Source: a virus (Duplodnaviria > Caudoviricetes). From it: a stretch of 64,000 bases of DNA. Within the stretch, counting starts at the first letter, position 1, and each line of letters opens with the position of its first letter. Below are positions 1 through 64,000 of the stretch, in pieces. Under the pieces are notes generated by a model, which was not told where the DNA came from, ran no database searches, and saw only the letters and a program-made list of their open reading frames with translations. The stretch is from the IMG/VR virus record IMGVR_UViG_3300035520_001173, positions 1 to 64,000 of that record; one strand, written 5' to 3'. Position numbers and translations under genes: made by a program.

Positions 1-2
1 TA

Positions 3-335
3 AGTTTTATTACTGAAAACATTTGGAATAATGAGTTAACCACCGTAAAAGGGCAATACATTGATGATGTTTTAACTCCCACCCATAGTTATCCCTTATT
101 CGAATTGGTCGGCAGTGGCAAATTTAAATTCAAAAAATTTGCTACAATGTATGAATTATCTTGTGGCATTGATGATAATTTATATTTGCCAATTTCAGAA
201 GAAGGTGATAGTATGGCCCTGATTAAAAATATGAAGTTCGGTAAGGTAAACTATAATGGAGAAGTTTACTGTATTGAAGTCCCAAACCATACATGGTATG
301 TAAGACAAAATGGTAAAGCTCACTGGACTAAAAAC
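3..335 (+). mobile_element. C-terminal part of a mini-intein (no endonuclease domain) in the prohead protease
   Basis: Block B-like VLTPTH (nt 69-86), block F YNGEVYCIEVPNHTWYVRQNG and block G KAHWTKN ending in Asn (333-335), followed by Cys+1 (336-338). Only about 60 aa separate blocks B and F. Confidence 0.8.
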
Positions 336-761
336 TGCAATCACCCAGATACGTCGACTATAGACCTCAGTAGGATTGCAATGAATATTATTGAATTGCA
401 TTGGGAAGGTAGGACATTAGTCGGTAAAATGGAAATTCCAATTTCGGAAGGGTTTAGGAAATTGGGCGTTGTTTCTACTTGCGCTGATATTGTTGCACAA
501 TGGATTATTTCAGGCTTAAAGATTGGTGTTTCTTCAAGAGCTTTAGGTTCAGTAAAACAAATTGGAGATAAGTTGCTGGTTGACAGCGATTTAGAATTGA
601 TTGCATGGGATGTGGTAAGTAGCCCCTCGACACCGTCGGCTTATATTTCACGTGATGAATGCGGTTTACGGCCTTATATTGAATCCGATGAATCAAAAAA
701 AGGCCTCCCATTAATGAAAGAAGATAAATTTTCTAAATTTGAAAATTGGCTTTTAGGATAA
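3..761 (+). CDS. gp21: Prohead (head maturation) protease, T4 gp21-like, 5'-truncated by the window edge and intein-containing
   Basis: The frame is open from nt 3, upstream of the track start at 105. After the intein: C-N-H-P (catalytic His motif, cf. GE-x-NHP), IDLSRIA, KIGVSSRALGS (catalytic Ser) and WDVVSSPSTPSA. It lies upstream of the scaffold and MCP genes. Confidence 0.9.
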   Translation, partial: SFITENIWNNELTTVKGQYIDDVLTPTHSYPLFELVGSGKFKFKKFATMYELSCGIDDNLYLPISEEGDSMALIKNMKFGKVNYNGEVYCIEVPNHTWYVRQNGKAHWTKNCNHPDTSTIDLSRIAMNIIELHWEGRTLVGKMEIPISEGFRKLGVVSTCADIVAQWIISGLKIGVSSRALGSVKQIGDKLLVDSDLELIAWDVVSSPSTPSAYISRDECGLRPYIESDESKKGLPLMKEDKFSKFENWLLG

Positions 762-792
762 TATTTTCTAAAAACTTGACTATTTCCCATAG

Positions 793-2360
793 ATGGGAAA
801 GAAAATTACATTAGAAGAATTTGTAGAAAGGTCGAATAAAATACATAATAGCAAGTACGATTATTCAAAGTCCGTATATGTAAACTATAGTACTAAGGTT
901 TGCATTATCTGTCCTAACACGGGGAATTTTGGCAAGACCCAAGAACACATTTGAACGGTAGCGGTTGTCCAAAGTGTGCAACAGAGCAAGTGCATAACGC
1001 ACAGCGAAAGACCAACGAACAATTTTTAGAAGATTGCAAGAAAGTATGGGGAGACCGCTATGATTTATCTACTATCGAGTATAATGGTGTATTGGGCCGA
1101 ATTAAAGTTGGTTGTAGGGTTCATGGCGTTTTTGAAACTACAGCCAACGATTTTATATCGGGACATGGATGCCCTGTGTGTGCAGGCACTAAAAAGCTCA
1201 CAACAGAAGAGTTTATTAAAAGAGCTCGTGAAATACACGGTGATAGGTACGATTACTCAAAGGTAGACTATAAAAATATGACTACCCCTGTTTGTATAAT
1301 TTGTCCTATTCATGGGGAATTTTGGCAAAAACCGACTTATCACTTGCATGTAGGGCATGGTTGCCCTCAATGTTTCCAAAGCGTCAAGAAAACAACTGAA
1401 CAATTCATAGAAGAGGCCAACAAAGTACACAATGGAAAATATACTTATGAACATGTTGTTTATAACGGTAATAAGAAGCCTGTATTGATTACATGTCCTA
1501 AGCATGGAGATTTTTTAATGAGGCCATTATCTCACCTTCAAGGGCAAGGATGTCAAAAATGCTATGATGAAAGAAGAGGGCAAACAAGGCTATTGGACCC
1601 TGAAGTAGCCATTAAAAACATAAAAGAGGCATACGAATCCCGTGGCAAACATTATGATTTATCCAAGGCAAAATACGTAAATACTAAAACCGATATTACA
1701 ATTATTTGTCCTGAGCACGGTGAATTTAAAACGAAATATTATAAAATAATAAACCGTGGTGATGGTTGTAAAAAGTGCGCAAATATTCAAAATGGCATAA
1801 ATAAAAGGCTAACTACCGAAGAATTTATTGAAAAGGCAACAAAAGTTCATCATGGCAAATATGGCTATTCTAAAGCGAATTATAAAACAAGCACCGATAA
1901 GGTTACTATTACTTGTCCGATACATGGGGATTATGAACAAGTAGCGACTATTCATTTAAGCGGTTGTGGCTGTCCAAAGTGTAATCAATCAAAATTGGAA
2001 ATCAAATTTAAAAATATCTTAGATGAACAAGGTATAAAATATGTAGAACAGGCTAAATTTGATTGGCTTGGAACGAAGAGTTTAGATTTTTATTTACCTG
2101 AATATAATATTGCCATTGAATGTCAAGGTGGGCAACATTTATTCGAGGTAGAACATTTCGGAGGAGATGAGGGCTTTAATAAAGTTGTTTCAAGAGATAT
2201 TGAAAAGAATAAACTTTGTAATGAAAATGGTATTAGAATTCTCTATTATATTGAGGATATAAATAAAAAATTTACAAATAATAGTATTTTCAAAGGAATA
2301 TACAATAGCAATAATCTCATTATTGATTCAGAAGTTTTTAATATTCAGAACTATTTATAA
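793..2360 (+). pseudogene. Free-standing homing-endonuclease-like gene (DUF723-like Zn-ribbon repeats plus C-terminal PD-(D/E)xK/Vsr-like nuclease), frameshifted near its 5' end
   Basis: ATG at 793 gives MGKKITLEEFVERSNKIHNSKYDYSKS...CIICP. One base is missing at 916-917; adding it restores CP-x-HGEFWQDPRTHLNGSGC in frame with ORF 951..2360. Repeated YDYSKV.Y...V.I.CP.HG.F motifs and SLDFYLPEYNIAIECQGGQH. Confidence 0.8.
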
Positions 2361-2405
2361 TAGTAGGATTTTAAAAATAATTTAAGAATTTCACATATTA
2401 TTTAA

Positions 2406-2885
2406 ATGGGACGAAAGATTAAGATTTCTGAACAGGAATTAACTCAGCTTATCAATGAGTGTGTAACAAGGGCTATCAATGAAATTTCGATGGATACTCT
2501 TGATAGTGCTATTGATAAAGCAGGTAGCAGAGCGTATAGTGGCAGTCGTACTGGCACGTATAACACTCAAGCTCAACGCAATAAAGCCAATCAGCAATAT
2601 GCCAATCTCAGAAAAGCTCGTGCTGAAAGAATGGGCTATGACCCAACCAACCCAAAGGATGCAAACAATCCCGATAATGCATATAGACAAGCACGTTGGG
2701 AAAAGAATAACGATGAAAGGCGAGATGGCCGCCGTAGATATGAGAACGGTAAATGGTCAAGTGGCCATGAAACTTATTCTGCTGAAAGAATGCGTAAGAA
2801 TATGGAGGCAATGAATAAGTCCTTCGCTCCTAAAAAGAAAACTGGCTTAGTAGATAAACTTAAAGGTCTTGTAGGCAAAAAGTAA
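2406..2885 (+). CDS. Basic protein with N-terminal helical tag; putative internal head protein
   Basis: N-terminus KIKISEQELTQLINECVTRAINE; lies between the protease and scaffold genes. Confidence 0.5.
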   Translation: MGRKIKISEQELTQLINECVTRAINEISMDTLDSAIDKAGSRAYSGSRTGTYNTQAQRNKANQQYANLRKARAERMGYDPTNPKDANNPDNAYRQARWEKNNDERRDGRRRYENGKWSSGHETYSAERMRKNMEAMNKSFAPKKKTGLVDKLKGLVGKK

Positions 2886-2969
2886 TTATTTCTTTGAGGA
2901 ATAGCACTTTTCGTTTTATGAGACTATTTATTATTAAAAATAAGTCAATTTCAAATTGAATTCAATTAA

Positions 2970-4433
2970 ATGAAGAAAGATAATACGGCAGAAAAGACTA
3001 TCCAAGATGCTGAACGTTTAAGTAAGGCATTGAAGGAGAGTACCGAAAAATCTTTAAAAGACCTTATGAATGAAGCCATTTCTAATATCATCAAAGAAAG
3101 TGATGAAGAAGATGATGAGCCGATTGAAGATGAGGTTCCCGAAGATAATTCGGAAGAAGGAAAAGAAGAAGAAGATGTCAATTCCGATGATGTTACTTCT
3201 GATGAAGACAAAGAGGATACTGCAGTAGAGGATACTGAGGATTCTACAGAAGACACCGACCCTCTTGAAGACGGCGAAGGTGATGAAGATGAATGGTCTG
3301 ATTTAGAGCAATACAAGGTTGGTGACAATGATTATGATTTCACTGGCGTGGACGGAGACACTGTTCTCAAGGTGTACAACAAACTTAATGACGATGACAA
3401 AATCTTAGTTAAACAAACTGAAGATGGCAACTACGAAATTAAGGATGATGAGACTGGCGCTGAATATGTGATTGAACTTAATGATGATGCCGATATTGAC
3501 GATTTCCAAGGTGAAGAAGATGATGAGCCCGAAGATGATGCGGACATCGAATTAGAATTAGGCGGTGATGATTCAGAGGATGATTTAGAGCCTGAACTTT
3601 CTGATGAAGATGGTCTTGACGGCGAGGACTTAGACATCGAATTTGCTGATGATGAAGACAGTGACGAAGACGATGAAAATAAAGATGAATTAGACGAAGA
3701 CACAGACCTTATGACTAACGAGTATCAAAAGAAAACAGCAATGACACTCCCAAAGGATGGCAAGTCTAATAGTCCCTTCGATGCAGGCGCTCCTAAAGGC
3801 GGAGAAAATGCAGCTCGTCCCTATGGTAAACGTGGTAACGATAATCCGTTTGACAAATCAGTAAATGAATGTGGAGATGGTGCCTGTGGAACTAATGAAG
3901 ATGTGATTGAAGAGGATGGTTCTGGTCTCAATACCAAACATTCGACTAAAAAGTCAACCAATCGCATTAATAGAAGCGCTCAAAATCAGCGCAACAGTTC
4001 TGAAAATGGCGAATTCCAAGCATTGCGTGAAGGCGCAGTGAAAATCTACAATAAGGCCAAGGAGATTCAAAAGGAAAACAAACAATATAAAGAATGTATT
4101 GCCCAAATTAAAAAGTCTTTGAAAGAGGCCGCAGTTCTTAACGTAAACCTCACTCAAATTGTCAAACTCCTTTCTGAAAATACAACCACTCAGAAAGAAA
4201 AGAAAGACATCGTAGAACGTTTTAATAGGGTAACCACAATCAAAGAATCTAAGACTCTCTACGATTCAATTAAACGTGAATTAAATGAGTCAAGACGTAA
4301 AGAAGTGGTATTGGAACATGGTACAACCGCTTCTCCATTAAATACCTTAAATGAAACTACCATTTATAAAAACAGTAAGACTTCTAACCCTGCATTGGAT
4401 TTGATGTCTCGCATGGATAATCTTTGGAAGTAA
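2970..4433 (+). CDS. Prohead scaffold/core protein
   Basis: 487 aa, extremely acidic middle region, coiled-coil C-terminus with many L/I-x-E sites, directly upstream of the MCP; late motif at 2925. Confidence 0.75.
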   Translation: MKKDNTAEKTIQDAERLSKALKESTEKSLKDLMNEAISNIIKESDEEDDEPIEDEVPEDNSEEGKEEEDVNSDDVTSDEDKEDTAVEDTEDSTEDTDPLEDGEGDEDEWSDLEQYKVGDNDYDFTGVDGDTVLKVYNKLNDDDKILVKQTEDGNYEIKDDETGAEYVIELNDDADIDDFQGEEDDEPEDDADIELELGGDDSEDDLEPELSDEDGLDGEDLDIEFADDEDSDEDDENKDELDEDTDLMTNEYQKKTAMTLPKDGKSNSPFDAGAPKGGENAARPYGKRGNDNPFDKSVNECGDGACGTNEDVIEEDGSGLNTKHSTKKSTNRINRSAQNQRNSSENGEFQALREGAVKIYNKAKEIQKENKQYKECIAQIKKSLKEAAVLNVNLTQIVKLLSENTTTQKEKKDIVERFNRVTTIKESKTLYDSIKRELNESRRKEVVLEHGTTASPLNTLNETTIYKNSKTSNPALDLMSRMDNLWK

Positions 4434-4485
4434 ATCTAATAAAGGTATTTAATAATACGAAATAGTTCTTTTTGATTTATAGAAC

Positions 4486-4492
4486 TATTTAT
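4486..4492 (+). promoter_or_regulatory. Putative late promoter TATTTAT (MCP copy; one of 15 found)
   Basis: The same heptamer occurs about 20-50 nt before structural genes at + 2925, 4486, 10548, 30866, 37113, 38368, 41725, 44541, 57439, 58384 and - 13151, 18774, 30815, 37075, 63392. Confidence 0.7.
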
Positions 4493-4534
4493 TATTAAAA
4501 TAACAAAGAAAAACTAACGATTAGTTAAAATACA

Positions 4535-6379
4535 ATGATTTCTAATTTTTTGAATGGCGCAGGTGTAGGTAGCATTGCTACTAGCCTTCAGTCAGAAGCT
4601 CGTAAGCAAATTCAAGAACGTTGGGAAAATCTCGGTTTTACCAAAGGTCTTAAAGGATATCTCAAAGAGAACATGGCCGTTATCTTCGAGAACGAAGCTA
4701 ATCAGCTCCTTAAAGAAGCAACTGATTCTTCAAACAGCGGCTCTTTCGAAACAGTAGTATTCCCTCTTGTACGTCGTGTATTCTCTCGCCTCTTGGCTAA
4801 TGATATCGTATCTGTACAAGCAATGAACATGCCTATTGGTAAACTGTTCTTCATTAAGCCCGTTACTTCAGAACGTAAATGGGATATTCAGAGTGAAGAG
4901 GGCGTAACCGATGGTGATACTGGTTCGCACTATGGTCTCATGGGCTACGAGCGCACCGTAACTTCTAACGCTGGTGACAGCACTCCTGGTTCAAAAGAAA
5001 ACCGTTTTTATCTTCCCGATGAAGCTGTAAACGACAAAACTGTAGGCGTTACCAAATATATGAAGAAATCTCTCTATGACTTGTTCTATGATGATTTCTT
5101 ATATGACAACTCTAAGGGTAAAATTCATATCAAGGTTGGCACTATAGAAGCTGCTGGTATCTCGGCTAACGGTGAATACACCAAGGGTGCTGTTAAAGTT
5201 TGTGGTATTGATGATTCTGTACGTAATGCAATCGTAGCTGTAGGCGGTTTCTCTGCTTACAATTCTGCCAAACTTACAGGTCCCGACGGCAATGAAATGG
5301 ATACCGAAGCATTCGTAGCTTCTCTTAAAGTTATGGCTGTTAAGGATATCGAAGATGCTGAAGGTAAAGGTTTCACTACTTTTGCTAAGGGTGATTCAAT
5401 TCCTTTCCGCTTTGTAACTCAACGTTATGGTGCAGGTATTGTTGATAAGCCTTCTGTGGTAGGTGCTGATGGCAAGATTTACATTGAGCTCGATTTCGCT
5501 AAACCTACCCGTGAAATGCAGAAAACTGAAGATGGTTTCATTGGCGTTGACCCGACTGCAGTTACTGCCGATAACCTTTCAGACCTTTTCCAAGTTGCTT
5601 GGGCACAATATGACAGCCTTGAACTTGAAACCGAAATCGGTGAAGTAAGCTTCGAACTTTCTAATGTTGATGTAGCTGTTACTGAACGTAAGCTTCGTGC
5701 TACTTGGTCTCCTGAAATGTCTCAAGACGTTGCAGCTTTCCACAACATCGACGCCGAAGCTGAATTGACCGCAATCCTTTCTGAACAAATCGCTGCCGAG
5801 ATTGACCGTGAAATTCTCCGTGACCTCCGTAAGCAAGCTCCTTGGCAGTTGACTTGGGATTACAATGGTTGGAGACGTATGAATGGCTTCTCTACTAACT
5901 ACACCCAAAAGGACTGGAACCAAACTCTTATCACTAAGCTGAATCAGATTTCTGCACAGATCCACAAAGCAACACTGAGGGGTGGCGCTTCATTTATCGT
6001 ATGCTCAACTGAAATCTCAGCTATCTTTAATGATTTGGAATACTTCCACGTTACTGACGCTAATGCAGAAGCCAATACCTACTCAATGGGTATAGAAAAG
6101 ATTGGTTCTCTCCAAGGCCGTTACCAAGTATATGTAGACCCATATTCTCCTGCTGGTAGCATTATAATTGGTCATAAGGGTGATAGCTTACTTGATACAG
6201 GTTACATTTATGCTCCTTATGTTCCTATGCAATTAACTCCGACTATCTACAATAGTCAAAATTTTGCTCCTGTTAAGGGAATAATTTGTCGATATGCTAA
6301 AAAGATGGTAAATAACCGTTATTATGGTGGTGTAAGAGTTCTCGGACTCCAAACTTGGGATATGAGCGAGCTTCGCTAA
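4535..6379 (+). CDS. gp23: Major capsid protein, T4 gp23-like
   Basis: LVRRVFSRLLANDIVSVQAMNMPIGKLFF, RKLRATWSPEMSQDVAAFHNIDAEAELTAILSEQIAAEIDREI, YAPYVPMQ; strongly biased codon usage. Confidence 0.95.
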   Translation: MISNFLNGAGVGSIATSLQSEARKQIQERWENLGFTKGLKGYLKENMAVIFENEANQLLKEATDSSNSGSFETVVFPLVRRVFSRLLANDIVSVQAMNMPIGKLFFIKPVTSERKWDIQSEEGVTDGDTGSHYGLMGYERTVTSNAGDSTPGSKENRFYLPDEAVNDKTVGVTKYMKKSLYDLFYDDFLYDNSKGKIHIKVGTIEAAGISANGEYTKGAVKVCGIDDSVRNAIVAVGGFSAYNSAKLTGPDGNEMDTEAFVASLKVMAVKDIEDAEGKGFTTFAKGDSIPFRFVTQRYGAGIVDKPSVVGADGKIYIELDFAKPTREMQKTEDGFIGVDPTAVTADNLSDLFQVAWAQYDSLELETEIGEVSFELSNVDVAVTERKLRATWSPEMSQDVAAFHNIDAEAELTAILSEQIAAEIDREILRDLRKQAPWQLTWDYNGWRRMNGFSTNYTQKDWNQTLITKLNQISAQIHKATLRGGASFIVCSTEISAIFNDLEYFHVTDANAEANTYSMGIEKIGSLQGRYQVYVDPYSPAGSIIIGHKGDSLLDTGYIYAPYVPMQLTPTIYNSQNFAPVKGIICRYAKKMVNNRYYGGVRVLGLQTWDMSELR

Positions 6380-6400
6380 TATACTGATTTTCAATATATT

Positions 6401-6438
6401 AATCGCCTTTAAGATTCGTCTTAAGGGCGATTTTTGTT
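6401..6438 (+). terminator. Intrinsic terminator after the MCP gene
   Basis: AATCGCCTTTAAGA-TTCG-TCTTAAGGGCGATT followed by a T tract. Confidence 0.85.
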
Positions 6439-6521
6439 TATTTAATTTTGTACTGTTGAAAGGTATACTAAGGTAAGTTTTTTTTAGCCCACCTTATACC
6501 TTAATCATATTATAGATGCAA

Positions 6522-6553
6522 TTTGCATAAATAAGAAATTATTTGTAACTTTG
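6522..6553 (+). promoter_or_regulatory. Bacteroidota-type primary-sigma promoter
   Basis: TTTG (6522) -20 nt- TAACTTTG (6546). Confidence 0.7.
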
Positions 6554-6579
6554 CATTGGTATTAAAATACACACATAAT

Positions 6580-9500
6580 ATGATTAATGATATTCAGATA
6601 AAAAATCTTTGCGAGGATTACATTAATGGAGGCCATTTGACACCTATTGCTGAAAAATATGGCTTAAAGCAAGCTGATGTAAAAGTTATACTTAAAGAAA
6701 ATAATATTCAGATTCGTAAAAATAGAAAAAGGGGTGAAAAGATAGAATTCGTAATTCCTGATCATCGAATTAAGAAATATGATAAAGTTGAAAAAGGATA
6801 TCATTGGGTAGCAGTTTCAAAGTCTGACGGAACAAGATTTTACGATGCAGAAAATAAAGGTGGCTTTCTTACAAGCTATATTAAAAATACGCTTGGAATT
6901 TTAGTGCCACCATTATTCGAGCGCAACATATATTATAAAACGACAGGAAATTATTGGTGGGAGCAATATTTTGATGTTGTAAAAGAAAAAGATAAGGAAA
7001 CTAAGAAGTGCCCTTATTGTGATTGGGAAACTGTGGATATCCATAACAATAGCGGGGCATTTTTAGTCCATTTGGAGAAAACTCACGGGTTGACTAAAGT
7101 AGAGTACCTGAAAGAACATCCTGAAGATAGGAATTACTTTATCCTTGCAAATAAGAGCTTGAACAGGCATATAGAACTTGACGAAAGTAAATTTGTTATT
7201 TGTGCTGTTTGTGGTGAGAAATTCACAAAATTAACACCTAAGCATTTAAAAACGCATGGGCTAACAAAAGATGAGTATATTGCGAAATACCAAAAACCAA
7301 CATTGTCCGATGACTATTTAGGGTATTTAACTTCAGCAATGAAATACAGAAACGAATTTTGCATAACCCCATCATTTTCTTCTTTTGCTGAAGATACAAT
7401 AAAAGAGTTTCTTCTAAAATATGAAATTGAAGGCAGGCCTGATAGACATATCTTAAATGGCAAGGAAATAGACGTTTTTATCCCGTCTGAAAATATAGGG
7501 ATAGAATACAATGGTGTGCGATGGCATGGTGAATTCTTTGGCAAAAAAGATAAAGATTATCATTTGAATAAAACTGTTGAGGCGAAAAACAACGGAGTGA
7601 ATTTAATACAAATCTACGAAGATGAATATGAACTTCATGGCGAGAATTTACTCTTCAAGTTATTGCATATAATTGGCAAAGAAAATAAACTCGAAGCAAT
7701 AAAAGCCGATGCTTGCAACATTAAAGAAATAAACCAAGAGGAAGCATCTAAATTTATTAATACATATGATATCTATGATTATAAATGCTCTGAAATAAAT
7801 TATGGTGCCTTCATTGATGGGAATATTATTTCGGTAATTTCTTTTAATAATATTAGCCCTAAATACTTTGAATTAACGAATATATCGTGCGATTATCGAA
7901 AGAATTGCAATGCTGTGTTAAGAGCCCTTTTTGAATACTTTTTAGACCAATATAAGCCAAGTAAAATTGAATGTAAGGTTGACAGGAGGTTAGTCATTGA
8001 AGCCAATAACATATGCACCAATTTATTTGGTTTTAGATTTTCATCATATATCAGTCCTGATTATTGGCTGACGAATAGCCACATAAGCAAATATAAACGT
8101 TTTGATAAATCTTATATCGAAAACTTCGGCTTAGATAAGTACGAATGTAATACCGAAGTTTTAAAATCTAAAGGCTTCGATAAAATATGGGATTGTGGTT
8201 CTATTTTATATATTTGGGGTAATAGTAATGTTAGAAAGAAACCAATGACATCCCAAGATAAATTAAACGAATTCATAAGAAAGGCCAAATTAGCCCACCC
8301 AAATGAAAATTTAGACTATTCTAAGGTTGAGTATAAAACCAATAGGACTCCTGTATGCATTATCGACCATGATTTAGATGAGAATGCCGAAGAATATGGA
8401 GAATTTTGGCAAACTCCTTCAAATCACTTAAGGGGGCAAAGCCATCCAAGAAAAAGAACCCTCAAAATCAGAAAGCAAAGACAGACCGATAGGGATGAAT
8501 TAATTAGACGCTTCAAAGAAGCTCATCCTAATGATAACTTCGACTTTTCAAAAGTCGAATATATTAATATGCACACCCCTGTATTAGTAATCGACCACAC
8601 GTTAGATGCCCTCGGAAATGAATACGGAGAGTACTATGTAGAACCAAACAGTTTTTTGAAAGGTTTATACTCGGCTGAACGCCTCAAAAGGGATAGAGCG
8701 AATGCGGCTTTTTTAAAAATCAAAGAAGCTGAAGCTAAGCGTAAAGAACGAGAAGAAAAGAAAAGAATCAAAGAAGAAGAAAGGCTTGCAAAGACAGTAA
8801 ATAAAAAAGAAACAAAATCTTTCTATAAAGGTCATAAAGGCACTCTTGAAGAATTCATTATCAATGCTAAGGTAGTGCATCCTGACGAGAATTTAGACTA
8901 TTCTAAAGCAACTTATGTGGATGAGAAGACTCCCATCTGCATCATAGACCATGATTTGGATAAAGACGGGAACGAATATGGTGAATATTGGCAAGAGCCT
9001 TATGCTCATATGTGTGGATGTGGCCATCCAAGAAAATCATGGGATAGAAGTAGTGACTTAAGGCGAAAGAACCGAGAACAAGTAATTGAAGAAATCAAGG
9101 CTGCACACCCTGATGAAGATTTGGATTTCTCTAAAATGGAGTATATCAACAATAAAGTACCAGTTACTATTATTGACCACACTTTAGATGGCCTCGGCAA
9201 GGAATACGGTGAATATCAAGTTTTAGTTACAAGTTTTACTAAAAAGGGAAGCCGTGCTTTTGCTAAAGTTCAGAGGGATGCATATGTGAACTTTATTAAA
9301 AAAGCTAAAGAAATTCATGGTGATAAAGATGATTATTCTGAAGTAGAATATGCCTCAAGAACTACACCCGTAAAAATTATCTGCAAAGAGCATGGGCCTT
9401 ATTACCAAACAATTAATGCTCATCTTGCAGGATGCAGATGCCCTAAGTGTGCTAATCAAAAGCTTACACTCACGACTGATGAGTTTATTAAAAGAGCTAC

Positions 9501-10530
9501 TGCCATACATAAGGATAAATATGATTATTCAAAATCGACATATACAAAATATGGTGAACCAGTAATCATAACATGTCCTGTGCATGGCGATTTTATACAA
9601 ACACCTGATAAGCACTTAAGTGGTCACGGCTGTCCTAAATGTGGAAACAATCTCTCTAAAGCTGAAATTGAAATCTCCGATTTCTTGAAATCAATTTTAG
9701 GTGAAGATAAAATTATTGAACGAGATAGGACCGTCTTGGAGGGAAGAAAAGAGCTTGATATCTATATCCCTGAAAAGAATTTAGCGATTGAATTCAATGG
9801 CCTAAAATGGCATAGTGAAGAATTTGATAGGAATAATACTTATCATCTTAGTAAGACAAACGAATGTAAAGAAAAAGGAATTCGTTTAATCCAAATTTTC
9901 GAAGATGAATATCGTGACCACAAAAATTTGGTTTTAAATAAGTTAAAACACATTATTGGCGGCGATATTGATTGCCTCGTTATAGGTGCAAGAAAGTGTG
10001 AAATAAGAGAAATTGAAAAGGAAGAGGCTAAATTGTTTTTAGATGAATTTCATATTCAAGGATTTGTTTCCGCAACGGTATATCTTGGTGCTTTTGATAA
10101 AAAAACGAATAAACTTATTGCAATTATGAACTGCAAAGAAGAATCAAGTGGCAATTGGAATCTTTCAAGATTTGCTACTGATACAAGCTATAAACTTCCT
10201 GGTATTGCCTCTAAGATGTTAAAACACTTTATTAATGAATATAAACCAAATGAAATAAAGAGTTTCTTGGACAGAAGATGGAACATTGAAGGCAATAGCA
10301 TGTACGAACAAATCGGTTTTAAATTAGATAAAGTTAGTGGCCCTGATTATATGTACACTGACGGAACTAACAGATACCATAAGTTTGGCTTTAGAAAACA
10401 AACTCTTAACAGAAAATATGGTTTACCTTTAAGCATGACTGAAAATGAAATGACGCAATACTTAGGTTACCATAAAGTTTGGAATTGTGGGCTTGTTAAA
10501 TATGTTTGGAAGAAAGAGAAAAACGTCTAA
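6580..10530 (+). CDS. Very large homing-endonuclease-like protein with two PD-(D/E)xK nuclease plus GNAT-like modules, Zn fingers and six DUF723-like repeats
   Basis: EIDVFIPSENIGIEYNGVRWH and ELDIYIPEKNLAIEFNGLKWH, each followed by a GNAT-like tail ending WDCG/WNCG; CPYC and CAVC fingers; KHLKTHGLTKDEY. The ATG at 6580 is preferred to the track start at 6556, which overlaps the promoter-proximal region. Confidence 0.7.
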   Translation: MINDIQIKNLCEDYINGGHLTPIAEKYGLKQADVKVILKENNIQIRKNRKRGEKIEFVIPDHRIKKYDKVEKGYHWVAVSKSDGTRFYDAENKGGFLTSYIKNTLGILVPPLFERNIYYKTTGNYWWEQYFDVVKEKDKETKKCPYCDWETVDIHNNSGAFLVHLEKTHGLTKVEYLKEHPEDRNYFILANKSLNRHIELDESKFVICAVCGEKFTKLTPKHLKTHGLTKDEYIAKYQKPTLSDDYLGYLTSAMKYRNEFCITPSFSSFAEDTIKEFLLKYEIEGRPDRHILNGKEIDVFIPSENIGIEYNGVRWHGEFFGKKDKDYHLNKTVEAKNNGVNLIQIYEDEYELHGENLLFKLLHIIGKENKLEAIKADACNIKEINQEEASKFINTYDIYDYKCSEINYGAFIDGNIISVISFNNISPKYFELTNISCDYRKNCNAVLRALFEYFLDQYKPSKIECKVDRRLVIEANNICTNLFGFRFSSYISPDYWLTNSHISKYKRFDKSYIENFGLDKYECNTEVLKSKGFDKIWDCGSILYIWGNSNVRKKPMTSQDKLNEFIRKAKLAHPNENLDYSKVEYKTNRTPVCIIDHDLDENAEEYGEFWQTPSNHLRGQSHPRKRTLKIRKQRQTDRDELIRRFKEAHPNDNFDFSKVEYINMHTPVLVIDHTLDALGNEYGEYYVEPNSFLKGLYSAERLKRDRANAAFLKIKEAEAKRKEREEKKRIKEEERLAKTVNKKETKSFYKGHKGTLEEFIINAKVVHPDENLDYSKATYVDEKTPICIIDHDLDKDGNEYGEYWQEPYAHMCGCGHPRKSWDRSSDLRRKNREQVIEEIKAAHPDEDLDFSKMEYINNKVPVTIIDHTLDGLGKEYGEYQVLVTSFTKKGSRAFAKVQRDAYVNFIKKAKEIHGDKDDYSEVEYASRTTPVKIICKEHGPYYQTINAHLAGCRCPKCANQKLTLTTDEFIKRATAIHKDKYDYSKSTYTKYGEPVIITCPVHGDFIQTPDKHLSGHGCPKCGNNLSKAEIEISDFLKSILGEDKIIERDRTVLEGRKELDIYIPEKNLAIEFNGLKWHSEEFDRNNTYHLSKTNECKEKGIRLIQIFEDEYRDHKNLVLNKLKHIIGGDIDCLVIGARKCEIREIEKEEAKLFLDEFHIQGFVSATVYLGAFDKKTNKLIAIMNCKEESSGNWNLSRFATDTSYKLPGIASKMLKHFINEYKPNEIKSFLDRRWNIEGNSMYEQIGFKLDKVSGPDYMYTDGTNRYHKFGFRKQTLNRKYGLPLSMTENEMTQYLGYHKVWNCGLVKYVWKKEKNV

Positions 10531-10602
10531 CTTTCAGATTAAGAAGATATTTATGAGTACGGGGTTTCATAAAAATAAATAGACCTCGTACTTTTTATTC
10601 CT

Positions 10603-11646
10603 ATGAAAAGAGTATTAATTAACGAAGGTGCTGAAAGTCGTAATATGTCGGCTGCAAAGCATTATTTATATAAATTAGGTTTTGATGAAGCTAAAGCGTT
10701 AAAGTTTATCGGTGCTGTTAAAACCGATATTCCAAATGTAAGGCTTCAGAAATGCAAGTTTATCTTGGGTGTTGTTAGGATGGCCAAGGAAGGGCAACTT
10801 ACTGATGGTCCATCTATTCTTGCTTTGAATAAGACGCTTAAATTAGTTGCCAACGAAACACATGTTAATGAATATAATCAAGACCTAAATGGAATGTCTT
10901 GTGAAGAACTCGTCAACCGTTTCAAAGGGGCTGCTGTACAAGATTTGCAAGATAGAAAGGCCCAAACAGGGAATCAAAAATTTAGCGGCCAAAGTGATTA
11001 CAATATTGTAAGAATTACTTCTTTTGAAGAAGCCGAAAGCTATGGTGACTATGTAGATTGGTGTGTAACCCATGACGATGACATGTATAACAACTACACT
11101 CATGGTGGTATGGGACTTTTTTACTTCTGCCTTAAAAACGGTTTTGAAAATGTAGAAGAAGTAAAAGGTGAAGGGTGCCCATTAGATGAGTATGGACTAT
11201 CAATGATTGCTGTATCTGTCAATGAAGACGGTTCTTGTAATACAATCACTTGCAGATGGAATCATGCTAATGGCGGCAATGACAATATCATGACCGATGT
11301 AGAATTGTCCAAGGTTATCAACAGAGATTTCTACAAAACATTTTTACCCTATAGTCCTGAAGAAATAAGGAAAAAACGTTCAGAAATTGTAGGCCTATTT
11401 AAACAGTGGGTTTCCAACGAAGATTGCTTTTACAACATAGATGATGATTATTATTCAGCTTCTTATGAGTATTGCAATGTTGATAATACTGATGGCGAAT
11501 TAAGAGACGAAAATGATGAACCATATTACGATAGTTACGGAAACATAAAAGACGAAGTAACTAAATTCATTATCATACAATCAGATTTCTGTGATATTAT
11601 AGAAGATATCATTGGTAGTGATAAGTATATGATATATGATATATGA
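10603..11646 (+). CDS. Hypothetical late protein; probably the N-terminal half of a gene split by a 7-bp repeat
   Basis: Late motif TATTTAT at 10548; N-terminus MKRVLINEG; DWCVT-containing domain; ends MIYDI* inside the repeat. Confidence 0.6.
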   Translation: MKRVLINEGAESRNMSAAKHYLYKLGFDEAKALKFIGAVKTDIPNVRLQKCKFILGVVRMAKEGQLTDGPSILALNKTLKLVANETHVNEYNQDLNGMSCEELVNRFKGAAVQDLQDRKAQTGNQKFSGQSDYNIVRITSFEEAESYGDYVDWCVTHDDDMYNNYTHGGMGLFYFCLKNGFENVEEVKGEGCPLDEYGLSMIAVSVNEDGSCNTITCRWNHANGGNDNIMTDVELSKVINRDFYKTFLPYSPEEIRKKRSEIVGLFKQWVSNEDCFYNIDDDYYSASYEYCNVDNTDGELRDENDEPYYDSYGNIKDEVTKFIIIQSDFCDIIEDIIGSDKYMIYDI

Positions 11647-11647
11647 T
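11627..11647 (+). repeat. (ATATGAT)x3 tandem repeat at the junction of two overlapping ORFs
   Basis: Three exact 7-bp copies at 11627-33, 11634-40 and 11641-47; two copies would fuse the ORFs in frame. Confidence 0.9.
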
Positions 11648-12886
11648 GTGCGGACGCAAGAACCTATAATTGATGAGATTTTTGATGACGTACATGCTTG
11701 GAAGAACAATGTTGGATTTGTTGTAAAATTGGGCAAGAAAGAAAACCTACTTAGAGAAGACGGTACCTATGCATGGGATGGAGAATGGTTTGATAAGGTA
11801 ATGAACTATGGCTCTACCTCAATGGTATTTCTTGATAGTAAGTTCGCATTACTTGATGTTAAAAACAAACGAATTATTAACAATACATGGTTTAAGGCCA
11901 TAAAACCATTAGTAAATGGAATTTTTGTTTGTTATGCTGACGATTCAACCTTAATCTTGAACTCGGCAGGGCAAACATTGGTTAACGGAATTGTTGAAGC
12001 CAAAAAAGTCAGTGAAGTAATTATAGTTAAATGGCCTGATAGGAAATCCCAATGTTATAGACTTTCTGATGATGGTAAAGGACTATTGCCCTTATCTTCA
12101 ATGAGATTTAACCAATGTACAGGTTTTAGAAATATTCAAGGTAGAGAGTTTTATGCTGCTAAGTTAGATTGGCATGAATACTATATGGATATTCAAGGAA
12201 GAAAAACTTATGTTAAAAATGGTGAAGGCTATAAAATGATAGAAGACCTTGGAAGTCATGATGCCGATAAATATAAAATCAGAAACCAACAGATAAATAA
12301 TAATCCGACAAAAAGCTTCTCTGCAAGAGACTATATAAAAGAAAATAAAAAGAAAAGTAATTTTCAAATGAAAAAGAATAATATATTAAACGAAGCAAAG
12401 CTGAATAAGCTTATTAAAGAGAGCATTAAGAAAGTTCTTAAAGAGAATCAAGAGTATCCCGAAGAACTTTATCAAATAGGTAGAGAATTGCAGGAAATAA
12501 ACGTAAAATTAAGCCGTTTAAGCGGCCAATATCGCTTTGAGGATAAAGACACTTATGAAGTAATTAGAAGTCTTCAAAATCAATTAAATGGCGTCTGTGG
12601 AGACTTAAACACATATGGTATTTCAAGTTATTTGAATGAGGGATTTGAAAGGACTTATAATCAGGCTAAAGATGATTATTTCAAAAGAGAGCCTCATGGT
12701 ATGTGGGGAATGGAATTAAAAAATCCTGAAGGCGAATGGGAATATGGCGACATTAATTACGACCCTAAGGCACAAACTATGAGTTGTATGGGCGCTACTA
12801 TTCAGGTAGACCCTGATATGACGGTAGTCCAAAATCTTGAAGCTCTGTACGACGAGTTAGTCAATCAAGGCTACGGGCAGGATTAA
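11636..12886 (+). CDS. Hypothetical protein; probable C-terminal half of 10603, with an internal tagged segment from 12368
   Basis: Starts MIYDV inside the repeat; internal MKKNNILNEAKLNKLIKESIKKVLKE. Confidence 0.55.
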   Translation: MIYDVRTQEPIIDEIFDDVHAWKNNVGFVVKLGKKENLLREDGTYAWDGEWFDKVMNYGSTSMVFLDSKFALLDVKNKRIINNTWFKAIKPLVNGIFVCYADDSTLILNSAGQTLVNGIVEAKKVSEVIIVKWPDRKSQCYRLSDDGKGLLPLSSMRFNQCTGFRNIQGREFYAAKLDWHEYYMDIQGRKTYVKNGEGYKMIEDLGSHDADKYKIRNQQINNNPTKSFSARDYIKENKKKSNFQMKKNNILNEAKLNKLIKESIKKVLKENQEYPEELYQIGRELQEINVKLSRLSGQYRFEDKDTYEVIRSLQNQLNGVCGDLNTYGISSYLNEGFERTYNQAKDDYFKREPHGMWGMELKNPEGEWEYGDINYDPKAQTMSCMGATIQVDPDMTVVQNLEALYDELVNQGYGQD

Positions 12887-12917
12887 GACAAAGAATTTTA
12901 GGCAATATTATAAAATT

Positions 12918-12958
12918 AGAGGATAATTAGCTTTTAAGGCCTTATCCTCTTTTTTTTT
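12918..12958. terminator. Terminator between convergent genes
   Basis: AGAGGATAA...TTATCCTCT plus T tract. Confidence 0.7.
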
Positions 12959-12983
12959 ATTTTTATATATTTGTTATTGATGG

Positions 12984-13121
12984 CTACCTTGCAGGGCGTT
13001 TGATTATTCTCCTTTTACGAGAAGATGTAGAAGTTGAAGGAGCTTTAGCCCCATTAGTAGTTCTTTTAGTAACTTGTTTAGAAGATACTGTTCTAACTTT
13101 TGAATTACATCCGCAGCTCAT
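12984..13121 (-). CDS. 45-aa basic peptide (MSCGC...), absent from the ORF track
   Basis: MSCGCNSKVRTVSSKQVTKRTTNGAKAPSTSTSSRKRRIIKRPAR*; late motif TATTTAT on the minus strand at 13151-13157; terminator downstream. Confidence 0.65.
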   Translation of the reverse strand: MSCGCNSKVRTVSSKQVTKRTTNGAKAPSTSTSSRKRRIIKRPAR

Positions 13122-13271
13122 TTGTGGAATTTGTTTCTATTTTCTAAACTATAAATATAGGATAGGGCGTTAAATTTAATTATTCTCATTCTTAAATGCG
13201 ATTTTTGCAAAAAAATTGTCAGAATCCTGATATTAAATTTGAATTTTGAACTTTTTTAAACATTTAAAGCG

Positions 13272-13616
13272 ATGGTTATTACAGTTTATATCATAATTGC
13301 AGCATTACTTGCATGGCAGATATATGAAACCAAAACCTCATTATCGAAAAAGATTAGTAAGAAAACCGAATTGATTTGTGAACAGACCGATGCAATTCAG
13401 AATGATTGCCATTTTCGTGGTTTAACATTGAGAATTGGGAAGGAAAACATCCATTACATATTAGGTAATGACTACAAAAGTTATATAGTTTGTGCTTTGA
13501 TATTAAAAGGCAGCTCTGCCATTTCTATTATTCTTAAAACATATAATACAGAAGATAAAGAATATAACGAAATGTGCGCTAAAGAATTAGTTGCTTTATT
13601 AACGGAAACCTATTAG
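13272..13616 (+). CDS. Hypothetical protein with N-terminal membrane anchor
   Basis: Hydrophobic VITVYIIIAALLAW. Confidence 0.55.
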   Translation: MVITVYIIIAALLAWQIYETKTSLSKKISKKTELICEQTDAIQNDCHFRGLTLRIGKENIHYILGNDYKSYIVCALILKGSSAISIILKTYNTEDKEYNEMCAKELVALLTETY

Positions 13617-13667
13617 TTATGTTCTTCTGCTTTTTATTTTATATATTGATTATTATGTACAATAACA

Positions 13668-13850
13668 ATGGAAAAATTACGAAACTTTTTTATTAGTCTG
13701 TTATTGGTAATTGGCGCAGCGTTAATCATTGGCAGTATATTAACTTTATTGTTCAAAATCCATACTATTGTTGGCTTAATAGGTTGTGGTTTTATTTTGA
13801 TTGCATTCGCTATTTGTATTGCTGACTATCATAATAGTAAAAATTTTTGA
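13668..13850 (+). CDS. Small two-TM membrane protein
   Basis: Two hydrophobic stretches in 60 aa. Confidence 0.6.
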   Translation: MEKLRNFFISLLLVIGAALIIGSILTLLFKIHTIVGLIGCGFILIAFAICIADYHNSKNF

Positions 13851-13857
13851 TAGAAAA

Positions 13858-13889
13858 TTTGGATTGTAGGAATTTTTTACATATCTTTG
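13858..13889 (+). promoter_or_regulatory. Bacteroidota-type primary-sigma promoter driving the accessory operon
   Basis: TTTG (13858) -20 nt- TATCTTTG (13882). Confidence 0.8.
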
Positions 13890-13910
13890 CATCAACTAAA
13901 GAACTTAATT

Positions 13911-14285
13911 ATGATAACACTAATCGAAGGGACAAGCATAACTAACTTCAAAGATATTGATTCTGTATCAGATGGCTATCATACCTTTGATGAACTCTAC
14001 GAGTTTAGGAAAGTCTATAATGCAGCTTTCTTTAATGCATTGGCTAAGGAAGGCAAAGTGCAGGTGCTTAAATCTAAAAAACATTCAAATGGAACCGTGC
14101 CATTTGGCGGTGGGTGGTTCATTGTTCAAGCTGAATTGCCATCAGGACAAATCTCTAACCATTACAAAATTGAGGATTGGAATTTATTCAATATTCCTGA
14201 AGTAGAATTGGCTAATGAATACGACGGCCATACTTCTAAGGATGTAGTTAAGCGTATTAAAAATTATCTTTTAAATTTTAAATAA
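13911..14285 (+). CDS. WDGH-domain-like protein
   Basis: VSDGYHTFDELY...KSKKHSNG...WFIV...QISNHY...YDGHTS. ATG 13911 is preferred because the track's TTG start lies inside the promoter. Confidence 0.6.
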   Translation: MITLIEGTSITNFKDIDSVSDGYHTFDELYEFRKVYNAAFFNALAKEGKVQVLKSKKHSNGTVPFGGGWFIVQAELPSGQISNHYKIEDWNLFNIPEVELANEYDGHTSKDVVKRIKNYLLNFK

Positions 14286-14288
14286 AAC

Positions 14289-14744
14289 ATGGACATTGAA
14301 GGCTCTGATATGGTTAATACTGTTTATCCAACCCCGCAATGGATAAAAGATATTGGCTGCGAGATAGCCAAGCTTGTTAATGTAGATGACGTTATTACAA
14401 AATGCTGCATTACAGGGACAATCACTAAAGGTTTGAGAAAACACAAAAAAGATTTCCTTGAAACTCCTAAGGTTTTAGCTAATGAAGATTTTCTTCGCCC
14501 TCATGCTCGGGAGGGAACTGGTCATAAAGATAGCCACGGTAATGAGATAATCGAAGGTGATATACTTTCCAATATGAACAGTGGTGAACTTTGCCTTGTT
14601 TCTTATTCTGAAACTGATGGTAGATATATCCTTAAAAGAAGAAAGCGTAAGAACATAATTCTCACTCCGTCAAGGGCTGAAAATTATGAGAAAACCGTTG
14701 GAAATTTATATTCAATTTTTAAATTAAGTAAACTTTTTGAATAA
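14289..14744 (+). CDS. YopX-like protein
   Basis: TGHKDSHGNEIIEGDIL...VGNLY. Confidence 0.55.
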   Translation: MDIEGSDMVNTVYPTPQWIKDIGCEIAKLVNVDDVITKCCITGTITKGLRKHKKDFLETPKVLANEDFLRPHAREGTGHKDSHGNEIIEGDILSNMNSGELCLVSYSETDGRYILKRRKRKNIILTPSRAENYEKTVGNLYSIFKLSKLFE

Positions 14745-14750
14745 TAAGTT

Positions 14751-15115
14751 ATGATAACAAAAACAACTTCAATAACACAAGATTTATATCTTCTTGAACA
14801 TGGCATAGATAGAGGCACAGCTGACATGTCATGGCAAGAAGTGAAAGATGAAACTGACAATACATCACGTGAAATTTATTTTCTTTCGAACTGCAAAAAT
14901 AACGGTGAAATACCCGCATAAACTTGCTTCCAAAAGAAATAAAGACCACTGACAATGATTACGAGCTCACCATTACATTTAGAGAGCATAGTTGTGATGT
15001 TGCTTATGTAAACGGAAGAGAACTTTATCATTGCGCTATGCTCTACGATGATTTAGTCGAAGCTATTATAACAGTAATTCTTAGTGTTAAGAAAGATGAA
15101 AACGCTAAAATTTAG
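14751..15115 (+). pseudogene. Disrupted gene of the T..EQS..L.E.G..TADM / AWSL..LLP family
   Basis: MITKTTSITQDLYLLEHGIDRGTADMSW...GEIPA* (TAA 14919-21), then LLPKEIK in another frame from 14924; the WSLSAL segment is missing. Confidence 0.65.
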
Positions 15116-15479
15116 AGGTAAGAATGTTAATGGTGGTGAGTGGGTCTATGGAGCCTTGCAACACTCATACAACGACTGTGTATGTATCTTTAATCATGAT
15201 AAAAGCCCGTATCAATTTGGGGTTGTACCTGAAACCGTAGGACAATCAACTGGATTATACGATGCGAATGGTGTTGAGATTTTCGAAGGGGATATTCTTC
15301 GTTCAGGCTCAATACTTGATTTTGAAGTATATTGGAATCAGGAAAAGGCCTCGTACTGTACTAAGAATGGTATTGCACCTGATGGTTCGTTCCTGCTTTG
15401 TGATGTATTCATGTTTTACTCCGACGCTGTAGTAGTAGGCAGTATTCACGATGACCCCAATCTATTAAAACAATCTTAG
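15096..15479 (+). CDS. YopX-family protein
   Basis: MKTLKFRGK...WVYG...VGQSTGLYDANGVEIFEGDIL...VVGSIHDDP. Confidence 0.8.
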   Translation: MKTLKFRGKNVNGGEWVYGALQHSYNDCVCIFNHDKSPYQFGVVPETVGQSTGLYDANGVEIFEGDILRSGSILDFEVYWNQEKASYCTKNGIAPDGSFLLCDVFMFYSDAVVVGSIHDDPNLLKQS

Positions 15480-15490
15480 TTAAATAAAAT

Positions 15491-15884
15491 ATGACACAAA
15501 CTGCAACAACATTAGAACAAAGTAAAATCTTACTTGAAATAGGTATCAAACGGACTACCGCAGATATGCGGTGGGAATGTAATACTGTTGGTGTGCCTAC
15601 ATACGATAGTCTAAGTCCACATATCTATTTTTCTGAAAGCAGATGATGAATGTGGCATGTATGATGTCTCAGCATGGTCTTTATCTGCTTTAATACACTT
15701 ATTGCCTGAATATATTGATATTGAACAGCGATATGAACTTGATATTACTATTCATAATGGCATGTATAGTATAATGTATAAAGATAATTACACATCAATT
15801 AGTTACTATGTAACTGAATACACCGATATTTTTGAAGCGATAATAGCAATGTTGGAAAAATTAAAATTAGAGACGAAAAAATGA
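15491..15884 (+). pseudogene. Paralog of 14751, frameshifted at a T5 run
   Basis: MTQTATTLEQSKILLEIGIKRTTADMRW...; removing one T at 15628-32 joins it to ...YDVSAWSLSALIHLLPEYI (ORF 15657). Confidence 0.7.
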
Positions 15885-16102
15885 AATTTGAAATAGATTC
15901 CACCTTAGGCGAATTCGATAAATATACCGATGGACTTAAAGCTAATGGTTTTAATATTTCATACGAAGGGCCTTTAGCTTACGTTGAAATCAATAGCTTG
16001 GAGCAATTACTTCAACTGCGTAGCATAGTAGGTAATTCTATTATTATAGGCGGTGGCCCCAATTACCTTGAAATAGAAATTTATGATTATTACCGAGAAT
16101 AG
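15881..16102 (+). CDS. Hypothetical phage protein
   Basis: ATGA-coupled to the upstream gene; YVEINSLEQL...IEIYDYYRE. Confidence 0.65.
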   Translation: MKFEIDSTLGEFDKYTDGLKANGFNISYEGPLAYVEINSLEQLLQLRSIVGNSIIIGGGPNYLEIEIYDYYRE

Positions 16103-16104
16103 TT

Positions 16105-16512
16105 ATGAGAATGAACAAATTCCGTGGCAAAAGTGGCGATGAGTGGGTCTATGGATACTTAAGCACCTCTATTTATGGCACATATGGCATAATAGACTTT
16201 TACGGTGAATTCATTGAAGTTGATTTAGATTCTATAGGCCAATACACAGGCGTGAAAGATGTTATCGGAAACGAAATTTATGAAGGCGATATTGTTAAAC
16301 ATCACACAACTAAAGCTGTATCTGAAGTTCTGTGGGATGATGAATTAGGCTCTTTCGTTTTAAGAACACATCTCCCAACGATTAATAAGGTATTTACGAG
16401 TAATGAACCTATTGGCTTGAAATTAAAACCGATTTCAAATATTACTGTCATTGGCAATACCTTTGACAATTTTATAGAAACGAATAGAGATAAAAATCAA
16501 TCAGAAAAATGA
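16105..16512 (+). CDS. YopX-family protein
   Basis: KFRGK...WVYG...IGQYTGVKDVIGNEIYEGDIV...VIGNTFDN. Confidence 0.8.
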   Translation: MRMNKFRGKSGDEWVYGYLSTSIYGTYGIIDFYGEFIEVDLDSIGQYTGVKDVIGNEIYEGDIVKHHTTKAVSEVLWDDELGSFVLRTHLPTINKVFTSNEPIGLKLKPISNITVIGNTFDNFIETNRDKNQSEK

Positions 16513-16862
16513 GAAACTATAAAATAGAAAAACTTGAAAAAGGAGAGGTTGTTATCTCAAGAGAACCAGGAAATTCTATGACTCCGATTCTAAAATCAAG
16601 AGAGCCTGTAATTTTAGTGCCTGAAACTGATTGGAATAATTTCAAGAAAGGCGATATTGCCTACATTAAAATCCACGGCAATTTTTACACACATTTAGTA
16701 TACGCTGTTGATAAAGAAAAAGGCCTACAAATTGGTAATAACCATGGCCATGTGCAGGGATGGACTAAGAAGGTTTATGCTAAGGCTGAATTAATCCCAA
16801 GCGAGTGGTTGAATAAAGCCGAAGAATATTTAGAATTAAGGCTAAAAGAACATAGAAACTAA
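16509..16862 (+). CDS. S24/S26-like serine peptidase domain protein
   Basis: GNSMTPILKS (Ser nucleophile motif), GDIAYI...YTHLV, GNNHG. Confidence 0.55.
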   Translation: MRNYKIEKLEKGEVVISREPGNSMTPILKSREPVILVPETDWNNFKKGDIAYIKIHGNFYTHLVYAVDKEKGLQIGNNHGHVQGWTKKVYAKAELIPSEWLNKAEEYLELRLKEHRN

Positions 16863-16863
16863 T

Positions 16864-17076
16864 ATGACATCAAACCCAAGAACAATTGCTTTGCAAGCGA
16901 TGATGGAACGGCAACAACTCAAAGATGGGCAATCGTTAGAGCCAATAGAAATAGACGACACCACAGAAATAGTTAGCAATTTTGTATCATCAATTATTAA
17001 TGGCATGAAACCTTTGGAAGGCGAATTACAAAAAATTGTTGATAGCAACTTTTGGAGTTTAATTGAAACAAAATAG
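16864..17076 (+). CDS. Hypothetical protein
   Basis: Tightly packed in the operon. Confidence 0.55.
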   Translation: MTSNPRTIALQAMMERQQLKDGQSLEPIEIDDTTEIVSNFVSSIINGMKPLEGELQKIVDSNFWSLIETK

Positions 17077-17544
17077 ATGATGGAAAAAGATAATTTAAAA
17101 CTCTTCAATAACGAAGAAATTCAAAAGAAATACGACAAGCTTCAAGAACAGGCCAACGAAATATACTCTAAAGTTGGTGCGATTTATGCTGAACAAGAAA
17201 AATTGTTCAGCCAAGTAGTTAATTTGAAAGGGAAATATGTTTATTTCAAGGACTCAAATGTTTACTTATATGTTGGTACTCAATTTTATGGCTCAGGAAT
17301 GCTGACTGTGAGAGGCTTTGGTTTTAAATCTTCATTCTCACCATATGCAGACGATAATTATTTTGAATGGGATGCTTTCAAAAGTATTGACATTCATATT
17401 ACAAGGTGTCATACATTTGAAGATGTAATGAAGGATATCGAAATCATTACTGAAGATAGGTTTAATCAAGCGTTCAAAGAGGCCTATGATAAAACCATTG
17501 AAGCAAAAAATAAATTTATAGAATATTGGGAAAAAGAACAATAG
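17077..17544 (+). CDS. Hypothetical protein (GKY...ITE.EF family)
   Basis: LKGKYVYF...EIITEDRFNQAF; paralogous to 17554 and 19620. Confidence 0.65.
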   Translation: MMEKDNLKLFNNEEIQKKYDKLQEQANEIYSKVGAIYAEQEKLFSQVVNLKGKYVYFKDSNVYLYVGTQFYGSGMLTVRGFGFKSSFSPYADDNYFEWDAFKSIDIHITRCHTFEDVMKDIEIITEDRFNQAFKEAYDKTIEAKNKFIEYWEKEQ

Positions 17545-17553
17545 AGCTATATC

Positions 17554-17970
17554 ATGGATGAGGTTGTTAAAAAACCAATGGAGCAAGTTCTTTCTGAAAT
17601 TGAAATGTTATTGTCACAGCATAAAACACTTAATTCTCTTAAAGAACAAATAGAGGATGCAATTGCTACCAATGAAGACAATATTGTTTACAAAAGAGAT
17701 GTCATTGCGAATTACTATTTAGGTAAATACATTAAATGCCAAAACGAAGATGGTATATGTTATGTATTTGCCGAACATGTTTTTCTTAAAGAAGACAGAA
17801 TTGAGTTTTGCGGTGATATTATAGACGATGGATATACATCTTCAAAAGAGAAAGTTCTCTATTATAGCATAACATTTTATGTACAGGCCATAGCTAATTT
17901 TGAACTCATTTCCAAGGAGGAATTTGAAACCGAATTTAAAAGAATTTTTAACAAAGAATACAAACGATGA
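17554..17970 (+). CDS. Hypothetical protein (GKY...ISKEEF family)
   Basis: YLGKYIK...ELISKEEFETEF. Confidence 0.65.
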   Translation: MDEVVKKPMEQVLSEIEMLLSQHKTLNSLKEQIEDAIATNEDNIVYKRDVIANYYLGKYIKCQNEDGICYVFAEHVFLKEDRIEFCGDIIDDGYTSSKEKVLYYSITFYVQAIANFELISKEEFETEFKRIFNKEYKR

Positions 17971-18161
17971 GTAACAATAATAGCAGTTCAGGTGGTATGG
18001 GCTTTTGTTCAGTCCTATTTTTGATATTTTTAGTGCTTAAACTAACTAATACAATAGATTGGTCGTGGTGGTGGGTAACTTCGCCATTGTGGATTGGCTC
18101 AGCCCTTAGTATATTAATTTTAGCTATTGTAATTATTATTGGCAATAGAAATAGATTCTAA
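17967..18161 (+). CDS. Small membrane protein
   Basis: GGMGFCSVLFLIFLVLKLTNTIDWSWWWVTSPLW, two hydrophobic helices. Confidence 0.7.
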   Translation: MSNNNSSSGGMGFCSVLFLIFLVLKLTNTIDWSWWWVTSPLWIGSALSILILAIVIIIGNRNRF

Positions 18162-18182
18162 GCGTAACATAATTTAATAACA

Positions 18183-18220
18183 AGAAAAAGTGGAGCGATT
18201 GTTGTTGCCCCACTTTTTCT
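18183..18220. terminator. Bidirectional terminator
   Basis: AGAAAAAGTGG...CCACTTTTTCT between convergent genes. Confidence 0.75.
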
Positions 18221-18749
18221 ATTTTAAATATTCTTTGATCACTTTTCGTGAAATGTTTTCTATCAATTTTTGAAGTTTAATGCTCTCGTCTAATTCTTCT
18301 TTCGGTAGTTCTTCTGCCCTAAGTATGTCAATTATTCTGCTTTGCCAAGTTGCTTTGTGCTTCCTCTGAATATTATTGATTCTTTCTATACGGTCGGCAC
18401 CATCCCCATCCCAATAGAAAGTTTTTGTGTGGTCTTCGTTGTACATGAAACGAACAGAGAAAGAATGGCCACCATCACCAATTTCTGAAATCGCCGATAA
18501 AAGTCTGACGAAATTACTTATAGCCTCTTTATCGCAATCTGTTGAAAGTAAGATATGCTGCCCTCTTTGATTATCTACGGGCATATATTTTGTATTCCTA
18601 AAACGCAGTGGTTTATCGAAAATTATATCTCTACGATAGTAAGAATCATCACTATCTAATGTTATATAAGCCCTGCCTTTGAATTTCGTTGAGACTACGA
18701 AATCAAGTATCTTTTTGGCCTCACTTCCATCATTAAATTCAATTGTCAT
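18219..18749 (-). CDS. Hypothetical late protein with C-terminal helical tag
   Basis: GDGGHSF...WDGDGADRI; ends LDESIKLQKLIENISRKVIKEYLK; late motif at 18774-80 (minus strand). Confidence 0.6.
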   Translation of the reverse strand: MTIEFNDGSEAKKILDFVVSTKFKGRAYITLDSDDSYYRRDIIFDKPLRFRNTKYMPVDNQRGQHILLSTDCDKEAISNFVRLLSAISEIGDGGHSFSVRFMYNEDHTKTFYWDGDGADRIERINNIQRKHKATWQSRIIDILRAEELPKEELDESIKLQKLIENISRKVIKEYLK

Positions 18750-18781
18750 GGAATTTTTTTTCTACTTTTTTCAATAAATAT

Positions 18782-18812
18782 TTTGTTGTTTTAAAATTAA
18801 TACTTACTTTTG
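18782..18812 (+). promoter_or_regulatory. Bacteroidota-type primary-sigma promoter
   Basis: TTTG (18782) -19 nt- TACTTTTG (18805). Confidence 0.75.
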
Positions 18813-18837
18813 CAGTGTAACTAAAAAAAACAAAATT

Positions 18838-19599
18838 ATGAATACTAATAAGTTGGAAAGAGACATAATTGTTTTATTGGGCTGTGCCGAGGTTGCGAAT
18901 AACGCAGTAAGGTGTGACGGTTTAAGATGCTCCAAGAACGCCTTTTACATCCTTAAGTCAATTTCGCTTTATTACATCGTACAGCAAATTAAAAAAGGCA
19001 ATTTACCTAATATTACTTATAAGATAACTGGGGTACAAAAGAACGAAAATCATGATAGTATGTACTTTTCAATTGATTTTAAGTATAAAAATCGGTATTA
19101 TACGTTTTGCCAACCATTCGTTAGTAAAATTCCTTATAATGCTTTATTTCAATTAGTAAAACCAGAATTAGAGGCTATATCTGTCATAGATAGGCACTTG
19201 CCCAAACCATCTCTGCATGGGAGCGCTAATGGCATATTTCAAAAAGCTTTCATAAAAATGCTCTGCATTCACCACGACCATAGATGGGCTTGCATGGACG
19301 GATGGAGTGATGATGAATGGTTTGTGGTGATGAAACTGTTTTATTGGAATATTACTCTTGAAAAGATAAATCTACCTTTTACATATTCTTTGGTTAATAT
19401 TAAAACCGAAGATAAAACCTATAGTGTAACATTTAGGGAATTGAGGTGTTCTCCTGATAAGTATTTCAGTTATCTAATGGGTTGCTTCGTGACCAACACA
19501 AACAAAAAAATTGTAAAACAGGACTATCGTGCTCTTTTTTATCAAAACATCAATAATAAAGATTTCTTGAAAGGCCGATGGTTCAGAAGATTTTTTTAA
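18838..19599 (+). CDS. Hypothetical protein
   Basis: 253-aa ORF directly after a host-type promoter. Confidence 0.6.
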   Translation: MNTNKLERDIIVLLGCAEVANNAVRCDGLRCSKNAFYILKSISLYYIVQQIKKGNLPNITYKITGVQKNENHDSMYFSIDFKYKNRYYTFCQPFVSKIPYNALFQLVKPELEAISVIDRHLPKPSLHGSANGIFQKAFIKMLCIHHDHRWACMDGWSDDEWFVVMKLFYWNITLEKINLPFTYSLVNIKTEDKTYSVTFRELRCSPDKYFSYLMGCFVTNTNKKIVKQDYRALFYQNINNKDFLKGRWFRRFF

Positions 19600-19619
19600 C
19601 ATTTAAATAACAATAAATT

Positions 19620-20384
19620 ATGAGTGTTTTTGAAACTATAAATATTGGCTCTAAATACCAAAAAACCGTTCAGGCCACCATGCAAAAAGAACGAGAACTT
19701 AAAGAGCTTCTCAGCGAACAAGAAAGAATTTTAAATAATTTCAAGAAATCTTGCGAAGAATTAATGCATAAAGTTATCACATTTAAGCGTGATAGTGAAA
19801 CTATTTACATGTCCGTTTATGGTTTTGATTACCGTAGTGATGGTATTGCATTGAAAGGTGCGTCAATTACACCTCGCTTTGGCCGTTACGTCTTTCGCTC
19901 GGAAGATAGAGTAACTTTGTTCGCCCTTGACCATATGTGGTTTTTCCGTTATCTGCGTGAGATATCTCAAGAGGAATTTCGTGGTTTAGCTGATTCTATT
20001 TTAGATGAAACTATAGAAATCAACAGTAAAAACGCAAGGAATATTATTCCATGCCCCAATAAAGCGCAGGAATGGCAGTACGAAAAGTTTAATGAACTAT
20101 GTGATACTGTGTATTTCGATGAGGATACTAAGACGTATTATAAGGCCGTTGATGTTGAAATATCTTGTGATGATACCATCGAAGTTGATTTTATGGCAAT
20201 TCATCTTCAGCAAAAATCAAACGAGCCCAAATATACCATCTCTTTTGAGGCATATTCTTTGAGCGAAAACGAAATAAATAGAAAACTCAATAATTGGAAT
20301 ACAGTTGATGCCCTTACATTTAGGTATGATTTGGAAAGAGCTTTTGGTTTTGAATTTGGTAAACTTGAAAGACAAGATATGTGA
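19620..20384 (+). CDS. Hypothetical protein related to 17077/17554
   Basis: N-terminal coiled coil, then REISQEEFRGL. Confidence 0.6.
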   Translation: MSVFETINIGSKYQKTVQATMQKERELKELLSEQERILNNFKKSCEELMHKVITFKRDSETIYMSVYGFDYRSDGIALKGASITPRFGRYVFRSEDRVTLFALDHMWFFRYLREISQEEFRGLADSILDETIEINSKNARNIIPCPNKAQEWQYEKFNELCDTVYFDEDTKTYYKAVDVEISCDDTIEVDFMAIHLQQKSNEPKYTISFEAYSLSENEINRKLNNWNTVDALTFRYDLERAFGFEFGKLERQDM

Positions 20385-20437
20385 AATCAAAAAAATAAAA
20401 ATTATGTTAATAATTACAAATTAATAGCACCGAGGCG

Positions 20438-20758
20438 TTGCAAAAGTTAATTGCCGAAGATGCGGAGTTCGGAATCGAAGTAAAATCTGCCGTTATTAAC
20501 AAATTAGCAAAATCATATGTAAAGTCATTGGAGAACAAAGATATTATTCCTTTCTTGAATGCACAGCTCAACAAAACTCTGTATGGTACAGAATCATATG
20601 GGCAATATATTCGTCAATATTTAGATGGCGGAGTAAAAGAACTGATACATGAGCTTATTAAGGAAGAACTTAAAACTTTTATTCTCGAAGAAATTAACAA
20701 GACTGCTGATGAAATCAGAAAGTTTATTTCTGAAAAAAACTGGCGAAGTTGTGACTAA
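20438..20758 (+). CDS. Hypothetical protein; true start possibly ATG 20404 with a +1 indel
   Basis: The frame upstream reads LQINSTEALQKLI; ATG 20404 is out of frame by one base. Confidence 0.5.
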   Translation: MQKLIAEDAEFGIEVKSAVINKLAKSYVKSLENKDIIPFLNAQLNKTLYGTESYGQYIRQYLDGGVKELIHELIKEELKTFILEEINKTADEIRKFISEKNWRSCD

Positions 20759-20905
20759 ATTATTTCCTACCAACTTAGCTCGAACATACCATGATACAAT
20801 GAGGGCTACACTAAGAGAGATTATGGAAGATGCCCAAAATCAAGTTAACGAGAGTGGCATTGGAAAGGAGTACGAAGAACTTAAAAATAGTGCCATTAAA
20901 CAACA

Positions 20906-21421
20906 ATGACAACCGAACAGAAAATATGCAGTATTTGTGGTGATACTTTTTTCTACCACCCATCGGGCTATGTCGGTGATTATTATGGCATCTCACTTAA
21001 TAATCAAGGCGTATGCCCATGCTGTATAAAGGAATTTATTGATTTGAAAAGGGAGAAAAATCTTCCAATTAGGAAATACTCTTTTCGTTATAAAGAGGTT
21101 TATGACAGTGCCTTAATGGACGATATTCGTGGCCAAATTGAAGAATATCAGGAAAAGGCTGCCAATGGCAAATTTCCAAGAGCACATACAGTATTAGCTT
21201 ACTTTGTTGGTGGTAATGATGCTACGGCTGAAGAATTTAAAGTGGTGAGAAATCAGTTTTGCTACATATATCATCGTAATAATGATGGTACTGAAAAGAT
21301 TTTCAAACGCATGAAATTTGACATCATTAATAATGAATTTTCCAATGAACCTAATATCGTTAAAACGAATGACCACGTTATTCCTGTCAGTAGTTATCTC
21401 GGAGCGATAATGCCCAAATAA
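20906..21421 (+). CDS. Hypothetical protein with N-terminal Zn finger
   Basis: CSICG...CPCC. Confidence 0.6.
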   Translation: MTTEQKICSICGDTFFYHPSGYVGDYYGISLNNQGVCPCCIKEFIDLKREKNLPIRKYSFRYKEVYDSALMDDIRGQIEEYQEKAANGKFPRAHTVLAYFVGGNDATAEEFKVVRNQFCYIYHRNNDGTEKIFKRMKFDIINNEFSNEPNIVKTNDHVIPVSSYLGAIMPK

Positions 21422-21531
21422 CTTGTAAATTTATATATTTAAATTATTAGCAAATAATATTTCAGAGTATGAAAAACAATGAACAGCAAATAATAGAAAA
21501 GATTTTAAACGAATTATAAAAAATAAAGACA

Positions 21532-21948
21532 ATGAGTAATCAACCTAAGAAAAAGAAAAATAAAAACAAGGGTTCGAAACTTCTTTATGAGGTTTACCGA
21601 AGTTTTACATACAGAGCAAAAAATATTGAATTCCCTGTAAAGGCAGGCGATGAACATGAATACATATGCAGCACGTGTGGCCAACGTCAAATCGTAGTAG
21701 CGAAGGATGATGGGGCTTTCCCTTCGAAAATCACTTGCACCAACTGCCGAAGTGATGCAAGCTCTTATGGCGATTTAGTTGAAAATAATCGAACAGGCGT
21801 TGTTGTAAGAAATTTAATTAGGCCTAACTTTCAACAATTTGCAAAACTCCCAAAAGGTTTACAAAATTTAGTTCTCAATGGACTTTTGGTTTTTGAAGAC
21901 GAAGTTCAGGATATTTCAAATAAAATTACCAAAACATTCACAGTATAA
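21532..21948 (+). CDS. Zn-ribbon protein
   Basis: CSTCG...CTNC. Confidence 0.6.
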   Translation: MSNQPKKKKNKNKGSKLLYEVYRSFTYRAKNIEFPVKAGDEHEYICSTCGQRQIVVAKDDGAFPSKITCTNCRSDASSYGDLVENNRTGVVVRNLIRPNFQQFAKLPKGLQNLVLNGLLVFEDEVQDISNKITKTFTV

Positions 21949-22026
21949 AGATAATAATAGTGGTTGTAATCTATGACCACTATTTTTTGTATATTAGATA
22001 ACAATTAAATTAATCTCGTAGATAAC

Positions 22027-22593
22027 ATGCAGGATTTGTCTGATAAAGATATGGCAAAATTATCTTTGAAACGGATAATTAATGCCATGGGCAAAACAAT
22101 GGACATTGATCAATATATAACGATTGAACCGTTTTATTATATTAATATCGGCTATTATGAACGAGAGATTAAAAATCTCAGCAAGCTTAATGAAGATGAA
22201 TATAGTAAAACCGACTATGCCCTTAATTCTACTAAAAATAAAAAGTCTTATTTTGACTCAGATATAGAAGATTGTAAGCGTAAATTAAATACTAATATCA
22301 CCAATGTTAAAACAATACTTGAATGGAAGTGTCCTAAAAGGTATCTCTGTGTTAAAGCATCCCTTTTACGAAGGTATTTTCATCAAATAGTTTGGTATAT
22401 GAACCGTTTGAATCTTCCCTTATACAGAGATTACGAGATTTCCATAAAGGGTAGTTCTTTGCAGACATTAAAAGATTACTTTGAGATGAAATTAAAAGGA
22501 ACAAAAGAAGCTTTGGAAATTTTGCAAAAGATAGTCAAAGTTTGCAATAAAGAAGTAGATTCGTTTGCTAAAATGTTAATAGAAATTGAATAA
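22027..22593 (+). CDS. Hypothetical protein
   Basis: 188-aa ORF. Confidence 0.55.
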   Translation: MQDLSDKDMAKLSLKRIINAMGKTMDIDQYITIEPFYYINIGYYEREIKNLSKLNEDEYSKTDYALNSTKNKKSYFDSDIEDCKRKLNTNITNVKTILEWKCPKRYLCVKASLLRRYFHQIVWYMNRLNLPLYRDYEISIKGSSLQTLKDYFEMKLKGTKEALEILQKIVKVCNKEVDSFAKMLIEIE

Positions 22594-22595
22594 GT

Positions 22596-23532
22596 ATGGG
22601 ATGCTTTAATATTACAGGTTTTGCCTCACAATTACCTATTGAAGGCGATGATGAGGTTATTGCATTTGTAGGAGTTACGAATGAAATAGATCTTAATTGC
22701 TATCCTGACGGTTTAATCAATTTATTTTTCGCTGCCAATATACGCCAAATATGATGAATATGGCGGCGTTTATGATATTGTCAATGATGAACATACCAAG
22801 TTACTGTGTCAATATTTCAAAATCGAGGAAAATAAGTTAGCCAATTTTTTAAATGACCTCAATAGCAGTAAGTTGGATGTCTTTAGAGCCGAATGGTTTG
22901 TTAGAAATAAAAAGTCTCGACCTGTTTTGTTAATTGAAAATAGGAAGATATATGAGTATTTATCTAAATTCGTTACAGATGATATGATGGCGGATGATAC
23001 TGTAGACCCAACTAAGATACTGAAGGATTTTTATTGGGATTTTTTGAGTTATATCGATGAGTACAAAGATATAATAACGGGGCGTTTAGCTAATCCACTT
23101 TGGGGGACATGGCTGCCATTAGGCGCATACATATATGAAACGGCATTCAATGTTGGTAAAAAATCAGATAGTTCTGAGATAAATAAGATAAACATTGAAA
23201 GATTAAGACAGTTAAAGAAACGGACTGATGAATTTCAAGAGAGAATAGATAGTTTAAAATGGTGCTTCCCACAAAATCATCAAATAGGCTATTTTACACA
23301 TCTCTCGTTGTCCAAGCTCTTAAAAGATAATCATTCTTACTTTAAATTTTTGCATGATAATGTTGAGGAAATTGTTAAATTGAGTAATTTCTACCGAAAT
23401 TCTTATCATTGCCAACGTATTTGGCAAGAAGGTTTATGCGGTTCTCAATATTTTGATGCAAAACAACTAATTGGACTGCATAAATTATGCATTGATGTTT
23501 TGAAGAAAAAACTCGAAGAAGAAGGGTTATAA
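22596..23532 (+). pseudogene. Hypothetical gene frameshifted at a T5 run
   Basis: MGCFNITGFASQLPI... stops at 22752; removing one T at 22725-29 gives SLPIYAKYDEYGG..., continuous with ORF 22873..23532. Confidence 0.7.
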
Positions 23533-23599
23533 TAGCCAAAAAATGGTATATTTTAGACGATTAATAAAATAATACAAATATAAAAACTTCACTAAAGAA

Positions 23600-25192
23600 A
23601 TGACAAACATTAATTTAGAAAAGAAGAGCGGACAATATGGACAAACCTTATTGAATGCGATGTTACTTGCTGATGGCTATAAATTGGGCCATAAGACAAT
23701 GTACCCAGAGGGGATGACTAAACTATTCAGTAATTTTACTCCCCGTGGCAATAAGTACCTTCCCGAAGCTACAGAAGGTATGGTAGTTTTCGGTATTCAG
23801 TACTTGATAAAGAAATATCTTATTGAATATTTCAACGAGAATTTCTTTAATCTTGACGAAGATACTGTTGTAAAGTCTTATAAAGACTTATTGTTCTCAT
23901 TCTTGGGCGAGGAAGCTGCGAACAAAATTGGCACTGAGCATATTATAGCTCTTCATCGTCTTGGATATTTGCCGATTAAGATTAAGGCCCTTCCTGAGGG
24001 TTCTTACTGTCCTGTCGGTTGCCCTGTTCTTACAATCACCAATACTCATCCTGATTTTGCGTGGTTGACTAATTATCTTGAAACATTGATATCCAATGTA
24101 CTGTGGCACCCGATGACTTCTGCTACGGTTGCCGACGTGTTCAAACGTGAACTCGTAAGACATGCCATCAAGACGGGATTTTTTAATCCTAATGATTGGT
24201 CTAACATTGAATTTCTTTGTCATGATTTCTCTATGCGAGGAATGAGCACTATTGAATCTTCTATTGTTTCAGGCATGGCTCACCTTGTTTCATTCTGTGG
24301 TTCAGAAACTATTCCTGCCATCAAAATGGTAGAATACTACTACAAGGCAAATCCTAAAGAAACTTTGATTGCTGCAACCGTTCCTGCTACCGAACATTCC
24401 GTGGAATGCACAAATGCTACCAACAATGAAGACGGTACCCCGAATGATGAAGTTTACTTCAAAGAAATTCTTGAAAAATTCCCCACGGGTTATATTTCAA
24501 TCGTGGCCGATGGTTATGACTATTGGCATTTCCTTACAACTATTGTACCGAAATATCGTAAAGAGATTTTAGCCCGTGATGGCCGAGTAGTAATTCGCCC
24601 TGATAGCGGAGACCCTGTTAAGATTATTTGCGGAGACCCTACTGCTGAAAACCAATTTGTACGAATGGGTTCTTATGAATTTCTATGGAATATCTTTGGT
24701 GGCCATTACAATGAGCTTGGCTACAAAGAGCTTGATTCTCATATCGGCTTACTCTATGGCGATTCTATTAATATAAAACGCCAACGTGTAATTTACGAGC
24801 AAATGGAGAATAAATTCTTTGCCTTAACTAATTTGGTGCTCGGTATTGGTTCGTTTAGTTACTCTTTGTTGTCAAGAGATTGTCTTGCTCTTGCTTGCAA
24901 AGCTACATTCTGCATTGTGAATGGGAAATCTATTGAGATTTACAAAGACCCGAAGACGGTTACAGGTACTCCAAAAAAATCTCACCGTGGCTTAATTCGT
25001 GTTGTTACAGATGAGGATGGTAAGTATCATGTTATTGATAGATGCACTCTCGAAGAAGAGGAAAATGACAACGAGTTAAAAACTGTATTTGAAGATGGTA
25101 AACTTGTCAGAGAGTTTACTTTTGAAGAAATCCGTCAAACTCGCCGTAAAGCCGTACTTGAATCGTTAGCTGCTCAATTGCCTCATGATTAA
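23600..25192 (+). CDS. nadV: Nicotinamide phosphoribosyltransferase-like enzyme (Nampt/NadV family; candidate Namat of NARP1)
   Basis: LLADGYKLGH, FSNFTPR, HDFSMRG, VPATEHSV, VADGYD, VVIRPDSGDP, LLYGDSI, IYKDPKT...KKSHRG. Confidence 0.9.
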   Translation: MTNINLEKKSGQYGQTLLNAMLLADGYKLGHKTMYPEGMTKLFSNFTPRGNKYLPEATEGMVVFGIQYLIKKYLIEYFNENFFNLDEDTVVKSYKDLLFSFLGEEAANKIGTEHIIALHRLGYLPIKIKALPEGSYCPVGCPVLTITNTHPDFAWLTNYLETLISNVLWHPMTSATVADVFKRELVRHAIKTGFFNPNDWSNIEFLCHDFSMRGMSTIESSIVSGMAHLVSFCGSETIPAIKMVEYYYKANPKETLIAATVPATEHSVECTNATNNEDGTPNDEVYFKEILEKFPTGYISIVADGYDYWHFLTTIVPKYRKEILARDGRVVIRPDSGDPVKIICGDPTAENQFVRMGSYEFLWNIFGGHYNELGYKELDSHIGLLYGDSINIKRQRVIYEQMENKFFALTNLVLGIGSFSYSLLSRDCLALACKATFCIVNGKSIEIYKDPKTVTGTPKKSHRGLIRVVTDEDGKYHVIDRCTLEEEENDNELKTVFEDGKLVREFTFEEIRQTRRKAVLESLAAQLPHD

Positions 25193-26216
25193 CAATTTTA
25201 CATTCTTTCTCGGACTCCCTGGATGCGGAAAATCAACGCATCTTCGGAGTATTCCGAGTTGTTACAATCTCGTAGAAAAATACTACACGAGGTATGGCTC
25301 TTCATTTTCGCTGACTGCATTTTATGATTTTGCGTATCCTCTTTTATCTAATGCGCCTGATAATACCTATGTTATCTCTGCGGATGAAATAAAAGAAGGC
25401 CTAAAGGGTTTTTCAAATGAGCATCCTGAATCAGTGCATGAGGCCTCGGTTCAAATGGCCCGCAAAATTATTTGCGACTTAGCTGAAAATAAAACATTTA
25501 GTGCCAATGTGCTTCTTGACGGTGGCGGCATAAATAACCATTATAACCTTGAAATTATTGAATTCCTTAGAAATCATAATGTAAAGAACATTAAATGTGT
25601 TTATTTTGACACTCCGATAGATGTATGCCTTAAACGTATTGAACAACGAACACGTAAAGTTCCTGTTGAAGAAATCTTCAAAAAGAATCTAAGATTGGAG
25701 GTTTGCAAGAATCGTTACATCCCTTTGGTTGATGAATTTGAAAAAATAAGCTACTATACAAACAAATACCTTTTGTTAGATATGGATGGCACTTTGGCTT
25801 GCTACGGCAAAGCTAAATATGATATTCATGGTAATTCAGATTTTGTTAGCAGTGAACTTTTCAAAAACCTTAAACCTGTTCAACATGTGATTGATTATGT
25901 GAAAGAGCATTTTGATATGGCTAATGTTTATATCATCACGGCTTGTGCTAATTCAATCGCATGGAAAGAGAAAAATGAATGGTTGGATAGGTATTTTCCT
26001 GAAATTCCTATTGAAAATAGATTGTTTGTTGGCAATAAAAACTACAAACATGTTTTTATAGAGCAGTTTGCTGATATGAAAAAATGGAAACGAAATGAAG
26101 TAACTCTCATTGATGATTTTCATGAAACGTTAGCAAAGTGTGATGAAATTGGGATAAATGCTGTACACCCTTCAAATATAACCGCACTTTTTGACAAATA
26201 CAGTTCCCTGTCATGA
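25185..26216 (+). CDS. P-loop kinase (AAA_33/PNK-like) fused to a HAD (NT5C-like) phosphatase
   Basis: GLPGCGKST Walker A, SADEIK, LLLDMDGTLA, LIDDF. Confidence 0.75.
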   Translation: MINNFTFFLGLPGCGKSTHLRSIPSCYNLVEKYYTRYGSSFSLTAFYDFAYPLLSNAPDNTYVISADEIKEGLKGFSNEHPESVHEASVQMARKIICDLAENKTFSANVLLDGGGINNHYNLEIIEFLRNHNVKNIKCVYFDTPIDVCLKRIEQRTRKVPVEEIFKKNLRLEVCKNRYIPLVDEFEKISYYTNKYLLLDMDGTLACYGKAKYDIHGNSDFVSSELFKNLKPVQHVIDYVKEHFDMANVYIITACANSIAWKEKNEWLDRYFPEIPIENRLFVGNKNYKHVFIEQFADMKKWKRNEVTLIDDFHETLAKCDEIGINAVHPSNITALFDKYSSLS

Positions 26217-26614
26217 ATATTCCGTACAATAAAGAAAGATGTAAACAAAGACTCCTTAAAGATTATCTCAAGCATGGTAAATTGGTTGTTGCCTTTGATT
26301 TTGATAATACAATTTTCGATTATCATTCATTAGGAGATGATTATTCTGATATCATCAGCCTTTTAAAACAATGCACCGATTTGAACTTTGATTTAATTCT
26401 TTTTACTGTCGATACGGATAGTCTTAAGTTGCACAATAAGATTACCTATGTTTCAAAAATTTTAGTTACGTCTAATTTTACAGTTAACGAGAGTAAAGTG
26501 ATGAAAGGCTCTATCAAGCCTTACTACAATATTCTCTTAGATGATAGAGCGGGTTTAGAAGAAAGTTGTGAAATATTAAAATTTGTAATAGATTATGCAA
26601 ACAATATACATTAA
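26213..26614 (+). CDS. HAD-superfamily protein
   Basis: VAFDFDNTIF and LLDDRAG. Confidence 0.7.
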   Translation: MNIPYNKERCKQRLLKDYLKHGKLVVAFDFDNTIFDYHSLGDDYSDIISLLKQCTDLNFDLILFTVDTDSLKLHNKITYVSKILVTSNFTVNESKVMKGSIKPYYNILLDDRAGLEESCEILKFVIDYANNIH

Positions 26615-27449
26615 TTGTAAACCATCAGACCCAACGGAAACTGGGATTGTAAAAACGGAAATCCTCACGTTCAACGATGGCGAGAAACATTTAATTCTTG
26701 GCGAAATTAATCGAAAAGATTCAGTGAAGGTTGTTTGCCGAATTAAGAGTTCTGATGATTTATTCATTCTAATGCAGTTGTCAGATATTCTTAAACGACA
26801 AGCAATCGAAGTTGGTCATTTTGTAATTCGTTACCTTATGGGTATGCGCTGTGATAGAGTTTTTGATTTCAATAGACCATTTACCTTGAAAATTGTTGCT
26901 GATGTTATTAATTCATTCAATGCCCAAAGCGTAAGTATTATCGAGCCTCATTCGGTTCGTTCTATAAACGAAATTAAAAATTCAAGTGATTTCGCTATGA
27001 TTAATTTCATGACTAACAAAGTCAGATTTGATTATAAGAAAGGTTTGGAAACTTGTTTTGTTGCCCCTGATAAAGGCGCAAAAGAGCGTTACGGCTTGTT
27101 TGTTCGCTTTGGTATTGAATGTTCTAAAGTTCGTGATGCGGCTACGGGTAAGTTGTCAGGTTTTAGTAATGAACTGTTAGATGGTAATCCCGATAAGAGT
27201 AATTCCAATTTGGTCGTTATTGACGACCTATGTGATGGTGGCGGTACTTTCTGCGGCGTGGCTGATATGCTCAAAGAGTACAATCCGAAAGAAACAACAC
27301 TTATGATTATACATGCTGTAAACTATGCAGGTATTCTAAATGTTGCAAAGAGATTCACCAATGTTTATATCACTAATTCGTATGCTGATTATGACAATGG
27401 TGAGTATGAATTACCGCCGAATGTGCATGTAGTGAAAGTGCCATTCTAA
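26595..27449 (+). CDS. prs: Ribose-phosphate pyrophosphokinase-like enzyme (candidate Adps of NARP1)
   Basis: TFNDGEKH, YLMGMRCDR, EPHS, VAPDKGAKER, KVRDAATGK, VIDDLCDGGGTF, IIHAV. Confidence 0.85.
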   Translation: MQTIYINCKPSDPTETGIVKTEILTFNDGEKHLILGEINRKDSVKVVCRIKSSDDLFILMQLSDILKRQAIEVGHFVIRYLMGMRCDRVFDFNRPFTLKIVADVINSFNAQSVSIIEPHSVRSINEIKNSSDFAMINFMTNKVRFDYKKGLETCFVAPDKGAKERYGLFVRFGIECSKVRDAATGKLSGFSNELLDGNPDKSNSNLVVIDDLCDGGGTFCGVADMLKEYNPKETTLMIIHAVNYAGILNVAKRFTNVYITNSYADYDNGEYELPPNVHVVKVPF

Positions 27450-27460
27450 TTAAAAAAAAT

Positions 27461-27497
27461 AAATACCGCCACTCAATTAAGAATGACGGTATTTTTT
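27461..27497. terminator. Terminator ending the NAD operon
   Basis: AAATACCG...CGGTATTT plus T tract. Confidence 0.7.
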
Positions 27498-27509
27498 ATT
27501 GTTCTTTTC

Positions 27510-28916
27510 TTAATCCAAGGTAAAAGTCAGTACCCAATCTGATAAATCATCAGGAATATCTCGTTGCCCTTCGCACATATCAACCCACTCCAAATTCGTA
27601 TCTCTGATAATTTCAAGAAGCTCAAGTAAATCTTCTTCTAATGAACCCGAACCATTTTTACCAAGACTTACAACTGTGTAGTATTGGATTTCATCATTAT
27701 GGTTTTTAATAGCGATTACATATTTGAATAACTTATTATTCATTATGTATTTGACATGTTCGACTGGTATTTTTGTCTCATCTTTGAATAATACCGTAAT
27801 GCTATTCTCCTTACCAATCCTCATAAGATTTTGAACCGAAGGATATTTGTCGATTAATTCTGCAAGAGCTTGCTTAGATTCTTCGTCGCCGTCTATCGAT
27901 TCATTTAATTCACTTTTCTCCCAATCTCCGTGGGAAGCATCTTGAGGTATATATCCCATATCTTTTAAATTTTGTTTTGAATATCTTATACCATTTGTCC
28001 TTGGCATTTTCCAATAGGGAATATCTTTGCTTGTTGATGAAACGTAATTCCTTGGGTCAGAATCTATTTTTCTTCCGCTTTGTTTTGAAAGGTTTGTATA
28101 AAATTCGTTGTTTATACTATCTACTGAATCATCATCAAGTATTTCAATAATTCTAATCTTGTCAACTATGTACCATGTTTGGTCTTTCGTGGCATTCGAA
28201 TTGGTTCTATATTCGTAATATTCACTATCGCCTAACTTTTGTAAGCATTGGTCAGCAGGGGTTTCTGACATAGACCTTGCTTTTTCGGTAGCGTTGATAT
28301 CAACACAAACTTCAACTTTGCCCCATACTTCACTATTTCTTGTGAATTGGTAGTTATTGCCCGTGCCTTTCTTTCCATCTTTGACTTTACCATCCCCACG
28401 CTGATTACCCCATGGAGTTGTGGTCATGTGCCACCCAGGTCTATAGGCTAAATTGTCTATTTTATTGCCATCAGTATCATAACCCCTGCCTACTGTATAT
28501 AAACGATTATTTTCCGTATTGAGCCAACATTCGCCTTCACCACTTTTATACCATTTCCCAAGTTGCAAGCCTTGCGGTAAGCCCATATCTCCTTCACTAT
28601 CTGTTTTTACATAAAGAGGAAATACCATGCCTTTTGAGAGATTATTGCCGTTATTATCCAATCTAAGCTTGAATTGTTTATATAGAATAATTGGCTTTAA
28701 TTTAGGTTGAAAATCGGGTAATTCTTGGTGGGGTGTAGTTCCATGCTGATATTGGTAATAATCATATTCCATATGTTTATCTGAACCTTTGCCCACTGAA
28801 CGGCCTACCCATTTATCTTTAGGGCTTGAAATTCGAAAGTTTTGCCTTTCAGTATCACTCTTCGCTCTATATTCGTCGATAGCTTCTGCTAAAATGTTCT
28901 TAAAAAAATTATTCAT
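27510..28916 (-). CDS. Hypothetical protein with YKQF/FPLYV/LAYRPGWH domain (resembles polyvalent-protein domains)
   Basis: Motif string LYKQFK...FPLYV...GKWYK...LAYRPGWH...VWGKVEV; N-terminus NILAEAIDE; internal LNES. Confidence 0.5.
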   Translation of the reverse strand: MNNFFKNILAEAIDEYRAKSDTERQNFRISSPKDKWVGRSVGKGSDKHMEYDYYQYQHGTTPHQELPDFQPKLKPIILYKQFKLRLDNNGNNLSKGMVFPLYVKTDSEGDMGLPQGLQLGKWYKSGEGECWLNTENNRLYTVGRGYDTDGNKIDNLAYRPGWHMTTTPWGNQRGDGKVKDGKKGTGNNYQFTRNSEVWGKVEVCVDINATEKARSMSETPADQCLQKLGDSEYYEYRTNSNATKDQTWYIVDKIRIIEILDDDSVDSINNEFYTNLSKQSGRKIDSDPRNYVSSTSKDIPYWKMPRTNGIRYSKQNLKDMGYIPQDASHGDWEKSELNESIDGDEESKQALAELIDKYPSVQNLMRIGKENSITVLFKDETKIPVEHVKYIMNNKLFKYVIAIKNHNDEIQYYTVVSLGKNGSGSLEEDLLELLEIIRDTNLEWVDMCEGQRDIPDDLSDWVLTFTLD

Positions 28917-28935
28917 ACTAAAATATACCAGTCAA

Positions 28936-30789
28936 TTATTTAAAAAGCCACATATTAGCTTTATACGCAGTGGCATTAACGTTTTGTTTTTTATCCATAT
29001 ACAACATTAATGGGAAGCTCTTTCCTTGTGAATTATCAGTTCTTATTGGGTTGTCAACTTTTACAATACGATTGTTGATATTAATCATAGATTGTAAAAT
29101 AACCTTGTCTTTTTCTTTAACTTTCATCTGTCTGTTAATAGAAAATTCCATTACAAATAATCCCATAGCAAGGCAGGTCAAAGTGTCATCATGGCAACCA
29201 TCTTTGTGGTCTATACGCCCATTCTTAAAAATCCATGTTGACAATTCATTGATAACCCTTGAACTTCTAATTTTGAATTGATTTGTCTTAACTAAGTTTG
29301 CAAAATTAGACAACATTTGAAAACGGACAGAACTACTATGAAAACCTGGCAAGCCGTCTTTTGTAACCTTAATAGGCGATGCCTCATTCTGAGCTGTGTA
29401 GGTTTTTAGCGTTGGGTCATCATAGTACAAATTGTCATATTTCAGGTTGAGTAAAGTGAGAAGTGTAGCGCTACCATAGCCACCGATATCCTCGACAATG
29501 ATATAAGCTTCATTATAAATCATACCGTAATTATAAGCGATTTCGCCAACAGCGTCACCTGTAAGTTTTCCGTTATATTCGGCTACTTGTTCAATAACAG
29601 GCATTCCATTTTCATCTACACCGTCAATATCAATAATTTCAAGTGCCGTGGCATCGTCTGAACCGCCAGTGGAGTTGTCAATAGACATTAGATATCTATG
29701 TCCTTCAATGGGTAGTTTCCATATCCATAATTCATCCAAAACGTTATCTTTGTATTCTGGATTTGGTTCTCTAACATTGAGGGTTCTTTGCATTTCAATA
29801 AATTCAGGGGCAACTACAGTAGAATCAGAACCAAGAAATGATACGTCGAGCTCTTGTGCTATCTTTTGAGAATTGTTGTTAAATTTCTCACACATCCCAA
29901 CATACCAAGGAGAACGAGGTTTATAGCCCTTTGAAAGCATATCATTCCAATGCTCATCGTTCCACTCGATATTACCTTTATCGTCTAAGGTTTGTTCCTT
30001 TACGATATCGTATTCGCCTGTTTCATCATTCTTTTTAGTCCATTCCAAGAATTTGTTATAACGTGGGTCTTGATACCATCGCATCTCAACACAAGTATAA
30101 CCATTTTTATTCTCTAATGCTTGACGATAAGTTTCGTAATACAATTGGTCTTTACCATTAGGAGTAGAAATCATTACAATGTGGCCACCTGTTGAAACGG
30201 TAGCTACGGCTGACGAATAAACGTCTTTGCCATTCTCAATGAATGCAGCCTCATCGAATATGAGCCAAGAAACACCACCAACACCACGAGAAGCATCAGG
30301 GCCTGAAGAACGGGCTACAATTCTACAACCATTAGTCAAAACTAATTCTTTTGTATTACAAATTTTGTATATGGACTTTTTATTCTTATCTGATTTTTCA
30401 TCTTCAGACCAATAATCTGTTCCGAAAAACCATCTTGGAAATTGATTGATAAAGTCACGAATTTTTGTGACCATTTGTTGTGCAAGGTCAAGAGTGTTGC
30501 CAATAACGAGAATAGTAAGAGGGGATTCGGGGTCTGCAAGAACACATTCGCAGGCCATAAATGCACCTGTTGTAGTTGTAATACCACTCTGACGTGGTTT
30601 AAGAGTAATAATGTTACTGCCAATACTCAATGTTTGACAAAGTGCTTGTTGCCTTGGAAATAAATTATATCGGACTTCTCGTTTTTGAGTTGCGTCATAA
30701 GTTTTCAGATAATTTGAAATCATGTAGATTCTTGTTTTATCTGAAAGACATTTAACATATTCTTCTGATATATGATTAATATCTACCAT
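28936..30789 (-). CDS. terL: Terminase large subunit
   Basis: LKPRQSGITT (Walker A), WLIFDEAAF (Walker B), MISTPNG, nuclease motifs MSIDNSTG and HDDTL. Confidence 0.95.
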   Translation of the reverse strand: MVDINHISEEYVKCLSDKTRIYMISNYLKTYDATQKREVRYNLFPRQQALCQTLSIGSNIITLKPRQSGITTTTGAFMACECVLADPESPLTILVIGNTLDLAQQMVTKIRDFINQFPRWFFGTDYWSEDEKSDKNKKSIYKICNTKELVLTNGCRIVARSSGPDASRGVGGVSWLIFDEAAFIENGKDVYSSAVATVSTGGHIVMISTPNGKDQLYYETYRQALENKNGYTCVEMRWYQDPRYNKFLEWTKKNDETGEYDIVKEQTLDDKGNIEWNDEHWNDMLSKGYKPRSPWYVGMCEKFNNNSQKIAQELDVSFLGSDSTVVAPEFIEMQRTLNVREPNPEYKDNVLDELWIWKLPIEGHRYLMSIDNSTGGSDDATALEIIDIDGVDENGMPVIEQVAEYNGKLTGDAVGEIAYNYGMIYNEAYIIVEDIGGYGSATLLTLLNLKYDNLYYDDPTLKTYTAQNEASPIKVTKDGLPGFHSSSVRFQMLSNFANLVKTNQFKIRSSRVINELSTWIFKNGRIDHKDGCHDDTLTCLAMGLFVMEFSINRQMKVKEKDKVILQSMININNRIVKVDNPIRTDNSQGKSFPLMLYMDKKQNVNATAYKANMWLFK

Positions 30790-30900
30790 GTTAATCTATG
30801 AAGTTATCTATACTATAAATAGTCCCTAATTCTCTATTTAGCTTGATTAATTGACGATTAAGAGGTATTTATTAAAGAAGAAAGATTAATCTAAATAAAC

Positions 30901-32925
30901 ATGCTTAGAGAGATTAAAGAAGATTTAGCATCCATGTATTCCCTTATGGAGAGGATGGATAAACATATGACATCATTCCAAGCCGAATTCAACAAAGACA
31001 ATTATCTGAATGAAGCTTTATATGAGATAGATTCTAATGGACATTTACAACCTCGTGCCAATATCGCTATGCAGGCCGACCAAAGTAAAATGCTTAGGCA
31101 AATTAAAATAACAATTGGCCCTCTTTATCCACAAGATATTACAAGTGTTGTTCAACGTTTTGCAAGAATGAAAGGTGATACTAATTGCCAAGCTGTTACT
31201 TTAAAGAGTGGCGGTAAAGGAGTGGCCCTTGTTAAATCAATTCCTTTCAATGGACGACGTGGTAAAAAATTACCTGAACCAACCGTAGATGACGCCACCG
31301 ACACACAAGCTACTCCTGTAAATCAACCACAGCTGCAGGACCAACCTCAACAACAAACTGCGCAGCCTGATGTTTCGAGTAATGCAATGGCTGCTACGCC
31401 TAAAGTCACAGGTTCATTGAGTAGTAAACTGTTGAATAGATTGCGTAATCGCAATACAAACAATGGAACTAATAACAATGGTAGTGTGCTAAACGAAATC
31501 TCTTTAGCACAAAGATTGGCTGCGAAAGTTCAACCTCAACAACAAGTACAAAACACTGCACTGCAAGCTGCTCAAACACAAACCATTGATACCCAACAAA
31601 GTGCGGCTCCGTCTGATAGTTTAAAGGGTACGGATGCTTCTATCTATTCATGGCTTCAAGGCGGATATATGGATGCGGTAAATATTATCGCTAAAAATAG
31701 GTCTTACGACCAATCTGCAATCGCTGAATTAAAGAACATCAATAAAATATACAATAAGATTTGCGGAGAGCCTACATCTGATGAAAAACTTTATGGCCAA
31801 ATTAGCCAAGAAAATATCATAAATGAAATTGGCACTGCTATAAAAAATGGTGATTGGGCTAACAATATCCCTCAAATTGTTGCTAATATGGGTATTAATC
31901 CTGCCAATATAGAGTCAATTATTTATGGCAATATTCTTTCTCATAAGAACACTGCTATTATCACTAATATTTGTGCGGATGCAGGCATTAAACCTGGTGA
32001 CCCTAATTTCCCAACTTTGGTGTATGCCCCTGGTGTATGGTTAGAGAAGTTCAACCGTAGGATTGTGGACAATCCTAAGATGAGATATCCTATTTTTACC
32101 CCAAAGGCAATAAGTGGTAAGGGCACTTCTTTAGGTAAGGGTACAGCAGGCCACGTACAAGCATTTGCTACTAATACTAATGGCTTTCAACAAGTAATTG
32201 CATATGATATTTCAGACACAGAGCCTGCTGACCCCAATGATACTACTGACTACATCAACGGTATGCCAGGTATTTTGAATTCATTCACAGGTGAATTGAA
32301 TAATGCTGCAATTCAAGATAAAGCTGAGCGTATGGCTTCTAAAGAAGCTAAATTAACCGACGCACAAAAAGAACTTATTACAAAAGCGGGTACCGATGAA
32401 GGTAAGGCTGAAATTTTCAACGATGCATTAATGAGTTTTGTTTCGGCTAATAAAAAACTTGGTTCTCTCAAATTTGCAGACGTTGCCAATTCTCAAAACC
32501 CTGTAGCTGATTATGTTCAGAATGTTGTTACAATGGCTAATTTCTTCGTAACAGAATTAGGCTTTGCCAATCCCGAAATTATCAAGCCCATGGTTGCTGT
32601 ATCTTCTTTTGCTATTTGCCACTACACTATTGGCGAATCGGCAGCTTTAGCTGTGTGCGGTTATAGCAATTACACTATTACACCTCAAAAATTGCATAAA
32701 GAATGGAAAGAAAACGTTAATAATGTGATTAAATTTATTGATAATGTTATTAACCAAATTCAAAGTTATCTTTCTGTAATCTGCACAGGTGAATCTTCAG
32801 AAGATAACACCCAAAATCAGAAAGTTATTGCCCCTGCTGTCGCCCCAAGTGCTCAACCTGTGAATGAATCCAAAAATAATATTTATTCAGAGATTGAAGC
32901 TCTGTTAGAAGAATTCATGAGATAA
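30901..32925 (+). CDS. Late protein with an ArdC-N-like (ssDNA-binding anti-restriction) region
   Basis: N..II...PTLVY...VWLEKFNRRIV...IFTP...F..VIAYDISDTE (about 31930-32225); Gln-rich linkers; LNE/VNE sites; late motif at 30866. Confidence 0.45.
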   Translation: MLREIKEDLASMYSLMERMDKHMTSFQAEFNKDNYLNEALYEIDSNGHLQPRANIAMQADQSKMLRQIKITIGPLYPQDITSVVQRFARMKGDTNCQAVTLKSGGKGVALVKSIPFNGRRGKKLPEPTVDDATDTQATPVNQPQLQDQPQQQTAQPDVSSNAMAATPKVTGSLSSKLLNRLRNRNTNNGTNNNGSVLNEISLAQRLAAKVQPQQQVQNTALQAAQTQTIDTQQSAAPSDSLKGTDASIYSWLQGGYMDAVNIIAKNRSYDQSAIAELKNINKIYNKICGEPTSDEKLYGQISQENIINEIGTAIKNGDWANNIPQIVANMGINPANIESIIYGNILSHKNTAIITNICADAGIKPGDPNFPTLVYAPGVWLEKFNRRIVDNPKMRYPIFTPKAISGKGTSLGKGTAGHVQAFATNTNGFQQVIAYDISDTEPADPNDTTDYINGMPGILNSFTGELNNAAIQDKAERMASKEAKLTDAQKELITKAGTDEGKAEIFNDALMSFVSANKKLGSLKFADVANSQNPVADYVQNVVTMANFFVTELGFANPEIIKPMVAVSSFAICHYTIGESAALAVCGYSNYTITPQKLHKEWKENVNNVIKFIDNVINQIQSYLSVICTGESSEDNTQNQKVIAPAVAPSAQPVNESKNNIYSEIEALLEEFMR

Positions 32926-32930
32926 GTTTT

Positions 32931-35267
32931 ATGCAAGATAAATTTTCATTCTTAAAACAAAAAATAAACGAATCTATTTCAGAATTATCAAGTGATTATG
33001 ATAACTTTGATGATTACAAAAAAGGGGTTTCAAATTCTCAATGTTTTGTATATAGTCAAGTAGATTCTGAAAGTATTCCTAATATATGCCGAAATGGTAC
33101 TGATGGAGCTAAGGAATTCGTTAACACAATGATAAGGGGTCGTGGTATATATACAGTTTTGACTCTTAAGGAAGCATTAAGCTATAATAGATGTGATGCG
33201 ATTGTTAAATATGCTGTCAGAAAAGGTGCCTGCAATAATTTTTTAATATTCGATGGCGCTTTAAAAAAAGCTCTCAAAGATATGGGTGCATTAACAATTG
33301 ATGAAACTTTTTCTCAAACTTGCCGTCGTTTATTCGACGACGGAATGTATAACTATTTAGACAAGCATCTTCATGGTGGGTTTAAAGGCTATGATGAAAA
33401 AATAAACAGTTGTAAAGAACTCTGTAAAAGCGGCCATGAACATAGCCCAAGTGACAGTTTACAAGCTTCATTTCTTTACCTGATAACACAAGGCGAAGAC
33501 CGCATTGAGCTTAGAAAGGGAAAATCTTTTAGCTCTGAACGGCGTTTGGACATTTCCAATGTAGATGGATGGGCATTCCATTACGGATATGGTAACACGT
33601 TGGTTTTTAGGACAACCGACTTAATAATGCCTATTAGCTATTGCCTTAACCCACGAAGTTCTAATCCAAAATGGGAATATTGTTTTAAGAACCCCGAAAG
33701 TTTTGACTATGCAAACAATAGAATAGATGCATTTAGACGGGCAAGGCTAAAATATCCTGATACAAACTATACCGAAAAAACAGTTTGTGGCTTTTCGTTA
33801 GTAAAAAACGGCAATAAGTTTAATTTGATGAGTGCTCGTGATGGCTCATATTTTTCGCCTATTGATTTTGATTCTTGTACAGTGTTTGACCCGATTGACA
33901 ATGAGGCTGCATTTACAATAAAGTCAGAAGAGGACAATGTACTTATCAAGTTTATTATTAAATCAGAAAATTATGGCAAGCGTATTCAATTGTATTGCAG
34001 TTTTCCTGATGAAAGTGGTGAGTATTCAAGCTTTGATGAGATATCATATGATACCTTTTTAGAGGTAATGAATAGCGTTGAATCCGAACCAAGTGTAGTT
34101 AACGAGTCTGTTGAAGAAGTATATACTCACAAGGATTTTAATACATTCAAAAAAGGTCTAAATAACCCGAAAAATGTTATTTTATATCGTGCTTCAGAGC
34201 CACCAGTTGCTAAAAGTGAGTATGAAAACGGCCCTAACTATGAATATACTGGTACTGGTGGGGACGATAGTCTTTATTATGGTTTTGGAGTTTATACTGT
34301 TAGGAATCCGAGAAGCATACTTGGTGGAAAATACGGGTATGGAATTTGCAAATATATTCTAAAGGACGGATATAAAGATTTTATCATCTTTGATGATAGG
34401 GTAAGGGCGATACATGACCCAGGAGCTACTGTTTACGATGAGCTTGTTAGGTTGGTGCCTGAGAATATATTAAAAATTATTGATAAAAAACTTAAAACTG
34501 ATACTCCATATGTGCGTAATGGCCCTACACGAAGGCAACTCGCAAAATATGGCGTTGAAGGATATAAGAATATCAGTATATCTCCGATGGGTGACATCTT
34601 TAATACAGCTAGTTTTGCCCGTGCCCTATACCTCACTCTCCAAGGCCGCAATTTGGGTGATAGTCTGGCTAAACATGCATTCCAAGAAATCCTTATGACA
34701 AAAACAAAAATCAGAGGTTTCGTTTATAATGGAGGTGCTGATGGTGAATGCACATACGTCAGAGATTTTAACTCATTGATGCCTATTGCATATTCTATGG
34801 ATGGTGGAAAGCATTGGATAAGTGAGGATGACAATGAAGAAAGATTTAACAAAATCAACCGAAAAGTTCATCCGTGGTATCAATATAGAGGCGAATATGA
34901 AAATATTAAGTTAAGAGATAAGCCTGTTGGCAATTTTTCATTGGTTAGTGGTAAACAAGGCTATAACTACAAAGATATTTGGTTTCATAGACCTTTATTA
35001 CCTATAGACGTTGAAACCGCAACAAATTTTGACCCCCTATCGGATACTGCTACTTTCAATTTCTGTGGTTTTGAATTTGAAATTAGCGTGGATGATGATA
35101 TGAATGCAACTCTTTTCTTCCGTGATGATGATGGTAGTTTTAAAGAATGTTCTTATAATGATTTAATGGAACTTATTGAAACGGCTAAGCAAGAGAATAT
35201 AATTTCTAAAGACGTAAAGATATATCAAAATAATCTTCTTAACCCTAACAATGATAGAAAAAAATAA
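32931..35267 (+). CDS. Tandemly duplicated ADP-ribosyltransferase-like protein
   Basis: Two similar halves of about 390 aa. Half 2: LYRAS...YYGFGVYT...YG..ICKY...FIIFD...GFVY...DGECTYV. Half 1 is degenerate (VYSQV...GRGIYTV). Confidence 0.5.
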   Translation: MQDKFSFLKQKINESISELSSDYDNFDDYKKGVSNSQCFVYSQVDSESIPNICRNGTDGAKEFVNTMIRGRGIYTVLTLKEALSYNRCDAIVKYAVRKGACNNFLIFDGALKKALKDMGALTIDETFSQTCRRLFDDGMYNYLDKHLHGGFKGYDEKINSCKELCKSGHEHSPSDSLQASFLYLITQGEDRIELRKGKSFSSERRLDISNVDGWAFHYGYGNTLVFRTTDLIMPISYCLNPRSSNPKWEYCFKNPESFDYANNRIDAFRRARLKYPDTNYTEKTVCGFSLVKNGNKFNLMSARDGSYFSPIDFDSCTVFDPIDNEAAFTIKSEEDNVLIKFIIKSENYGKRIQLYCSFPDESGEYSSFDEISYDTFLEVMNSVESEPSVVNESVEEVYTHKDFNTFKKGLNNPKNVILYRASEPPVAKSEYENGPNYEYTGTGGDDSLYYGFGVYTVRNPRSILGGKYGYGICKYILKDGYKDFIIFDDRVRAIHDPGATVYDELVRLVPENILKIIDKKLKTDTPYVRNGPTRRQLAKYGVEGYKNISISPMGDIFNTASFARALYLTLQGRNLGDSLAKHAFQEILMTKTKIRGFVYNGGADGECTYVRDFNSLMPIAYSMDGGKHWISEDDNEERFNKINRKVHPWYQYRGEYENIKLRDKPVGNFSLVSGKQGYNYKDIWFHRPLLPIDVETATNFDPLSDTATFNFCGFEFEISVDDDMNATLFFRDDDGSFKECSYNDLMELIETAKQENIISKDVKIYQNNLLNPNNDRKK

Positions 35268-36169
35268 TGAGAAACATTTTATTGACTGAATCTCAGCTTA
35301 TTCATATAATGTGTGAAGGGGTTCATGTAACGAGAAGCAAACAAACTTATGGAGATTTAATTCTTGATTTAATACCTATAGAACAGCAACTTAATAGTGT
35401 TAACTTGTCTTTATTCCTTAACGCTCAATCTGTTAATGAACTGCAAGAGGTTGCTGAATATATAGATACTTTAACAAGCAAAAAGAAACAACAAGCAATT
35501 AATGAATTTTTAACCACTGATTATTTCAAGGATAATGAGGCTGTTGCTTTTGCTGAATCAAGAATACGGAAAATTCCAATTAGAGGTGTGAACAAATATT
35601 CAAACGCCCTTTCTGATTTGGTAAAACCTGATATGGTTTCAAGAGAGAAAGAACGTGCTTCAAGACATGATGCAAATTTAAGCATGGGGGAAAAGATAAT
35701 TAGGAATACATTGGCCACAAAAGACATTAATTTCAATAAAAAGTTTCCCATGCAAATGCCTGATGCATACAACTATTTTGATAAGTGGGAAGGTGGTGAA
35801 TTACCGATTGACGCAACTCAGTATGGAAATATTGAGGAATTAAATACAGCTTTGCAACCTTATTTTGAGAAATCAAAAGGCTATCAAAAATACATGACAA
35901 TCGTTAACCTATGTAAGAAATATAGCAAAGAGGGCACATCAGCGTCTGCTGTCAGATATGTTTATGATGGAGATTCTGTCTATTTCCCAGCTAAAACTAA
36001 AATTGAATTATCAACAACAAGGGCTAATACTGTAGGTAAATTTACAGTTATACCTAATGGGTTAAAAGAGGTACGAAGTGGTATAAGGACTCTTGGATTT
36101 GATTGCGGTGCATTGAATATTTCGGGTGAAGATAAATCTAATATGACTATTTATTTCAAAGTTTCGTAA
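35267..36169 (+). CDS. Hypothetical protein with N-terminal tag
   Basis: MRNILLTESQLIHIMCEG. Confidence 0.55.
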   Translation: MRNILLTESQLIHIMCEGVHVTRSKQTYGDLILDLIPIEQQLNSVNLSLFLNAQSVNELQEVAEYIDTLTSKKKQQAINEFLTTDYFKDNEAVAFAESRIRKIPIRGVNKYSNALSDLVKPDMVSREKERASRHDANLSMGEKIIRNTLATKDINFNKKFPMQMPDAYNYFDKWEGGELPIDATQYGNIEELNTALQPYFEKSKGYQKYMTIVNLCKKYSKEGTSASAVRYVYDGDSVYFPAKTKIELSTTRANTVGKFTVIPNGLKEVRSGIRTLGFDCGALNISGEDKSNMTIYFKVS

Positions 36170-36243
36170 TTTATAAAAAATACTAATAAAAAAAAGGAAG
36201 TCTATTAAGATTTCCTTTTTATTTTATTGAATTGCCTAATTAT

Positions 36244-37047
36244 TTAGTAGCCTGAAGTGTCTACATTTGAATATAAGATGAATTTACCATCGGGATTGAA
36301 GTGGACTGTTTGAAAGAAGCCCTTATCGGGAAAGAAGTTTCTATTTCCTCTTTTATCATTTTCAGCATCAAATACCATTAAGTCTTTTACCATTTCGGGG
36401 ATATAATTCATATAACCATCCTTAATCATAATATGAAGTCCGCCACTTGGTGAAGTAAATTCTCTTTCGATAATATCGGGGCCATAACTATTAATTATAG
36501 CTTTAGTTATACGCCATACTCGTTTATCTTTTGTGTCAATATCAAGCATACAACGTTTTCTATCGGGGAAATTAACTGGGTCATGTTTGGCTTGTCCTGC
36601 TAATATTTCGGCAGCATGTACTGCACGTGGGTCGTTAGGGTCTTTAGAACGCTTTTGATAAGTAGGAATAAAGGCGTTAATTGCTGACTCTGAACGTGGA
36701 TTTGAAGTTATATAGGCTCTTGCATTATTATCATCGCAATATTGTACTATTTTTGGTTTCAAATTCATTAAATCTTGAGCAGTTTTTACCTTAAATGCTG
36801 TGCCTTTAGAATATTCTCCGAATTCACCGCCGCCATGGTAATTACCTGCTTTAGACATTCCTTTATTATCTTTATAACGTTTAATAACTTGGACAAAGAA
36901 GAATTGGTCTGGGTCTGTGCAATTCATTAATTTTGCCCATTCGTCAAAATAATCCACTTTATTCCTAACTTCTTGAAGTAGCTGTTCTTTAAGAACCTCT
37001 CTAATAACAGAGCGGAGTTCGGATTCGTTTATTTTTAATCTTTTCAT
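36244..37047 (-). CDS. AEP (archaeo-eukaryotic primase) superfamily-like protein with N-terminal tag
   Basis: The sequence reads on the minus strand; MLDIDTKD (DxD) and TSPSGGLHI motifs; N-terminus KINESELRSVIREVLKE; late motif at 37075-81. Confidence 0.5.
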   Translation of the reverse strand: MKRLKINESELRSVIREVLKEQLLQEVRNKVDYFDEWAKLMNCTDPDQFFFVQVIKRYKDNKGMSKAGNYHGGGEFGEYSKGTAFKVKTAQDLMNLKPKIVQYCDDNNARAYITSNPRSESAINAFIPTYQKRSKDPNDPRAVHAAEILAGQAKHDPVNFPDRKRCMLDIDTKDKRVWRITKAIINSYGPDIIEREFTSPSGGLHIMIKDGYMNYIPEMVKDLMVFDAENDKRGNRNFFPDKGFFQTVHFNPDGKFILYSNVDTSGY

Positions 37048-37140
37048 TTTTTAAATTCAAAAAGTACTTTAATAATAAATACTTTTTAATTGAACAATAG
37101 AGCTTTCTCCAGTATTTATTATTAAACAAATTAGTTTGCA

Positions 37141-38259
37141 ATGACTGAAGAAATTAAAGAACTTTTTAGGAAATGTAGGCTTGTATTAGGAGGTGACATA
37201 ATGGAAGTCGAATTAACCGACGACCAATTATGTGCCATTTTGTCATTTGCAATCGAAGATTATGCCGAAAAAGTTCAAAATTGGATTATAGAACAGAATT
37301 GGTCTAATTTATATGGCAAGAATTTATCAAATATAGATTTAGCATTTGCACTTTCAGTGAGAACCTTTGATATGTCGAAAGAATTTAGTTATTGGTTTTC
37401 AAAGGATGCAGGCTTGCAACATCGTGGTCCGTGGGAATTAAAAAAAGACTTTTTCAAGGTAGAAGACGGTAAACAAAATTATTTGATACCTGCTGGCCGT
37501 GAAATTAATAGGGTGCTTTATTGCAATCCGCCAACAACTCAAGCTGCTTTGTTCGCCAATTATGGTGGTCTTGATACATTGGGGTTCGCAGGCGGTTATG
37601 GTTCCTTAGGCGGCGCATCTTACGGTGTTTGCGGTGGTTTCTATGTTGCACAGGCTATGGATATTGCTTACATGGCAACTGACTTAGCCTATAAAAATAG
37701 ATTGCTACGAGGTGATTTAACTTACAAAGTAACTGCAGGCCCTGAAGGAACAAGGATTATTCATTTATACTCAACTCCTGGCTCAAAGCTGACATTTAAT
37801 AGAACTGTAAACCAAATGGGTGGCTTAAGTCTTGTCGGTACTGAGGTGTGGTACACATATTACAATACCACTGAAAGTGATGTAGACGAATGCCGTAGAT
37901 TGAATCCTGATGTTATTCTTTCTCCTGACCAAATCCCATTGAATAAAATGGATTATTCACTATTGAATGAACCTACTAAAACCATTGTTCGTAAGTTGTT
38001 TATCGCCAAAGCAAAGCAAACATTAGGGTTAGTAAGAGGTAAATTTAGCGGTGTTATTTCAATCCCTGAGGCAAGTGTCACAATGGATTATAATATGCTA
38101 ATTGCACAGGGTAAAGAAGAATACGATGATGCAATGAAGTCATTAACAGACAGGCTTGATAGAATGTCCCCTTGGAATGTTCTTAAAAATCAAGCCGAAA
38201 TTGTTGATAATATGACGAAGATTATAGGCCAAAAGCCTTTACATATGATAGTGGTTTAG
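37141..38259 (+). CDS. Neck/head-completion protein (T4 gp13-like)
   Basis: LGGDIMEVELTDDQL, LFIAKAKQTLGLVRGKF...DYNMLIAQG; adjacent to the portal gene. Confidence 0.75.
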   Translation: MTEEIKELFRKCRLVLGGDIMEVELTDDQLCAILSFAIEDYAEKVQNWIIEQNWSNLYGKNLSNIDLAFALSVRTFDMSKEFSYWFSKDAGLQHRGPWELKKDFFKVEDGKQNYLIPAGREINRVLYCNPPTTQAALFANYGGLDTLGFAGGYGSLGGASYGVCGGFYVAQAMDIAYMATDLAYKNRLLRGDLTYKVTAGPEGTRIIHLYSTPGSKLTFNRTVNQMGGLSLVGTEVWYTYYNTTESDVDECRRLNPDVILSPDQIPLNKMDYSLLNEPTKTIVRKLFIAKAKQTLGLVRGKFSGVISIPEASVTMDYNMLIAQGKEEYDDAMKSLTDRLDRMSPWNVLKNQAEIVDNMTKIIGQKPLHMIVV

Positions 38260-38402
38260 TTTCCATAATTTTGAATTAGTTTTTGATTTGGTTGTAGGCT
38301 TCTCATAATGAGGGGCCTATTTTCTTGACTATTTAAAAACCATGAGGTAGGTTTTAGTAGCTACAAATATTTATAATAAAAGTTTGTTTGATTCCAAATT
38401 AA

Positions 38403-40373
38403 ATGGCAAAAAACAATAAAACAATATTCCAAAAGTTAACAGACGTTATTATTGGTACCACGGGCTCGAATTTACAAACAAAGTCTATTGCAAATTATAC
38501 TCTGAACGCCAATAATGATGTATTATATACATTTGGTTCAAAAGAGGAAAGAGATGCAAAGCTCAGGCAAATAAAACAAGAAAAACTTTTAGCACATCAA
38601 TGGGCTAAAATCGGCTACGATACAAGCATGGAACAAATGGCAGGCGCCAATCAAGTTCGTGTTATGTATCGTGATTGCGACATGATGGATGCTTGGCCTG
38701 AAATTGGCTCCGCTCTTGATACTTATGCCGAAGAAGTTTGCAATATAGGCAAGAAAGGCACTATCCTCAATATAAAATCCAAATCACCTCGAATTGTATC
38801 AATACTTGAAGATTTATTTGTGAACCGATTGGATATAGCTGTAATGCTTCCAATGGTCACTCGTGCCACATGTAAATATGGCAACGAATTTATGTTTTTG
38901 AATATTGATGCTGAAAATGGCATTCTTGGATGGAGGGAATTACCGACTAAGGAAATTAGGCGTGTTGAAGATGGTATGATGAACGCCTATTCGGGTAATT
39001 ACTCGGCATCGGCAACCAATCTCAAAACAAATGAAGTGAAATTTGTTTGGGAAGGCCATGACGAAAGCGTTCCGTTTAAAAACTGGCAAATTGCCCACTT
39101 TAGGCTCATTAAAGATTCTATCTACTTGCCATACGGTGCCTCTGTTATGAATAAGGCAAGAAGACATTGGAGAATTCTATCAATGATGGAAGATTCAATG
39201 CTCCTTTATAGGCTTGAAAAAAGTGTTGAAAGGCGTATCTATAAAGTTAATGTTGGCTTGATTGATGACCAAGACGTTCCTGCCTTCTTGCAGGAATTCA
39301 TGAATAATGTAAAAAGGGCGCCTATTATTGACCCTCAAACAGGCCAAATAGACTTAAGAAAAAACTTCCTTGATGTTAGTGCAGATTACGTTATTCCTGT
39401 CAGAAGTGGGCAAGACCCGACGAGTATAGAGGTTTTGCAAAGCAATCAAAATCAACTTCAGATGTCTGATATCGAGTATATGCAAAATAAAGTACTTGCA
39501 GGTATGCGAGTGCCAAAAGCCATGCTCAACTATAGTGATGCACAAAACAAAGCCCAAAACTTCTCTTTAATTGATATCAGATTTAATCGTGTGGTCAATA
39601 GCATACAACAGGCCATTATTATGGAGCTTAACAAGATTGCTATTATTCACCTTTACATACTTGGTTTTACTGATGAATTGACTAATTTCACTTTGACGAT
39701 GAATAATCCATCCAACCAAATTGAGATGTTGGAGCTTGATAATATGTCAAAGAGGATTAGTAATGCTACTGCTGCTTTAGCAGAGCAAGGTGGTGGTATT
39801 CCTCTAATGTCATGGCATAAAGTTCAAAAAGAAATCATGGGTTTAACTGATTCTGAAATATCAGATATGCTTAACGAAATGAGGCTTGAAGTTGCTATTG
39901 CTAAGGAGCTTGAGAATACTCCTCAAATTATTAAAAAGACTGATTTATTCAAACAAGTAGACCGAATTTACGGAGAACCTGGCGCCCATTATCAAGAAAC
40001 ACAAACTGAAGATGACGGCGGACAATTCGGCGGTGGTGGCGGAGGAATGCCCTCGCTCGGAGGTGGTGGTTTTGGAGATGATTTAGGTGATTTGGGAGAA
40101 CCTGGCGCCGAGCCTGAAGGTGACATAGGCGGAGAGGAGGGCTCAGCTGATTTACAATCCATGGGTGGAGACGAAAGCGGTGGTGGACAGCCGCTTAATG
40201 AGCGTTCTCAGCGCTTTCTAACCCTTTTGAATGAGTATAGTGCCTTAATTAATAAAGACGATAGTGATAAAAAGAATATAGACATATACGATAAAGGTTT
40301 CTTAATTAATGAGTCATTAGATTCTGCAATAAAAAGTTTAGGAAACGGTGAAATAAAAGAGATTTTGAAATGA
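38403..40373 (+). CDS. gp20: Portal protein, T4 gp20-like
   Basis: YRDCDMMD..PEI..ALD.YAEE, YG.S....ARR.WR.L.MMED..LLYR..RRIYKV.VG, DYVIPVR; Gly-rich acidic tail. Confidence 0.93.
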   Translation: MAKNNKTIFQKLTDVIIGTTGSNLQTKSIANYTLNANNDVLYTFGSKEERDAKLRQIKQEKLLAHQWAKIGYDTSMEQMAGANQVRVMYRDCDMMDAWPEIGSALDTYAEEVCNIGKKGTILNIKSKSPRIVSILEDLFVNRLDIAVMLPMVTRATCKYGNEFMFLNIDAENGILGWRELPTKEIRRVEDGMMNAYSGNYSASATNLKTNEVKFVWEGHDESVPFKNWQIAHFRLIKDSIYLPYGASVMNKARRHWRILSMMEDSMLLYRLEKSVERRIYKVNVGLIDDQDVPAFLQEFMNNVKRAPIIDPQTGQIDLRKNFLDVSADYVIPVRSGQDPTSIEVLQSNQNQLQMSDIEYMQNKVLAGMRVPKAMLNYSDAQNKAQNFSLIDIRFNRVVNSIQQAIIMELNKIAIIHLYILGFTDELTNFTLTMNNPSNQIEMLELDNMSKRISNATAALAEQGGGIPLMSWHKVQKEIMGLTDSEISDMLNEMRLEVAIAKELENTPQIIKKTDLFKQVDRIYGEPGAHYQETQTEDDGGQFGGGGGGMPSLGGGGFGDDLGDLGEPGAEPEGDIGGEEGSADLQSMGGDESGGGQPLNERSQRFLTLLNEYSALINKDDSDKKNIDIYDKGFLINESLDSAIKSLGNGEIKEILK

Positions 40374-41257
40374 GTAGGTTTGATTTAACAACTTCGGACG
40401 GTTTAGTAAAGTTTCAGGAGACTCTGAACGCCGTTATAAACAATAAAATACAAGAATCTAAATTGAATGAAGCTTATAAAGGCTTCAATTCTCTATCTTT
40501 AGGTTGCTTAAATGCCTTATTTGAGTCTATTTCAGACAAATTGTATGAAACCAAAAAAGGTAAAAACCTTATTAAGGAATATATTAATTCAATTAAAAAG
40601 AATAGTAGCTTACAATCTAAATACACTCTATTTGAAAGTGTAAAAAACTGTTCTAATGACATTTCACACCCTGAATTATTTCTTTCTGAAGCATCTAAAT
40701 TGAAAGGGCATTTAAAAGAAGCAAAGATTGCTACCGTTGCTAATATTCTTAAGGAGTGTTTCAGTGAAGTTAAGATCAATGCTGATGAAATCAAGGCTGT
40801 GATTGATGCGTATAATAAAAGTGTTTGCCCGTCTATAGACTATATTCTCGAAAATAAATGTACGCCCAAAAATATCGTTGAATATCATTCAAATATGAGC
40901 AAAGTGCTTGAATACATCAAGGAAAACGTTCAATATTCAACAGAACTTAAAGAAATTCGTCCTGTAAAGGATGTAATGAATGATATTAAAAATTCACTTT
41001 CAGAGGAAACTGAGAAATATATTAGCAATGTGCTAAATGATATCTATTATTCAGGTAAGAATATAGAAGAACTCTTTGAAACGTACAAAACAAGATGTAT
41101 TGATATTCTCTCTGAAAGCGTAAAAAATGGTTCAATCGAAGAAGCAAACCGTTTATCAGCATTGAAAGAAAGACTTTCAACAAAAGATTATAATAAAGAG
41201 ACCGTTAATGAGGATTTGCTTAGATTATCTGAATTAATTGAAACGCTCTCTAAATAA
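40370..41257 (+). CDS. Hypothetical helical protein coupled to the portal gene
   Basis: ATGA overlap with the portal gene; 295 aa. Confidence 0.65.
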   Translation: MSRFDLTTSDGLVKFQETLNAVINNKIQESKLNEAYKGFNSLSLGCLNALFESISDKLYETKKGKNLIKEYINSIKKNSSLQSKYTLFESVKNCSNDISHPELFLSEASKLKGHLKEAKIATVANILKECFSEVKINADEIKAVIDAYNKSVCPSIDYILENKCTPKNIVEYHSNMSKVLEYIKENVQYSTELKEIRPVKDVMNDIKNSLSEETEKYISNVLNDIYYSGKNIEELFETYKTRCIDILSESVKNGSIEEANRLSALKERLSTKDYNKETVNEDLLRLSELIETLSK

Positions 41258-41279
41258 TAGCAAAAAGGAGACTTGTTAA

Positions 41280-41708
41280 ATGGCTAAAATCGTAAAACTA
41301 ACTAAAGATAACGTACAGGTTTATCCTCAAACTATTACTGAAGCAGTTGCTGATATTGAGACTTCAATGACACTCGCTGATTGGATGAAGCAAACTACCA
41401 CAACTATTGACAATTTGGCTAATTCAGAGAGTGGTGACGTTACAACAATTAATACAAATATTCAGCAACTTCGTGAGGAATTAAATGAATTAAAACTTAT
41501 GCTTGGCATTGGAACTGAAAATACCGAGGGTATTGATAATCTATCAGAGTTATTAACCTTCTTTAATGGTATTAGAGATTCCGAAACATTTAAGGGCGTA
41601 ATGGATAGCTTACGTGTTGAAATTGAGGGCTCTGCATTAACAGCTGATAGTAATGAAGGCGAGTATGCCGACTTTGATACCATTTTGAGTGGGCAAACTA
41701 CCAATTGA
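41280..41708 (+). CDS. Fibre module protein (type-1 N-terminus)
   Basis: MAKIVKLTKDNVQVYPQTITEAV; coiled coil GIDNLSELLTFFNG. Confidence 0.6.
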   Translation: MAKIVKLTKDNVQVYPQTITEAVADIETSMTLADWMKQTTTTIDNLANSESGDVTTINTNIQQLREELNELKLMLGIGTENTEGIDNLSELLTFFNGIRDSETFKGVMDSLRVEIEGSALTADSNEGEYADFDTILSGQTTN

Positions 41709-41745
41709 ATTTGATTTTATGCACTATTTATCATAAAAAGGTAGG

Positions 41746-41931
41746 ATGATAACTACTAATATAAAATCTTCTTCAATTAATATTAATAATATTGATGCGA
41801 AGATTGATAAAAATGCAAAAGAATACGAGGATTTTAACTCAATAATTGGGCTAAAACCCTCTTTAGATAAGGGCATTGAATTAAACAATGTCACAAAGAA
41901 GCCTAAAAAGACTTCAGAGAAACAAATTTAA
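41746..41931 (+). CDS. Small fibre-associated protein
   Basis: Late motif at 41725; KEYEDFNSII resembles GEYADFDTIL of 41280. Confidence 0.45.
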   Translation: MITTNIKSSSININNIDAKIDKNAKEYEDFNSIIGLKPSLDKGIELNNVTKKPKKTSEKQI

Positions 41932-41957
41932 AGAACAATTAAAATATTTTAATTAGA

Positions 41958-43715
41958 ATGGCAAAAATTAGTCAATTAAAACTTAATGGTCAAGTAATTT
42001 ACGCACAGACCATTACAGCTGCGATTGCCGACTTAAGAGAAAAGAAACTTCTTTCCGATATTCTTCAAGAGATTAGGGAAGACGTCGCCTCTGAGAAAGC
42101 AAAATTCGCTAATTCTGCAACTATTGCGCAAGTTGGCGTAGGCGAATCTGCTTCTTATGAGACTCAACTTAGTCTCGTATATCATGCAAAAGGTACCCAC
42201 ACCGTAGATGGTGTTGAGGTTGACCCCATTCCTGCCCACATATCATTAACCGATAAGAACGGCAAAGAGCTTTCTGTTGTTAATGTATCTGACATTGTAG
42301 GTAATGGTGTCCTTGACTCTTCTTCTTACAGTGAGGATACTGGTATCTTAACTCTTAACTTCAAACAAGCTGACGGCACAACTAAGGCTGCCGAAATCGA
42401 CCTTAAAAAGATGCTTGACATCAACGATATGTCAATTGCATCTGATTCTACCAATTATTTAACAGTTACTCTCTCAGGTGAAGCTGCCGAAGATGGTAAA
42501 TCTCAGGCTGTATTCGGTGCTAAGCTCGTAAAAGTTGCTGACGCTACTGAAGATAACACAGGCCTTGTTGATGCTCTTGATGTTAAGGCTTATGTAGATA
42601 ATAAATCTTCTGACCTTGCAGTTACTGCAGAAGGTGATGATTATATAGGTGCTAAAGTTGATGCTGATACAGACAATAAGCATGTCATTGTTGCCGCTAA
42701 TGTAAAAGACGTTACCGCTACCGCAGGTACGGTAGGAACTTGGGCTGTTGCCGAAGATGGCATCGCAACCCTCGAAGGTGATGTAGCTCCTACACTTGAA
42801 GGGGTAGAAAAGACTCTTGTTGACGGTAAGCAAGGTGCCGAGGCCGTTAAAACTTACGTAGATGGTAAGGTTGCTGCTGAAGCTGCTCGTACTGATGCTA
42901 AAGTCCTTGCTGCTGTAAAAGCTCTTGATAAGGTTGCCACTACTACCGATGGTACTAATGTACACGTTACAATTAGTGAAGTTGACGGTATTGTAACTGT
43001 TGATTCTGTAGTTGAAGACTATACGACCGTTAAGGTTGAAAAAGCCGAAGATGCTGATGAAACTACAATTGTAGTAACTGACGAATCTAAACTTGCTACA
43101 GGTAAGGATATCAAGGCCGTTAGTGAATACGTAGACGCCCGTCTTGATGAGGTTGCTGCTGACCTCGCTGTGACTGCTGCAGGTGATGATTATGTTGAAG
43201 CTAAAGTTAGCGAAACCGACAACAAGAAAATCGAAGTATCAGCTAATGTTAAGGCTATCGCAGCTACCGAAGGTGTTGCTGCCGAATTTGATGCTGAGGG
43301 CGCAGAAACTACTGCTGCTACCGCCCCAACAATCTCTGCAACAGAAAACTCTCTTGTAGACGGTAAAGCTGTGGCCGATGCTATCAAGACTTACGCTGAT
43401 GGTGCTGTAACAATTGAGGCCGCTCGTGCTGATGCTAAAGTTCTTGCTGCTGTAAAAGCTCTTGATGCTGAAGTAGAAGGTAGCTCAACTAACGTTAAAG
43501 TTACCGTAACCGAAGTTGATGGTGTCGTTTATAAGGTTGAAGTGGAAGAGACCACTGCCGCTGTTGCTGATGGCGAAACTGCTCTCACTACTGGTGGCGA
43601 GGTTTACAAATTCGCTGTAACTGCTGCTGAGGCTGAAGCATATACCTATGGTGATAATGATGCTGAGGCTACTGAAGCTCTTGTAGATTCTATTTTTGGC
43701 GGTGCTGCTGAATAA
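41958..43715 (+). CDS. Long fibre/whisker-like structural protein with an internal duplication
   Basis: MAKISQLKLNGQVIYAQT; two repeats DLAVTA.GDDY...LVDGK...KTY.DG....AR.DAKVLAAVKALD...TNV.VT..EVDG; MCP-like codon bias. Confidence 0.65.
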   Translation: MAKISQLKLNGQVIYAQTITAAIADLREKKLLSDILQEIREDVASEKAKFANSATIAQVGVGESASYETQLSLVYHAKGTHTVDGVEVDPIPAHISLTDKNGKELSVVNVSDIVGNGVLDSSSYSEDTGILTLNFKQADGTTKAAEIDLKKMLDINDMSIASDSTNYLTVTLSGEAAEDGKSQAVFGAKLVKVADATEDNTGLVDALDVKAYVDNKSSDLAVTAEGDDYIGAKVDADTDNKHVIVAANVKDVTATAGTVGTWAVAEDGIATLEGDVAPTLEGVEKTLVDGKQGAEAVKTYVDGKVAAEAARTDAKVLAAVKALDKVATTTDGTNVHVTISEVDGIVTVDSVVEDYTTVKVEKAEDADETTIVVTDESKLATGKDIKAVSEYVDARLDEVAADLAVTAAGDDYVEAKVSETDNKKIEVSANVKAIAATEGVAAEFDAEGAETTAATAPTISATENSLVDGKAVADAIKTYADGAVTIEAARADAKVLAAVKALDAEVEGSSTNVKVTVTEVDGVVYKVEVEETTAAVADGETALTTGGEVYKFAVTAAEAEAYTYGDNDAEATEALVDSIFGGAAE

Positions 43716-43764
43716 TAAATTCTAAATAACTTATAGGCCTACTAACGTTGCAGTGCCAAATAAC

Positions 43765-43793
43765 TTGACATTTAATTGTTAGTAGGCTATATT
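43765..43793 (+). promoter_or_regulatory. Sigma70-like promoter
   Basis: TTGACA-17 nt-TATATT. Confidence 0.6.
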
Positions 43794-43833
43794 TTTAATA
43801 AGCGAAAATTAAAAATAATTTAATAAGAAGAGC

Positions 43834-44079
43834 ATGGCTAAAATCAGTAAATTAACATTGGATGGACAGACGGTATATCCACAGACTGTTGATACCGCAA
43901 TTGCAGTTCTCAATTCTCAGAAAACACTTTCCGAGAAACTTAAGGATATGGACACAACTATTGGCGGCAAACAACCATCAATGAGTGCTATTGATAATGT
44001 AACTATTGACACATATATAGAGCAGGCTCTTTTTGGTATTGAGGCAGAAGATTCTGAGAATGAGGACTCTCAAGAATAA
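43834..44079 (+). CDS. Fibre module protein
   Basis: MAKISKLTLDGQTVYPQTVDTAI; C-terminal IDTYIEQALFG. Confidence 0.6.
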   Translation: MAKISKLTLDGQTVYPQTVDTAIAVLNSQKTLSEKLKDMDTTIGGKQPSMSAIDNVTIDTYIEQALFGIEAEDSENEDSQE

Positions 44080-44215
44080 TAATTGCCCTCTAAAGCAAAA
44101 GTGAATAAAGTAATTTTATTGATTAGTTGAATCTCGTTTCATTATGTGCAGAAGTTACGTCGTATGGTTCAATTTGACTATGCCATGTTATTTCTGCTTT
44201 TTTATTCTGTTAAAC

Positions 44216-44244
44216 TTGACTTTATAAAAGCAATAAAATAAATT
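44216..44244 (+). promoter_or_regulatory. Sigma70-like promoter
   Basis: TTGACT-17 nt-TAAATT. Confidence 0.5.
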
Positions 44245-44298
44245 ATAGATGAAGATTTTTCTAATTCATATTTGCTTAAAACAATTTCATAGAAGAAG

Positions 44299-44487
44299 AT
44301 GGAGAGTTACTTAGATTCTAACGGTACGAAATACCTTATAGAGAAAATAGTCGATGGTACACTTCGTGCAGGTTCCGCATTGATTGCGAAACAAGATGAA
44401 GAGGGAAATGCCATTGTCGAAACATATATAAAGAAAATTGATATTGTCAATATTAGCGATGAAGAAATAGATTCACTTTTTGACTAA
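44299..44487 (+). CDS. Fibre module protein (type-2 N-terminus)
   Basis: YLDSNGTKYLIEKI; C-terminal ISDEEIDSLFD. Confidence 0.6.
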   Translation: MESYLDSNGTKYLIEKIVDGTLRAGSALIAKQDEEGNAIVETYIKKIDIVNISDEEIDSLFD

Positions 44488-44569
44488 TCTGTTTTTTTGC
44501 AATTTGTTTTCGGTCCTTGGCGCTTTCGAAACATTGGAAATATTTATTTTAAACAGGTCATTTTTGAGA

Positions 44570-44782
44570 ATGGATAATAATTACAAAAAGGCTTATGAGG
44601 CCCCAAGATTCTTTGAAAAAACCGTTTCAACAGATGTTCCACTATCCAACGACAGAGAACAGTATTACTCGGATTATGATGAGATAGAGGACGGTGTGTA
44701 TTGTGATGAGTATGATTGGCTCTTCACTGAAGCACAAAATACCGTAGTAGATTTTAATAAAACAACATTGCGAAAGGTTTAA
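44570..44782 (+). CDS. Small acidic protein
   Basis: ATG 44570 follows the late motif TATTTAT at 44541 and is preferred to the track's TTG start at 44480. Confidence 0.5.
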   Translation: MDNNYKKAYEAPRFFEKTVSTDVPLSNDREQYYSDYDEIEDGVYCDEYDWLFTEAQNTVVDFNKTTLRKV

Positions 44783-44785
44783 AGC

Positions 44786-45022
44786 ATGGCAATAATTAGA
44801 AAAATAAAAAAAGACGGAATTGTCATTTACCCAAGAACTGTTACGGATGCCGTAGTGTACAATATCGGTGAGGGCGAAATCCTTACTTCGGTAGTAACCA
44901 AGTCTTTAAATAGGATTGGCGATAACGAAGAAGCTATCTCAGGCATTCTGCCAAGGCTTGATGAACTCGAAACTCCTATTAGTAACGAAGAAATACAAGT
45001 TTTGCTTAACATTTTCGACTAA
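44786..45022 (+). CDS. Fibre module protein
   Basis: MAIIRKIKKDGIVIYPRTVTDAV; C-terminal ISNEEIQVLLNIFD. Confidence 0.6.
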   Translation: MAIIRKIKKDGIVIYPRTVTDAVVYNIGEGEILTSVVTKSLNRIGDNEEAISGILPRLDELETPISNEEIQVLLNIFD

Positions 45023-45030
45023 GCTAATGG

Positions 45031-45059
45031 TTGACTTTATAAAAATAAAAACCTACATT
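45031..45059 (+). promoter_or_regulatory. Sigma70-like promoter upstream of the adhesin operon
   Basis: TTGACT-17 nt-TACATT. Confidence 0.55.
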
Positions 45060-45079
45060 TTACATAGTAATTTTCATAA

Positions 45080-45562
45080 ATGAGTGAACATTATTTAAAC
45101 CTTGAAGGGTTGACCACTTATACTGAAAAAGTCAAAGAGTTTGTTGAAGGCAGCGTTACTACTTCGAAAGAATATTTGGAGCAACAAGACGCAAATCTTA
45201 GCAGCCGAATAGACCAATTGGATAACTTAAATTCAATTGACTTTGATGGTTCAGGGTTGACTCTGACAACAGATATTGATTTGGAGAATACCTCTTCAGT
45301 TGATATTCCTACTGAGGGTGCTGTTGCAATGGTTGTCAATGATACTATTGATGATTTGAAAGATAGATATATGCTATATGAGGATTTCCGAAATATATAT
45401 CCTAAAGAAGCACGTGTCTATTACATTGCTAAAGATGAAAAAGACCTCAAATTAGGTAAGATTTGGAGAATTTATTTTAAGAATCAAAAAATTGCGGAAC
45501 GTACTGATGACGAACGAGTTAATTGCACGTTCCCTTTAAAATTCCCATTCAAATTTGGATAA
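45080..45562 (+). CDS. Fibre module protein
   Basis: HYLNLEGLTTYTEKVK; C-terminal FPLKFPFKF. Confidence 0.6.
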   Translation: MSEHYLNLEGLTTYTEKVKEFVEGSVTTSKEYLEQQDANLSSRIDQLDNLNSIDFDGSGLTLTTDIDLENTSSVDIPTEGAVAMVVNDTIDDLKDRYMLYEDFRNIYPKEARVYYIAKDEKDLKLGKIWRIYFKNQKIAERTDDERVNCTFPLKFPFKFG

Positions 45563-45590
45563 ATAATAACGTAAGTTTACTTAAAAATAA

Positions 45591-48500
45591 ATGATTAACG
45601 AAGAATTTACAGACCTTAGTGGATTGTTCCCTAAGAAGGACAACGATGACGCATTAGACCAAATCGAGGCTGATAGCACGGAGTCTGATGAGTATCTTAG
45701 TTCCGATGAGTGGAATAAGTTAGGCAACTTCCTTACGCAGGTAAAAAAGCGTATTACTGATATTGAGTATAACGCTATTTATGGTATCCGTCAAGGTGCT
45801 ACTACCTTCTATGCTGATGACCATGAAGTTACCTTAACAGAAAATATTGCCACAATCCCTACTCAGGGTACATCAATAAGCGTTGTATTTAAAAATACAA
45901 ATGCAAATTTCGTAAGTGTAAACGGAGAATGCAAACTTGAGTTTAAGGCAATCTCGGTTAAAGAGGGCTCTAACTTCTCTGAAACCGTTGCTGTTGAAGT
46001 ATTGACTGCTCCTACGGGTTCAACAAACTGGACTTCGAGAGGCACTGTCAATGTTAACTCTCGTGGTGATTCATCAACCCAATATGATAGCGTAACTCTT
46101 ACTTCTGATAGTACTGCTACAGGTGATGGTTATATCTATGTTGGTTCAGGTACTCGGCAGTTGAAATTAGTTGGTGTTGGCCAAAGTAGCCGTGTTGAGG
46201 GTAGCTCTGATATTGCTACAATATCATTGACTTCACTCAAGCTTGTCAACAAAATCAACTATAATACCCCTATTGATGCATCTAATGCTATCTTCCCCAT
46301 TTCTTACCAAATTTATGGTGGTATTAACAAGACTTTACATGTAGAGATTACAGGTAGTACAAGTACATATAGTACAACTTATACTATCGGCACAACTCAG
46401 TATGATACAGAGAATTTCTCTCGTAATATTACTGACCCAAATAATGCCAACGGTATTCTCTCTCATGGTGTCCATACAGTAACTGCGTGGTTGACTGCTT
46501 TAGATGGTGATGGTAATGAGGTTTCAAGTGATAAGCTTGTCAACCAATTCATGGTCATCAACAATGATACTGCAACCGTTTCTGAACGTACACAACCTTA
46601 TCTCATGCTGCAAGGCATGGGCGCAACTACTGAAGTTACCAACTATGTGCAGGCTAATCTCTGCAACTATGCAGTATTCGTCCCTAAGTATGTAGATGGC
46701 AAAATCGTAGCTGATACTGATAGTGAAATCAATCTTAAATTCCTTATCACTTCATATTCGGAAAATCCTCTGAATGATGATAATATGGTTACTTACTTAA
46801 CTGTAAGCGAACCCGTTAAGGGTGGTGTTCAATATAATCTTACCACTACCGTAGAAATTGAACCTGCAAGTGAGTCTGAAGCTGAAGCTACTTCTTATGA
46901 CGCTTATTTCCGTGTATGGCGCTATACAACTAATAACGAAGGTGATGTAGTTGATACATTTGACTTCTTGAATGAAAGTTCAGGTTTCACATATCGTAAG
47001 ATTGATGTTGATAACTCTGATTCATTTACCCCTACAAGCGGTGCGTCATTCTTGATTAATCCTAAAGTACGAAGCAATTCGGAAGCCGATTTTAAACGCA
47101 TATACAACGCCAAGGCTGATAACGCCGAAATTGAATCTGTATGGACTGGTTTCAGTGGTGTGAATGACGGTTGGATTACAAGCTCAGATGATAGTCAACG
47201 TGTGCTCCGTGTGCTTGCTGGTGAAAAACTCACAATTAAATATAACCCGTTTGCACAATTCCTTTCAGACCCGAATACGTCATTGACATTTGAAATGGAT
47301 TATAAAGTCCGTAATGTTTCTGACCCTGAGGATGAACAAATTATTGGTATTAATGAAACTGTCGGCGGCAGTACTATTGGTTTGGTAATGTCATCAATTC
47401 GTGCTTACCTCTTAACTAAGAGTAATCAAGTTTCTGAAAACCAAGATTGGCAATGGCAAGAAGATGCTCGTACCCATGTAAGTATCAATATCTGCAATGA
47501 TGTAACTTCAAAAGAAGGTGCTAATAGTCTTGCTCTTGTTCGTGTATTCATTAATGGTGTCCTTAACCGTGAGTTTACCTTTAACAAAACAGATAAGAAT
47601 GAATTCTGTACAGCAGCTTTGAGTAATGGTGGTATTGTAATCGGCTCAAGTTCGGCTGATATTGATATTTACTCACTTCGTTGCTACACAAATCAAACTC
47701 TTTCTCCGAGAAATATTGTTAAAAACTGGATTGCTACACTTCCGACTTCCGCTGAGAAATTACAAGCTCGTGAAGATAATGATATTCTTGATTCTGAGAC
47801 AAATCTTATCACCGTTTCAAAACTCGCAGAGCATAAGAAACGTTGTTTGATTTGGCACGGTGTTGAGCCTTATCAGATGCTTTCTTCTAAGCAGCCTGGT
47901 TATTGGGAAATTCGTCAATACAATGACGATGGCTCTATCAATAATGAAATTTCAGGTACAATCGGCAAGGAATCTTATCTTGCATATTTGAAAGACAGCT
48001 CTGTTAACTGTTTGGTTGCCTCTCGTCAAGGTTCTACAGCTAACACTTATTATTGGTCTAATATGCAGACCAAGATTAAAGACTTGAAGAATAAAATTAC
48101 TGTTAAACTGTCAGATTTTCACTCTTCAATTACGGTCGTTGTTAATGATGACAATACTGCAACAATTACAGGCGGTAATATTGATGGCACTTACGAATTA
48201 GTTGACAACGAAACCGCTGTACAAGTAGTCGATGGTTGGGTTGATTTCAATGGTAAGTATCACGGCAACGGTTTCCAAGTGGCAACTACTGTTCCTCTTG
48301 GTCAAAAAATGGTTAATAAGATTAACTACGCTTCTTCAATGCAAAGTCACCTTTGCGGTGGTGTAGCTTCTTATAACGATTTGCATACTGCTATTGTAGG
48401 CAAGAATGACTTACAAGTTGATACACCTAACGCTCGTGTGTCAAAATATACAGAACCTTTCTTCTTCTTTGTACAAGAAACTGAAACCGCTGAACCCGAA

Positions 48501-51500
48501 TACCGTGGTCCTTCGACATTTGGCCCAGGTAAGATGGATGATGTAACTTGGGGTCTTAAGAAGAAAGTTCACAAATATTTCGCAATGATTGAGGGCGCAG
48601 AAAATAACTACCCCTTGACCGATATGCGTGTTCCTTTTGACGAGAACGTAACTGCTCACTTCGATAGTGGTGAACAGGACGGATGGAATGACCCTGTTAA
48701 AGGTGATGTCGCAATTGATATTGATAAGTTTGCATCTTCGGCAACCGACTCTGAAGGTAATTCAATTCCAAGTGAAGAAATTACTAACAAGATTAAAGCT
48801 GCATGGAACTTCTTATATTGGCACAATCCTCGTATTACTTACTATTCTAATGCATACGAGACATTCTTGACTGACGATTCTCTTGATACCACTATGGCCT
48901 ATTGGTTTACGAGCGGTACTAGGAAATATCAACTTGTACGTTATGCAGGTGAAAAATTAGGTTGGGTTGATGCAGGTATGCTAAGCGGTAGTACTTATGC
49001 GGTTCGTGACCTTTCTACTGATACTATTACAAAGTCGGCATTTAGTGATTCTTCAATTGCAGGTGATTACTCTAAGATGAACTCAGCTATCATTGCTGCT
49101 CTTGCTGCTGATGCTAAATTACATATTGGCGAATATTTCAATGTGGAATCATTGAAATTCCACTATGCATATGTAAATCATTTCATTGCAGGTACTGATA
49201 ACTGTTCTAAGAACACTTATTATGTTCTTGCTCCGAGGACTAAGGATGGCGTCACTACATGGTTAATTGAGCTTCACCAAGATGACCTTGATACTATCTT
49301 CTCAACTGATAATACAGGCCGTCAAACTAAGCCTTACTACATTGACCGTCAACATCCGTATGCTGATGGTAAGCCTAACGATATTCTTTACGAAGGTAGT
49401 GCAAATGTTCTGTTTAACCTTGTAGAATTGATGTATGAAGATAGTAAGGAACTTCAAACAATGCTCCACAATATTTTCACTACAATGTGCGAACTTGTTG
49501 GTAAAGAAGATGATCTTGTTGGCCTTACTAACAATGAAACTAAGAAAACGCCTTGGGGTTTCTTGCACAAATATTATTTCAACGTACAAAACTATTTCCC
49601 CGCTATAGCTTGGAATGAAATGGCACGTATTCGTTACGAATACCCTGCTTCAACAGGCTTCGTTTCAACAGGTGGTCGTAGTGTTCCCCCGTTGACTCAA
49701 TCTTTGGGTAATCAACTTGAGGCTGAAAAGCAATATATGAAACGTAGGCTTATCTACGCTGCTTCATATGCTGCTTGGGGCGATTTTGAATACGCAACAA
49801 CAGGTAGCGTTGGCATTTCAGATGTAGCAAGTTCTTTCGGTTTTCAAGGCTACAAATTGCCCAATGGTCAAACTGCTTCATATAAGATTAGCGTAACTCC
49901 TCACCAATACATCTATCCGACGGGTAACACAGGTAGTAATACTGTTGACCCACATGTTCGCCTATCTCCTGGCCAAACTTATAAGTTTAACCTTGGTACT
50001 GTTGATGGAGATACTGGTGTTGCAATCTTTGCAGCTAACTATTATCGTTCATTCGGTAATGTCGGTGATTTATCTTGTAAAGCTGATGCACAGTTTACTC
50101 TTACAGGCAAACGCTTAATTGAATTTACCGCCGAACCCACCTTATTGTATGATGGTCAAGCCGCTTTCCGCCCTAAACAGTTTGCTATCAACGGCGCTAA
50201 TGCTCTGAAATCTTTCAGCTTGAAAGGTTGCGATGGCATTAAAGGTAGTCTTGATTTAAGCGAATTGATTCGTGTTAAGACAATTGATGTTTGCGGTACA
50301 GGAATTACGAGTGTAGTTCTACCTGAAAGTGAGAACCTTAAGAAAGTTTGCTTACCTGCAAAACTTACTGAATTAACTCTTGATGATGTTCCCAATCTCA
50401 ATGACCTTACTCTTGAAGGCTATTCTGCATTGAAATCAATCAAAATCAGTGATAATGTAGGCGCTCTTAATACTCAAGCGATTATTAGTTCTTGTTACGA
50501 TAACAACGCTCCTTTGGAAAGTGTTAGCATTGCCAATATTAATTGGACTAATGCATCGGCTACTATTTTGGATTGGCTTCTCGATGTTAAGTCTTTATCT
50601 CTATCAGGTAGAATTGAATTAGCAAGCAATGTGGCTATCTCTTATAGCACTAAGATGAAGCTTGTATCTCTTTTCGGCAATATTGATTCTGAAACCAACT
50701 CTCTGTATATTAAGTATAAACAGAACGGTATCAATACAATTGAGATTGCTTGCCCCACTGAGTTTACTAAGGTAGGCACCTACACCGACTTCTCAATTTC
50801 AACATTGCCTACAACAGGTAATAACATTAAGATTAATAATGATGGTACCCCTGCAATCACTTGGTCTATCAGTTCTGAAGCTGCTGCTTATGCCGAATTC
50901 ACGGATTCTGCTAATGGTGTATTCAAGGTTAAGCAATTGGAGCAAAGAGACTCTAACTCTTACCACACTGTAACTGTTAGTGTTGAGCTTCTTAGCGGTA
51001 AGACTCTGACTGCTTCAACTAGGATTCACTTGTTTAGACGTATTCCTGAAGTGGGTGACTTTGCATGGCATGATGGTTCATTCAGCAATGCATTCACAAC
51101 TTTGAAAACTCTTGTTGGTATTGTATATCGTGTTGTTAAAGTTTCCGACGCTGAATATACAGTTCATATTGATGCTGCAAAGACTGTAAACGTTAAGAAC
51201 TCAGCAGGTACTGTAAGCGCTGGCTCTACTCTTCCTTGGGGTCTTTTCAATTCAACTGATACCAATGGTTTCTCAACCGATGTTGCTACTGAAATCATGA
51301 ACGCCACAGGTTGGTCTTCTACAGGTAGTGTATTTGATATTGCTGAATTAACCAACTACACTTCAACAGGCTTAGGTAATGGCTCAGTTCATAGCAGCGG
51401 AGGGTATCTTGAAAAAGATAACTACATTGATGAAACAACTGATGATGGCTATAAGACAATTTCAAGTGGTTCTGTAACTGATTTCAACCATAAGTCCAAT

Positions 51501-52109
51501 ACTGATAAAATTGTTGCCCATGCTAATGCAATCATTGATAAGTATCTTGATAAGTCTCGCCCCGAAACTACAGAGGAACTTGCTGACTTGATGTATTGGT
51601 GTCAACAACAAGACCAAACAGGTAATATGTACACCAAGTATTGGCAGTTATGCTACCCTGCTGCTTATGCTTGCCGTGTATATGCCCCTACCGTTGCTGA
51701 TGGTCAAGTCTTAGACGATGCTTATAAGGCAGGCTCTTGGGATTTGCCCGCCACAGGTGATGCAGGACGCATTTATAACTTCTATCACGCTTCACGTAAT
51801 TATGTAGAAAGTAGTACCCCTACTTCAACTTACGCCGTGGATGAAGATTCATTCAATGTTATGCAAGAGGCCCTTAAGCCTGTTTTTGCTCAAGCATTGA
51901 AACGTATGGAAGATGCAGGAGTTACCTCGTCAGGCTATGGTACGTATATGACGCTGCACAGCAACAGTTACCACTGGTGTTCCACAGAGTGCGGCTCGAA
52001 CGGCGCTTGGAACATGTACTTTACCAATGGTAACTGCAACGGCAACGGCTACGGCAAGGGCAACCGTTGCGTTGTGCGGGCAGTTGTCGCATATCCCTTT
52101 ACCCTTTAG
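45591..52109 (+). CDS. 2172-aa adhesin/tail-fibre-like DGR target protein (LamG-like, CotH-kinase-like, LRR-like, C-type-lectin-like VR domain)
   Basis: LamG-like TFEMDY...THVSINI...VFINGV...IDIYSLRCY; CotH-like AGTDNCSKNTY...HQDDLDT...DNTG; LRR-like region at about 50200-50600; C-terminal HWCSTE...AW.M.F..G......VRAV containing the VR. Confidence 0.8.
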   Translation: MINEEFTDLSGLFPKKDNDDALDQIEADSTESDEYLSSDEWNKLGNFLTQVKKRITDIEYNAIYGIRQGATTFYADDHEVTLTENIATIPTQGTSISVVFKNTNANFVSVNGECKLEFKAISVKEGSNFSETVAVEVLTAPTGSTNWTSRGTVNVNSRGDSSTQYDSVTLTSDSTATGDGYIYVGSGTRQLKLVGVGQSSRVEGSSDIATISLTSLKLVNKINYNTPIDASNAIFPISYQIYGGINKTLHVEITGSTSTYSTTYTIGTTQYDTENFSRNITDPNNANGILSHGVHTVTAWLTALDGDGNEVSSDKLVNQFMVINNDTATVSERTQPYLMLQGMGATTEVTNYVQANLCNYAVFVPKYVDGKIVADTDSEINLKFLITSYSENPLNDDNMVTYLTVSEPVKGGVQYNLTTTVEIEPASESEAEATSYDAYFRVWRYTTNNEGDVVDTFDFLNESSGFTYRKIDVDNSDSFTPTSGASFLINPKVRSNSEADFKRIYNAKADNAEIESVWTGFSGVNDGWITSSDDSQRVLRVLAGEKLTIKYNPFAQFLSDPNTSLTFEMDYKVRNVSDPEDEQIIGINETVGGSTIGLVMSSIRAYLLTKSNQVSENQDWQWQEDARTHVSINICNDVTSKEGANSLALVRVFINGVLNREFTFNKTDKNEFCTAALSNGGIVIGSSSADIDIYSLRCYTNQTLSPRNIVKNWIATLPTSAEKLQAREDNDILDSETNLITVSKLAEHKKRCLIWHGVEPYQMLSSKQPGYWEIRQYNDDGSINNEISGTIGKESYLAYLKDSSVNCLVASRQGSTANTYYWSNMQTKIKDLKNKITVKLSDFHSSITVVVNDDNTATITGGNIDGTYELVDNETAVQVVDGWVDFNGKYHGNGFQVATTVPLGQKMVNKINYASSMQSHLCGGVASYNDLHTAIVGKNDLQVDTPNARVSKYTEPFFFFVQETETAEPEYRGPSTFGPGKMDDVTWGLKKKVHKYFAMIEGAENNYPLTDMRVPFDENVTAHFDSGEQDGWNDPVKGDVAIDIDKFASSATDSEGNSIPSEEITNKIKAAWNFLYWHNPRITYYSNAYETFLTDDSLDTTMAYWFTSGTRKYQLVRYAGEKLGWVDAGMLSGSTYAVRDLSTDTITKSAFSDSSIAGDYSKMNSAIIAALAADAKLHIGEYFNVESLKFHYAYVNHFIAGTDNCSKNTYYVLAPRTKDGVTTWLIELHQDDLDTIFSTDNTGRQTKPYYIDRQHPYADGKPNDILYEGSANVLFNLVELMYEDSKELQTMLHNIFTTMCELVGKEDDLVGLTNNETKKTPWGFLHKYYFNVQNYFPAIAWNEMARIRYEYPASTGFVSTGGRSVPPLTQSLGNQLEAEKQYMKRRLIYAASYAAWGDFEYATTGSVGISDVASSFGFQGYKLPNGQTASYKISVTPHQYIYPTGNTGSNTVDPHVRLSPGQTYKFNLGTVDGDTGVAIFAANYYRSFGNVGDLSCKADAQFTLTGKRLIEFTAEPTLLYDGQAAFRPKQFAINGANALKSFSLKGCDGIKGSLDLSELIRVKTIDVCGTGITSVVLPESENLKKVCLPAKLTELTLDDVPNLNDLTLEGYSALKSIKISDNVGALNTQAIISSCYDNNAPLESVSIANINWTNASATILDWLLDVKSLSLSGRIELASNVAISYSTKMKLVSLFGNIDSETNSLYIKYKQNGINTIEIACPTEFTKVGTYTDFSISTLPTTGNNIKINNDGTPAITWSISSEAAAYAEFTDSANGVFKVKQLEQRDSNSYHTVTVSVELLSGKTLTASTRIHLFRRIPEVGDFAWHDGSFSNAFTTLKTLVGIVYRVVKVSDAEYTVHIDAAKTVNVKNSAGTVSAGSTLPWGLFNSTDTNGFSTDVATEIMNATGWSSTGSVFDIAELTNYTSTGLGNGSVHSSGGYLEKDNYIDETTDDGYKTISSGSVTDFNHKSNTDKIVAHANAIIDKYLDKSRPETTEELADLMYWCQQQDQTGNMYTKYWQLCYPAAYACRVYAPTVADGQVLDDAYKAGSWDLPATGDAGRIYNFYHASRNYVESSTPTSTYAVDEDSFNVMQEALKPVFAQALKRMEDAGVTSSGYGTYMTLHSNSYHWCSTECGSNGAWNMYFTNGNCNGNGYGKGNRCVVRAVVAYPFTL
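51965..52092 (+). repeat. DGR variable repeat (VR), including the IMH
   Basis: Aligns with TR 53262-53383: 14 substitutions at TR adenines (12 to G, 2 to T), one non-A mismatch and a 6-nt insertion. Confidence 0.95.
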
Positions 52110-52115
52110 CCCTTT

Positions 52116-52138
52116 GTGAGTAGCCTTGCGCTGCTCAC
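52116..52138 (+). promoter_or_regulatory. DGR target-recognition hairpin downstream of the IMH
   Basis: GTGAGTAGC-CTTGC-GCTGCTCAC, 6 nt after the stop codon. Confidence 0.7.
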
Positions 52139-52190
52139 TATAGAACATTTAAATAAACTCGTTTAGTGGGGCAGTAAGCAACTACGCTAT

Positions 52191-52233
52191 GAATAACACG
52201 GGTAACCTTCTTCTTATCCGTGTTATTCTTTTT
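52191..52233 (+). terminator. Terminator after the adhesin gene
   Basis: GAATAACACGGGTAA...TTATCCGTGTTATTC plus T tract. Confidence 0.8.
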
Positions 52234-52254
52234 ATACTGTTTTACTACTATAAC

Positions 52255-52283
52255 TTGACTTTTTAAAACCCGTATAATATATT
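52255..52283 (+). promoter_or_regulatory. Sigma70-like promoter of the avd-TR-RT cassette
   Basis: TTGACT-17 nt-TATATT, about 240 nt upstream of avd. Confidence 0.6.
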
Positions 52284-52522
52284 TTATTAGACATAAATTC
52301 GAAAACAACTTAAACTGTTTAACAGATTGTCTTGAGGTACAGAGCAGGCAATGCCAAAGAAATAACAGTCTCTTCTTGCTAAGCTTTCTGAAACTGTTTA
52401 TTTTGTTTAAAATTATACCAATTTTAAAAAATATGTTTAAAAACAGTATTTTTTAGCATATTGATATATTTATTAATATAAATAAAAATAAATAAGAGAA
52501 TAAAAAAACAGCAAACAAATTT

Positions 52523-53119
52523 ATGGCGTTCAACGAAAAGAACGAAGACAAATTAAAATATGATGTTAATTTTAGTGGTCTTAAGAACTTGAGATATAGC
52601 GATGATAAAAATCGCATGATGAGAATTAAGGACTTAAACGACGATGGTGGTTGCGTTATACTCCCCTCTGATTCTGTAGAACGGAGCAACTACCTGAAAG
52701 AAGTAATGGGACAGAAAGGCGTTTGCCGATTACCTGTATTTAAAGAGATGGGTAATTTGATTTATACTATAGTTGAATTGTTACCAATCGCCCCTCACGC
52801 CTCTAAGCCCTATTTCGATTCAGTTATTCTTTTGGCTAATGATATTTTAGCGAAAATTACATTAGCTAATGAGATATTAAGCGCTGACGCTGAAAAACGT
52901 GCCGACCTTATTAGTCAGTGTATTGCGTTAGTGCAGGCATTAAACATCCACTTAGTGATAATTTCTCGCCTTCATCAGCAAGGCAAGGGCAGTCACCTTC
53001 TTTTTAATAGAAAGAGCTTGTCGCAAGTGGTCAAAAGGTCCGAGAAAGTTGCCAAACAATTGTATGGATGGCGTAGTTACACTCTCGGCCTGCGCAAGGG
53101 TCATAATGATGTTGTATGA
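52523..53119 (+). CDS. avd: DGR accessory variability determinant (Avd-like four-helix bundle)
   Basis: LPVFKEM..LI...V...LANDILAKITLAN...QLYGWR; canonical position before TR and RT. Confidence 0.75.
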   Translation: MAFNEKNEDKLKYDVNFSGLKNLRYSDDKNRMMRIKDLNDDGGCVILPSDSVERSNYLKEVMGQKGVCRLPVFKEMGNLIYTIVELLPIAPHASKPYFDSVILLANDILAKITLANEILSADAEKRADLISQCIALVQALNIHLVIISRLHQQGKGSHLLFNRKSLSQVVKRSEKVAKQLYGWRSYTLGLRKGHNDVV

Positions 53120-53261
53120 TTATGAGAATGCGTAAGAACCCATCATATGGGCGGTTTACTTGTAAGAGCCACCAAACAAAATTTAAAAGGTTAATTCCGA
53201 TGAACAATAAAAATTTATTCTCGGTTCTCATAAGTTACGAAGTTGCAAAACCGCAATCGGG

Positions 53262-53383
53262 CAGTAACCACTGGTGTTCCACAGAGTACAACTCGAACAA
53301 CGCTTGGAACATGAACTTTACCAATGGTAACTACAACAACAACAACAAGTACAACCGTTACGTTGTGCGGGCAGTTGTCGCAT
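53262..53383 (+). repeat. DGR template repeat (TR)
   Basis: AAC-rich invariant copy of the VR lying between avd and RT; ends GTTGTGCGGGCAGTTGTCGCAT (IMH*). Confidence 0.95.
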
Positions 53384-53465
53384 GTGGTGATGGTTCAAAT
53401 AGTAAATCTTCTCAATTCCTTGAGAATAAATTAAGAAATTATTTCTTTTTGCCATAGTTTATTTA

Positions 53466-54782
53466 ATGACCGAAGAAGATAAGTTCATGGACTCCGTAAT
53501 TTATGCTTATTACGATTGTCTTAGAGGAAAGAGAAGTAGCGTTGAGGCTGTGCATTATCAAAATATTGTTAGGCACGACCTTCCGATTTTAGCCAAAAGC
53601 ATGTGGGATGGCACTTATTCTCCATCACCAAGTACTTGCTTTATGGTTCATAAGCCTAAAGACCGAGAAGTCTTTGCGGCAAATTTTAGAGACAGAATTG
53701 TCCACCACTGGATATGTTTGAGGCTTGAACCTCTGTTCGAGAAACATATTTTTGTGCCGATGGGAAATGTCTCTTTCAACTGCAGAAAGGGCTTCGGCAC
53801 CACTGCGGCAGTCAATTACATTGAGAAGAATTTAGTAAGGTTGACAAATAATTATCAAAAAGAAGTTACTTACTTTAAAGGAGATTTATCTGGTTTCTTT
53901 ATGAGTATCCTAAAGCCTCTTTTGAATGCAAAGCTTAAAACCTTTATTGAAAAGTACTATCATGGAGATTATAAGTCAATCTTGCTAAATTTAACTCAAG
54001 TAACTGTTTTGCACCACCCTGAAAGGAACTGTATTATTAATTCAGACGCTAAAGAGTGGCTCAAGTTGCCAAAAAATAAATCTCTATTCTATTCTGAAGA
54101 TAGAGGTATGCCAATCGGCAATTTGACTACTCAACTTTTTGCTAATTTCTTTATGTCGGAGTTTGATGCTTTTGTAAGGAAATACTTTAAAGAGCAAGAT
54201 TATGCATATGCACGTTTTGTTGATGACTTCATAATCCTTTGCCGTAATAAAAAGTTCTTAAAAGAGTCAATACCTGTACTCGAAAATTTCTTATGGGAAG
54301 AGTTAAGTTTAACACTTCACAAGAATAAAAGAAGTATGCAGAAGGCAACTCGTGGAGTTTTGTTCTGTGGAACATATTTAAAAGTAAAAAGGAAGTATTT
54401 ATCTAATAGAACAGTTAGTAACTTTTATAGTAGAATCCATGGCTTCAATGAAGATATCAAAAATAAAGAGCCAAATATGTTTGAGCTCGAACATATGGTA
54501 GCAACTATGAACTCCTATCTTGGATTCTGCAAAGGATTAAAAACATTCAAACTTCGAAAGAAAATATTTGAGCAATTTGACAAAGAGAAATTTGATAAGT
54601 ATTTTTTAATAGATGAGAATTTAAGTAAAGTACAACTTAAAGATGAATACAAACCTATTGCTAATAGAGATTACCAAAAAATAGGACTTATAAAGAATAA
54701 AAATAAAAAGAATAAAAAGAGACGATGGAGAAAGTCAAATACAGTGAATACCCTTCGGTCATCACCGCAACCAAATTCTTAA
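53466..54782 (+). CDS. DGR reverse transcriptase
   Basis: KPKDREVFAANFRDRIVHH, SFNCRKGFG, GDLSGFFMSI, GMPIGNLTTQLFANFFM, RFVDDF, FCG. Confidence 0.95.
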   Translation: MTEEDKFMDSVIYAYYDCLRGKRSSVEAVHYQNIVRHDLPILAKSMWDGTYSPSPSTCFMVHKPKDREVFAANFRDRIVHHWICLRLEPLFEKHIFVPMGNVSFNCRKGFGTTAAVNYIEKNLVRLTNNYQKEVTYFKGDLSGFFMSILKPLLNAKLKTFIEKYYHGDYKSILLNLTQVTVLHHPERNCIINSDAKEWLKLPKNKSLFYSEDRGMPIGNLTTQLFANFFMSEFDAFVRKYFKEQDYAYARFVDDFIILCRNKKFLKESIPVLENFLWEELSLTLHKNKRSMQKATRGVLFCGTYLKVKRKYLSNRTVSNFYSRIHGFNEDIKNKEPNMFELEHMVATMNSYLGFCKGLKTFKLRKKIFEQFDKEKFDKYFLIDENLSKVQLKDEYKPIANRDYQKIGLIKNKNKKNKKRRWRKSNTVNTLRSSPQPNS

Positions 54783-55156
54783 CAATGGATTCAACATCCA
54801 TAAACATTGCCGTGGCAAAACAGGAAGCTGAAAATGATGAAACTCCTCAATATGAAGCTTACACCACTAGTATCTCAAAGGCTACTATTGTAGATGTATT
54901 AGCTGCAATTGTAGAGAGTGAATTACTTGAGAAGTGTACTACTGATGAGCTTAAAGAAATTTTTAATCACTTCAAGATAGATAGCTACGATGAAGCCGTT
55001 ACCGCTCTTGTGCGCAGTAAATATTCAGCAGACAAAGTTGAAGCTATCTTATGCAATAGAGGTGACAATAACGCTGAACACGAACAAGAATATACTCAAT
55101 TTCAAACGTGGAGAACCTATTCAAAAGAATTATCCTCAAAGATTTTCGATAGGTAA
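54725..55156 (+). CDS. Putative tail-fibre assembly chaperone
   Basis: ALVRSKYSADKVEAILCN...EYTQFQTWR; position after the fibre/DGR cassette. Confidence 0.5.
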   Translation: MEKVKYSEYPSVITATKFLTMDSTSINIAVAKQEAENDETPQYEAYTTSISKATIVDVLAAIVESELLEKCTTDELKEIFNHFKIDSYDEAVTALVRSKYSADKVEAILCNRGDNNAEHEQEYTQFQTWRTYSKELSSKIFDR

Positions 55157-55238
55157 AAAATTACACAAGGTAACTACTTAATGCTTTTCCCCATAGTAAT
55201 GTTATACAACAAAGAGCATTTTTAAGCAACAACAACTC

Positions 55239-55273
55239 GAAAGCACTCAGTCTGAGAAGATAGAGTGCTTTTT
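55239..55273. terminator. Terminator between convergent genes
   Basis: AAAGCACTC...GAGTGCTTT plus T tract. Confidence 0.7.
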
Positions 55274-55278
55274 TAATT

Positions 55279-55539
55279 TTAATAGTTGTTGATTTTTAGC
55301 TTTTCGATAACCGCTTCTGCTAACTCTAATGAATAAGACGGATGCGTTTCTTCTAAAATGTTCCATGCTTTTTTGTACTGTTTTATTGTTAACCAAAAGA
55401 AGCCATATCTTCGTGCTTGAATGACATATTCATTTAAAGCTGAAAAGTTTTCTCTACCTCGCTTATTTTTAATACGATAAGGAATCTCATCATTAAAACG
55501 TATTGCGAAACTCTGAAACCATTTATTGAGCATTTCCAT
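55279..55539 (-). CDS. Hypothetical protein
   Basis: 86-aa ORF. Confidence 0.5.
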   Translation of the reverse strand: MEMLNKWFQSFAIRFNDEIPYRIKNKRGRENFSALNEYVIQARRYGFFWLTIKQYKKAWNILEETHPSYSLELAEAVIEKLKINNY

Positions 55540-55621
55540 TTATTCCATTTAGTTAATAGCCTCAATATACAAAAATATGGTCTACTTTCACAAGCAAACC
55601 ATATTATATTGAGTTTGATTT

Positions 55622-56179
55622 TTAACTCAAATATAGAGTTCCTTTTTTGGATAATTTATCCAAGATGTCTTTGGCATCATTGCTTGAATAGGCAACTTTA
55701 CCATCGCCGTCAATGATGCAAATTTTATCCTTTTGCAGTTCATTTTTACTTTCATTGAAATGTTCTATAGAAAGAGGATTGTTTGAATTTTCAGTGCTTG
55801 TAACCCATCTTAGATTAGAAATCCTGTTATCATCTTTAATCGTATTGATATGGTCTACTTCACTTTTGTTTTCAGGATTATCAATGAAAGCCTTAGCAAC
55901 TAATCTATGAACTGATATTAACTTATCATTAAGTTTTACTTTTACATACGAATTGTAATAGTGGCATTTCAAAATTTTCTCTTGAATATCGAATGATGAA
56001 CGTTTGTCACTTTCTATTTTTCGTCCCTTTGATAAGACTCGGCCATATGAGCTTATTTTATAATTTCCATTATAGCCTTCAATATCTTTCCACTCTTCCC
56101 CTTCTAAAGTTTCGGTTGAAAACCATTCGTCTGAGTTGACTATAGGGACTTGATAATATTTCTCTTGAGTTGTTGTCAT
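55622..56179 (-). CDS. NUMOD4-HNH homing endonuclease
   Basis: EEWKDIEGYNGNYKISSYGRV (NUMOD4); VHRLVAKAFIDNPENKSEVDHINTIKDDNRISNLRW (HNH). Confidence 0.9.
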   Translation of the reverse strand: MTTTQEKYYQVPIVNSDEWFSTETLEGEEWKDIEGYNGNYKISSYGRVLSKGRKIESDKRSSFDIQEKILKCHYYNSYVKVKLNDKLISVHRLVAKAFIDNPENKSEVDHINTIKDDNRISNLRWVTSTENSNNPLSIEHFNESKNELQKDKICIIDGDGKVAYSSNDAKDILDKLSKKGTLYLS

Positions 56180-56242
56180 TTTTGCCTGTTGTTTTTAAAT
56201 CAGTTATAAATTCAGTTGGATATTTGCTTAAATTCAACGATG

Positions 56243-56273
56243 CAAAGGTACAAACTTTTTCTGTCATTCCAAA
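56243..56273 (-). promoter_or_regulatory. Bacteroidota-type promoter of the HNH gene
   Basis: Minus strand TTTG -19 nt- TACCTTTG. Confidence 0.75.
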
Positions 56274-56289
56274 AACAAATTGATTATTT

Positions 56290-56840
56290 TTTTTGATAAA
56301 AATCCATTGAAGTATTATGCTTTTTTTAGGCCGCTACCGCCCCAAATTTCTATTTATTTTTCTTTTTCACTTGAATTCAATTCATTTTAACCGTAACTGT
56401 CTGATTTTCATTTTTGTCTTTTTATTTTTAATTTTTCTTTTTTTTATTAATAATATTATTCTAGAATAAATTAATTTATTAATAATTTATTTTTATATAT
56501 AATATTATAAATTAGTTTATATTCTAAAGAATATAAACATTATAACTCTATAGAGTTATAATATATTATTATTAATTTTAAAATAAAAAATATAATTAAT
56601 TAATTTAATATTATACTAGTTATAAGTTTAATTGATTATAAAAGTAAAACAATTAAACTTATAACGTACTGGAGTTAATAAGGGAAAAATAAGCAAACGA
56701 AATAACAAAAGCAAGTAATTTCCCTATGTTTTAAAGTTTATTAACTCAATATAGCCAAAAATAATGCCATCTATAACTAAAATTAACTTTTAACTCTATA
56801 AAATGGTTGATTTTTGATTGATCAACGAAAAATAAATAAT
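56290..56840. other. AT-rich non-coding region with perfect palindromes; candidate replication origin
   Basis: No ORF; core 56420-56660 almost devoid of G/C; palindromes at 56456-69, 56465-80 and 56539-62; divergent flanking genes. Confidence 0.4.
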
Positions 56841-56966
56841 CTCTATGAAGAAAAATAATCAATCAAACAGAGATGGTAAAGAAAAAGTCAGTATATTTGA
56901 AACGCAGAGATTGAAGAGTCAACCTGCAAATAAAAAAAATAAATTTGCTTTAACTTCAACACAAAC

Positions 56967-57437
56967 TTGAAAAAAGAGGACTTTGACTTCGATAAAGAGC
57001 TTGAGGTAGAACTACCTGATGATTTATTCAATCTCTATGTAGGAACAACCGACAAGTACAACCCAAGAACATTTTTCATTGAAGGTACAACATTCACAAA
57101 TCCACCTGACTATGAAGAGGGGGTAAAGTATGATACTGAAATAAGGCGAATAAAGGGGGCGTTTAGATATGCAGTTAATACTGAATTAACAACAAACCAT
57201 CTCTATGAGAGAAGTGCTTTTGTTATCAATCTCGGTCTTATGAATATCGATGAGGAAATAGAAGCCGAAACTAAAGTTCTCTATTTCGATGTTACCTTTG
57301 TTCAAAAAAACAAACCGATTTTATCTATTGATGAAGTTTTGCCTAATATCAAGGAATTGGCTTATAAGTTCTTGGAATTGATAAAACAGCGAATAGACGA
57401 TGAAGGTTTTGAAATCTTCAAAAACATAGAAGAATAA
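56967..57437 (+). CDS. Hypothetical protein (start uncertain)
   Basis: YVGTTDKYNPRTFFI; TTG start. Confidence 0.6.
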   Translation: MKKEDFDFDKELEVELPDDLFNLYVGTTDKYNPRTFFIEGTTFTNPPDYEEGVKYDTEIRRIKGAFRYAVNTELTTNHLYERSAFVINLGLMNIDEEIEAETKVLYFDVTFVQKNKPILSIDEVLPNIKELAYKFLELIKQRIDDEGFEIFKNIEE

Positions 57438-57469
57438 CTATTTATCAACAGATAAATAAATAATTAAAA

Positions 57470-57862
57470 ATGGCTCAAACTTTTTATATACGCAAAGGTG
57501 CTACACTGCCGACATTAAGAATAGAATTAATTATGGATGGTCGATATGATTTTTTAAAATCATATAATTTCAACAATGCTATTCAAAATGCAGACATAGC
57601 CTTTTCAATGAAGAGAATGAGTGATGGTAAAAAAAAAATAATAAACAAACCCGCCATAATTGTAAAAAGCGAGCAAAGCTCATGTGAGGAACGATATATT
57701 ATCGAATATCAATGGACAGAACATGATACATTAGAAGAAGGAGAATTCATAGGGGAATTCACAATTAATTTTAAAGACGATTTATACGAAAAAGATAATT
57801 CATACCAAGGCGGGATATTACTTAGTCCAATTTCTGAAATTTTAAATATCATTATCCATTGA
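57470..57862 (+). CDS. BppU-N-like baseplate/structural protein
   Basis: FYIRKGATLPTLRIEL...IEYQW...DT...GEFTINF; late motif at 57439. Confidence 0.6.
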   Translation: MAQTFYIRKGATLPTLRIELIMDGRYDFLKSYNFNNAIQNADIAFSMKRMSDGKKKIINKPAIIVKSEQSSCEERYIIEYQWTEHDTLEEGEFIGEFTINFKDDLYEKDNSYQGGILLSPISEILNIIIH

Positions 57863-57910
57863 CAGTAAAATTTATATCATATAATTTATTTTTGAGACTT
57901 TACACAGCAG

Positions 57911-57946
57911 AAGAGAACCACTCGTGAGAGCAGTTCTCTTTTTTTT
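57911..57946. terminator. Terminator between convergent genes
   Basis: AAGAGAAC...GTTCTCTT plus T tract. Confidence 0.7.
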
Positions 57947-57951
57947 AGTTT

Positions 57952-58302
57952 TTACCACTCGTTAAGTTTAACAACTCGAATGGGTATTTGTTTGTTTTTT
58001 GCACTATCAATGATAATATCAATATCTTTTAAGCCTTTATTGAAAGCTATAAGTGCATTACAATCTTTTAACATTTCAGCATTGCGAATTTTAAGCGCAC
58101 TCTTGCCATGCTTATTCCAATTAGTAGAAAATACACGAACATCAATTCTGAATTTCTTAGCAAAATTCTCAACATTACTATCGCCTGTTGAATAGATGGT
58201 AATCCCTTCGGATGCTTTTTGTCGGAGATATTTGACACATTTAGCTTCAAAGAAGCGGCTATCTTCAACGTCTTTTCCTCCAACTATGAGTACTTTAAAC
58301 AT
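57952..58302 (-). CDS. SLOG-superfamily (YspA/DUF2493-like) protein
   Basis: KVLIVGGKD...NWNKHGKSA..IRN.EM....NALIAF...I. Confidence 0.7.
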   Translation of the reverse strand: MFKVLIVGGKDVEDSRFFEAKCVKYLRQKASEGITIYSTGDSNVENFAKKFRIDVRVFSTNWNKHGKSALKIRNAEMLKDCNALIAFNKGLKDIDIIIDSAKNKQIPIRVVKLNEW

Positions 58303-58346
58303 TGCTCTTTTTTCTATTTAAAAATTTAACATTGTTTTCTTTACCG

Positions 58347-58378
58347 CAAATATAATCAATAACAACGAAATGGGCAAA
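58347..58378 (-). promoter_or_regulatory. Bacteroidota-type promoter of the SLOG gene
   Basis: Minus strand TTTG -20 nt- TATATTTG. Confidence 0.7.
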
Positions 58379-58410
58379 TATTGTATTTATTATAAAATGG
58401 TTTTTCAATC

Positions 58411-59811
58411 ATGGTAATCAGAACACTTATAGATAAATGCACTACCATAGTAAAGGATAGTAATGATAATTATGGCCTTAATCCAATTATAATGCTCAAT
58501 TATGGCTATATTACATCTCGTGCATTGATCAATTTCAATATAGATAAAATCAAAGAAGCTTTTGGTAATAAAGAATACGAAATAAGTAACAATGTAAAAC
58601 ATACCTTACATTTAACTAACTGTGGCTCAATAGAAGAGAGGAAATTCCACAAATATATAACATCTGATGACATTAACACTGTAAAAAAGAGAGCAGTTTC
58701 TTTTGATATAATTCTATTCAAAATACCTTATCAATGGGATAGAGGTGTTGGTTTTGACAACTCCAATGATTTTTGGATTAGAGGTGATGCCGCAACTTCA
58801 ACAGATGGCTGCAATTGGTTTAACTGTATGAGTGGAATTAAATGGAATACAGAGGGTATATATTCAAAAGATGAACTCTGCACTGAGGTAGATAAGTTTA
58901 ATAATAAAGAAGAAAGCCAAATAATTGGAATTCAGCATTTTGATATTGGTAGTGAAGATTTATCTATAGATATTACAGATTATGTTGATGATTTAATTGA
59001 TGGGGTTGAGTTGAACTATGGGATAGGCATTGCATTTTCTCCATATTGCGAAGATATGGAAACCAAAATAACAAAGTATGTTGGTTTCTTTAGTGATAAA
59101 ACAAATACATGTTTTACCCCTTATATCGAATCAAGAACAATTGAAGCTATTAATGATAGCACCTATAATGTTCTTTTGAATAAAGAAAATCGAATTTTTC
59201 TCTTCTCTAATTTCTATGGCGAATATAAGGATTTAGACGAATTGCCTATATGCACCATAGATAACTCCAATTACGAGGTGCATCATTTTGATAAAGGGAT
59301 ATATTATGCCAACATAAAACTATCAAGAGATGATTTCTTTGAAGACGCTATCTACGATATAAAGTGGAGCAATCTATACTATAATGGCGAAGAATTACCT
59401 GACGAAACGAGGGAATTTGCAACAGGAAAAGAAGAGAGACATTTGAGTATTGGAAATATCGTTTCTAAGCCACCAAAGTACTCTGTGGTAATAAATGGTA
59501 TATCTAATAGAGAAAAGCTCAACCACGGTGAAATTAGAGGCCTCTACGTCCATTTTAGACAACCGTATTCCAATGTTACTATATTACCAAACAAAAACAC
59601 ATACTACCGTCTCTATATTATGAGCGGAGAAAAAGAATATACTGTGATTGATTGGGATTTTGTCAACACAATTGCAAAAGATGGAATATTCTACGTAAAG
59701 ACAGATGAATTATTACCAAATCATTATTTAGTTGACATAAAAACGACTATTGATAATGAAACAAGGATATTCAAAAGAGAATTAGAATTTGATATTGTTG
59801 GTGTGAAATAG
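58411..59811 (+). CDS. Virion structural protein (DNRLRE-like N-terminal domain)
   Basis: SRALINFNI...QHFDIGSEDLSIDITDYV...FFSDKTNTCFTPYIE; late motif at 58384. Confidence 0.55.
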   Translation: MVIRTLIDKCTTIVKDSNDNYGLNPIIMLNYGYITSRALINFNIDKIKEAFGNKEYEISNNVKHTLHLTNCGSIEERKFHKYITSDDINTVKKRAVSFDIILFKIPYQWDRGVGFDNSNDFWIRGDAATSTDGCNWFNCMSGIKWNTEGIYSKDELCTEVDKFNNKEESQIIGIQHFDIGSEDLSIDITDYVDDLIDGVELNYGIGIAFSPYCEDMETKITKYVGFFSDKTNTCFTPYIESRTIEAINDSTYNVLLNKENRIFLFSNFYGEYKDLDELPICTIDNSNYEVHHFDKGIYYANIKLSRDDFFEDAIYDIKWSNLYYNGEELPDETREFATGKEERHLSIGNIVSKPPKYSVVINGISNREKLNHGEIRGLYVHFRQPYSNVTILPNKNTYYRLYIMSGEKEYTVIDWDFVNTIAKDGIFYVKTDELLPNHYLVDIKTTIDNETRIFKRELEFDIVGVK

Positions 59812-59836
59812 AAAAGAGGGGCTTTAATGCCCCTCT

Positions 59837-60751
59837 CTAATTTATACGTATATTCTTACTTAAGAAGTCGTTTAGATTATATTTTTGCAAGGCAGTGTAT
59901 GATGAATCTTGCACGGGAGGTAACTGCGAATACTTGTGCGTATGATTATTAAAAGCTGTGATTAACGTGTGTAAAAACTCAATCAACCTGTCACCATAAA
60001 CCATTGGGTGTGCATTTTCAATAAATTTTTTCAGTTCATCATCAGATAAACCTTCATTCCCCTTATTTTTGTCGGAAAAGCTACTTACATCACTATACGA
60101 TGTATTAATATAAGGGTCACCATCAATACTAATTAGGTTGATTTCTTGGCCAACAAGATTAACAGAAGACTCAACTGTTTCAGTTGCGGATTGAGCTTGC
60201 CATGTATTTGCCCTCCATTCCTTTTTATTTACTGAAATAGGTGTTTCGTGATATTTTAATTTGATAAAAGATGGATTTGTTTTATTAAATGCAATATCAG
60301 TAGTATCTCTGTTATCAGTTAAATGGGCACCGCAACGTATTCTTACATCACTATCACCTAATATTATATCAGAGTTTTTACGGCCATATATTGCAATATC
60401 CTCATCTGTTGCAAACGCACCATTAGCTTTAGGAATATTACTAACGGCCATATCAGGGTCACCGCTTCTTCCAAGTAGGCGTAATGCACCAAGTTCATAA
60501 TTATCTTGGTACATTTCTTGATATTGAGAAATAATTGGTCCTAAATAAAAGCGTTGTAACTGAGGATTGTCATTGACACAAAATATAATTACGGCCTCAC
60601 CAATCTTGGGCTTAACATGAAGAGTTTTAGGCAACAAGGGGAAGGCATACGGTAATTCTGTATACCTATCATCTACATTTTTAATTCTTGCTTTTATCCT
60701 TTCGCCATCGAATTCATCAGAAAGGCTTTCTACTTTACCTATATAGAACAT
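59837..60751 (-). CDS. Baseplate hub/spike (gp5-like OB-fold) protein
   Basis: GKVESLSD...RIKARI...AFPLLP...KPKIGEAV..F...RFYLGP; C-terminal NHTH. Confidence 0.65.
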   Translation of the reverse strand: MFYIGKVESLSDEFDGERIKARIKNVDDRYTELPYAFPLLPKTLHVKPKIGEAVIIFCVNDNPQLQRFYLGPIISQYQEMYQDNYELGALRLLGRSGDPDMAVSNIPKANGAFATDEDIAIYGRKNSDIILGDSDVRIRCGAHLTDNRDTTDIAFNKTNPSFIKLKYHETPISVNKKEWRANTWQAQSATETVESSVNLVGQEINLISIDGDPYINTSYSDVSSFSDKNKGNEGLSDDELKKFIENAHPMVYGDRLIEFLHTLITAFNNHTHKYSQLPPVQDSSYTALQKYNLNDFLSKNIRIN

Positions 60752-60754
60752 AAC

Positions 60755-61147
60755 TTAGCCAACTATACCGTCCCCGTGGGGAATATTAACATTAAAACCT
60801 TGTACAACAACAGGGCCACCAGCATTAGAACCAGTACCCATAAATTGAATGCCACCGATAGGAATACCAACCTGTACTCTTGAGTCTAATTTAAGAGCAC
60901 TTACCATTTCTTCAACTCTGATACGTTCCATGGCTTCGGCAACATTAGCCGTACCATCAGCAGCAGGGCCAAATGGAGCACCTGCTTCAGACTGTCTTTT
61001 TATAATGCGTGAAGCAATCATCATAGCCGATAACCCTGGGCGAGAAATAGCACTACAAATTAATAGGATAGAAGGTATTGTTGCTAATGGGGCACGAGCC
61101 TTTTCAATACCTGATTGTATAGCGTCGCAAATGCTTTGAATATTCAT
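60755..61147 (-). CDS. Hypothetical structural protein
   Basis: In the baseplate operon. Confidence 0.6.
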   Translation of the reverse strand: MNIQSICDAIQSGIEKARAPLATIPSILLICSAISRPGLSAMMIASRIIKRQSEAGAPFGPAADGTANVAEAMERIRVEEMVSALKLDSRVQVGIPIGGIQFMGTGSNAGGPVVVQGFNVNIPHGDGIVG

Positions 61148-61159
61148 TATTTACAATTT

Positions 61160-62962
61160 TTAACAAGAACTACTTGGTTTAGTTTGTGTTGGTACAATGT
61201 CTGCATAGTTTACATTATCAATGTAAGTGTCAGCAGAAGAGCCACCATTAAGAATGGGTAATACGCAAGAGCTTACTAACTGTTTCAACAAGGTACGATA
61301 ATCATTAATAGTCTCAAGAAGTATTTTAGATACAAATAGTTGCAATAAAGGTTGAATCTGAGACATTAACCATTTGTATAATTGTTGCAAAATTAAATCC
61401 TTTAATTCTTTTACAAGAGCAACAATAAGGTTTTGAAAGTTCTTTATAAAGGCTTCCCAACTATTAAAGATATCTGATTTCCAAGTTTCACTCTGTGGGT
61501 CAATATCACCCATAACAATTGAATTCACTTTAAATAGTATAGCAACTTTAGGACTTAAAACTTGCATAACAATTTGAGTGATTGTCTCTTCCAAAAGTTT
61601 GTAGATAATATCTAAACCAAATGAAAATTGGTCTTTAGAATAAACCTCTCCATTTTGCGCCAAAGTTACTGATACGTCGGTAAACACATTGCTAATAGCA
61701 GTAATTTGTTCATTCAATGTTGCGGCATCACTAATAGAGTTGATAGAATCTAAAATAGAAGAATAATCAACATCAATTTCAGTATCATTGTAGGTATATG
61801 TACCATTATGTTTTTTAGTAGCCTCGGATAACAATCTATCATATTCTTCATTACTGAAAGAGAAAAAACAATCATCTACCTCGGTGTCATCAGATTCTAT
61901 AATATTTTTTACAATAGAACCAATTTTACCTGCTACAACTTCTTCCATAATGGAATAGTTGAGAGATATATTAGCCGATATGCCTAAAAGGGCATTTACA
62001 ATATTCGCAACAAGGGTTTTACTGTCGAAAAGCTTAAGACTATATATGTAATCATAATTGAATTCAAAAATAGTCTTATTCATCCTATATTGAAGATTTT
62101 TAATCTTCAAGGTTCTTGTTTGATAGTATCTTTTTGAGTTAAGCCATATTTTCAGTATATCAGTACCACCGTTAAGTTCAGAGCTGCGTTCAACGTACTC
62201 GCAATAAATAATTTCTTTTTTATTGGCTTTTTTATTTGAGCCGTAGCTTATAGTTGGATTAGGGTCTATATCTGAACCATGCGCATTGAAAAATTCAGTT
62301 TTCAAACTTGGATATTCCTTGAATGTATCAATATATTTAACACGGTTATCCCACATTAGTTTAGATTTTTGCCCATTTACACTTGTGCCCTTATTAATAA
62401 CGTACCATAAAAATGCATTGAAGTCAGTAGACTTCCAAAGGTCATTGGGATGATAGAATGGGGTATTAGCTTCAAAACCCGTTTCTTCGTCTTTATTTAT
62501 TGATTCATAAGCATCAAAATAAAAGACGCCACCTTCACGATTAGATGGGCAGTTATTTAAAGTGCCGTATAAATCTATTGCATTTAAGTTTAGTTCAATA
62601 CCTTTTTGCCCAACTACTTGATTGCTTGTGTTTGTTGTATAATCCATTAACCAATCGGGTAGTAATGGATTAATTGAACATGTAAACATGTTTTTCACAT
62701 TGGCTAATAATGCTGCCTTTAAGGTATTCTCCAAAACATATAAAAAACCGTCAGTACCTTTGCCTGCCAATAGTTTTGCAACCCATTCAATAATATCAGT
62801 TTCAGAAACACCAAGAATAGCCAAAACATCAAGCATAAAACTAAACGAAGTGTTTCCACCGATAGAATCAATGGAAGATAGCACGGGGTAACGTTCAAGC
62901 AACGTTTGAATTGCCGAAATTGCACCTAATGTTTTAGATTTGGTATCCGAAAGAGATGACAT
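61160..62962 (-). CDS. Hypothetical structural protein
   Basis: 600 aa, same operon. Confidence 0.6.
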   Translation of the reverse strand: MSSLSDTKSKTLGAISAIQTLLERYPVLSSIDSIGGNTSFSFMLDVLAILGVSETDIIEWVAKLLAGKGTDGFLYVLENTLKAALLANVKNMFTCSINPLLPDWLMDYTTNTSNQVVGQKGIELNLNAIDLYGTLNNCPSNREGGVFYFDAYESINKDEETGFEANTPFYHPNDLWKSTDFNAFLWYVINKGTSVNGQKSKLMWDNRVKYIDTFKEYPSLKTEFFNAHGSDIDPNPTISYGSNKKANKKEIIYCEYVERSSELNGGTDILKIWLNSKRYYQTRTLKIKNLQYRMNKTIFEFNYDYIYSLKLFDSKTLVANIVNALLGISANISLNYSIMEEVVAGKIGSIVKNIIESDDTEVDDCFFSFSNEEYDRLLSEATKKHNGTYTYNDTEIDVDYSSILDSINSISDAATLNEQITAISNVFTDVSVTLAQNGEVYSKDQFSFGLDIIYKLLEETITQIVMQVLSPKVAILFKVNSIVMGDIDPQSETWKSDIFNSWEAFIKNFQNLIVALVKELKDLILQQLYKWLMSQIQPLLQLFVSKILLETINDYRTLLKQLVSSCVLPILNGGSSADTYIDNVNYADIVPTQTKPSSSC

Positions 62963-63372
62963 TAATTTTTGGTTTTATAAACTTGGGTTTCACCTGCACT
63001 ATTAGTTGAAGCGTCACGGGCCAGTTCTCTTAACTTATTGATATCAAGAGTCGTGGGTACAGATTTACTTGCATCTAATGCCCCTTTTATATCCCCATTA
63101 TGCTTGATGATTTCACTCATAAGTTTAGCAATATCAAGTTTTTGTGCAACGGATTTTTGTTGGAGAGCAATATAGTTATTCATAACTTTCCCATACTTCT
63201 CCTTGCCATCAATATCCAAATTGTTTAATGGGGTTGAATTTGCAATCTTGTTTATTTCGTTTTGTATCTGTGTATACTGCTGACAAGCTAAATCGTAAGT
63301 CTCTTGTAGGAGCGCTTCAATTTTGTCGATATTATTAAGTCTAACAGAATATTTTTTCTTTGCTAAATCCAT
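62962..63372 (-). CDS. Hypothetical coiled-coil protein
   Basis: Late motif at 63392-98 (minus strand). Confidence 0.6.
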   Translation of the reverse strand: MDLAKKKYSVRLNNIDKIEALLQETYDLACQQYTQIQNEINKIANSTPLNNLDIDGKEKYGKVMNNYIALQQKSVAQKLDIAKLMSEIIKHNGDIKGALDASKSVPTTLDINKLRELARDASTNSAGETQVYKTKN

Positions 63373-63399
63373 GAAAAACTACGGTTTATTGATAAATAG

Positions 63400-64000
63400 T
63401 TACTCAATCAAATATCCCTTAATTGTAAAAAACTCGTTTTTGAATTTCTTCATATTATCTCGAATACCTTTAGTATCAAGACCTGTTTGCTCTCTCAAAA
63501 AGAACAGAATGGCATTTTTATTAAGCTTATTACTACCATCAGTAGAAAGAACATAGTCCCAATTTTCTAATAAGTTTTTAAGAGCAGTTCCGAGTTTAAT
63601 TTCATTATCCCTAAGGCTGTAGCCTTTAGGGTTATTGAGCATCTCACCTATTTTTTCAATAAGCATTTCTACTGCTTCAGACATGATTTTAGGCGCTCGT
63701 TCAACTTCATCCGAATATTTAATATCGTTAATGAATTCGGGCACAGCATCATCATATGCTTGATTTCTTAACAGACTTTTATTGTAAGATTGAATTCTAC
63801 CAATAAGGTAGTGTTTACATACGGTGCCGTAATAAGAGTAAGCTTTATATTTACCAGGCTCGAATTTATCGGCCTTCATTAGGAGAAATGACAGTGCATC
63901 GTTAAACGTAAAGTCCATCGACTCCCCTGGTACATATAGTTTGTAACGACGGATAATAGATTCTACCATCTTTTTGAATGCAGGCCGTAAAATTTCATTA
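63400..64000 (-). CDS. Sigma-factor-like protein (candidate late sigma, gp55-type), 5'-truncated
   Basis: The frame is open to the window end (NEILRPAFKKMVESII); region-2-like DALSFLLMKADKF.P...KAYSYYGTVCKHYLI. Confidence 0.6.
   Translation of the reverse strand, partial: NEILRPAFKKMVESIIRRYKLYVPGESMDFTFNDALSFLLMKADKFEPGKYKAYSYYGTVCKHYLIGRIQSYNKSLLRNQAYDDAVPEFINDIKYSDEVERAPKIMSEAVEMLIEKIGEMLNNPKGYSLRDNEIKLGTALKNLLENWDYVLSTDGSNKLNKNAILFFLREQTGLDTKGIRDNMKKFKNEFFTIKGYLIE

What the first reader, a model, noticed from the sequence alone, without database searches (positions are those of the whole stretch)
2406..37047. Shared helical tag on unrelated late proteins: a candidate capsid-cargo loading and processing system
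Seen: unrelated ORFs carry the same amphipathic pattern [ILV]-[NTS]-E-x-x-L-x-x-[LI]-I-x-E-x-[VI]-x-x-x-[IL]-x-E. Full matches: 2406 (KISEQELTQLINECVTRAINE), 37047- (KINESELRSVIREVLKE), 12368 internal (ILNEAKLNKLIKESIKKVLKE) and 18749- C-terminal (LDESIKLQKLIENISRKVIKE). Partial matches: 35267 (LLTESQLIHIMCE), 10603 (VLINEG), 32931 (KINESISE) and 28916- (ILAEAIDE). Several have the TATTTAT late motif or lie in operons that do. Established: T4 gp21 cleaves after I/L-x-E, and T4 internal proteins and Alt are loaded through a short capsid-targeting sequence and injected. Inference: the tag sorts diverse enzymes into the prohead, the protease clips it, and the cargo is injected as a pre-made anti-host toolkit. 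The tag appears portable (N-terminal, internal or C-terminal).
Basis: partly seen in the sequence, partly recalled or inferred. Interest (0 to 1): 0.82.

Follow-up and report, generated by a model that had tools for sequence, protein, structure and literature searches.

The report
Shared head-loading tag on phage proteins
An uncultured giant gut/rumen phage with a T4-type head puts the same 22-residue helical tag, ending in a T4-type head-protease cutting motif, on several unrelated late proteins; this is most likely an enlarged version of phage T4's capsid-targeting signal, but neither loading nor cutting has been observed.

Summary
The tag is real. A profile built from it scores 17-34 bits on four ORFs of the window: 2406, 35267, 37047(-) and the internal site at 12380. 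Shuffled proteomes reach at most 8.5 bits. The other claimed copies fail. The C-terminal site in 18749(-) scores about 0 bits. ORF 10603 is a decayed remnant, shown by homology to fully tagged relatives. ORFs 32931 and 28916(-) carry a different leader.

The tag is clade-wide. Related 300-480 kb phage genomes hold 7-18 copies each, and 162 metagenomic proteins matched the profile. It is mostly N-terminal, and conservation stops exactly at a final L-x-E. Synonymous sites are randomised, so selection acts on the peptide.

The phage has a gp21-family protease, a gp23-type capsid protein and a gp20-type portal. Its capsid protein has L-L-K-E|A at the column where T4 gp23 is cut. Tagged genes share a promoter-like motif with capsid, portal and terminase genes (17/35 against 107/910).

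Best reading (0.6): a T4-like capsid-targeting propeptide that the head protease removes. Packaging, cutting and injection remain inference. One unrelated 73-kb phage without this protease carries a perfect tag.

This scan has reached similar readings on other T4-like phages. Verdict: new variant of a known kind, interest 0.55.

The parts
2406..2885 (+). 159-aa strongly basic protein with an N-terminal tag (nt 2418-2483). It has its own late-type promoter motif at 2351 and lies between the protease and scaffold-position genes.
   Evidence: Profile 21-36 bits. The part after the tag has pI 10.1 and 22.6% K+R. Motif position. No homologue in G001 or G002.
35267..36169 (+). 300-aa protein with an N-terminal tag (nt 35276-35317). 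It is the last gene of the 30901-36169 operon.
   Evidence: Profile 25-34 bits. The orthologue in G001 (L025:8693-9589) keeps a tag-like leader.
36244..37047 (-). 267-aa conserved neighbour of the portal. It has an N-terminal tag (nt 36970-37038), a soft linker, then a globular domain with a primase-like (AEP) fold.
   Evidence: Profile 17-28 bits. 209 homologues, nearly all keeping the tag and an L/I-x-E before the domain. AF2 model pLDDT 93 with helix 8-22. Whole-domain matches to RepB', PriS and S-2L PrimPol at Z 6.6-7.3. Promoter motif at 37082.
11636..12886 (+). 416-aa ORF with an internal tag (nt 12380-12445), preceded by an in-frame ATG at 12368. It is a fusion of an unrelated N-terminal part with a 'tag plus small domain' unit.
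   Evidence: Profile 30-34 bits. Residues 272-416 are 49% and 41% identical to the stand-alone N-tagged proteins P0085 and P0026. Weak hit to PF25734, 20 bits against a cut-off of 27.
10603..11646 (+). 347-aa protein with a decayed tag remnant (nt 10612-10626) and a late-type motif at 10547.
   Evidence: 48-49% identical to fully tagged G002 proteins, but lacking about 15 residues of their tag. No profile score.
32931..35267 (+). 778-aa two-unit protein with a second type of leader at its N-terminus (nt 32949-33026), repeated at the junction of its halves (nt 34095-34157). This is not the tag of the finding.
   Evidence: In L004 the two units are separate genes, each with this leader.
27510..28916 (-). 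468-aa protein (phrog_30118) whose N-terminus (nt 28869-28907) resembles the second leader type. It is not the tag.
18219..18749 (-). 176-aa protein. Its C-terminal look-alike (nt 18231-18293) is not supported as a tag. A late-type motif lies at 18781.
   Evidence: Profile 0 bits. Motif position.
3..761 (+). Prohead protease of the T4 gp21 family, cut by the contig start.
   Evidence: PF03420 Peptidase_S77, E 2.3e-12.
2970..4433 (+). 487-aa acidic protein in the gp22 scaffold position. It has many [ILV]-x-E sites, and its N-terminal helix (nt 3051-3098) resembles the second half of the tag.
   Evidence: Position and alignment A5. The resemblance is not significant by profile, 3-9 bits.
4535..6379 (+). 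Major capsid protein of the gp23 family. The predicted maturation site L-L-K-E|A is at residues 58-62 (site nt 4706-4717).
   Evidence: PF07068, E 2e-71. Alignment with T4 gp23 and gp24.
38403..40373 (+). T4-type portal protein (gp20 family).
   Evidence: PF07230, E 2e-66.
28936..30789 (-). Large terminase, preceded by a late-type motif at 30822.

Best explanation
The tag is a capsid-targeting propeptide of the T4 kind, enlarged to about 22 residues. It reads [IV]-[KR]-[LI]-[NT]-E-S-Q-L-[KR]-K-I-V-A-E-S-V-K-K-V-L-K-E.

Proposed mechanism, all of it inferred:
1. Late in infection the tagged proteins are made together with the head proteins.
2. The amphipathic helix docks them to the assembling prohead core, with the scaffold as the most likely partner.
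3. The shell closes around the core.
4. The gp21-family protease cuts after the L/I-x-E motifs at both ends of the tag. This frees the mature proteins inside the head and splits the two-unit fusions.
5. The freed proteins then leave with the DNA at the next infection.

Shown here: the tag itself, its conservation at peptide level, its place at protein ends, the T4-type head genes, the matching motif at the capsid protein's maturation site, and the shared promoter-like motif.

Inferred only: docking, cutting, packaging and injection.
For: (1) The tag is a real shared module. It scores 17-34 bits on four ORFs here against at most 8.5 bits in shuffles. Related genomes hold 7-18 copies: G001, G002, G003, G004, G009 and LR756508. 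A further 162 metagenomic proteins matched the profile. Three negative controls give nothing, or one match at the E 0.01 limit: Flavobacterium phage immuto (one match, E 0.009), Microcystis phage Mel-JY01 and LR756511.

(2) Selection is on the peptide. Positions with the same residue share the codon in 44% of pairs, against 42% expected from codon usage.

(3) Conservation ends abruptly at column 22, which is E in 92% of tags, with L at column 20 in 89%. After that comes a G/S/D/E/N-rich linker. Each tag holds three [ILVM]-x-E motifs in 122 of 144 cases, against 0.43 per 22 residues in the background.

(4) The head machinery is T4-type: S77 protease, Gp23 capsid protein and T4 portal. These were also found in 6 of the 10 tag-bearing records searched with the protease profile; three of the four without a hit are 19-32% fragments and the fourth is G013.

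(5) The capsid proteins of the clade carry [LM]-[LMI]-x-E|A-[TS] at the column of the T4 gp23 cut (L-T-E|A). T4 gp24, gp22, gp68 and gp21 start with leaders of the same kind. T4 gp21 cuts after L/I-x-E, and 10-19-residue N-terminal leaders target the internal proteins to the core (PMC9026906).

(6) In the 36244 family, 115 of 117 members have x-x-E within 6 residues of the conserved domain. P3 is L or I in 110, P1' is A, G or S in 84, and the median leader is 23 residues. In the AF2 model the site lies in a soft linker between helix 8-22 and the globular domain.

(7) Gene position fits. ORF 2406 sits between the protease and scaffold-position genes. ORFs 35267 and 36244 sit beside the portal, and in G001 between the capsid gene and the portal. 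In G001, G005, G006 and G009 the three to five genes upstream of the protease, where T4 has genes 67/68, start with tag-like leaders.

(8) The promoter-like motif is shared with head genes. Tagged genes have it in 17 of 35 cases, untagged genes in 107 of 910 (Fisher p = 2e-7). Tail-like proteins, terminase and portal carry no tag.

(9) The 2406 protein is small and strongly basic (pI 10.1), like the T4 internal proteins.
Against: There are no virion proteomics, no observed cleavage and no cultured relative.

The tag has no significant sequence similarity to the T4 leader; only the pattern is alike.

About half of the tagged genes in G001 and G002 lie far from the head module, and 18 of 35 have no motif within 80 nt. 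T4's own internal-protein genes are also scattered, so this is weak evidence against.

An unrelated 73-kb phage (G013, GC 42%, 92% complete by CheckV) has one perfect tag and no S77 protease.

Three [ILV]-x-E motifs could be a by-product of an amphipathic helix with acidic flanks.

The similarity between the scaffold's N-terminal helix and the tag is not statistically significant.
Confidence: 0.6

Rival explanations
1. The tag is a docking helix for some other common partner and is not cut off. The partner could be on the outside of the virion (a decoration or an enzyme display) or in a late cytoplasmic assembly. On this reading the tag tethers diverse enzymes to one hub but does not load them into the head.
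For: All faces of the helix are conserved, which fits recognition by one partner. Some cargo domains would also make sense on the virion surface, namely glucosaminidase and GDSL esterase. The tag occurs once in a phage without an S77 protease.
Against: Conservation stops exactly at an L-x-E that matches the predicted capsid maturation site. The 36244 family keeps L/I at P3 and a small residue at P1'. Cargo such as NUDIX, inorganic pyrophosphatase and a primase-like enzyme acts on cytoplasmic substrates. Fibre-like proteins of this phage use a different N-terminal anchor.
Confidence: 0.2
2. The similarity is convergence. On this reading these are ordinary amphipathic or coiled-coil N-terminal helices of an AT-rich, K/E/I/N-rich proteome, with no shared function.
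For: Weak tag-like helices are common in these proteomes.
Against: The four real copies score 17-34 bits against at most 8.5 in shuffles. Non-hydrophobic positions (N, S, K, E) are nearly invariant in 144 distinct tags. Comparable AT-rich large phages give nothing, or one match at the E 0.01 limit. The placement is at the extreme N-terminus.
Confidence: 0.05
3. The conserved element works at DNA or RNA level, and the peptide is a by-product. It could be a translation-start enhancer or a recombination cassette that shuffles 5' gene ends.
For: The tag is mostly at gene starts, and 'internal' copies follow an in-frame ATG. Hypervariable loci of T-even phages are thought, from my own recollection and not checked here, to shuffle genes through conserved 5' ends.
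Against: Synonymous sites are as random as codon usage predicts, 44% against 42%. C-terminal copies exist. Other late genes with the same promoter motif have no tag.
Confidence: 0.03
4. The tagged proteins are members of the Pfam family PF25734 ('RelB_like_antitoxin'), that is, antitoxin-like small proteins.
For: PF25734 positions 3-26 align with the internal tag at 12383-12454 (20 bits). Seven of 107 tagged proteins give weak hits, and one metagenomic protein carries the precomputed label.
Against: All hits tested here are below the family's 27-bit cut-off. The match covers only the tag helix. There is no adjacent toxin gene, and the tag sits on proteins of 80 to over 800 residues with unrelated domains.
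Confidence: 0.02

Closest known systems
[quoted passage not shown]
   Same: Both have a head built by gp20/gp21/gp23 homologues. Both use a short N-terminal leader shared by unrelated proteins, and the leader ends in L/I-x-E. The same motif sits at the capsid protein's maturation site. Cargo genes turn over fast. One cargo (2406) is small and basic.
   Different: The tag here is about 22 residues, against 10-19 in T4. It has no significant sequence similarity to the T4 leader. It carries three cutting motifs. It is found on 7-18 proteins per genome rather than a handful. It also occurs internally and at C-termini. Nothing has been measured.
Propeptides and ejection / inner-body proteins of giant phages phiKZ, 201phi2-1 and SPN3US (PMC5694885, PMC7411985, PMC10052503)
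   Same: These are giant phages with many head-internal proteins. Those proteins are processed after Glu by a distant gp21 homologue, and their propeptides hold several redundant sites.
   Different: Those phages use S/A/G-x-E-type motifs. From the papers' summaries and my own recollection, no single shared tag sequence is described for them. Their head genes are far more diverged from T4 than those here.
Encapsulin cargo-loading peptides and microcompartment encapsulation peptides
   Same: All are short portable peptides, at either end of unrelated enzymes and joined by a flexible linker, that address cargo to the inside of a protein shell.
   Different: Those peptides are not removed by a protease. 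The resemblance is functional analogy only and was not tested here.
Pfam PF25734 (RelB_like_antitoxin, 43 positions)
   Same: Its positions 3-26 align with the tag helix.
   Different: Scores are below the cut-off (20 against 27 bits). There is no toxin-antitoxin context. The Pfam name says nothing about head loading.

Membership tests
T4-type capsid-targeting / prohead-protease-processed cargo system | The genome encodes a gp21-family (Peptidase_S77) prohead protease together with a gp23-type capsid protein and a gp20-type portal. | tested here: met
   PF03420 E 2.3e-12, PF07068 E 2e-71 and PF07230 E 2e-66. Also found in 6 of the 10 tag-bearing records searched with the protease profile.
T4-type capsid-targeting / prohead-protease-processed cargo system | One short leader is shared by otherwise unrelated proteins, mostly at the N-terminus. 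| tested here: met
   Four ORFs here score 17-34 bits. There are 144 distinct tags, and 88 of 148 tag positions are N-terminal. The proteins behind the tag are unrelated.
T4-type capsid-targeting / prohead-protease-processed cargo system | The leader ends in the protease's cutting motif (L/I-x-E), and the same motif marks the capsid protein's maturation site. | tested here: met
   Column 20 is L in 89% and column 22 is E in 92% of tags. The capsid protein has L-L-K-E|A at the column of the T4 gp23 cut. In the 36244 family, 110 of 115 members have L or I at P3. This is a sequence motif only.
T4-type capsid-targeting / prohead-protease-processed cargo system | Cargo is expressed with the head genes (late). 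| tested here: inconclusive
   A promoter-like motif is shared with the capsid, scaffold-position, terminase and portal genes (17/35 against 107/910, p = 2e-7). Timing itself was not measured. Contigs from RNA libraries cover only scraps.
T4-type capsid-targeting / prohead-protease-processed cargo system | Cargo is physically present in proheads and virions, and the leader is removed by the protease. | not testable with these tools
   There is no cultured member and no proteome.
T4-type capsid-targeting / prohead-protease-processed cargo system | The leader is homologous in sequence to the T4 CTS. | tested here: not met
   No similarity beyond the hydrophobic-x-E pattern, judged by eye against the T4 gp22, gp24, gp67 and gp68 N-termini read from L086. 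This lowers 'member of the T4 CTS family' but not 'works like it'.
Pfam PF25734 RelB_like_antitoxin | Score at or above the curated cut-off (27 bits). | tested here: not met
   20.1 bits at 12383-12454. Seven of 107 tagged proteins give hits at E <= 0.01 (best 1.2e-5; bit scores not returned).
Archaeo-eukaryotic primase (AEP / PrimPol) fold, for the cargo protein 36244-37047 | AEP catalytic-core fold with acidic D-x-D and G-x-H motifs. | tested here: inconclusive
   Whole-domain matches to RepB' (Z 7.3, 137 aligned), PriS (Z 6.6) and S-2L PrimPol (Z 6.6). These Z values are middling. D169, D171, G202, G203, L204, H205, H249 and D253 are invariant in 60 homologues.

The most novel reading that the evidence does not exclude
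A whole clade of 300-480 kb gut and rumen phages, probably of Bacteroidales, uses one sequence-readable 22-residue address label. With it each phage would load 7-18 fast-changing proteins into the capsid, cut them free and inject them with the DNA. The proteins include nucleotide-handling enzymes and a conserved primase-like enzyme encoded beside the portal. If so, the injected protein set of uncultured giant phages could be read directly from sequence, and the tag could be used to load foreign proteins.
Probability: 0.4. Interest if true: 0.75.

Novelty: new variant of a known kind. Interest (0 to 1): 0.55.

Why it matters
T4's capsid-targeting leader is known from one phage group and a handful of proteins. 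Here the same logic appears to have been scaled up in giant phages of animal guts that nobody has cultured.

A tag that can be recognised by a profile would give a direct list of candidate injected proteins for these phages. Such proteins are likely host-takeover or counter-defence factors. It would also provide a portable handle for loading foreign proteins into large capsids.

The tag also explains the odd two-unit proteins, which would be polyproteins cut at tag junctions. I found no paper describing this tag: motif strings gave no hit, and the T4 literature only suggests that such a mechanism may be general.

Tried and rejected
- Complex prediction of the scaffold-position protein (A5) with the tag (A2) returned 'no answer' (score 0.00, partner poorly folded). 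It counts neither for nor against binding.
Both were rerun with A2 and A3.
- tblastn of a tagged 111-aa protein against GenBank phages gave no match at E <= 1, and blastn of 36244-40373 also gave none.
- PHROG and Pfam scans of the tagged ORFs and of the presumed tail genes gave almost no annotation.
- Sequence searches of the PDB with three cargo proteins gave nothing. Foldseek against the PDB with the 36244 model gave no match at E <= 0.001.
- The listing of cluster members gave no names or accessions.
- Homologues of ORF 2406 were sought in IMG/VR and in G001/G002, and none was found.
- The idea that the scaffold's N-terminal helix is a tag copy was rejected as unproven. The pattern looks alike, but the profile scores only 3-9 bits.
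- RNA-library contigs (X1, X2) cover only short scraps of 32931, 35267, 37141, the portal and terminase. They cannot show timing or exclude DNA carry-over.
- Literature searches for the tag strings gave no hit. The Jug-phage paper does not mention such a motif.

Full report
WHAT THE WINDOW IS
The window is the first 64 kb of an 84,060-bp IMG/VR viral contig, which CheckV rates 24% complete. Its relatives are phage genomes of 300-393 kb from rumen and gut samples. One 484-kb GenBank 'uncultured phage', LR756508, also belongs with them. Hits in species-level genome bins are long contigs filed under rumen Bacteroidales, which suggests the host group.

The head genes are of the T4 type:
- a Peptidase_S77 (gp21) protease at 3-761;
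- a Gp23 capsid protein at 4535-6379;
- a T4-type portal at 38403-40373;
- a large terminase at 28936-30789 on the minus strand.

An acidic 487-aa protein at 2970-4433 sits where T4 has the scaffold gene 22.

Yes, for four of the eight listed sites.
Three of the four lie at residues 4-6 of their proteins.
- I built a profile from 14 copies (A1) and iterated it to 144 distinct copies.
- It scores 21 bits on 2406, 25 on 35267, 17 on 36244(-) and 34 on the internal copy at 12380. The best score in 40 shuffled proteomes was 8.5 bits.
- The C-terminal stretch of 18749(-) scores 0 bits and is out of register.
- ORFs 32931 and 28916(-) do not match. They share a second leader type with each other and with paralogues in L004. 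That leader is repeated inside 32931 at the joint of its two homologous halves.
- ORF 10603 is homologous to two fully tagged proteins of G002 but has lost the middle of the tag.

HOW WIDE IS IT?
- The profile finds 7-18 copies in each related genome read in full or searched: G001, G002, G003, G004, G009 and LR756508.
- It finds none in Microcystis phage Mel-JY01 or the 595-kb LR756511, and one match at the E 0.01 limit in Flavobacterium phage immuto.
- A search of 5.8 billion proteins with A2 gave 162 proteins. The tag is N-terminal in 88 cases, internal in 53 and C-terminal in 7.
- In the genomes examined here, internal copies nearly always follow an in-frame Met by 0-7 residues. Many of the proteins are two 'tag plus domain' units in a row.
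- In the window, the part of ORF 11636 behind its internal tag is 41-49% identical to stand-alone N-tagged proteins. That ORF is therefore a fusion.
- The 10 tag-bearing records searched with the protease profile gave an S77 hit in 6; of the 4 without one, 3 are 19-32% fragments and 1 is G013.
- The exception is G013, an unrelated 73-kb phage (GC 42%, rated 92% complete). It has one perfect tag and no S77 protease.

ANATOMY OF THE TAG
- The consensus is [IV]-[KR]-[LI]-[NT]-E-S-Q-L-[KR]-K-I-V-A-E-S-V-K-K-V-L-K-E.
- Polar positions are as conserved as hydrophobic ones, which fits recognition by a specific partner.
- Conservation ends sharply at the last Glu, and a G/S/D/E/N-rich linker follows.
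- Three [ILVM]-x-E motifs occur in 122 of 144 tags, one at each end and one in the middle. The background rate is 0.43 per 22 residues.
- Codons at identical residues agree no more often than codon usage predicts (44% against 42%). Selection therefore acts on the peptide, not on DNA or RNA.
- In the AF2 model of the 36244 protein (pLDDT 93) the tag is a free helix (residues 8-22). A softer linker (residues 21-30) joins it to the globular domain.

LINK TO THE HEAD PROTEASE
T4 gp21 cuts after L/I-x-E, and N-terminal leaders of 10-19 residues target the internal proteins to the prohead core (PMC9026906).
- Aligned with T4 gp23, the capsid proteins of this clade carry [LM]-[LMI]-x-E|A-[TS] at the column of the T4 cut. 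In the window this is L-L-K-E|A at residues 58-62. That is the same four-residue class that ends the tag.
- In the 36244 family (209 homologues), 115 of 117 members have x-x-E within six residues of the conserved domain. L or I is at P3 in 110, and A, G or S follows in 84. The median leader is 23 residues.
- The proteases of the clade keep an L-[IV]-E near their own N-termini, as T4 gp21 does.

GENE CONTEXT AND REGULATION
- ORF 2406 lies between the protease and scaffold-position genes, and its product behind the tag is small and very basic (pI 10.1).
- ORFs 35267 and 36244 flank the portal block. In G001 the whole 30901-37047 block lies directly between the capsid gene and the portal.
- In G001, G005, G006 and G009, the three to five genes just upstream of the protease start with tag-like leaders. 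T4 has the prohead-core genes 67 and 68 at that place.
- A five-residue start of the tag is 3-5 times enriched in the first ten residues of proteins.
- A promoter-like motif, [CGA]TATTTAT, lies 22-57 nt upstream of the scaffold-position, capsid, terminase, portal and 37141 genes. It also precedes 2406, 36244(-) and 10603. It is not seen before the small-ORF block at 13-23 kb or the NAD operon.
- Across three genomes the motif precedes 17 of 35 tagged genes and 107 of 910 others (Fisher p = 2e-7).
- Terminase, portal and the fibre-like proteins have the motif but no tag. The tag is therefore not a general feature of late genes.

WHAT THE CARGO IS
Most tagged proteins have no known family. Single cases carry inorganic pyrophosphatase, NUDIX, glucosaminidase, NADAR, GDSL or DUF3008 domains. 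The conserved 36244 protein has a primase-like (AEP) fold by middling structural matches, and it has invariant acidic and G-G-L-H motifs. Cargo genes turn over fast: 2406 and 11636 have no homologue in G001 or G002.

MOST LIKELY MECHANISM
The most likely mechanism is a T4-like capsid-targeting propeptide. Docking to the prohead core, cutting at the flanking L/I-x-E sites, release inside the head and exit with the DNA are all inferred. Cutting motifs at both ends of the helix would allow its removal whether it sits at the N-terminus, at the C-terminus or between two units. I put this reading at 0.6.

The main rival (0.2) is an uncleaved docking helix for another hub. Convergence, a nucleic-acid-level element and an antitoxin reading (PF25734, below cut-off) are disfavoured by the tests above.

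COMPARISON AND NOVELTY
It works like the T4 capsid-targeting sequence, but it is not a sequence relative of it. It is longer, more conserved and far more widely used within a genome, and it also joins modules. I found no paper describing it.

Earlier follow-ups in this scan reached similar readings for other leader tags on other uncultured T4-like phages. A first-reader note on another genome lists a NUDIX protein with what seems to be this tag. Those are unchecked AI notes, not independent evidence. Verdict: a new variant of a known kind, interest 0.55.

Noticed in passing
window 36244-37047 (-): The tagged protein beside the portal is a conserved core gene of the clade (209 homologues). Its predicted fold best matches archaeo-eukaryotic primases over the whole domain, and it has invariant D-x-D and G-G-L-H motifs. 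A possibly head-packaged primase-like enzyme would be unusual.
   Followed up: partly
window 2351, 2924, 4485, 10547, 30865, 32879, 37112, 38367, 57438, 58383 (+); 37082, 30822, 18781, 63399 (-): A promoter-like motif, [CGA]TATTTAT, lies 22-57 nt upstream of head and presumed tail genes. It is probably the late promoter of this clade. It is over-represented on the coding strand in G002 (52 against 15 expected).
   Followed up: partly
window 3-761; G007:99483-101153; LR756508.1:156507-158102: The prohead protease gene is interrupted in relatives.
   Followed up: no
window 793-2360 and 6556-10530: HNH / homing-endonuclease genes are inserted inside the head module, between the protease and 2406 and again after the capsid gene. 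Similar copies lie at 79581-83518 of the same contig.
   Followed up: no
window 10603-12886; L050:2640-8639: ORFs 10603 and 11636 correspond to the two ends of a single 1999-aa protein of G002.
   Followed up: partly
window 41280, 41958, 43834, 44786 (+): Four ORFs of 78-585 aa share a different conserved N-terminus of about 25 residues. It is probably a common anchor of fibre-like proteins.
   Followed up: no
L076:2998-3366 (G013:58737-59105): An unrelated 73-kb phage (GC 42%, no S77 protease, with a 2234-aa protein) encodes a 122-aa protein with a near-consensus tag. This is either a horizontal transfer or a hint that the tag has a use outside T4-type heads.
   Followed up: partly
window 3051-3098 and scaffold orthologues in A5: The N-terminal helix of the scaffold-position protein follows the pattern of the tag's second half (L-K-x-hydrophobic-hydrophobic-x-E-[SA]-[VI]-...-[IL]-[KR]-E) and is followed by an acidic tract. 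The similarity is not significant by profile score.
   Followed up: partly
window 4535-6379: Relative to T4 gp23, the capsid protein carries an insertion of roughly 200-250 residues. The Gp23 profile matches in two pieces.
   Followed up: no
window 30199-41270: Short contigs identical to the window occur in two animal-gut metatranscriptome libraries from two studies. They cover bits of terminase, 30901, 32931, 35267, 37141 and the portal.
   Followed up: partly

Follow-up and report, generated by a model that had tools for sequence, protein, structure and literature searches.

A predicted NARP1 operon of a Lak-like Prevotella gut megaphage encodes a Pnkp-like kinase/phosphatase fusion and a small HAD protein between Namat and Adps

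Depletion of NAD+ is among the commonest bacterial antiviral strategies, and NARP1, together with its Macro-extended form, is a metabolic answer of phages to it. NARP1 consists of Adps and Namat and is found in phages such as SPbetaL1, ICP1, and Bas63 (bioRxiv 10.1101/2024.02.11.579819; PMC12774641; PMC13586617). The extended form, NARP1-AP, is the Adps-Adpp-Namat operon of Vibrio phage Gary, in which Adpp is a Macro-domain (Poa1p-like) phosphatase of ADPR-1''-P (Osterman et al., bioRxiv 10.64898/2026.01.28.702374). In NARP1 and its Macro form, each accessory enzyme mirrors one way in which NAD+ is cleaved. No entry for “HAD”, “hydrolase”, or “kinase” appears in the supplements to the NARP1-AP preprint, and the literature searched yielded neither a report of NARP1 with a polynucleotide kinase or a HAD protein nor anything relevant on AfhF.

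The operon described here belongs to a Lak-like Prevotella gut megaphage. As in NARP1, homologues of Adps and Namat with characteristic catalytic residues share one operon that lacks an NMNAT, but where NARP1 of the SPbetaL1 type comprises two genes, two extra enzymes lie here between the core genes. As in NARP1-AP, an embedded phosphatase gene extends the operon, and by analogy the logic of returning phosphorylated ADPR species to ADPR is likely the same; the NARP1-AP accessory, however, is a Macro protein, whereas this operon carries two HAD-fold phosphatase modules and a P-loop kinase. Macro (PF01661) had no match in the 84-kb source record and none adjoining NARP1 in 25 related operons or records, and Macro_2 (PF14519) had no match in 25 records, with the controls equally silent, so that the PF14519 result carries no weight. 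Mutual exclusivity of Macro and HAD accessories was considered and set aside as not significant, given a published rate of 15% and the small number of lineages. The first-pass annotation had proposed a larger variant of the pathway; the two extra conserved enzymes support this in part, but the concept of an extended NARP1 is not new, because NARP1-AP has already been published with an added phosphatase. What is new is the set of enzymes, that is, the kinase/HAD version.

The window analyzed is a stretch of 64,000 nucleotides, positions 1 to 64,000 of an 84,060-bp record estimated to be 24% complete. At 23600–27449, the open reading frame listing places four overlapping genes on the + strand (ORF1 to ORF4) that end at one common hairpin terminator (Table 1). 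The ORF1/ORF2, ORF2/ORF3, and ORF3/ORF4 overlaps measure 8, 4, and 20 nt, respectively, and these overlaps and the assigned starts are real because homologue alignments begin at residue 1 for ORF2, ORF3, and ORF4. The hairpin, which has 5 G-C pairs in its 14-bp stem, is preceded on the + strand by an A-run, followed by a T-run, and sits between ORF4 and a convergent gene ending at 27510. ORF coordinates, aligned starts, and hairpin all agree with the first-pass description of four overlapping genes sharing one terminator, and profile matches returned the same Nampt-like, kinase-HAD, HAD, and PRPP-synthetase-like domain calls. Megablast of the entire operon against phage genomes gave only short matches to Staphylococcus-phage Nampt.

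Table 1 Features of the operon (positions in the window)
Feature	Coordinates	Strand	Evidence
ORF1, predicted Namat (nicotinamide ADP-ribose transferase, Nampt homologue), 530 aa	23600..25192	+	NF006629, phrog_448, SPbetaL1 Namat match
ORF2, kinase + HAD fusion, 343 aa	25185..26216	+	AAA_33 + NT5C domains
ORF2 N-terminal half, Pnk-type P-loop kinase, ~aa 1-190	25185..25754	+	Walker A, fold match
ORF2 C-terminal half, HAD phosphatase domain, ~aa 191-343	25755..26216	+	NT5C, motif I, fold
ORF3, minimal capless HAD phosphatase, 133 aa	26213..26614	+	phrog_1238, motifs, BT_0820 fold
ORF4, predicted Adps (ADP-ribose diphosphokinase, PRPS homologue), 284 aa	26595..27449	+	phrog_619, SPbetaL1 Adps
Hairpin terminator, common to operon and convergent - strand gene	27461..27494	.	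14-bp stem, A-/T-runs

Profile searches found NAMPT_N and NAPRTase domains in ORF1, which scores 484 bits to NF006629 and 582 bits to phrog_448. Its match to the crystallized SPbetaL1 Namat (PDB 9W5W/9W5X) reaches 477 bits, compared with 204–210 bits for human and other NAMPT (~208 for the human enzyme) and 186–195 bits for Xanthomonas Nampt-like chains. The equivalent of Arg306 (SPbetaL1 numbering), a residue of the Namat catalytic core (PMC12774641), is kept, and the HMMER alignment shows no difference across the VVIRPDSGD block. The adenine selectivity clamp differs in part from that of SPbetaL1: the F392 equivalent in the SCH is kept, but the Y396 equivalent in the SCH is Leu, with a Tyr retained two residues earlier, and the R40 equivalent is a Lys, followed by Tyr, within a longer loop of the SCL, an element that has been called variable (PMC12774641).

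ORF4 contains Pribosyltran_N and Pribosyltran domains and scores 177 bits to phrog_619. It shares 33% identity with SPbetaL1 Adps (88 bits) and reaches at most 42 bits against any solved PRPS. In an alignment of 11 sequences that takes in ICP1 and SPbetaL1 Adps, residues H121, D161, K185, D212, D213, and F221 of ICP1 Adps are all invariant, and the PP loop reads CDGGGTF in ORF4 versus CDGAASF in ICP1. UniProt F1D1Q1 is taken as the ICP1 protein; its residue numbers agree once shifted by 26. Both the catalytic residues and the remodelled PP loop are defined in ICP1 numbering in PMC13586617, where loss of the PRPS C-terminal alpha11-alpha12 module is an Adps signature. This module is absent from ORF4, whose model matches end early, at position 276 of 309 in TIGR01251 and 275 of 316 in PRK01259. 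From score gaps and signature residues, which are the basis of the clade assignment, ORF1 is assigned as a Namat, not an ordinary Nampt, and ORF4 as an Adps, not an ordinary Prs; the predicted core is therefore NARP1. The likeness of the outer genes to the Namat/Adps pair, raised at first reading, is thus upheld by the score gaps, the Arg306 equivalent, and the six ICP1 Adps residues.

ORF2 had been described as a kinase-HAD fusion. Both domains are present, and fold matches define the protein more exactly as a T4 Pnkp-like kinase/phosphatase. Its kinase half (AlphaFold pLDDT 92) carries a Walker A motif, GLPGCGKST (G10–T18), and K16, D67, D112/G114/N117, and R151/R155/R157 are invariant in the family, with K70 at the +3 position from D67. 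By analogy with T4 Pnk, the Asp presumably acts as general base and the arginines form the lid. The best fold match is Clostridium thermocellum Pnk (Z 17.1, rmsd 2.1 Å over 152 residues), and T4 Pnk follows at Z 14–15. In the HAD half, motif I is DMDGT (D199-M-D201-G-T) and K288 and D310/D311 are invariant; folds resembling it include MDP-1 (Z 13.1), the T4 Pnkp phosphatase (5uj0, Z 12.4), and a deoxyribonucleotidase-like protein (3bwv, Z 12.4). The whole protein aligns with T4 Pnkp and Pnkp1 (Foldseek E 5e-10), and its matches to PDB sequences are marginal only. With T4 Pnkp (PseT) and Pnkp1/CthPnk, ORF2 shares the order of an N-terminal Pnk-type kinase and a C-terminal DxDxT HAD domain, the Walker A motif, an Asp base with a basic residue at +3, and an Arg-rich lid, but identity to these proteins is only about 15–18% and the predicted domain orientation differs from that of T4 Pnkp and Pnkp1 (rmsd 13–14 Å over the whole length).

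ORF3 has the HAD motif DFDNT, with D29/D31/T33, K102, and D111 (the last within a DDRAG motif) invariant, and matches phrog_1238 (E 1e-13). Its structure model (pLDDT 89) is best matched by BT_0820 (2obb) at Z 9.8, the sole chain with Z ≥8 in VIA-align; Foldseek gave no match at E ≤0.001, and matches to PDB sequences were marginal. The BT_0820 family (NF046079) and ORF3 have the same capless minimal HAD core of about 120–130 aa, but identity is 22–24% and ORF3 scores 20.6 bits to NF046079 against a cut-off of 165. The literature searched gave no description of the function of BT_0820 (BT0820). A recent paralogy of ORF3 and the ORF2 HAD half was rejected from the hhalign comparison, which gave a probability of 57% over 59 columns, and redundancy between these modules is unlikely because they are only remotely related. 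Catalytic motifs are intact in all three accessory modules, namely the ORF2 kinase, the ORF2 HAD, and the ORF3 HAD.

Loci of ORF2 and ORF3 homologues were collected from IMG/VR and metagenomes and then by tblastn. The 62 full-length ORF2-homologue loci, which come from metagenomes of the human gut, of TARA marine samples, and of other environments, among other sources, reduced to 49 distinct sequences that form 26 clusters at 60% identity. Namat and/or Adps lies within 3 kb of the ORF2 homologue in all 19 informative clusters, stop and start codons of ORF2 homologues and NARP1 neighbours frequently overlap, and at least five gene orders occur (Namat-Kin-HAD-Adps, Namat-Kin-Adps, Adps-Kin-Namat, Kin-Namat-Adps, and Adps-Namat-Kin). 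One locus (L094) has an ORF2 homologue without NARP1 neighbours, and two others (L163 and L164) have no NARP1 genes in the 6 kb on either side of it. ORF3 homologues occur in the order Namat-HAD-Adps in 46 of 75 IMG/VR loci, many of the 46 being near-identical and from one sample, and also in the crAss-like phages cr126_1 and DAC15; an ORF3 homologue is near Namat in Bacillus phage W.Ph. and adjoins Adps in Lak-A1. The four-gene set recurs in distant lineages (L147/L148 and L176) at 33–39% identity, and small open reading frames beside the distant operons had no informative domains. Both accessories are thus genomically coupled to Namat/Adps independently of lineage, and the neighbourhood check proposed in the first-pass annotation shows the middle genes kept with the pair in many lineages. 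Where a small HAD gene was found without NARP1 neighbours, it was located between a phage SIR2 gene and the gene for the Thoeris inhibitor Tad4.

On balance, we favour a role for the accessories on NAD- or ADPR-derived metabolites within the NARP1 pathway. ORF4 would pyrophosphorylate ADP-ribose, and ORF1 would form NAD+ from ADPR-PP and nicotinamide after a NAD-depleting defence has acted. As Adpp does in NARP1-AP, the accessories may make phosphorylated fragments of NAD(P), otherwise out of reach of NARP1, available to it. ORF3 could take the phosphate off phospho-ADPR, for example the ADPR-1''-P that RES-type phosphorolysis of NAD+ yields. The ORF2 fusion might work both before and after NARP1, with the HAD half removing a ribose phosphate, such as the 2'-phosphate of NADP+-derived phospho-ADPR to leave ADPR, and its kinase half re-phosphorylating a downstream hydroxyl, as in the conversion of NAD+ to NADP+. 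Such a two-sided action would account both for the pairing of kinase and phosphatase, which would then not run a futile cycle, and for the near-exclusive occurrence of the fusion alongside NARP1. Each specific substrate named for ORF2 or ORF3, those put forward in the first-pass annotation (2'-phospho-ADPR, ADPR-1''-phosphate, NMN/NR) included, is nonetheless doubtful, and the nearest structures to the ORF2 kinase, which are 5'-OH polynucleotide kinases for which NAD+ and ADPR are not obvious acceptors, count against a metabolite role.

More tentatively, the Pnkp-like fusion, with or without the small HAD, could represent a widespread form of NAD+ reconstitution, so far undescribed, that recovers NAD(P)+ from non-canonical phosphorylated products. 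In that case, either the NADP pool would be salvaged or bacteria would possess an as yet unrecognized class of NAD(P)-degrading defence whose product needs phosphatase and kinase steps. The Pnkp scaffold, which heals nucleic-acid ends, would then have been put to a new use on a small metabolite, and the “phosphoheptose isomerase” and “polynucleotide kinase” annotations widely attached to these phage genes would need correcting. The fusion and the small HAD, as second and third accessory enzymes, are conserved in gut megaphages, crAss-like phages, a Bacillus phage, and phages of marine and other environments, and suggest NADP recovery, another route against RES-type cleavage, or unrecognized defence chemistry.

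The fold of ORF2 also suggests a reading with no metabolic tie, in which it would be a true polynucleotide kinase/3'-phosphatase of the T4 type, mending broken tRNA or RNA ends for sealing by an RNA ligase as a counter to anticodon nucleases, and sharing only an early counter-defence operon with NARP1 while ORF3 is an unrelated phosphatase. Its fold match to T4 Pnkp and Pnkp1 along the entire protein fits this, as do the nearest named clusters of ORF2 in the Atlas, which are polynucleotide kinases, and RNA-ligase-family genes occur in Lak genomes and in five of eight other KinHAD-bearing records. In three loci (L090, L095, and L094) ligase-family genes lie about 3–5 kb from KinHAD, the one in L094 being of Rnl1 type and ~4 kb away. 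Such adjacency is only occasional, however: the nearest ligase match in Lak-A1 is ~38 kb off, and the window's 84-kb record, itself a fragment, has no RNA ligase. The genomic partner of the T4 Pnkp family is RNA ligase, whereas that of the ORF2 subfamily is NARP1, in every informative cluster and often with the gene wedged between Namat and Adps by overlapping codons. The HAD half also matches Pfam NT5C (37.4 bits, cut-off 24.8) and not PF25109, the HAD_PNKP family of T4 Pnkp-type domains; the argument that an NT5C match excludes Pnkp was nevertheless dropped, because remote ORF2 relatives match both families, one distant member scoring 25.3 bits to PF25109, just below its cut-off of 27.6. Taken together, we consider RNA repair unlikely.

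Ordinary or NARP2/NARP3-like salvage is less probable still. Here ORF1 and ORF4 would make NMN and PRPP, ORF2 and ORF3 would interconvert nicotinamide riboside and NMN as a 5'-OH nucleoside kinase and a 5'-nucleotidase, and a NadR-like NMNAT elsewhere would finish NAD+. The first-pass annotation had seen no NMNAT in the operon, and indeed a search of all 84,060 bp of the record turned up no gene with the cytidylyltransferase fold, although the record is only 24% complete. Complete Lak relatives encode a 386-aa NadR-like NMNAT with an AAA_28 ribosylnicotinamide kinase (TIGR01526, E 3e-56), so the window phage may have an NMNAT elsewhere; an NMNAT outside the operon, as considered at first reading, is present in the relatives but finds no counterpart in the record. 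In both the complete Lak-A1 and a second genome (G001), this gene is far from, and unlinked to, the NARP1 and accessory genes. Salvage also draws on the NT5C match of the ORF2 HAD half, a mononucleotidase family, and on Namat itself, which keeps about half of the NMN-forming activity of Nampt in vitro (PMC12774641). Against it, ORF1 and ORF4 bear Namat and Adps signatures with scores far from Nampt and PRPS, and a kinase and a nucleotidase acting on one NR/NMN pair would form a futile cycle.

A role in lifting product inhibition or drawing the NARP1 reactions forward, with one accessory removing AMP and the other hydrolyzing pyrophosphate or an ADPR-PP breakdown product, is similarly improbable. 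In its favour, Adps is at about 35% activity with 0.5 mM AMP (PMC13586617), NT5C-type HADs are nucleotidases, ORF2 has weak adenylate-kinase and UMP-CMP-kinase matches, and the low-ranking fold matches of ORF3 include a HAD pyrophosphatase, but the ORF2 kinase fold is of Pnk type rather than NMP-kinase type, its adenylate-kinase matches fall far under cut-offs, adenylate kinase and pyrophosphatase are already available in the host, and validated NARP1 operons (SPbetaL1) function without such genes (PMC12774641).

The window derives from an 84,060-bp IMG/VR record with a CheckV completeness estimate of 24%, and the nearest relatives of the genes studied here are found in the Lak megaphages of Prevotella (about 540 kb), with 73–76% identity for ORF1 and 66% for ORF2. 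Domain and profile searches confirmed the four genes reported in the first-pass annotation and their domain content; the genes are assigned here as Namat (ORF1, 530 aa), a kinase/HAD fusion (ORF2, 343 aa), a small HAD protein (ORF3, 133 aa), and Adps (ORF4, 284 aa), whose coordinates and overlaps were found as tabulated. The ORF starts are backed by N-terminal alignment with homologues. Searches with domain and phage-family profiles also place a T4-type large terminase gene next to the operon region on the opposite strand.

Features of the four-gene operon region in the window
Feature	Coordinates	Strand	Details
Four-ORF operon	23600-27449	+	Overlaps of 8, 4 and 20 nt (ORF listing)
Hairpin, 14-bp	27461-27494		A-run before, T-run after; stands between operon and convergent gene

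By sequence, the operon core is identified as NARP1, the Adps and Namat pair that rebuilds NAD+ from ADP-ribose (ADPR) and nicotinamide, and this predicted core function is well supported. ORF1 matches the SPbetaL1 Namat structures (PDB 9W5W/9W5X; PMC12774641) at 477 bits vs. about 208 bits for human NAMPT. When aligned with SPbetaL1 Namat, ORF1 has an identical catalytic Arg306 block and retains the clamp residue Phe392; the clamp differs in a Tyr396 to Leu replacement and in Arg40, which is Lys in a longer loop. The loop bearing Arg40 is described as variable in Namat (PMC12774641). ORF4 shares 33% identity with SPbetaL1 Adps (88 bits), compared with 42 bits or less for all solved PRPS enzymes. 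When ORF4 is aligned with ICP1 Adps, SPbetaL1 Adps, and eight further operon partners, the His121, Asp161, Lys185, Asp212, Asp213, and Phe221 columns are invariant (ICP1 numbering; functional roles of ICP1 residues from PMC13586617), and the PP loop reads CDGGGTF in ORF4 vs. CDGAASF in ICP1 Adps. In profile matches, ORF4 lacks the PRPS C-terminal module, the loss of which is a defining signature of Adps (PMC13586617).

The product of ORF2 is predicted to be a divergent Pnkp-type kinase/phosphatase, based on its motifs, fold matches, domain scores, and Atlas neighbours. Across the aligned family (n = 29), invariant positions comprise the Lys of Walker A, Asp67 followed by Lys70 at +3, the LDGGGINN block, and Arg151/155/157 in the kinase half, and motif I Asp199/Asp201, Lys288, and Asp310/311 in the HAD half; both halves are therefore under selection. 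The AlphaFold model (pLDDT 92, pTM 0.85) is a full-length match to both T4 Pnkp and Pnkp1 (Foldseek E 5e-10). Its kinase half aligns with C. thermocellum Pnk (Z 17.1, rmsd 2.1 Å, 152 residues), and its HAD half with MDP-1, the T4 Pnkp phosphatase, and a deoxyribonucleotidase-like protein (Z 12–13). Pfam assigns the HAD half of ORF2 to NT5C, and in a distant family member the HAD_PNKP score almost equals the NT5C score. The closest Atlas neighbours are the family's own clusters, followed by canonical PseT-type clusters.

The genomic context of the fusion was surveyed by scanning IMG/VR and metagenomes with a family profile; the 62 full-length loci recovered reduce to 49 unique sequences, which group into 26 clusters at 60% identity. 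Of these clusters, 19 are informative, being either linked to NARP1 or flanked by 3 kb or more of sequence on each side, and in every one of them Namat and/or Adps lies within 3 kb of the fusion gene. The genes occur in at least five orders, and their stop and start codons often overlap. No NARP1 linkage is seen for homologues of the HAD half by itself. Exceptions to the fusion linkage are three loci (L163, L164, and L094), the last with an Rnl1-type ligase gene about 4 kb from the fusion gene. RNA-ligase-family genes occur within a few kb of the kinase-HAD gene in two environmental phages (L090:13418-14701, PF09414; L094:6102-7181, T4 Rnl1-type, PF09511). In all 15 Lak genomes the fusion gene follows Namat, and the small HAD gene precedes Adps about 100 kb away. 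The gap between Namat and the kinase-HAD gene holds an insertion of ~1 kb in some Lak-type genomes (L086-L088, 7011-8001, and Lak-A2/Lak-B1) and measures 57 bp in others. The complete four-gene set recurs at 33–39% identity in the L147/L148 and L176 loci.

ORF3 carries the full HAD motif set and a distinctive DDRAG block in the family alignment, and its model adopts a capless HAD fold (pLDDT 89). Among solved chains, BT_0820 alone reaches a Z of at least 8 (Z 9.8), and profile-profile comparison (hhalign) indicates only remote kinship with the HAD half of ORF2. The family (phrog_1238) is widely labelled 'phosphoheptose isomerase' in public annotations (NC_055884.1, NC_016563.1, and others), including those of its annotated carriers, the crAss-like phages cr126_1 and DAC15 and Bacillus phage W.Ph.; this label does not fit its motifs and fold. 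The order Namat-HAD-Adps is present in 46 of the 75 IMG/VR small-HAD loci, many of these 46 being near-identical contigs from one sample, while three are Lak-like and reach the contig edge. The remaining 26, more distant (37–42% identity), have no NARP1 genes within 8 kb. In this NARP1-less group the gene is flanked by a phage SIR2 gene and the Thoeris inhibitor Tad4, again an NAD-centred counter-defence setting. For example, L059:6479-9724 (IMGVR_UViG_3300045988_131953) encodes the small HAD, a SIR2-family protein (E 7e-54), and Tad4 (E 1e-33) without NARP1, along with two weak radical-SAM-like ORFs. At another locus, L063, a nearby AAA_33 kinase also matches an HD domain weakly and is thus HD-Pnk-like.

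The four-gene operon is thus a real, conserved NARP1 variant, of which we found no description in the searchable literature; likewise, no mention of a HAD or Pnkp-like NARP1 partner was found there. The related NARP1-AP, published in 2026, adds a Macro-domain ADPR-1''-P phosphatase, Adpp, which defeats RES-type NAD+ phosphorolysis and is present in about 15% of NARP1 operons (bioRxiv 10.64898/2026.01.28.702374), whereas the window operon adds a small HAD and a Pnkp-like fusion. None of 25 HAD/KinHAD operons checked has an adjacent Macro gene, and substitution of the accessories for the Macro phosphatase is suggestive, although not statistically secure.

Judged from sequence, the NARP1 core and three accessory catalytic modules are intact, with the accessory genes coupled to the core. 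We infer that the accessories act on phosphorylated NAD(P) or ADPR species. We favour a small HAD that would serve as a phospho-ADPR phosphatase, by analogy with Adpp, and a fusion that would be a two-step helper, removing phosphate upstream of NARP1 and re-phosphorylating downstream of it, e.g., for the NADP pool, because this is the only scheme we devised in which a kinase fused to a phosphatase would depend on NARP1 and each activity would be of use without a futile cycle. The archaeal NADP phosphatase/NAD kinase fusion MJ0917 provides a precedent, as does CoaE, a P-loop kinase that phosphorylates the adenosine ribose hydroxyl of an ADP-containing cofactor. The Pnkp-type fold and the ligase genes close by in a few lineages also support a true RNA-repair Pnkp co-housed in a counter-defence operon, which we consider unlikely. 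It is quite improbable that the accessories handle NR/NMN in partnership with a NadR-like NMNAT, an enzyme that complete Lak genomes do encode. Relief of the AMP inhibition of Adps (PMC13586617) by the accessories is similarly improbable.

The Lak genomes provided further observations. A 386-aa NadR-like NMNAT and ribosylnicotinamide kinase (TIGR01526, E 3e-56; AAA_28) is encoded in Lak-A1 at about 30.7–31.8 kb (L122:859-2019), unlinked to the NARP1 genes; therefore, NARP1 and a NARP2/NARP3-like route may coexist in Lak phages. Lak-A1 Namat (MK250016.1, about 209.3–210.6 kb; L004:4311-5650, also L127) is split into 432-aa and 107-aa ORFs by an insertion of ~1.3 kb containing a group I intron match (RF00028, 46.1 bits, E 3.5e-10, slightly below the gathering score of 50), and is uninterrupted in other Lak genomes. 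At about 480.4–481.6 kb (L121:621-1766), Lak-A1 encodes a CoaD-like pantetheine-phosphate adenylyltransferase (TIGR01510, 133 bits, above cut-off) adjoining an RdgB/Ham1 non-canonical NTP pyrophosphatase gene.

Follow-up and report, generated by a model that had tools for sequence, protein, structure and literature searches.

A six-nucleotide length difference between the template and variable repeats of a phage diversity-generating retroelement, its recurrence at related loci and its possible origins

Diversity-generating retroelements (DGRs) are usually described as altering residue identity only, with the protein scaffold held fixed. The survey by Wu, Gingery, Abebe et al. (2018, Nucleic Acids Res 46:11, PMC5758913) reports indels in 7% of DGRs, mostly in multiples of 3. 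There, 74% of the indels adjoin AAC, and slippage of the reverse transcriptase (RT) out of register on AAC repeats is proposed as their source. Nearly all of the in-frame indels are found among Lineage 4-related DGRs, which are regarded as mostly not phage-associated, and in-frame indels together with non-adenine changes concentrate near the Legionella pneumophila DGR in the RT tree. Transient slippage is also invoked in a 2026 reconstitution of the Bordetella phage BPP-1 DGR (PMC12875486), where it is proposed to account for a misincorporation bias and not for codon insertions.

The DGR described here lies in a window of 64,000 nucleotides, positions 1 to 64,000 of an 84-kb virus record (IMGVR_UViG_3300035520_001173), and all of its features are on the + strand. 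In the list of open reading frames, the target gene (45591–52109) encodes a protein of 2172 aa, the last 48 codons of which constitute the variable repeat (VR, 51965–52092), ending 17 nt before the last base of the stop codon (52109). The VR is part of a predicted C-terminal Lcl_C/DUF1566-like domain. A 9-bp hairpin (52116–52138; −7.1 kcal/mol, z −3.08) begins 24 nt 3′ of the VR, where a DGR target-recognition hairpin would be, and a terminator-like stem-loop with a T run follows the target gene at 52191–52228. Farther downstream are a putative Avd-like accessory gene of 198 aa (52523–53119), located between VR and TR as fits Avd, the template repeat (TR, 53262–53383), and an intact RT gene of 438 aa (53466–54782) that starts 83 nt 3′ of the TR end.

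The RT matches RVT_1 (E 1.5e-13) and phrog_1423 (E 4.5e-65) and has 2153 homologues in a large protein database, the best non-self match being 55% identical. Searches of viral contigs with RT peptide patterns and with the 22-nt 3′ end common to TR and VR returned no close relative of this phage. The accessory protein has no match in Pfam, PHROG, or NCBIfam. A sub-threshold Atlas lead links it to “four helix bundle”/bAvd clusters (feature score 0.85; TM 0.53–0.56 over residues 64–197), and on this comparison it may be a four-helix bundle that is extended at its N-terminus. An RT sits beside a TR/VR pair whose differences fall overwhelmingly at TR adenines, the VR occupies the 3′ end of its target gene, and unmutated 3′ homology and a hairpin are found at and beyond the VR end. 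The element is an ordinary and probably active phage DGR, and the substitution pattern points to past mutagenic retrohoming.

One of the closest known systems, likewise from a phage, is similar in several respects. The BPP-1 DGR (bRT-Avd, TR, VR of mtd, IMH, and hairpin) also combines a target gene with its VR, an accessory gene, a TR, and an RT, shows adenine-specific substitutions, and has its VR at the C-terminal end of a receptor-binding phage protein, followed by a hairpin. However, the RT described here shares only the generic RVT_1 domain with its BPP-1 counterpart, and the accessory protein, unlike Avd, is 198 aa long and has no Avd family match. The VR domain of BPP-1 is of the Mtd CLec type, whereas that of the present target is of the Lcl_C/DUF1566 type. 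The latter is shared with the L. pneumophila DGR and its target LdtA, which the 2018 survey places in category “d” with DUF1566/CLec2 VRs. In contrast to the large phage and the 2172-aa multidomain target found here, the L. pneumophila DGR resides in the chromosome, and its target is a small lipoprotein.

The TR and VR are 84% identical (E 2.9e-35 as a repeat match within the record), and the VR is 128 nt long against 122 nt for the TR. After GGT-AAC, the TR reads TAC (AAC)4 AAG TAC AAC CGT, and the VR opposite this stretch reads TGC AAC GGC AAC GGC TAC GGC AAG GGC AAC CGT. The two repeats were aligned globally with a scoring scheme tolerant of adenine changes, and all six optimal alignments contain a single 6-nt gap within the TR AAC tract (53335–53346), which is the only AAC/AAT run of at least four units in the 84-kb record. 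Opposite this four-unit tract, the VR has six NNC codons, AAC GGC AAC GGC TAC GGC (52038–52055), of which 52038–52049 form a perfect tandem duplication of AACGGC. The variable tract is assumed to be a loop on the basis of the CLec/DUF1566 family literature. Among the 15 substitutions, 14 lie at TR adenines (12 A-to-G and two A-to-T), and the remaining one is a T-to-G change from TR T53350 to VR G52059, converting TAC to GGC. The final 22 nt are common to both repeats and unmutated despite the adenines they contain, as in an IMH-like 3′ homology; this sequence has only two copies in the 84-kb record. The preliminary description had reported a VR two codons longer than its TR and a non-adenine mismatch, and both are borne out. 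It was also correct that a template of the form (AAC)6-AAG-AAC-AAC would yield the VR by adenine changes alone. Other alignments and RT copying paths that avoid the T-to-G change were considered by hand and with the adenine-tolerant aligner, and none is as economical in events as a single 6-nt gap combined with a single T-to-G.

With its 6-nt gap inside the TR (AAC)4, the window is a further example of a class already published in 2018 together with the slippage idea (PMC5758913): the length of the indel is divisible by 3, it lies within a TR AAC tandem repeat, and a non-A-to-N substitution accompanies it. To place it in context, 240 related loci were compared, yielding 175 clean TR/VR pairs. 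In-frame indels occur in 21 of these pairs (12%, about one in eight), every one of them inside AAC runs. The VR is the longer repeat in 18 pairs (+3 in 15, +6 in two, and +24 in one) and the shorter in three; counted by TR cluster, the ratio is 15 to 3 (sign test, p = 0.0075), with lengthening at the homologous tract in 15 of the relatives’ 102 TR clusters. The codons of the lengthened tracts are all NNC or NNT, as mutagenized copies of AAC should be, and those that were added are without exception NNC. The (AAC)4-AAG-TAC-AAC layout of the present TR is the family consensus: the tract has four units in 124 of 175 TRs (range 2 to 6), and the position after AAG is T in 121 and A in 26 of 156.

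The template itself does not follow these changes in length. Three relatives, L230, L115, and L116, are 99.6% identical over 10–11 kb and have one and the same 134-nt TR, yet they carry VR loops of 4, 5, and 6 codons, respectively. Since differences between these VRs are spread over all of their length at the positions of TR adenines, each VR is the product of its own homing event. Length polymorphism is present in seven of 32 multi-member TR clusters, and four groups whose members have the same TR core (seven clusters at about 95% TR identity) differ internally in VR length but not in the TR, indicating that the change arises on the VR side. One phage clade is thereby given an indel rate, a direction, and polymorphism under a constant TR. 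Compared with the 7% of the 2018 survey, the available part of which gives no direction for the indels, 12% of the pairs in this clade carry in-frame indels, with an 18:3 excess of longer VRs; and whereas the indel-bearing DGRs there are mostly non-phage, this clade is phage-borne and its targets are about 2000 aa long.

The preliminary description had offered three origins for the extra codons, namely, RT slippage on the AAC tract, a TR that contracted and acquired an A-to-T change, and a second TR elsewhere in the genome. The first is the best supported by the comparison of relatives. It seems rather likely that it was the VR that changed length, gaining its two extra codons in a mutagenic homing event through slippage in the course of mutagenic reverse transcription or shortly after it. 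In the proposed sequence of events, the RT would copy the TR transcript into an adenine-mutagenized cDNA that would replace the VR at the tip of the 2172-aa fiber or adhesin protein. At the (AAC)4 tract, where mismatches are possible at two of three incorporations, the nascent cDNA may lose register such that two AAC units are copied again; alternatively, the mutagenized NNC run may slip during second-strand synthesis. By either route, the loop would gain two in-frame NNC codons. The anatomy of the repeats, the recurrence and direction of the length change, and the constancy of the TR are observed directly, while the step at which the slip happens is deduced. Added codons of the NNC type, a TR that stays the same, and indels this frequent together suggest RT slippage as the source. 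Slippage alone does not explain the bias toward longer VRs, and selection against loops of fewer than four codons is needed in addition. Likewise, two relatives with a common TR (L070 and L072) are both +3 with different inserted sequences, which requires either frequent slippage or selection on length.

A difficulty for slippage during reverse transcription is that a perfect 6-nt tandem duplication is present in all three +6 cases, an outcome that is not predicted if each unit is re-copied independently with adenine errors at random. This feature would instead be expected if normal homing had produced a four-codon loop, AAC GGC TAC GGC, and replication slippage of the VR had then doubled AACGGC at the DNA level with no involvement of the RT. 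With one unit of the perfect AACGGC-AACGGC repeat at 52038–52049 removed, the VR is explained from the present TR by adenine changes alone, except for the T-to-G. The duplications in three of three +6 cases (the window, L040, and L116) compare with 0.36 expected from codon frequencies, and the excess persists once the background, in which 6-nt periodicity is enriched 1.5-fold (13 observed versus 8.5 expected), is taken into account. However, an insertion made in DNA would be wiped out by the next homing event, and yet indels are present in 12% of pairs; this frequency, together with 99.6%-identical siblings that differ by independent homing, implies that DNA-level insertions would have to occur at a rate of the same order as homing itself. 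Furthermore, no tandem duplicate of the inserted length is present in three of 16 +3 cases (L031, L034, and L070) nor in the +24 case (L182), while the +3 cases as a whole are uninformative, their duplicates being near expectation (13 of 16 versus 11). A DNA-level duplication is considered unlikely, although it is the strongest of the alternatives.

The other two origins that had been put forward fare worse. A TR that formerly read (AAC)6-AAG-AAC-AAC and, once the most recent homing was complete, shed two AAC units and acquired an A-to-T change, through either self-mutagenesis or ordinary mutation, would account for the extra length as well as the T-to-G while mutagenesis remained confined to adenines; in evolution, the TR tract does vary in length (2 to 6 units), and A follows AAG in 26 of 156 TRs. 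The present TR, however, equals the consensus in both features, such that this scenario requires the TR to have left the consensus and later regained it. VR length also varies under an unchanged TR in the four groups with identical TR cores, and TR drift predicts shorter VRs as often as longer ones, against the cluster count of 15 to 3. A change in the TR is thus very improbable. Slightly less credit still is due to a further TR, perhaps accompanied by an RT of its own, in which six AAC units are present and AAG is followed by AAC, and which would have templated this VR. The record is a linear fragment, 24% complete by the CheckV estimate, and three quarters of the genome are unseen. Nonetheless, a search of the 84-kb record for further TRs and RTs found one RT only, a single TR-like match besides the VR, and one AAC run of at least four units, and (AAC)5AAG is absent from both strands of the entire records of four relatives in which the VR is the longer repeat, namely, two phages (96% and 75% complete) and two bacterial assemblies. 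The record being a metagenome assembly, the TR tract might have been collapsed, or the VR might be a chimera of population variants. An artifact of this kind is scarcely credible: the tracts are 12–18 nt, far below read or assembly k-mer length, with unique sequence on both sides, the TR layout is that of the family consensus, and the same pattern recurs in many independent assemblies. One relative with a longer VR, L096, is a cultured isolate assembly (title coverage 245x); therefore, the pattern is not an artifact of metagenomes.

The T-to-G in the TAC codon after AAG would be an independent event, a rare error or mutation at a non-adenine site of the kind that this RT family typically shows. 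Across the family, about 0.65% of non-adenine sites are changed versus 44% of adenines, and T>G is the commonest change at thymine (12 of 21). The site equivalent to TR T53350 (AAG|T) is changed in four relatives, by T>G in L033, L046, and L115 and by T>C in L037. A “dislocation” event, in which the RT skips U and copies the next template G, was considered as a cause; seven of the 12 T>G events follow G, but this enrichment falls short of significance (odds ratio 2.5, p = 0.13), and the idea is speculative.

If homing also alters loop length, the repertoire of the receptor-binding tip exceeds the usual count of N to the power of adenine sites. It is conceivable, though on present evidence doubtful, that the (AAC)4 tract in this phage DGR clade is a selected length-diversifying module, in which the RT would reiteratively copy AAC units such that each homing event could vary both loop sequence and loop length, from 4 to at least 12 codons, with selection removing loops of fewer than four. 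Such variation would resemble the junctional length diversity of antibody CDR3. In practice, about one in eight elements of this clade would be overlooked or wrongly scored by tools that require ungapped TR/VR pairs.

The target proteins of the relatives are approximately 1,900–2,400 aa long where the flanking sequence allows. The AF2 model of the C-terminal domain of the present target is poor, with a mean pLDDT of 62.8 and values below 50 in the VR region. The translated TR matches Lcl_C in Pfam; the open reading frame that contains it (53116–53457) does so as PF07603 with E 3.3e-5, below the curated cut-off. In a literature search, nothing was found on HbP1 and DGRs together. In a profile search, the C-terminal 190 aa of the target match PDB 8q4e, HbP1 (Lcl C-terminal-like), with E 1.6e-6; this structure comes from a paper on the Legionella Lcl adhesin.

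The + strand of the window, which derives from a linear IMG/VR fragment of 84 kb with an estimated completeness of 24%, harbors a compact diversity-generating retroelement (DGR). The target gene (45591–52109) is an ORF of 2172 aa that carries the variable repeat (VR, 51965–52092) at its 3′ end, within the last 48 codons. The VR is followed by a hairpin (52116–52138, z −3.08), a terminator-like stem-loop (52191–52228), and an Avd-like ORF of 198 aa (52523–53119), which has weak Atlas leads only and no family match in Pfam, PHROG, or NCBIfam. The template repeat (TR, 53262–53383) resides within a short ORF (53116–53457), the translation of which matches Pfam Lcl_C and which ends 9 nt ahead of the start codon of an intact, 438-aa reverse transcriptase (RT, 53466–54782; RVT_1, phrog_1423). 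In relatives, the RT protein entries in the database often have an N-terminal PF07603 (Lcl_C) match, such that the TR is read there as one ORF with the RT. A 143-aa ORF (54725–55156) shares 58 nt with the 3′ end of the RT gene and has no match in Pfam or PHROG.

The VR (128 nt) exceeds the TR (122 nt) by two codons. Alignment with MAFFT and with a global aligner that tolerates adenine changes opens one 6-nt gap, in both cases inside the (AAC)4 tract of the TR, and the preliminary description of the two repeats is borne out exactly: 3′ of GGT-AAC, the TR reads TAC (AAC)4 AAG TAC AAC CGT, and the VR reads TGC AAC GGC AAC GGC TAC GGC AAG GGC AAC CGT. TR adenines are the site of 14 of the 15 substitutions, 12 to G, two to T, and none to C (family spectrum: G 50%, T 37%, C 13%), and this preponderance of G renders the VR unusually glycine-rich, with seven GGC codons. 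The 15th substitution is the non-adenine mismatch noted at the outset, T53350 (TR) to G52059 (VR), which is thereby confirmed; each alternative alignment or copying path tried in order to avoid it costs additional events.

The collections searched hold no close relative of the window's phage, with the best homologue of its RT being 55% identical; therefore, 240 loci with RTs of 35–55% identity, drawn from viral, genome, and metagenome contigs, were compared. At each locus, the TR directly 5′ of the RT was matched to its VR(s), and pairs with at least five adenine substitutions and at most three others were considered clean, yielding 175 unique clean pairs in 102 TR clusters. The architecture is conserved: the VR, 0.7–1 kb 5′ of the TR, occupies the end of a target gene that encodes, where the flank allows, ~1,900–2,400 aa. 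The usual tract layout is (AAC)4-AAG-TAC/TAT-AAC (alignment consensus of the encoded peptide, NNNNKYN), with four AAC units in 124 of 175 TRs and a T after AAG in 121 of 156. Thus, the window TR is the standard family form, and its VR is the exception. Seven loci (L117, L120, L127, L226, L229, L238, and L243) have tandem arrays of two to three TR-like/VR-like cassettes 5′ of the RT, each followed by a conserved ~150-nt spacer with an inverted repeat, on contigs mostly binned as Alphaproteobacteria or unbinned from gut metagenomes. Because many non-adenine changes and indels separate the cassettes, they are not simple TR/VR pairs, and these loci were left out of the statistics.

Indels occur in 21 of the 175 pairs (12%), including one from a cultured isolate assembly (L096), and all 21 are multiples of three within an AAC run. 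The VR is longer in 18 pairs (+3 nt in 15, +6 nt in L040 and L116, and +24 nt in L182) and shorter in three; in two of the latter, whose TRs have five or six AAC units, the indel falls in the main tract, and in L086 it falls in a distinct pair of AAC units. Counted by TR cluster, longer VRs outnumber shorter ones 15 to 3 (sign test p = 0.0075). The codons of the lengthened tracts are all NNC, as expected for mutagenized AAC copies. Length polymorphism is found in seven of the 32 TR clusters with more than one VR. Loci L230, L115, and L116 are 99.6% identical across 10–11 kb and share the same 134-nt TR, and their VR loops comprise 4, 5, and 6 codons, respectively; since the differences among these VRs run the full length of the repeat at TR adenines, each VR stems from its own homing event. 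In TRs with just two or three AAC units, fixed codons fill the remaining loop positions, which suggests a minimum loop of ~4 residues, and selection against shorter loops could then explain the insertion bias. The extreme case, L182:3577–4146 (metagenome contig JAEEGL011878303.1), combines an (AAC)4 TR with a VR tract of 12 NNC codons and is in frame throughout, with no non-adenine change; in the same TR cluster, L031 differs by +3 and L033 by 0.

Among the three origins initially proposed for the extra codons, contraction of the TR together with an A-to-T change after the last homing event is unlikely, since the TR would have to leave the family consensus and then return to it, and since VR length varies under unchanging TRs. 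As the template, a second TR elsewhere in the genome has no support: a search for another TR/RT found none in the 84-kb record, in which RT, TR, and AAC run of at least four units each occur once, and (AAC)5AAG is also absent from the records, searched in full, of four relatives whose VRs are longer. Three quarters of this phage's genome are missing from the record and could hold a second TR, improbable as this is. Assembly collapse of the 12-nt tract of the TR is implausible given its agreement with the family consensus. With these explanations disfavored, a VR-side gain linked to homing remains, and slippage during homing, the best supported of the three origins, is on balance the probable source of the added codons.

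The step at which this occurs is inferred. Slippage in the AAC repeat during cDNA synthesis would add NNC codons to the VR; it is favored because the added codons are NNC, because 12% of pairs are affected although the length ought to be reset at every new homing, and because the event sits in the AAC repeat. However, each of the three +6 VRs, that of the window among them (two copies of AACGGC, 52038–52049), contains a perfect 6-nt tandem duplication where 0.36 would be expected, and background periodicity lifts this expectation just ~1.5-fold. These duplications count against simple cDNA slippage, as independent error-prone re-copying predicts no identical units. Alternatively, the slip may take place on the already mutagenized strand, either while the second strand is made or subsequently in VR DNA, for which identical 6-nt units are predicted. 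The same perfect repeats would suit a purely DNA-level duplication in the VR, yet we regard this as improbable. Simple duplication cannot account for three of the +3 VRs or for the +24 VR. The +3 cases taken together are non-discriminating, with a tandem duplicate in 13 of 16 versus 11 expected.

In the survey of 372 DGRs by Wu et al. 2018, length differed in 7%, usually by multiples of 3 and beside AAC in 74%, and non-A-to-N substitutions occurred in 23% (PMC5758913). Nearly all in-frame indels are placed around Lineage 4 and the DGRs of Legionella and Treponema, a neighborhood that includes DUF1566-type VRs, and RT slippage is proposed because mismatches are possible at two of three incorporations (PMC5758913). 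The same slippage model is cited in a 2026 study that reconstituted the DGR of BPP-1 (PMC12875486). The window is thus a further instance of something already described and explained in the literature. For one phage-borne clade, the present comparison adds how often the indels occur (12%), their direction (18:3 in favor of longer VRs), loops that reach 12 codons, and variation in length among near-identical elements that share one TR, none of which was found in the consulted portion of Wu et al. 2018 (PMC5758913).

Within the diversified core, non-adenine sites differ in the family at ~0.65% per site, and adenines at 44%. T>G makes up 12 of the 21 changes at T, more than any other, and the T after AAG is altered to G in L033, L046, and L115 and to C in L037; the window T-to-G thus has precedents in the family in both kind and position. 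It may be an RT mistake, or selection may have favored a small residue, Gly or Ala, over Tyr. A “dislocation” in which the RT looks ahead to the next template G suits the window site and is statistically unsupported (p = 0.13). Fixed, lineage-shared non-adenine differences are also observed at the repeat edges, namely, C>A at the 5′ edge (offset −92 from AAG in L013, L014, L022, L023, L027, and L173) and C>T just past the 3′ end (+36 in ~14 loci); these resemble limits of the segment that is transferred (IMH-type differences) rather than products of mutagenesis.
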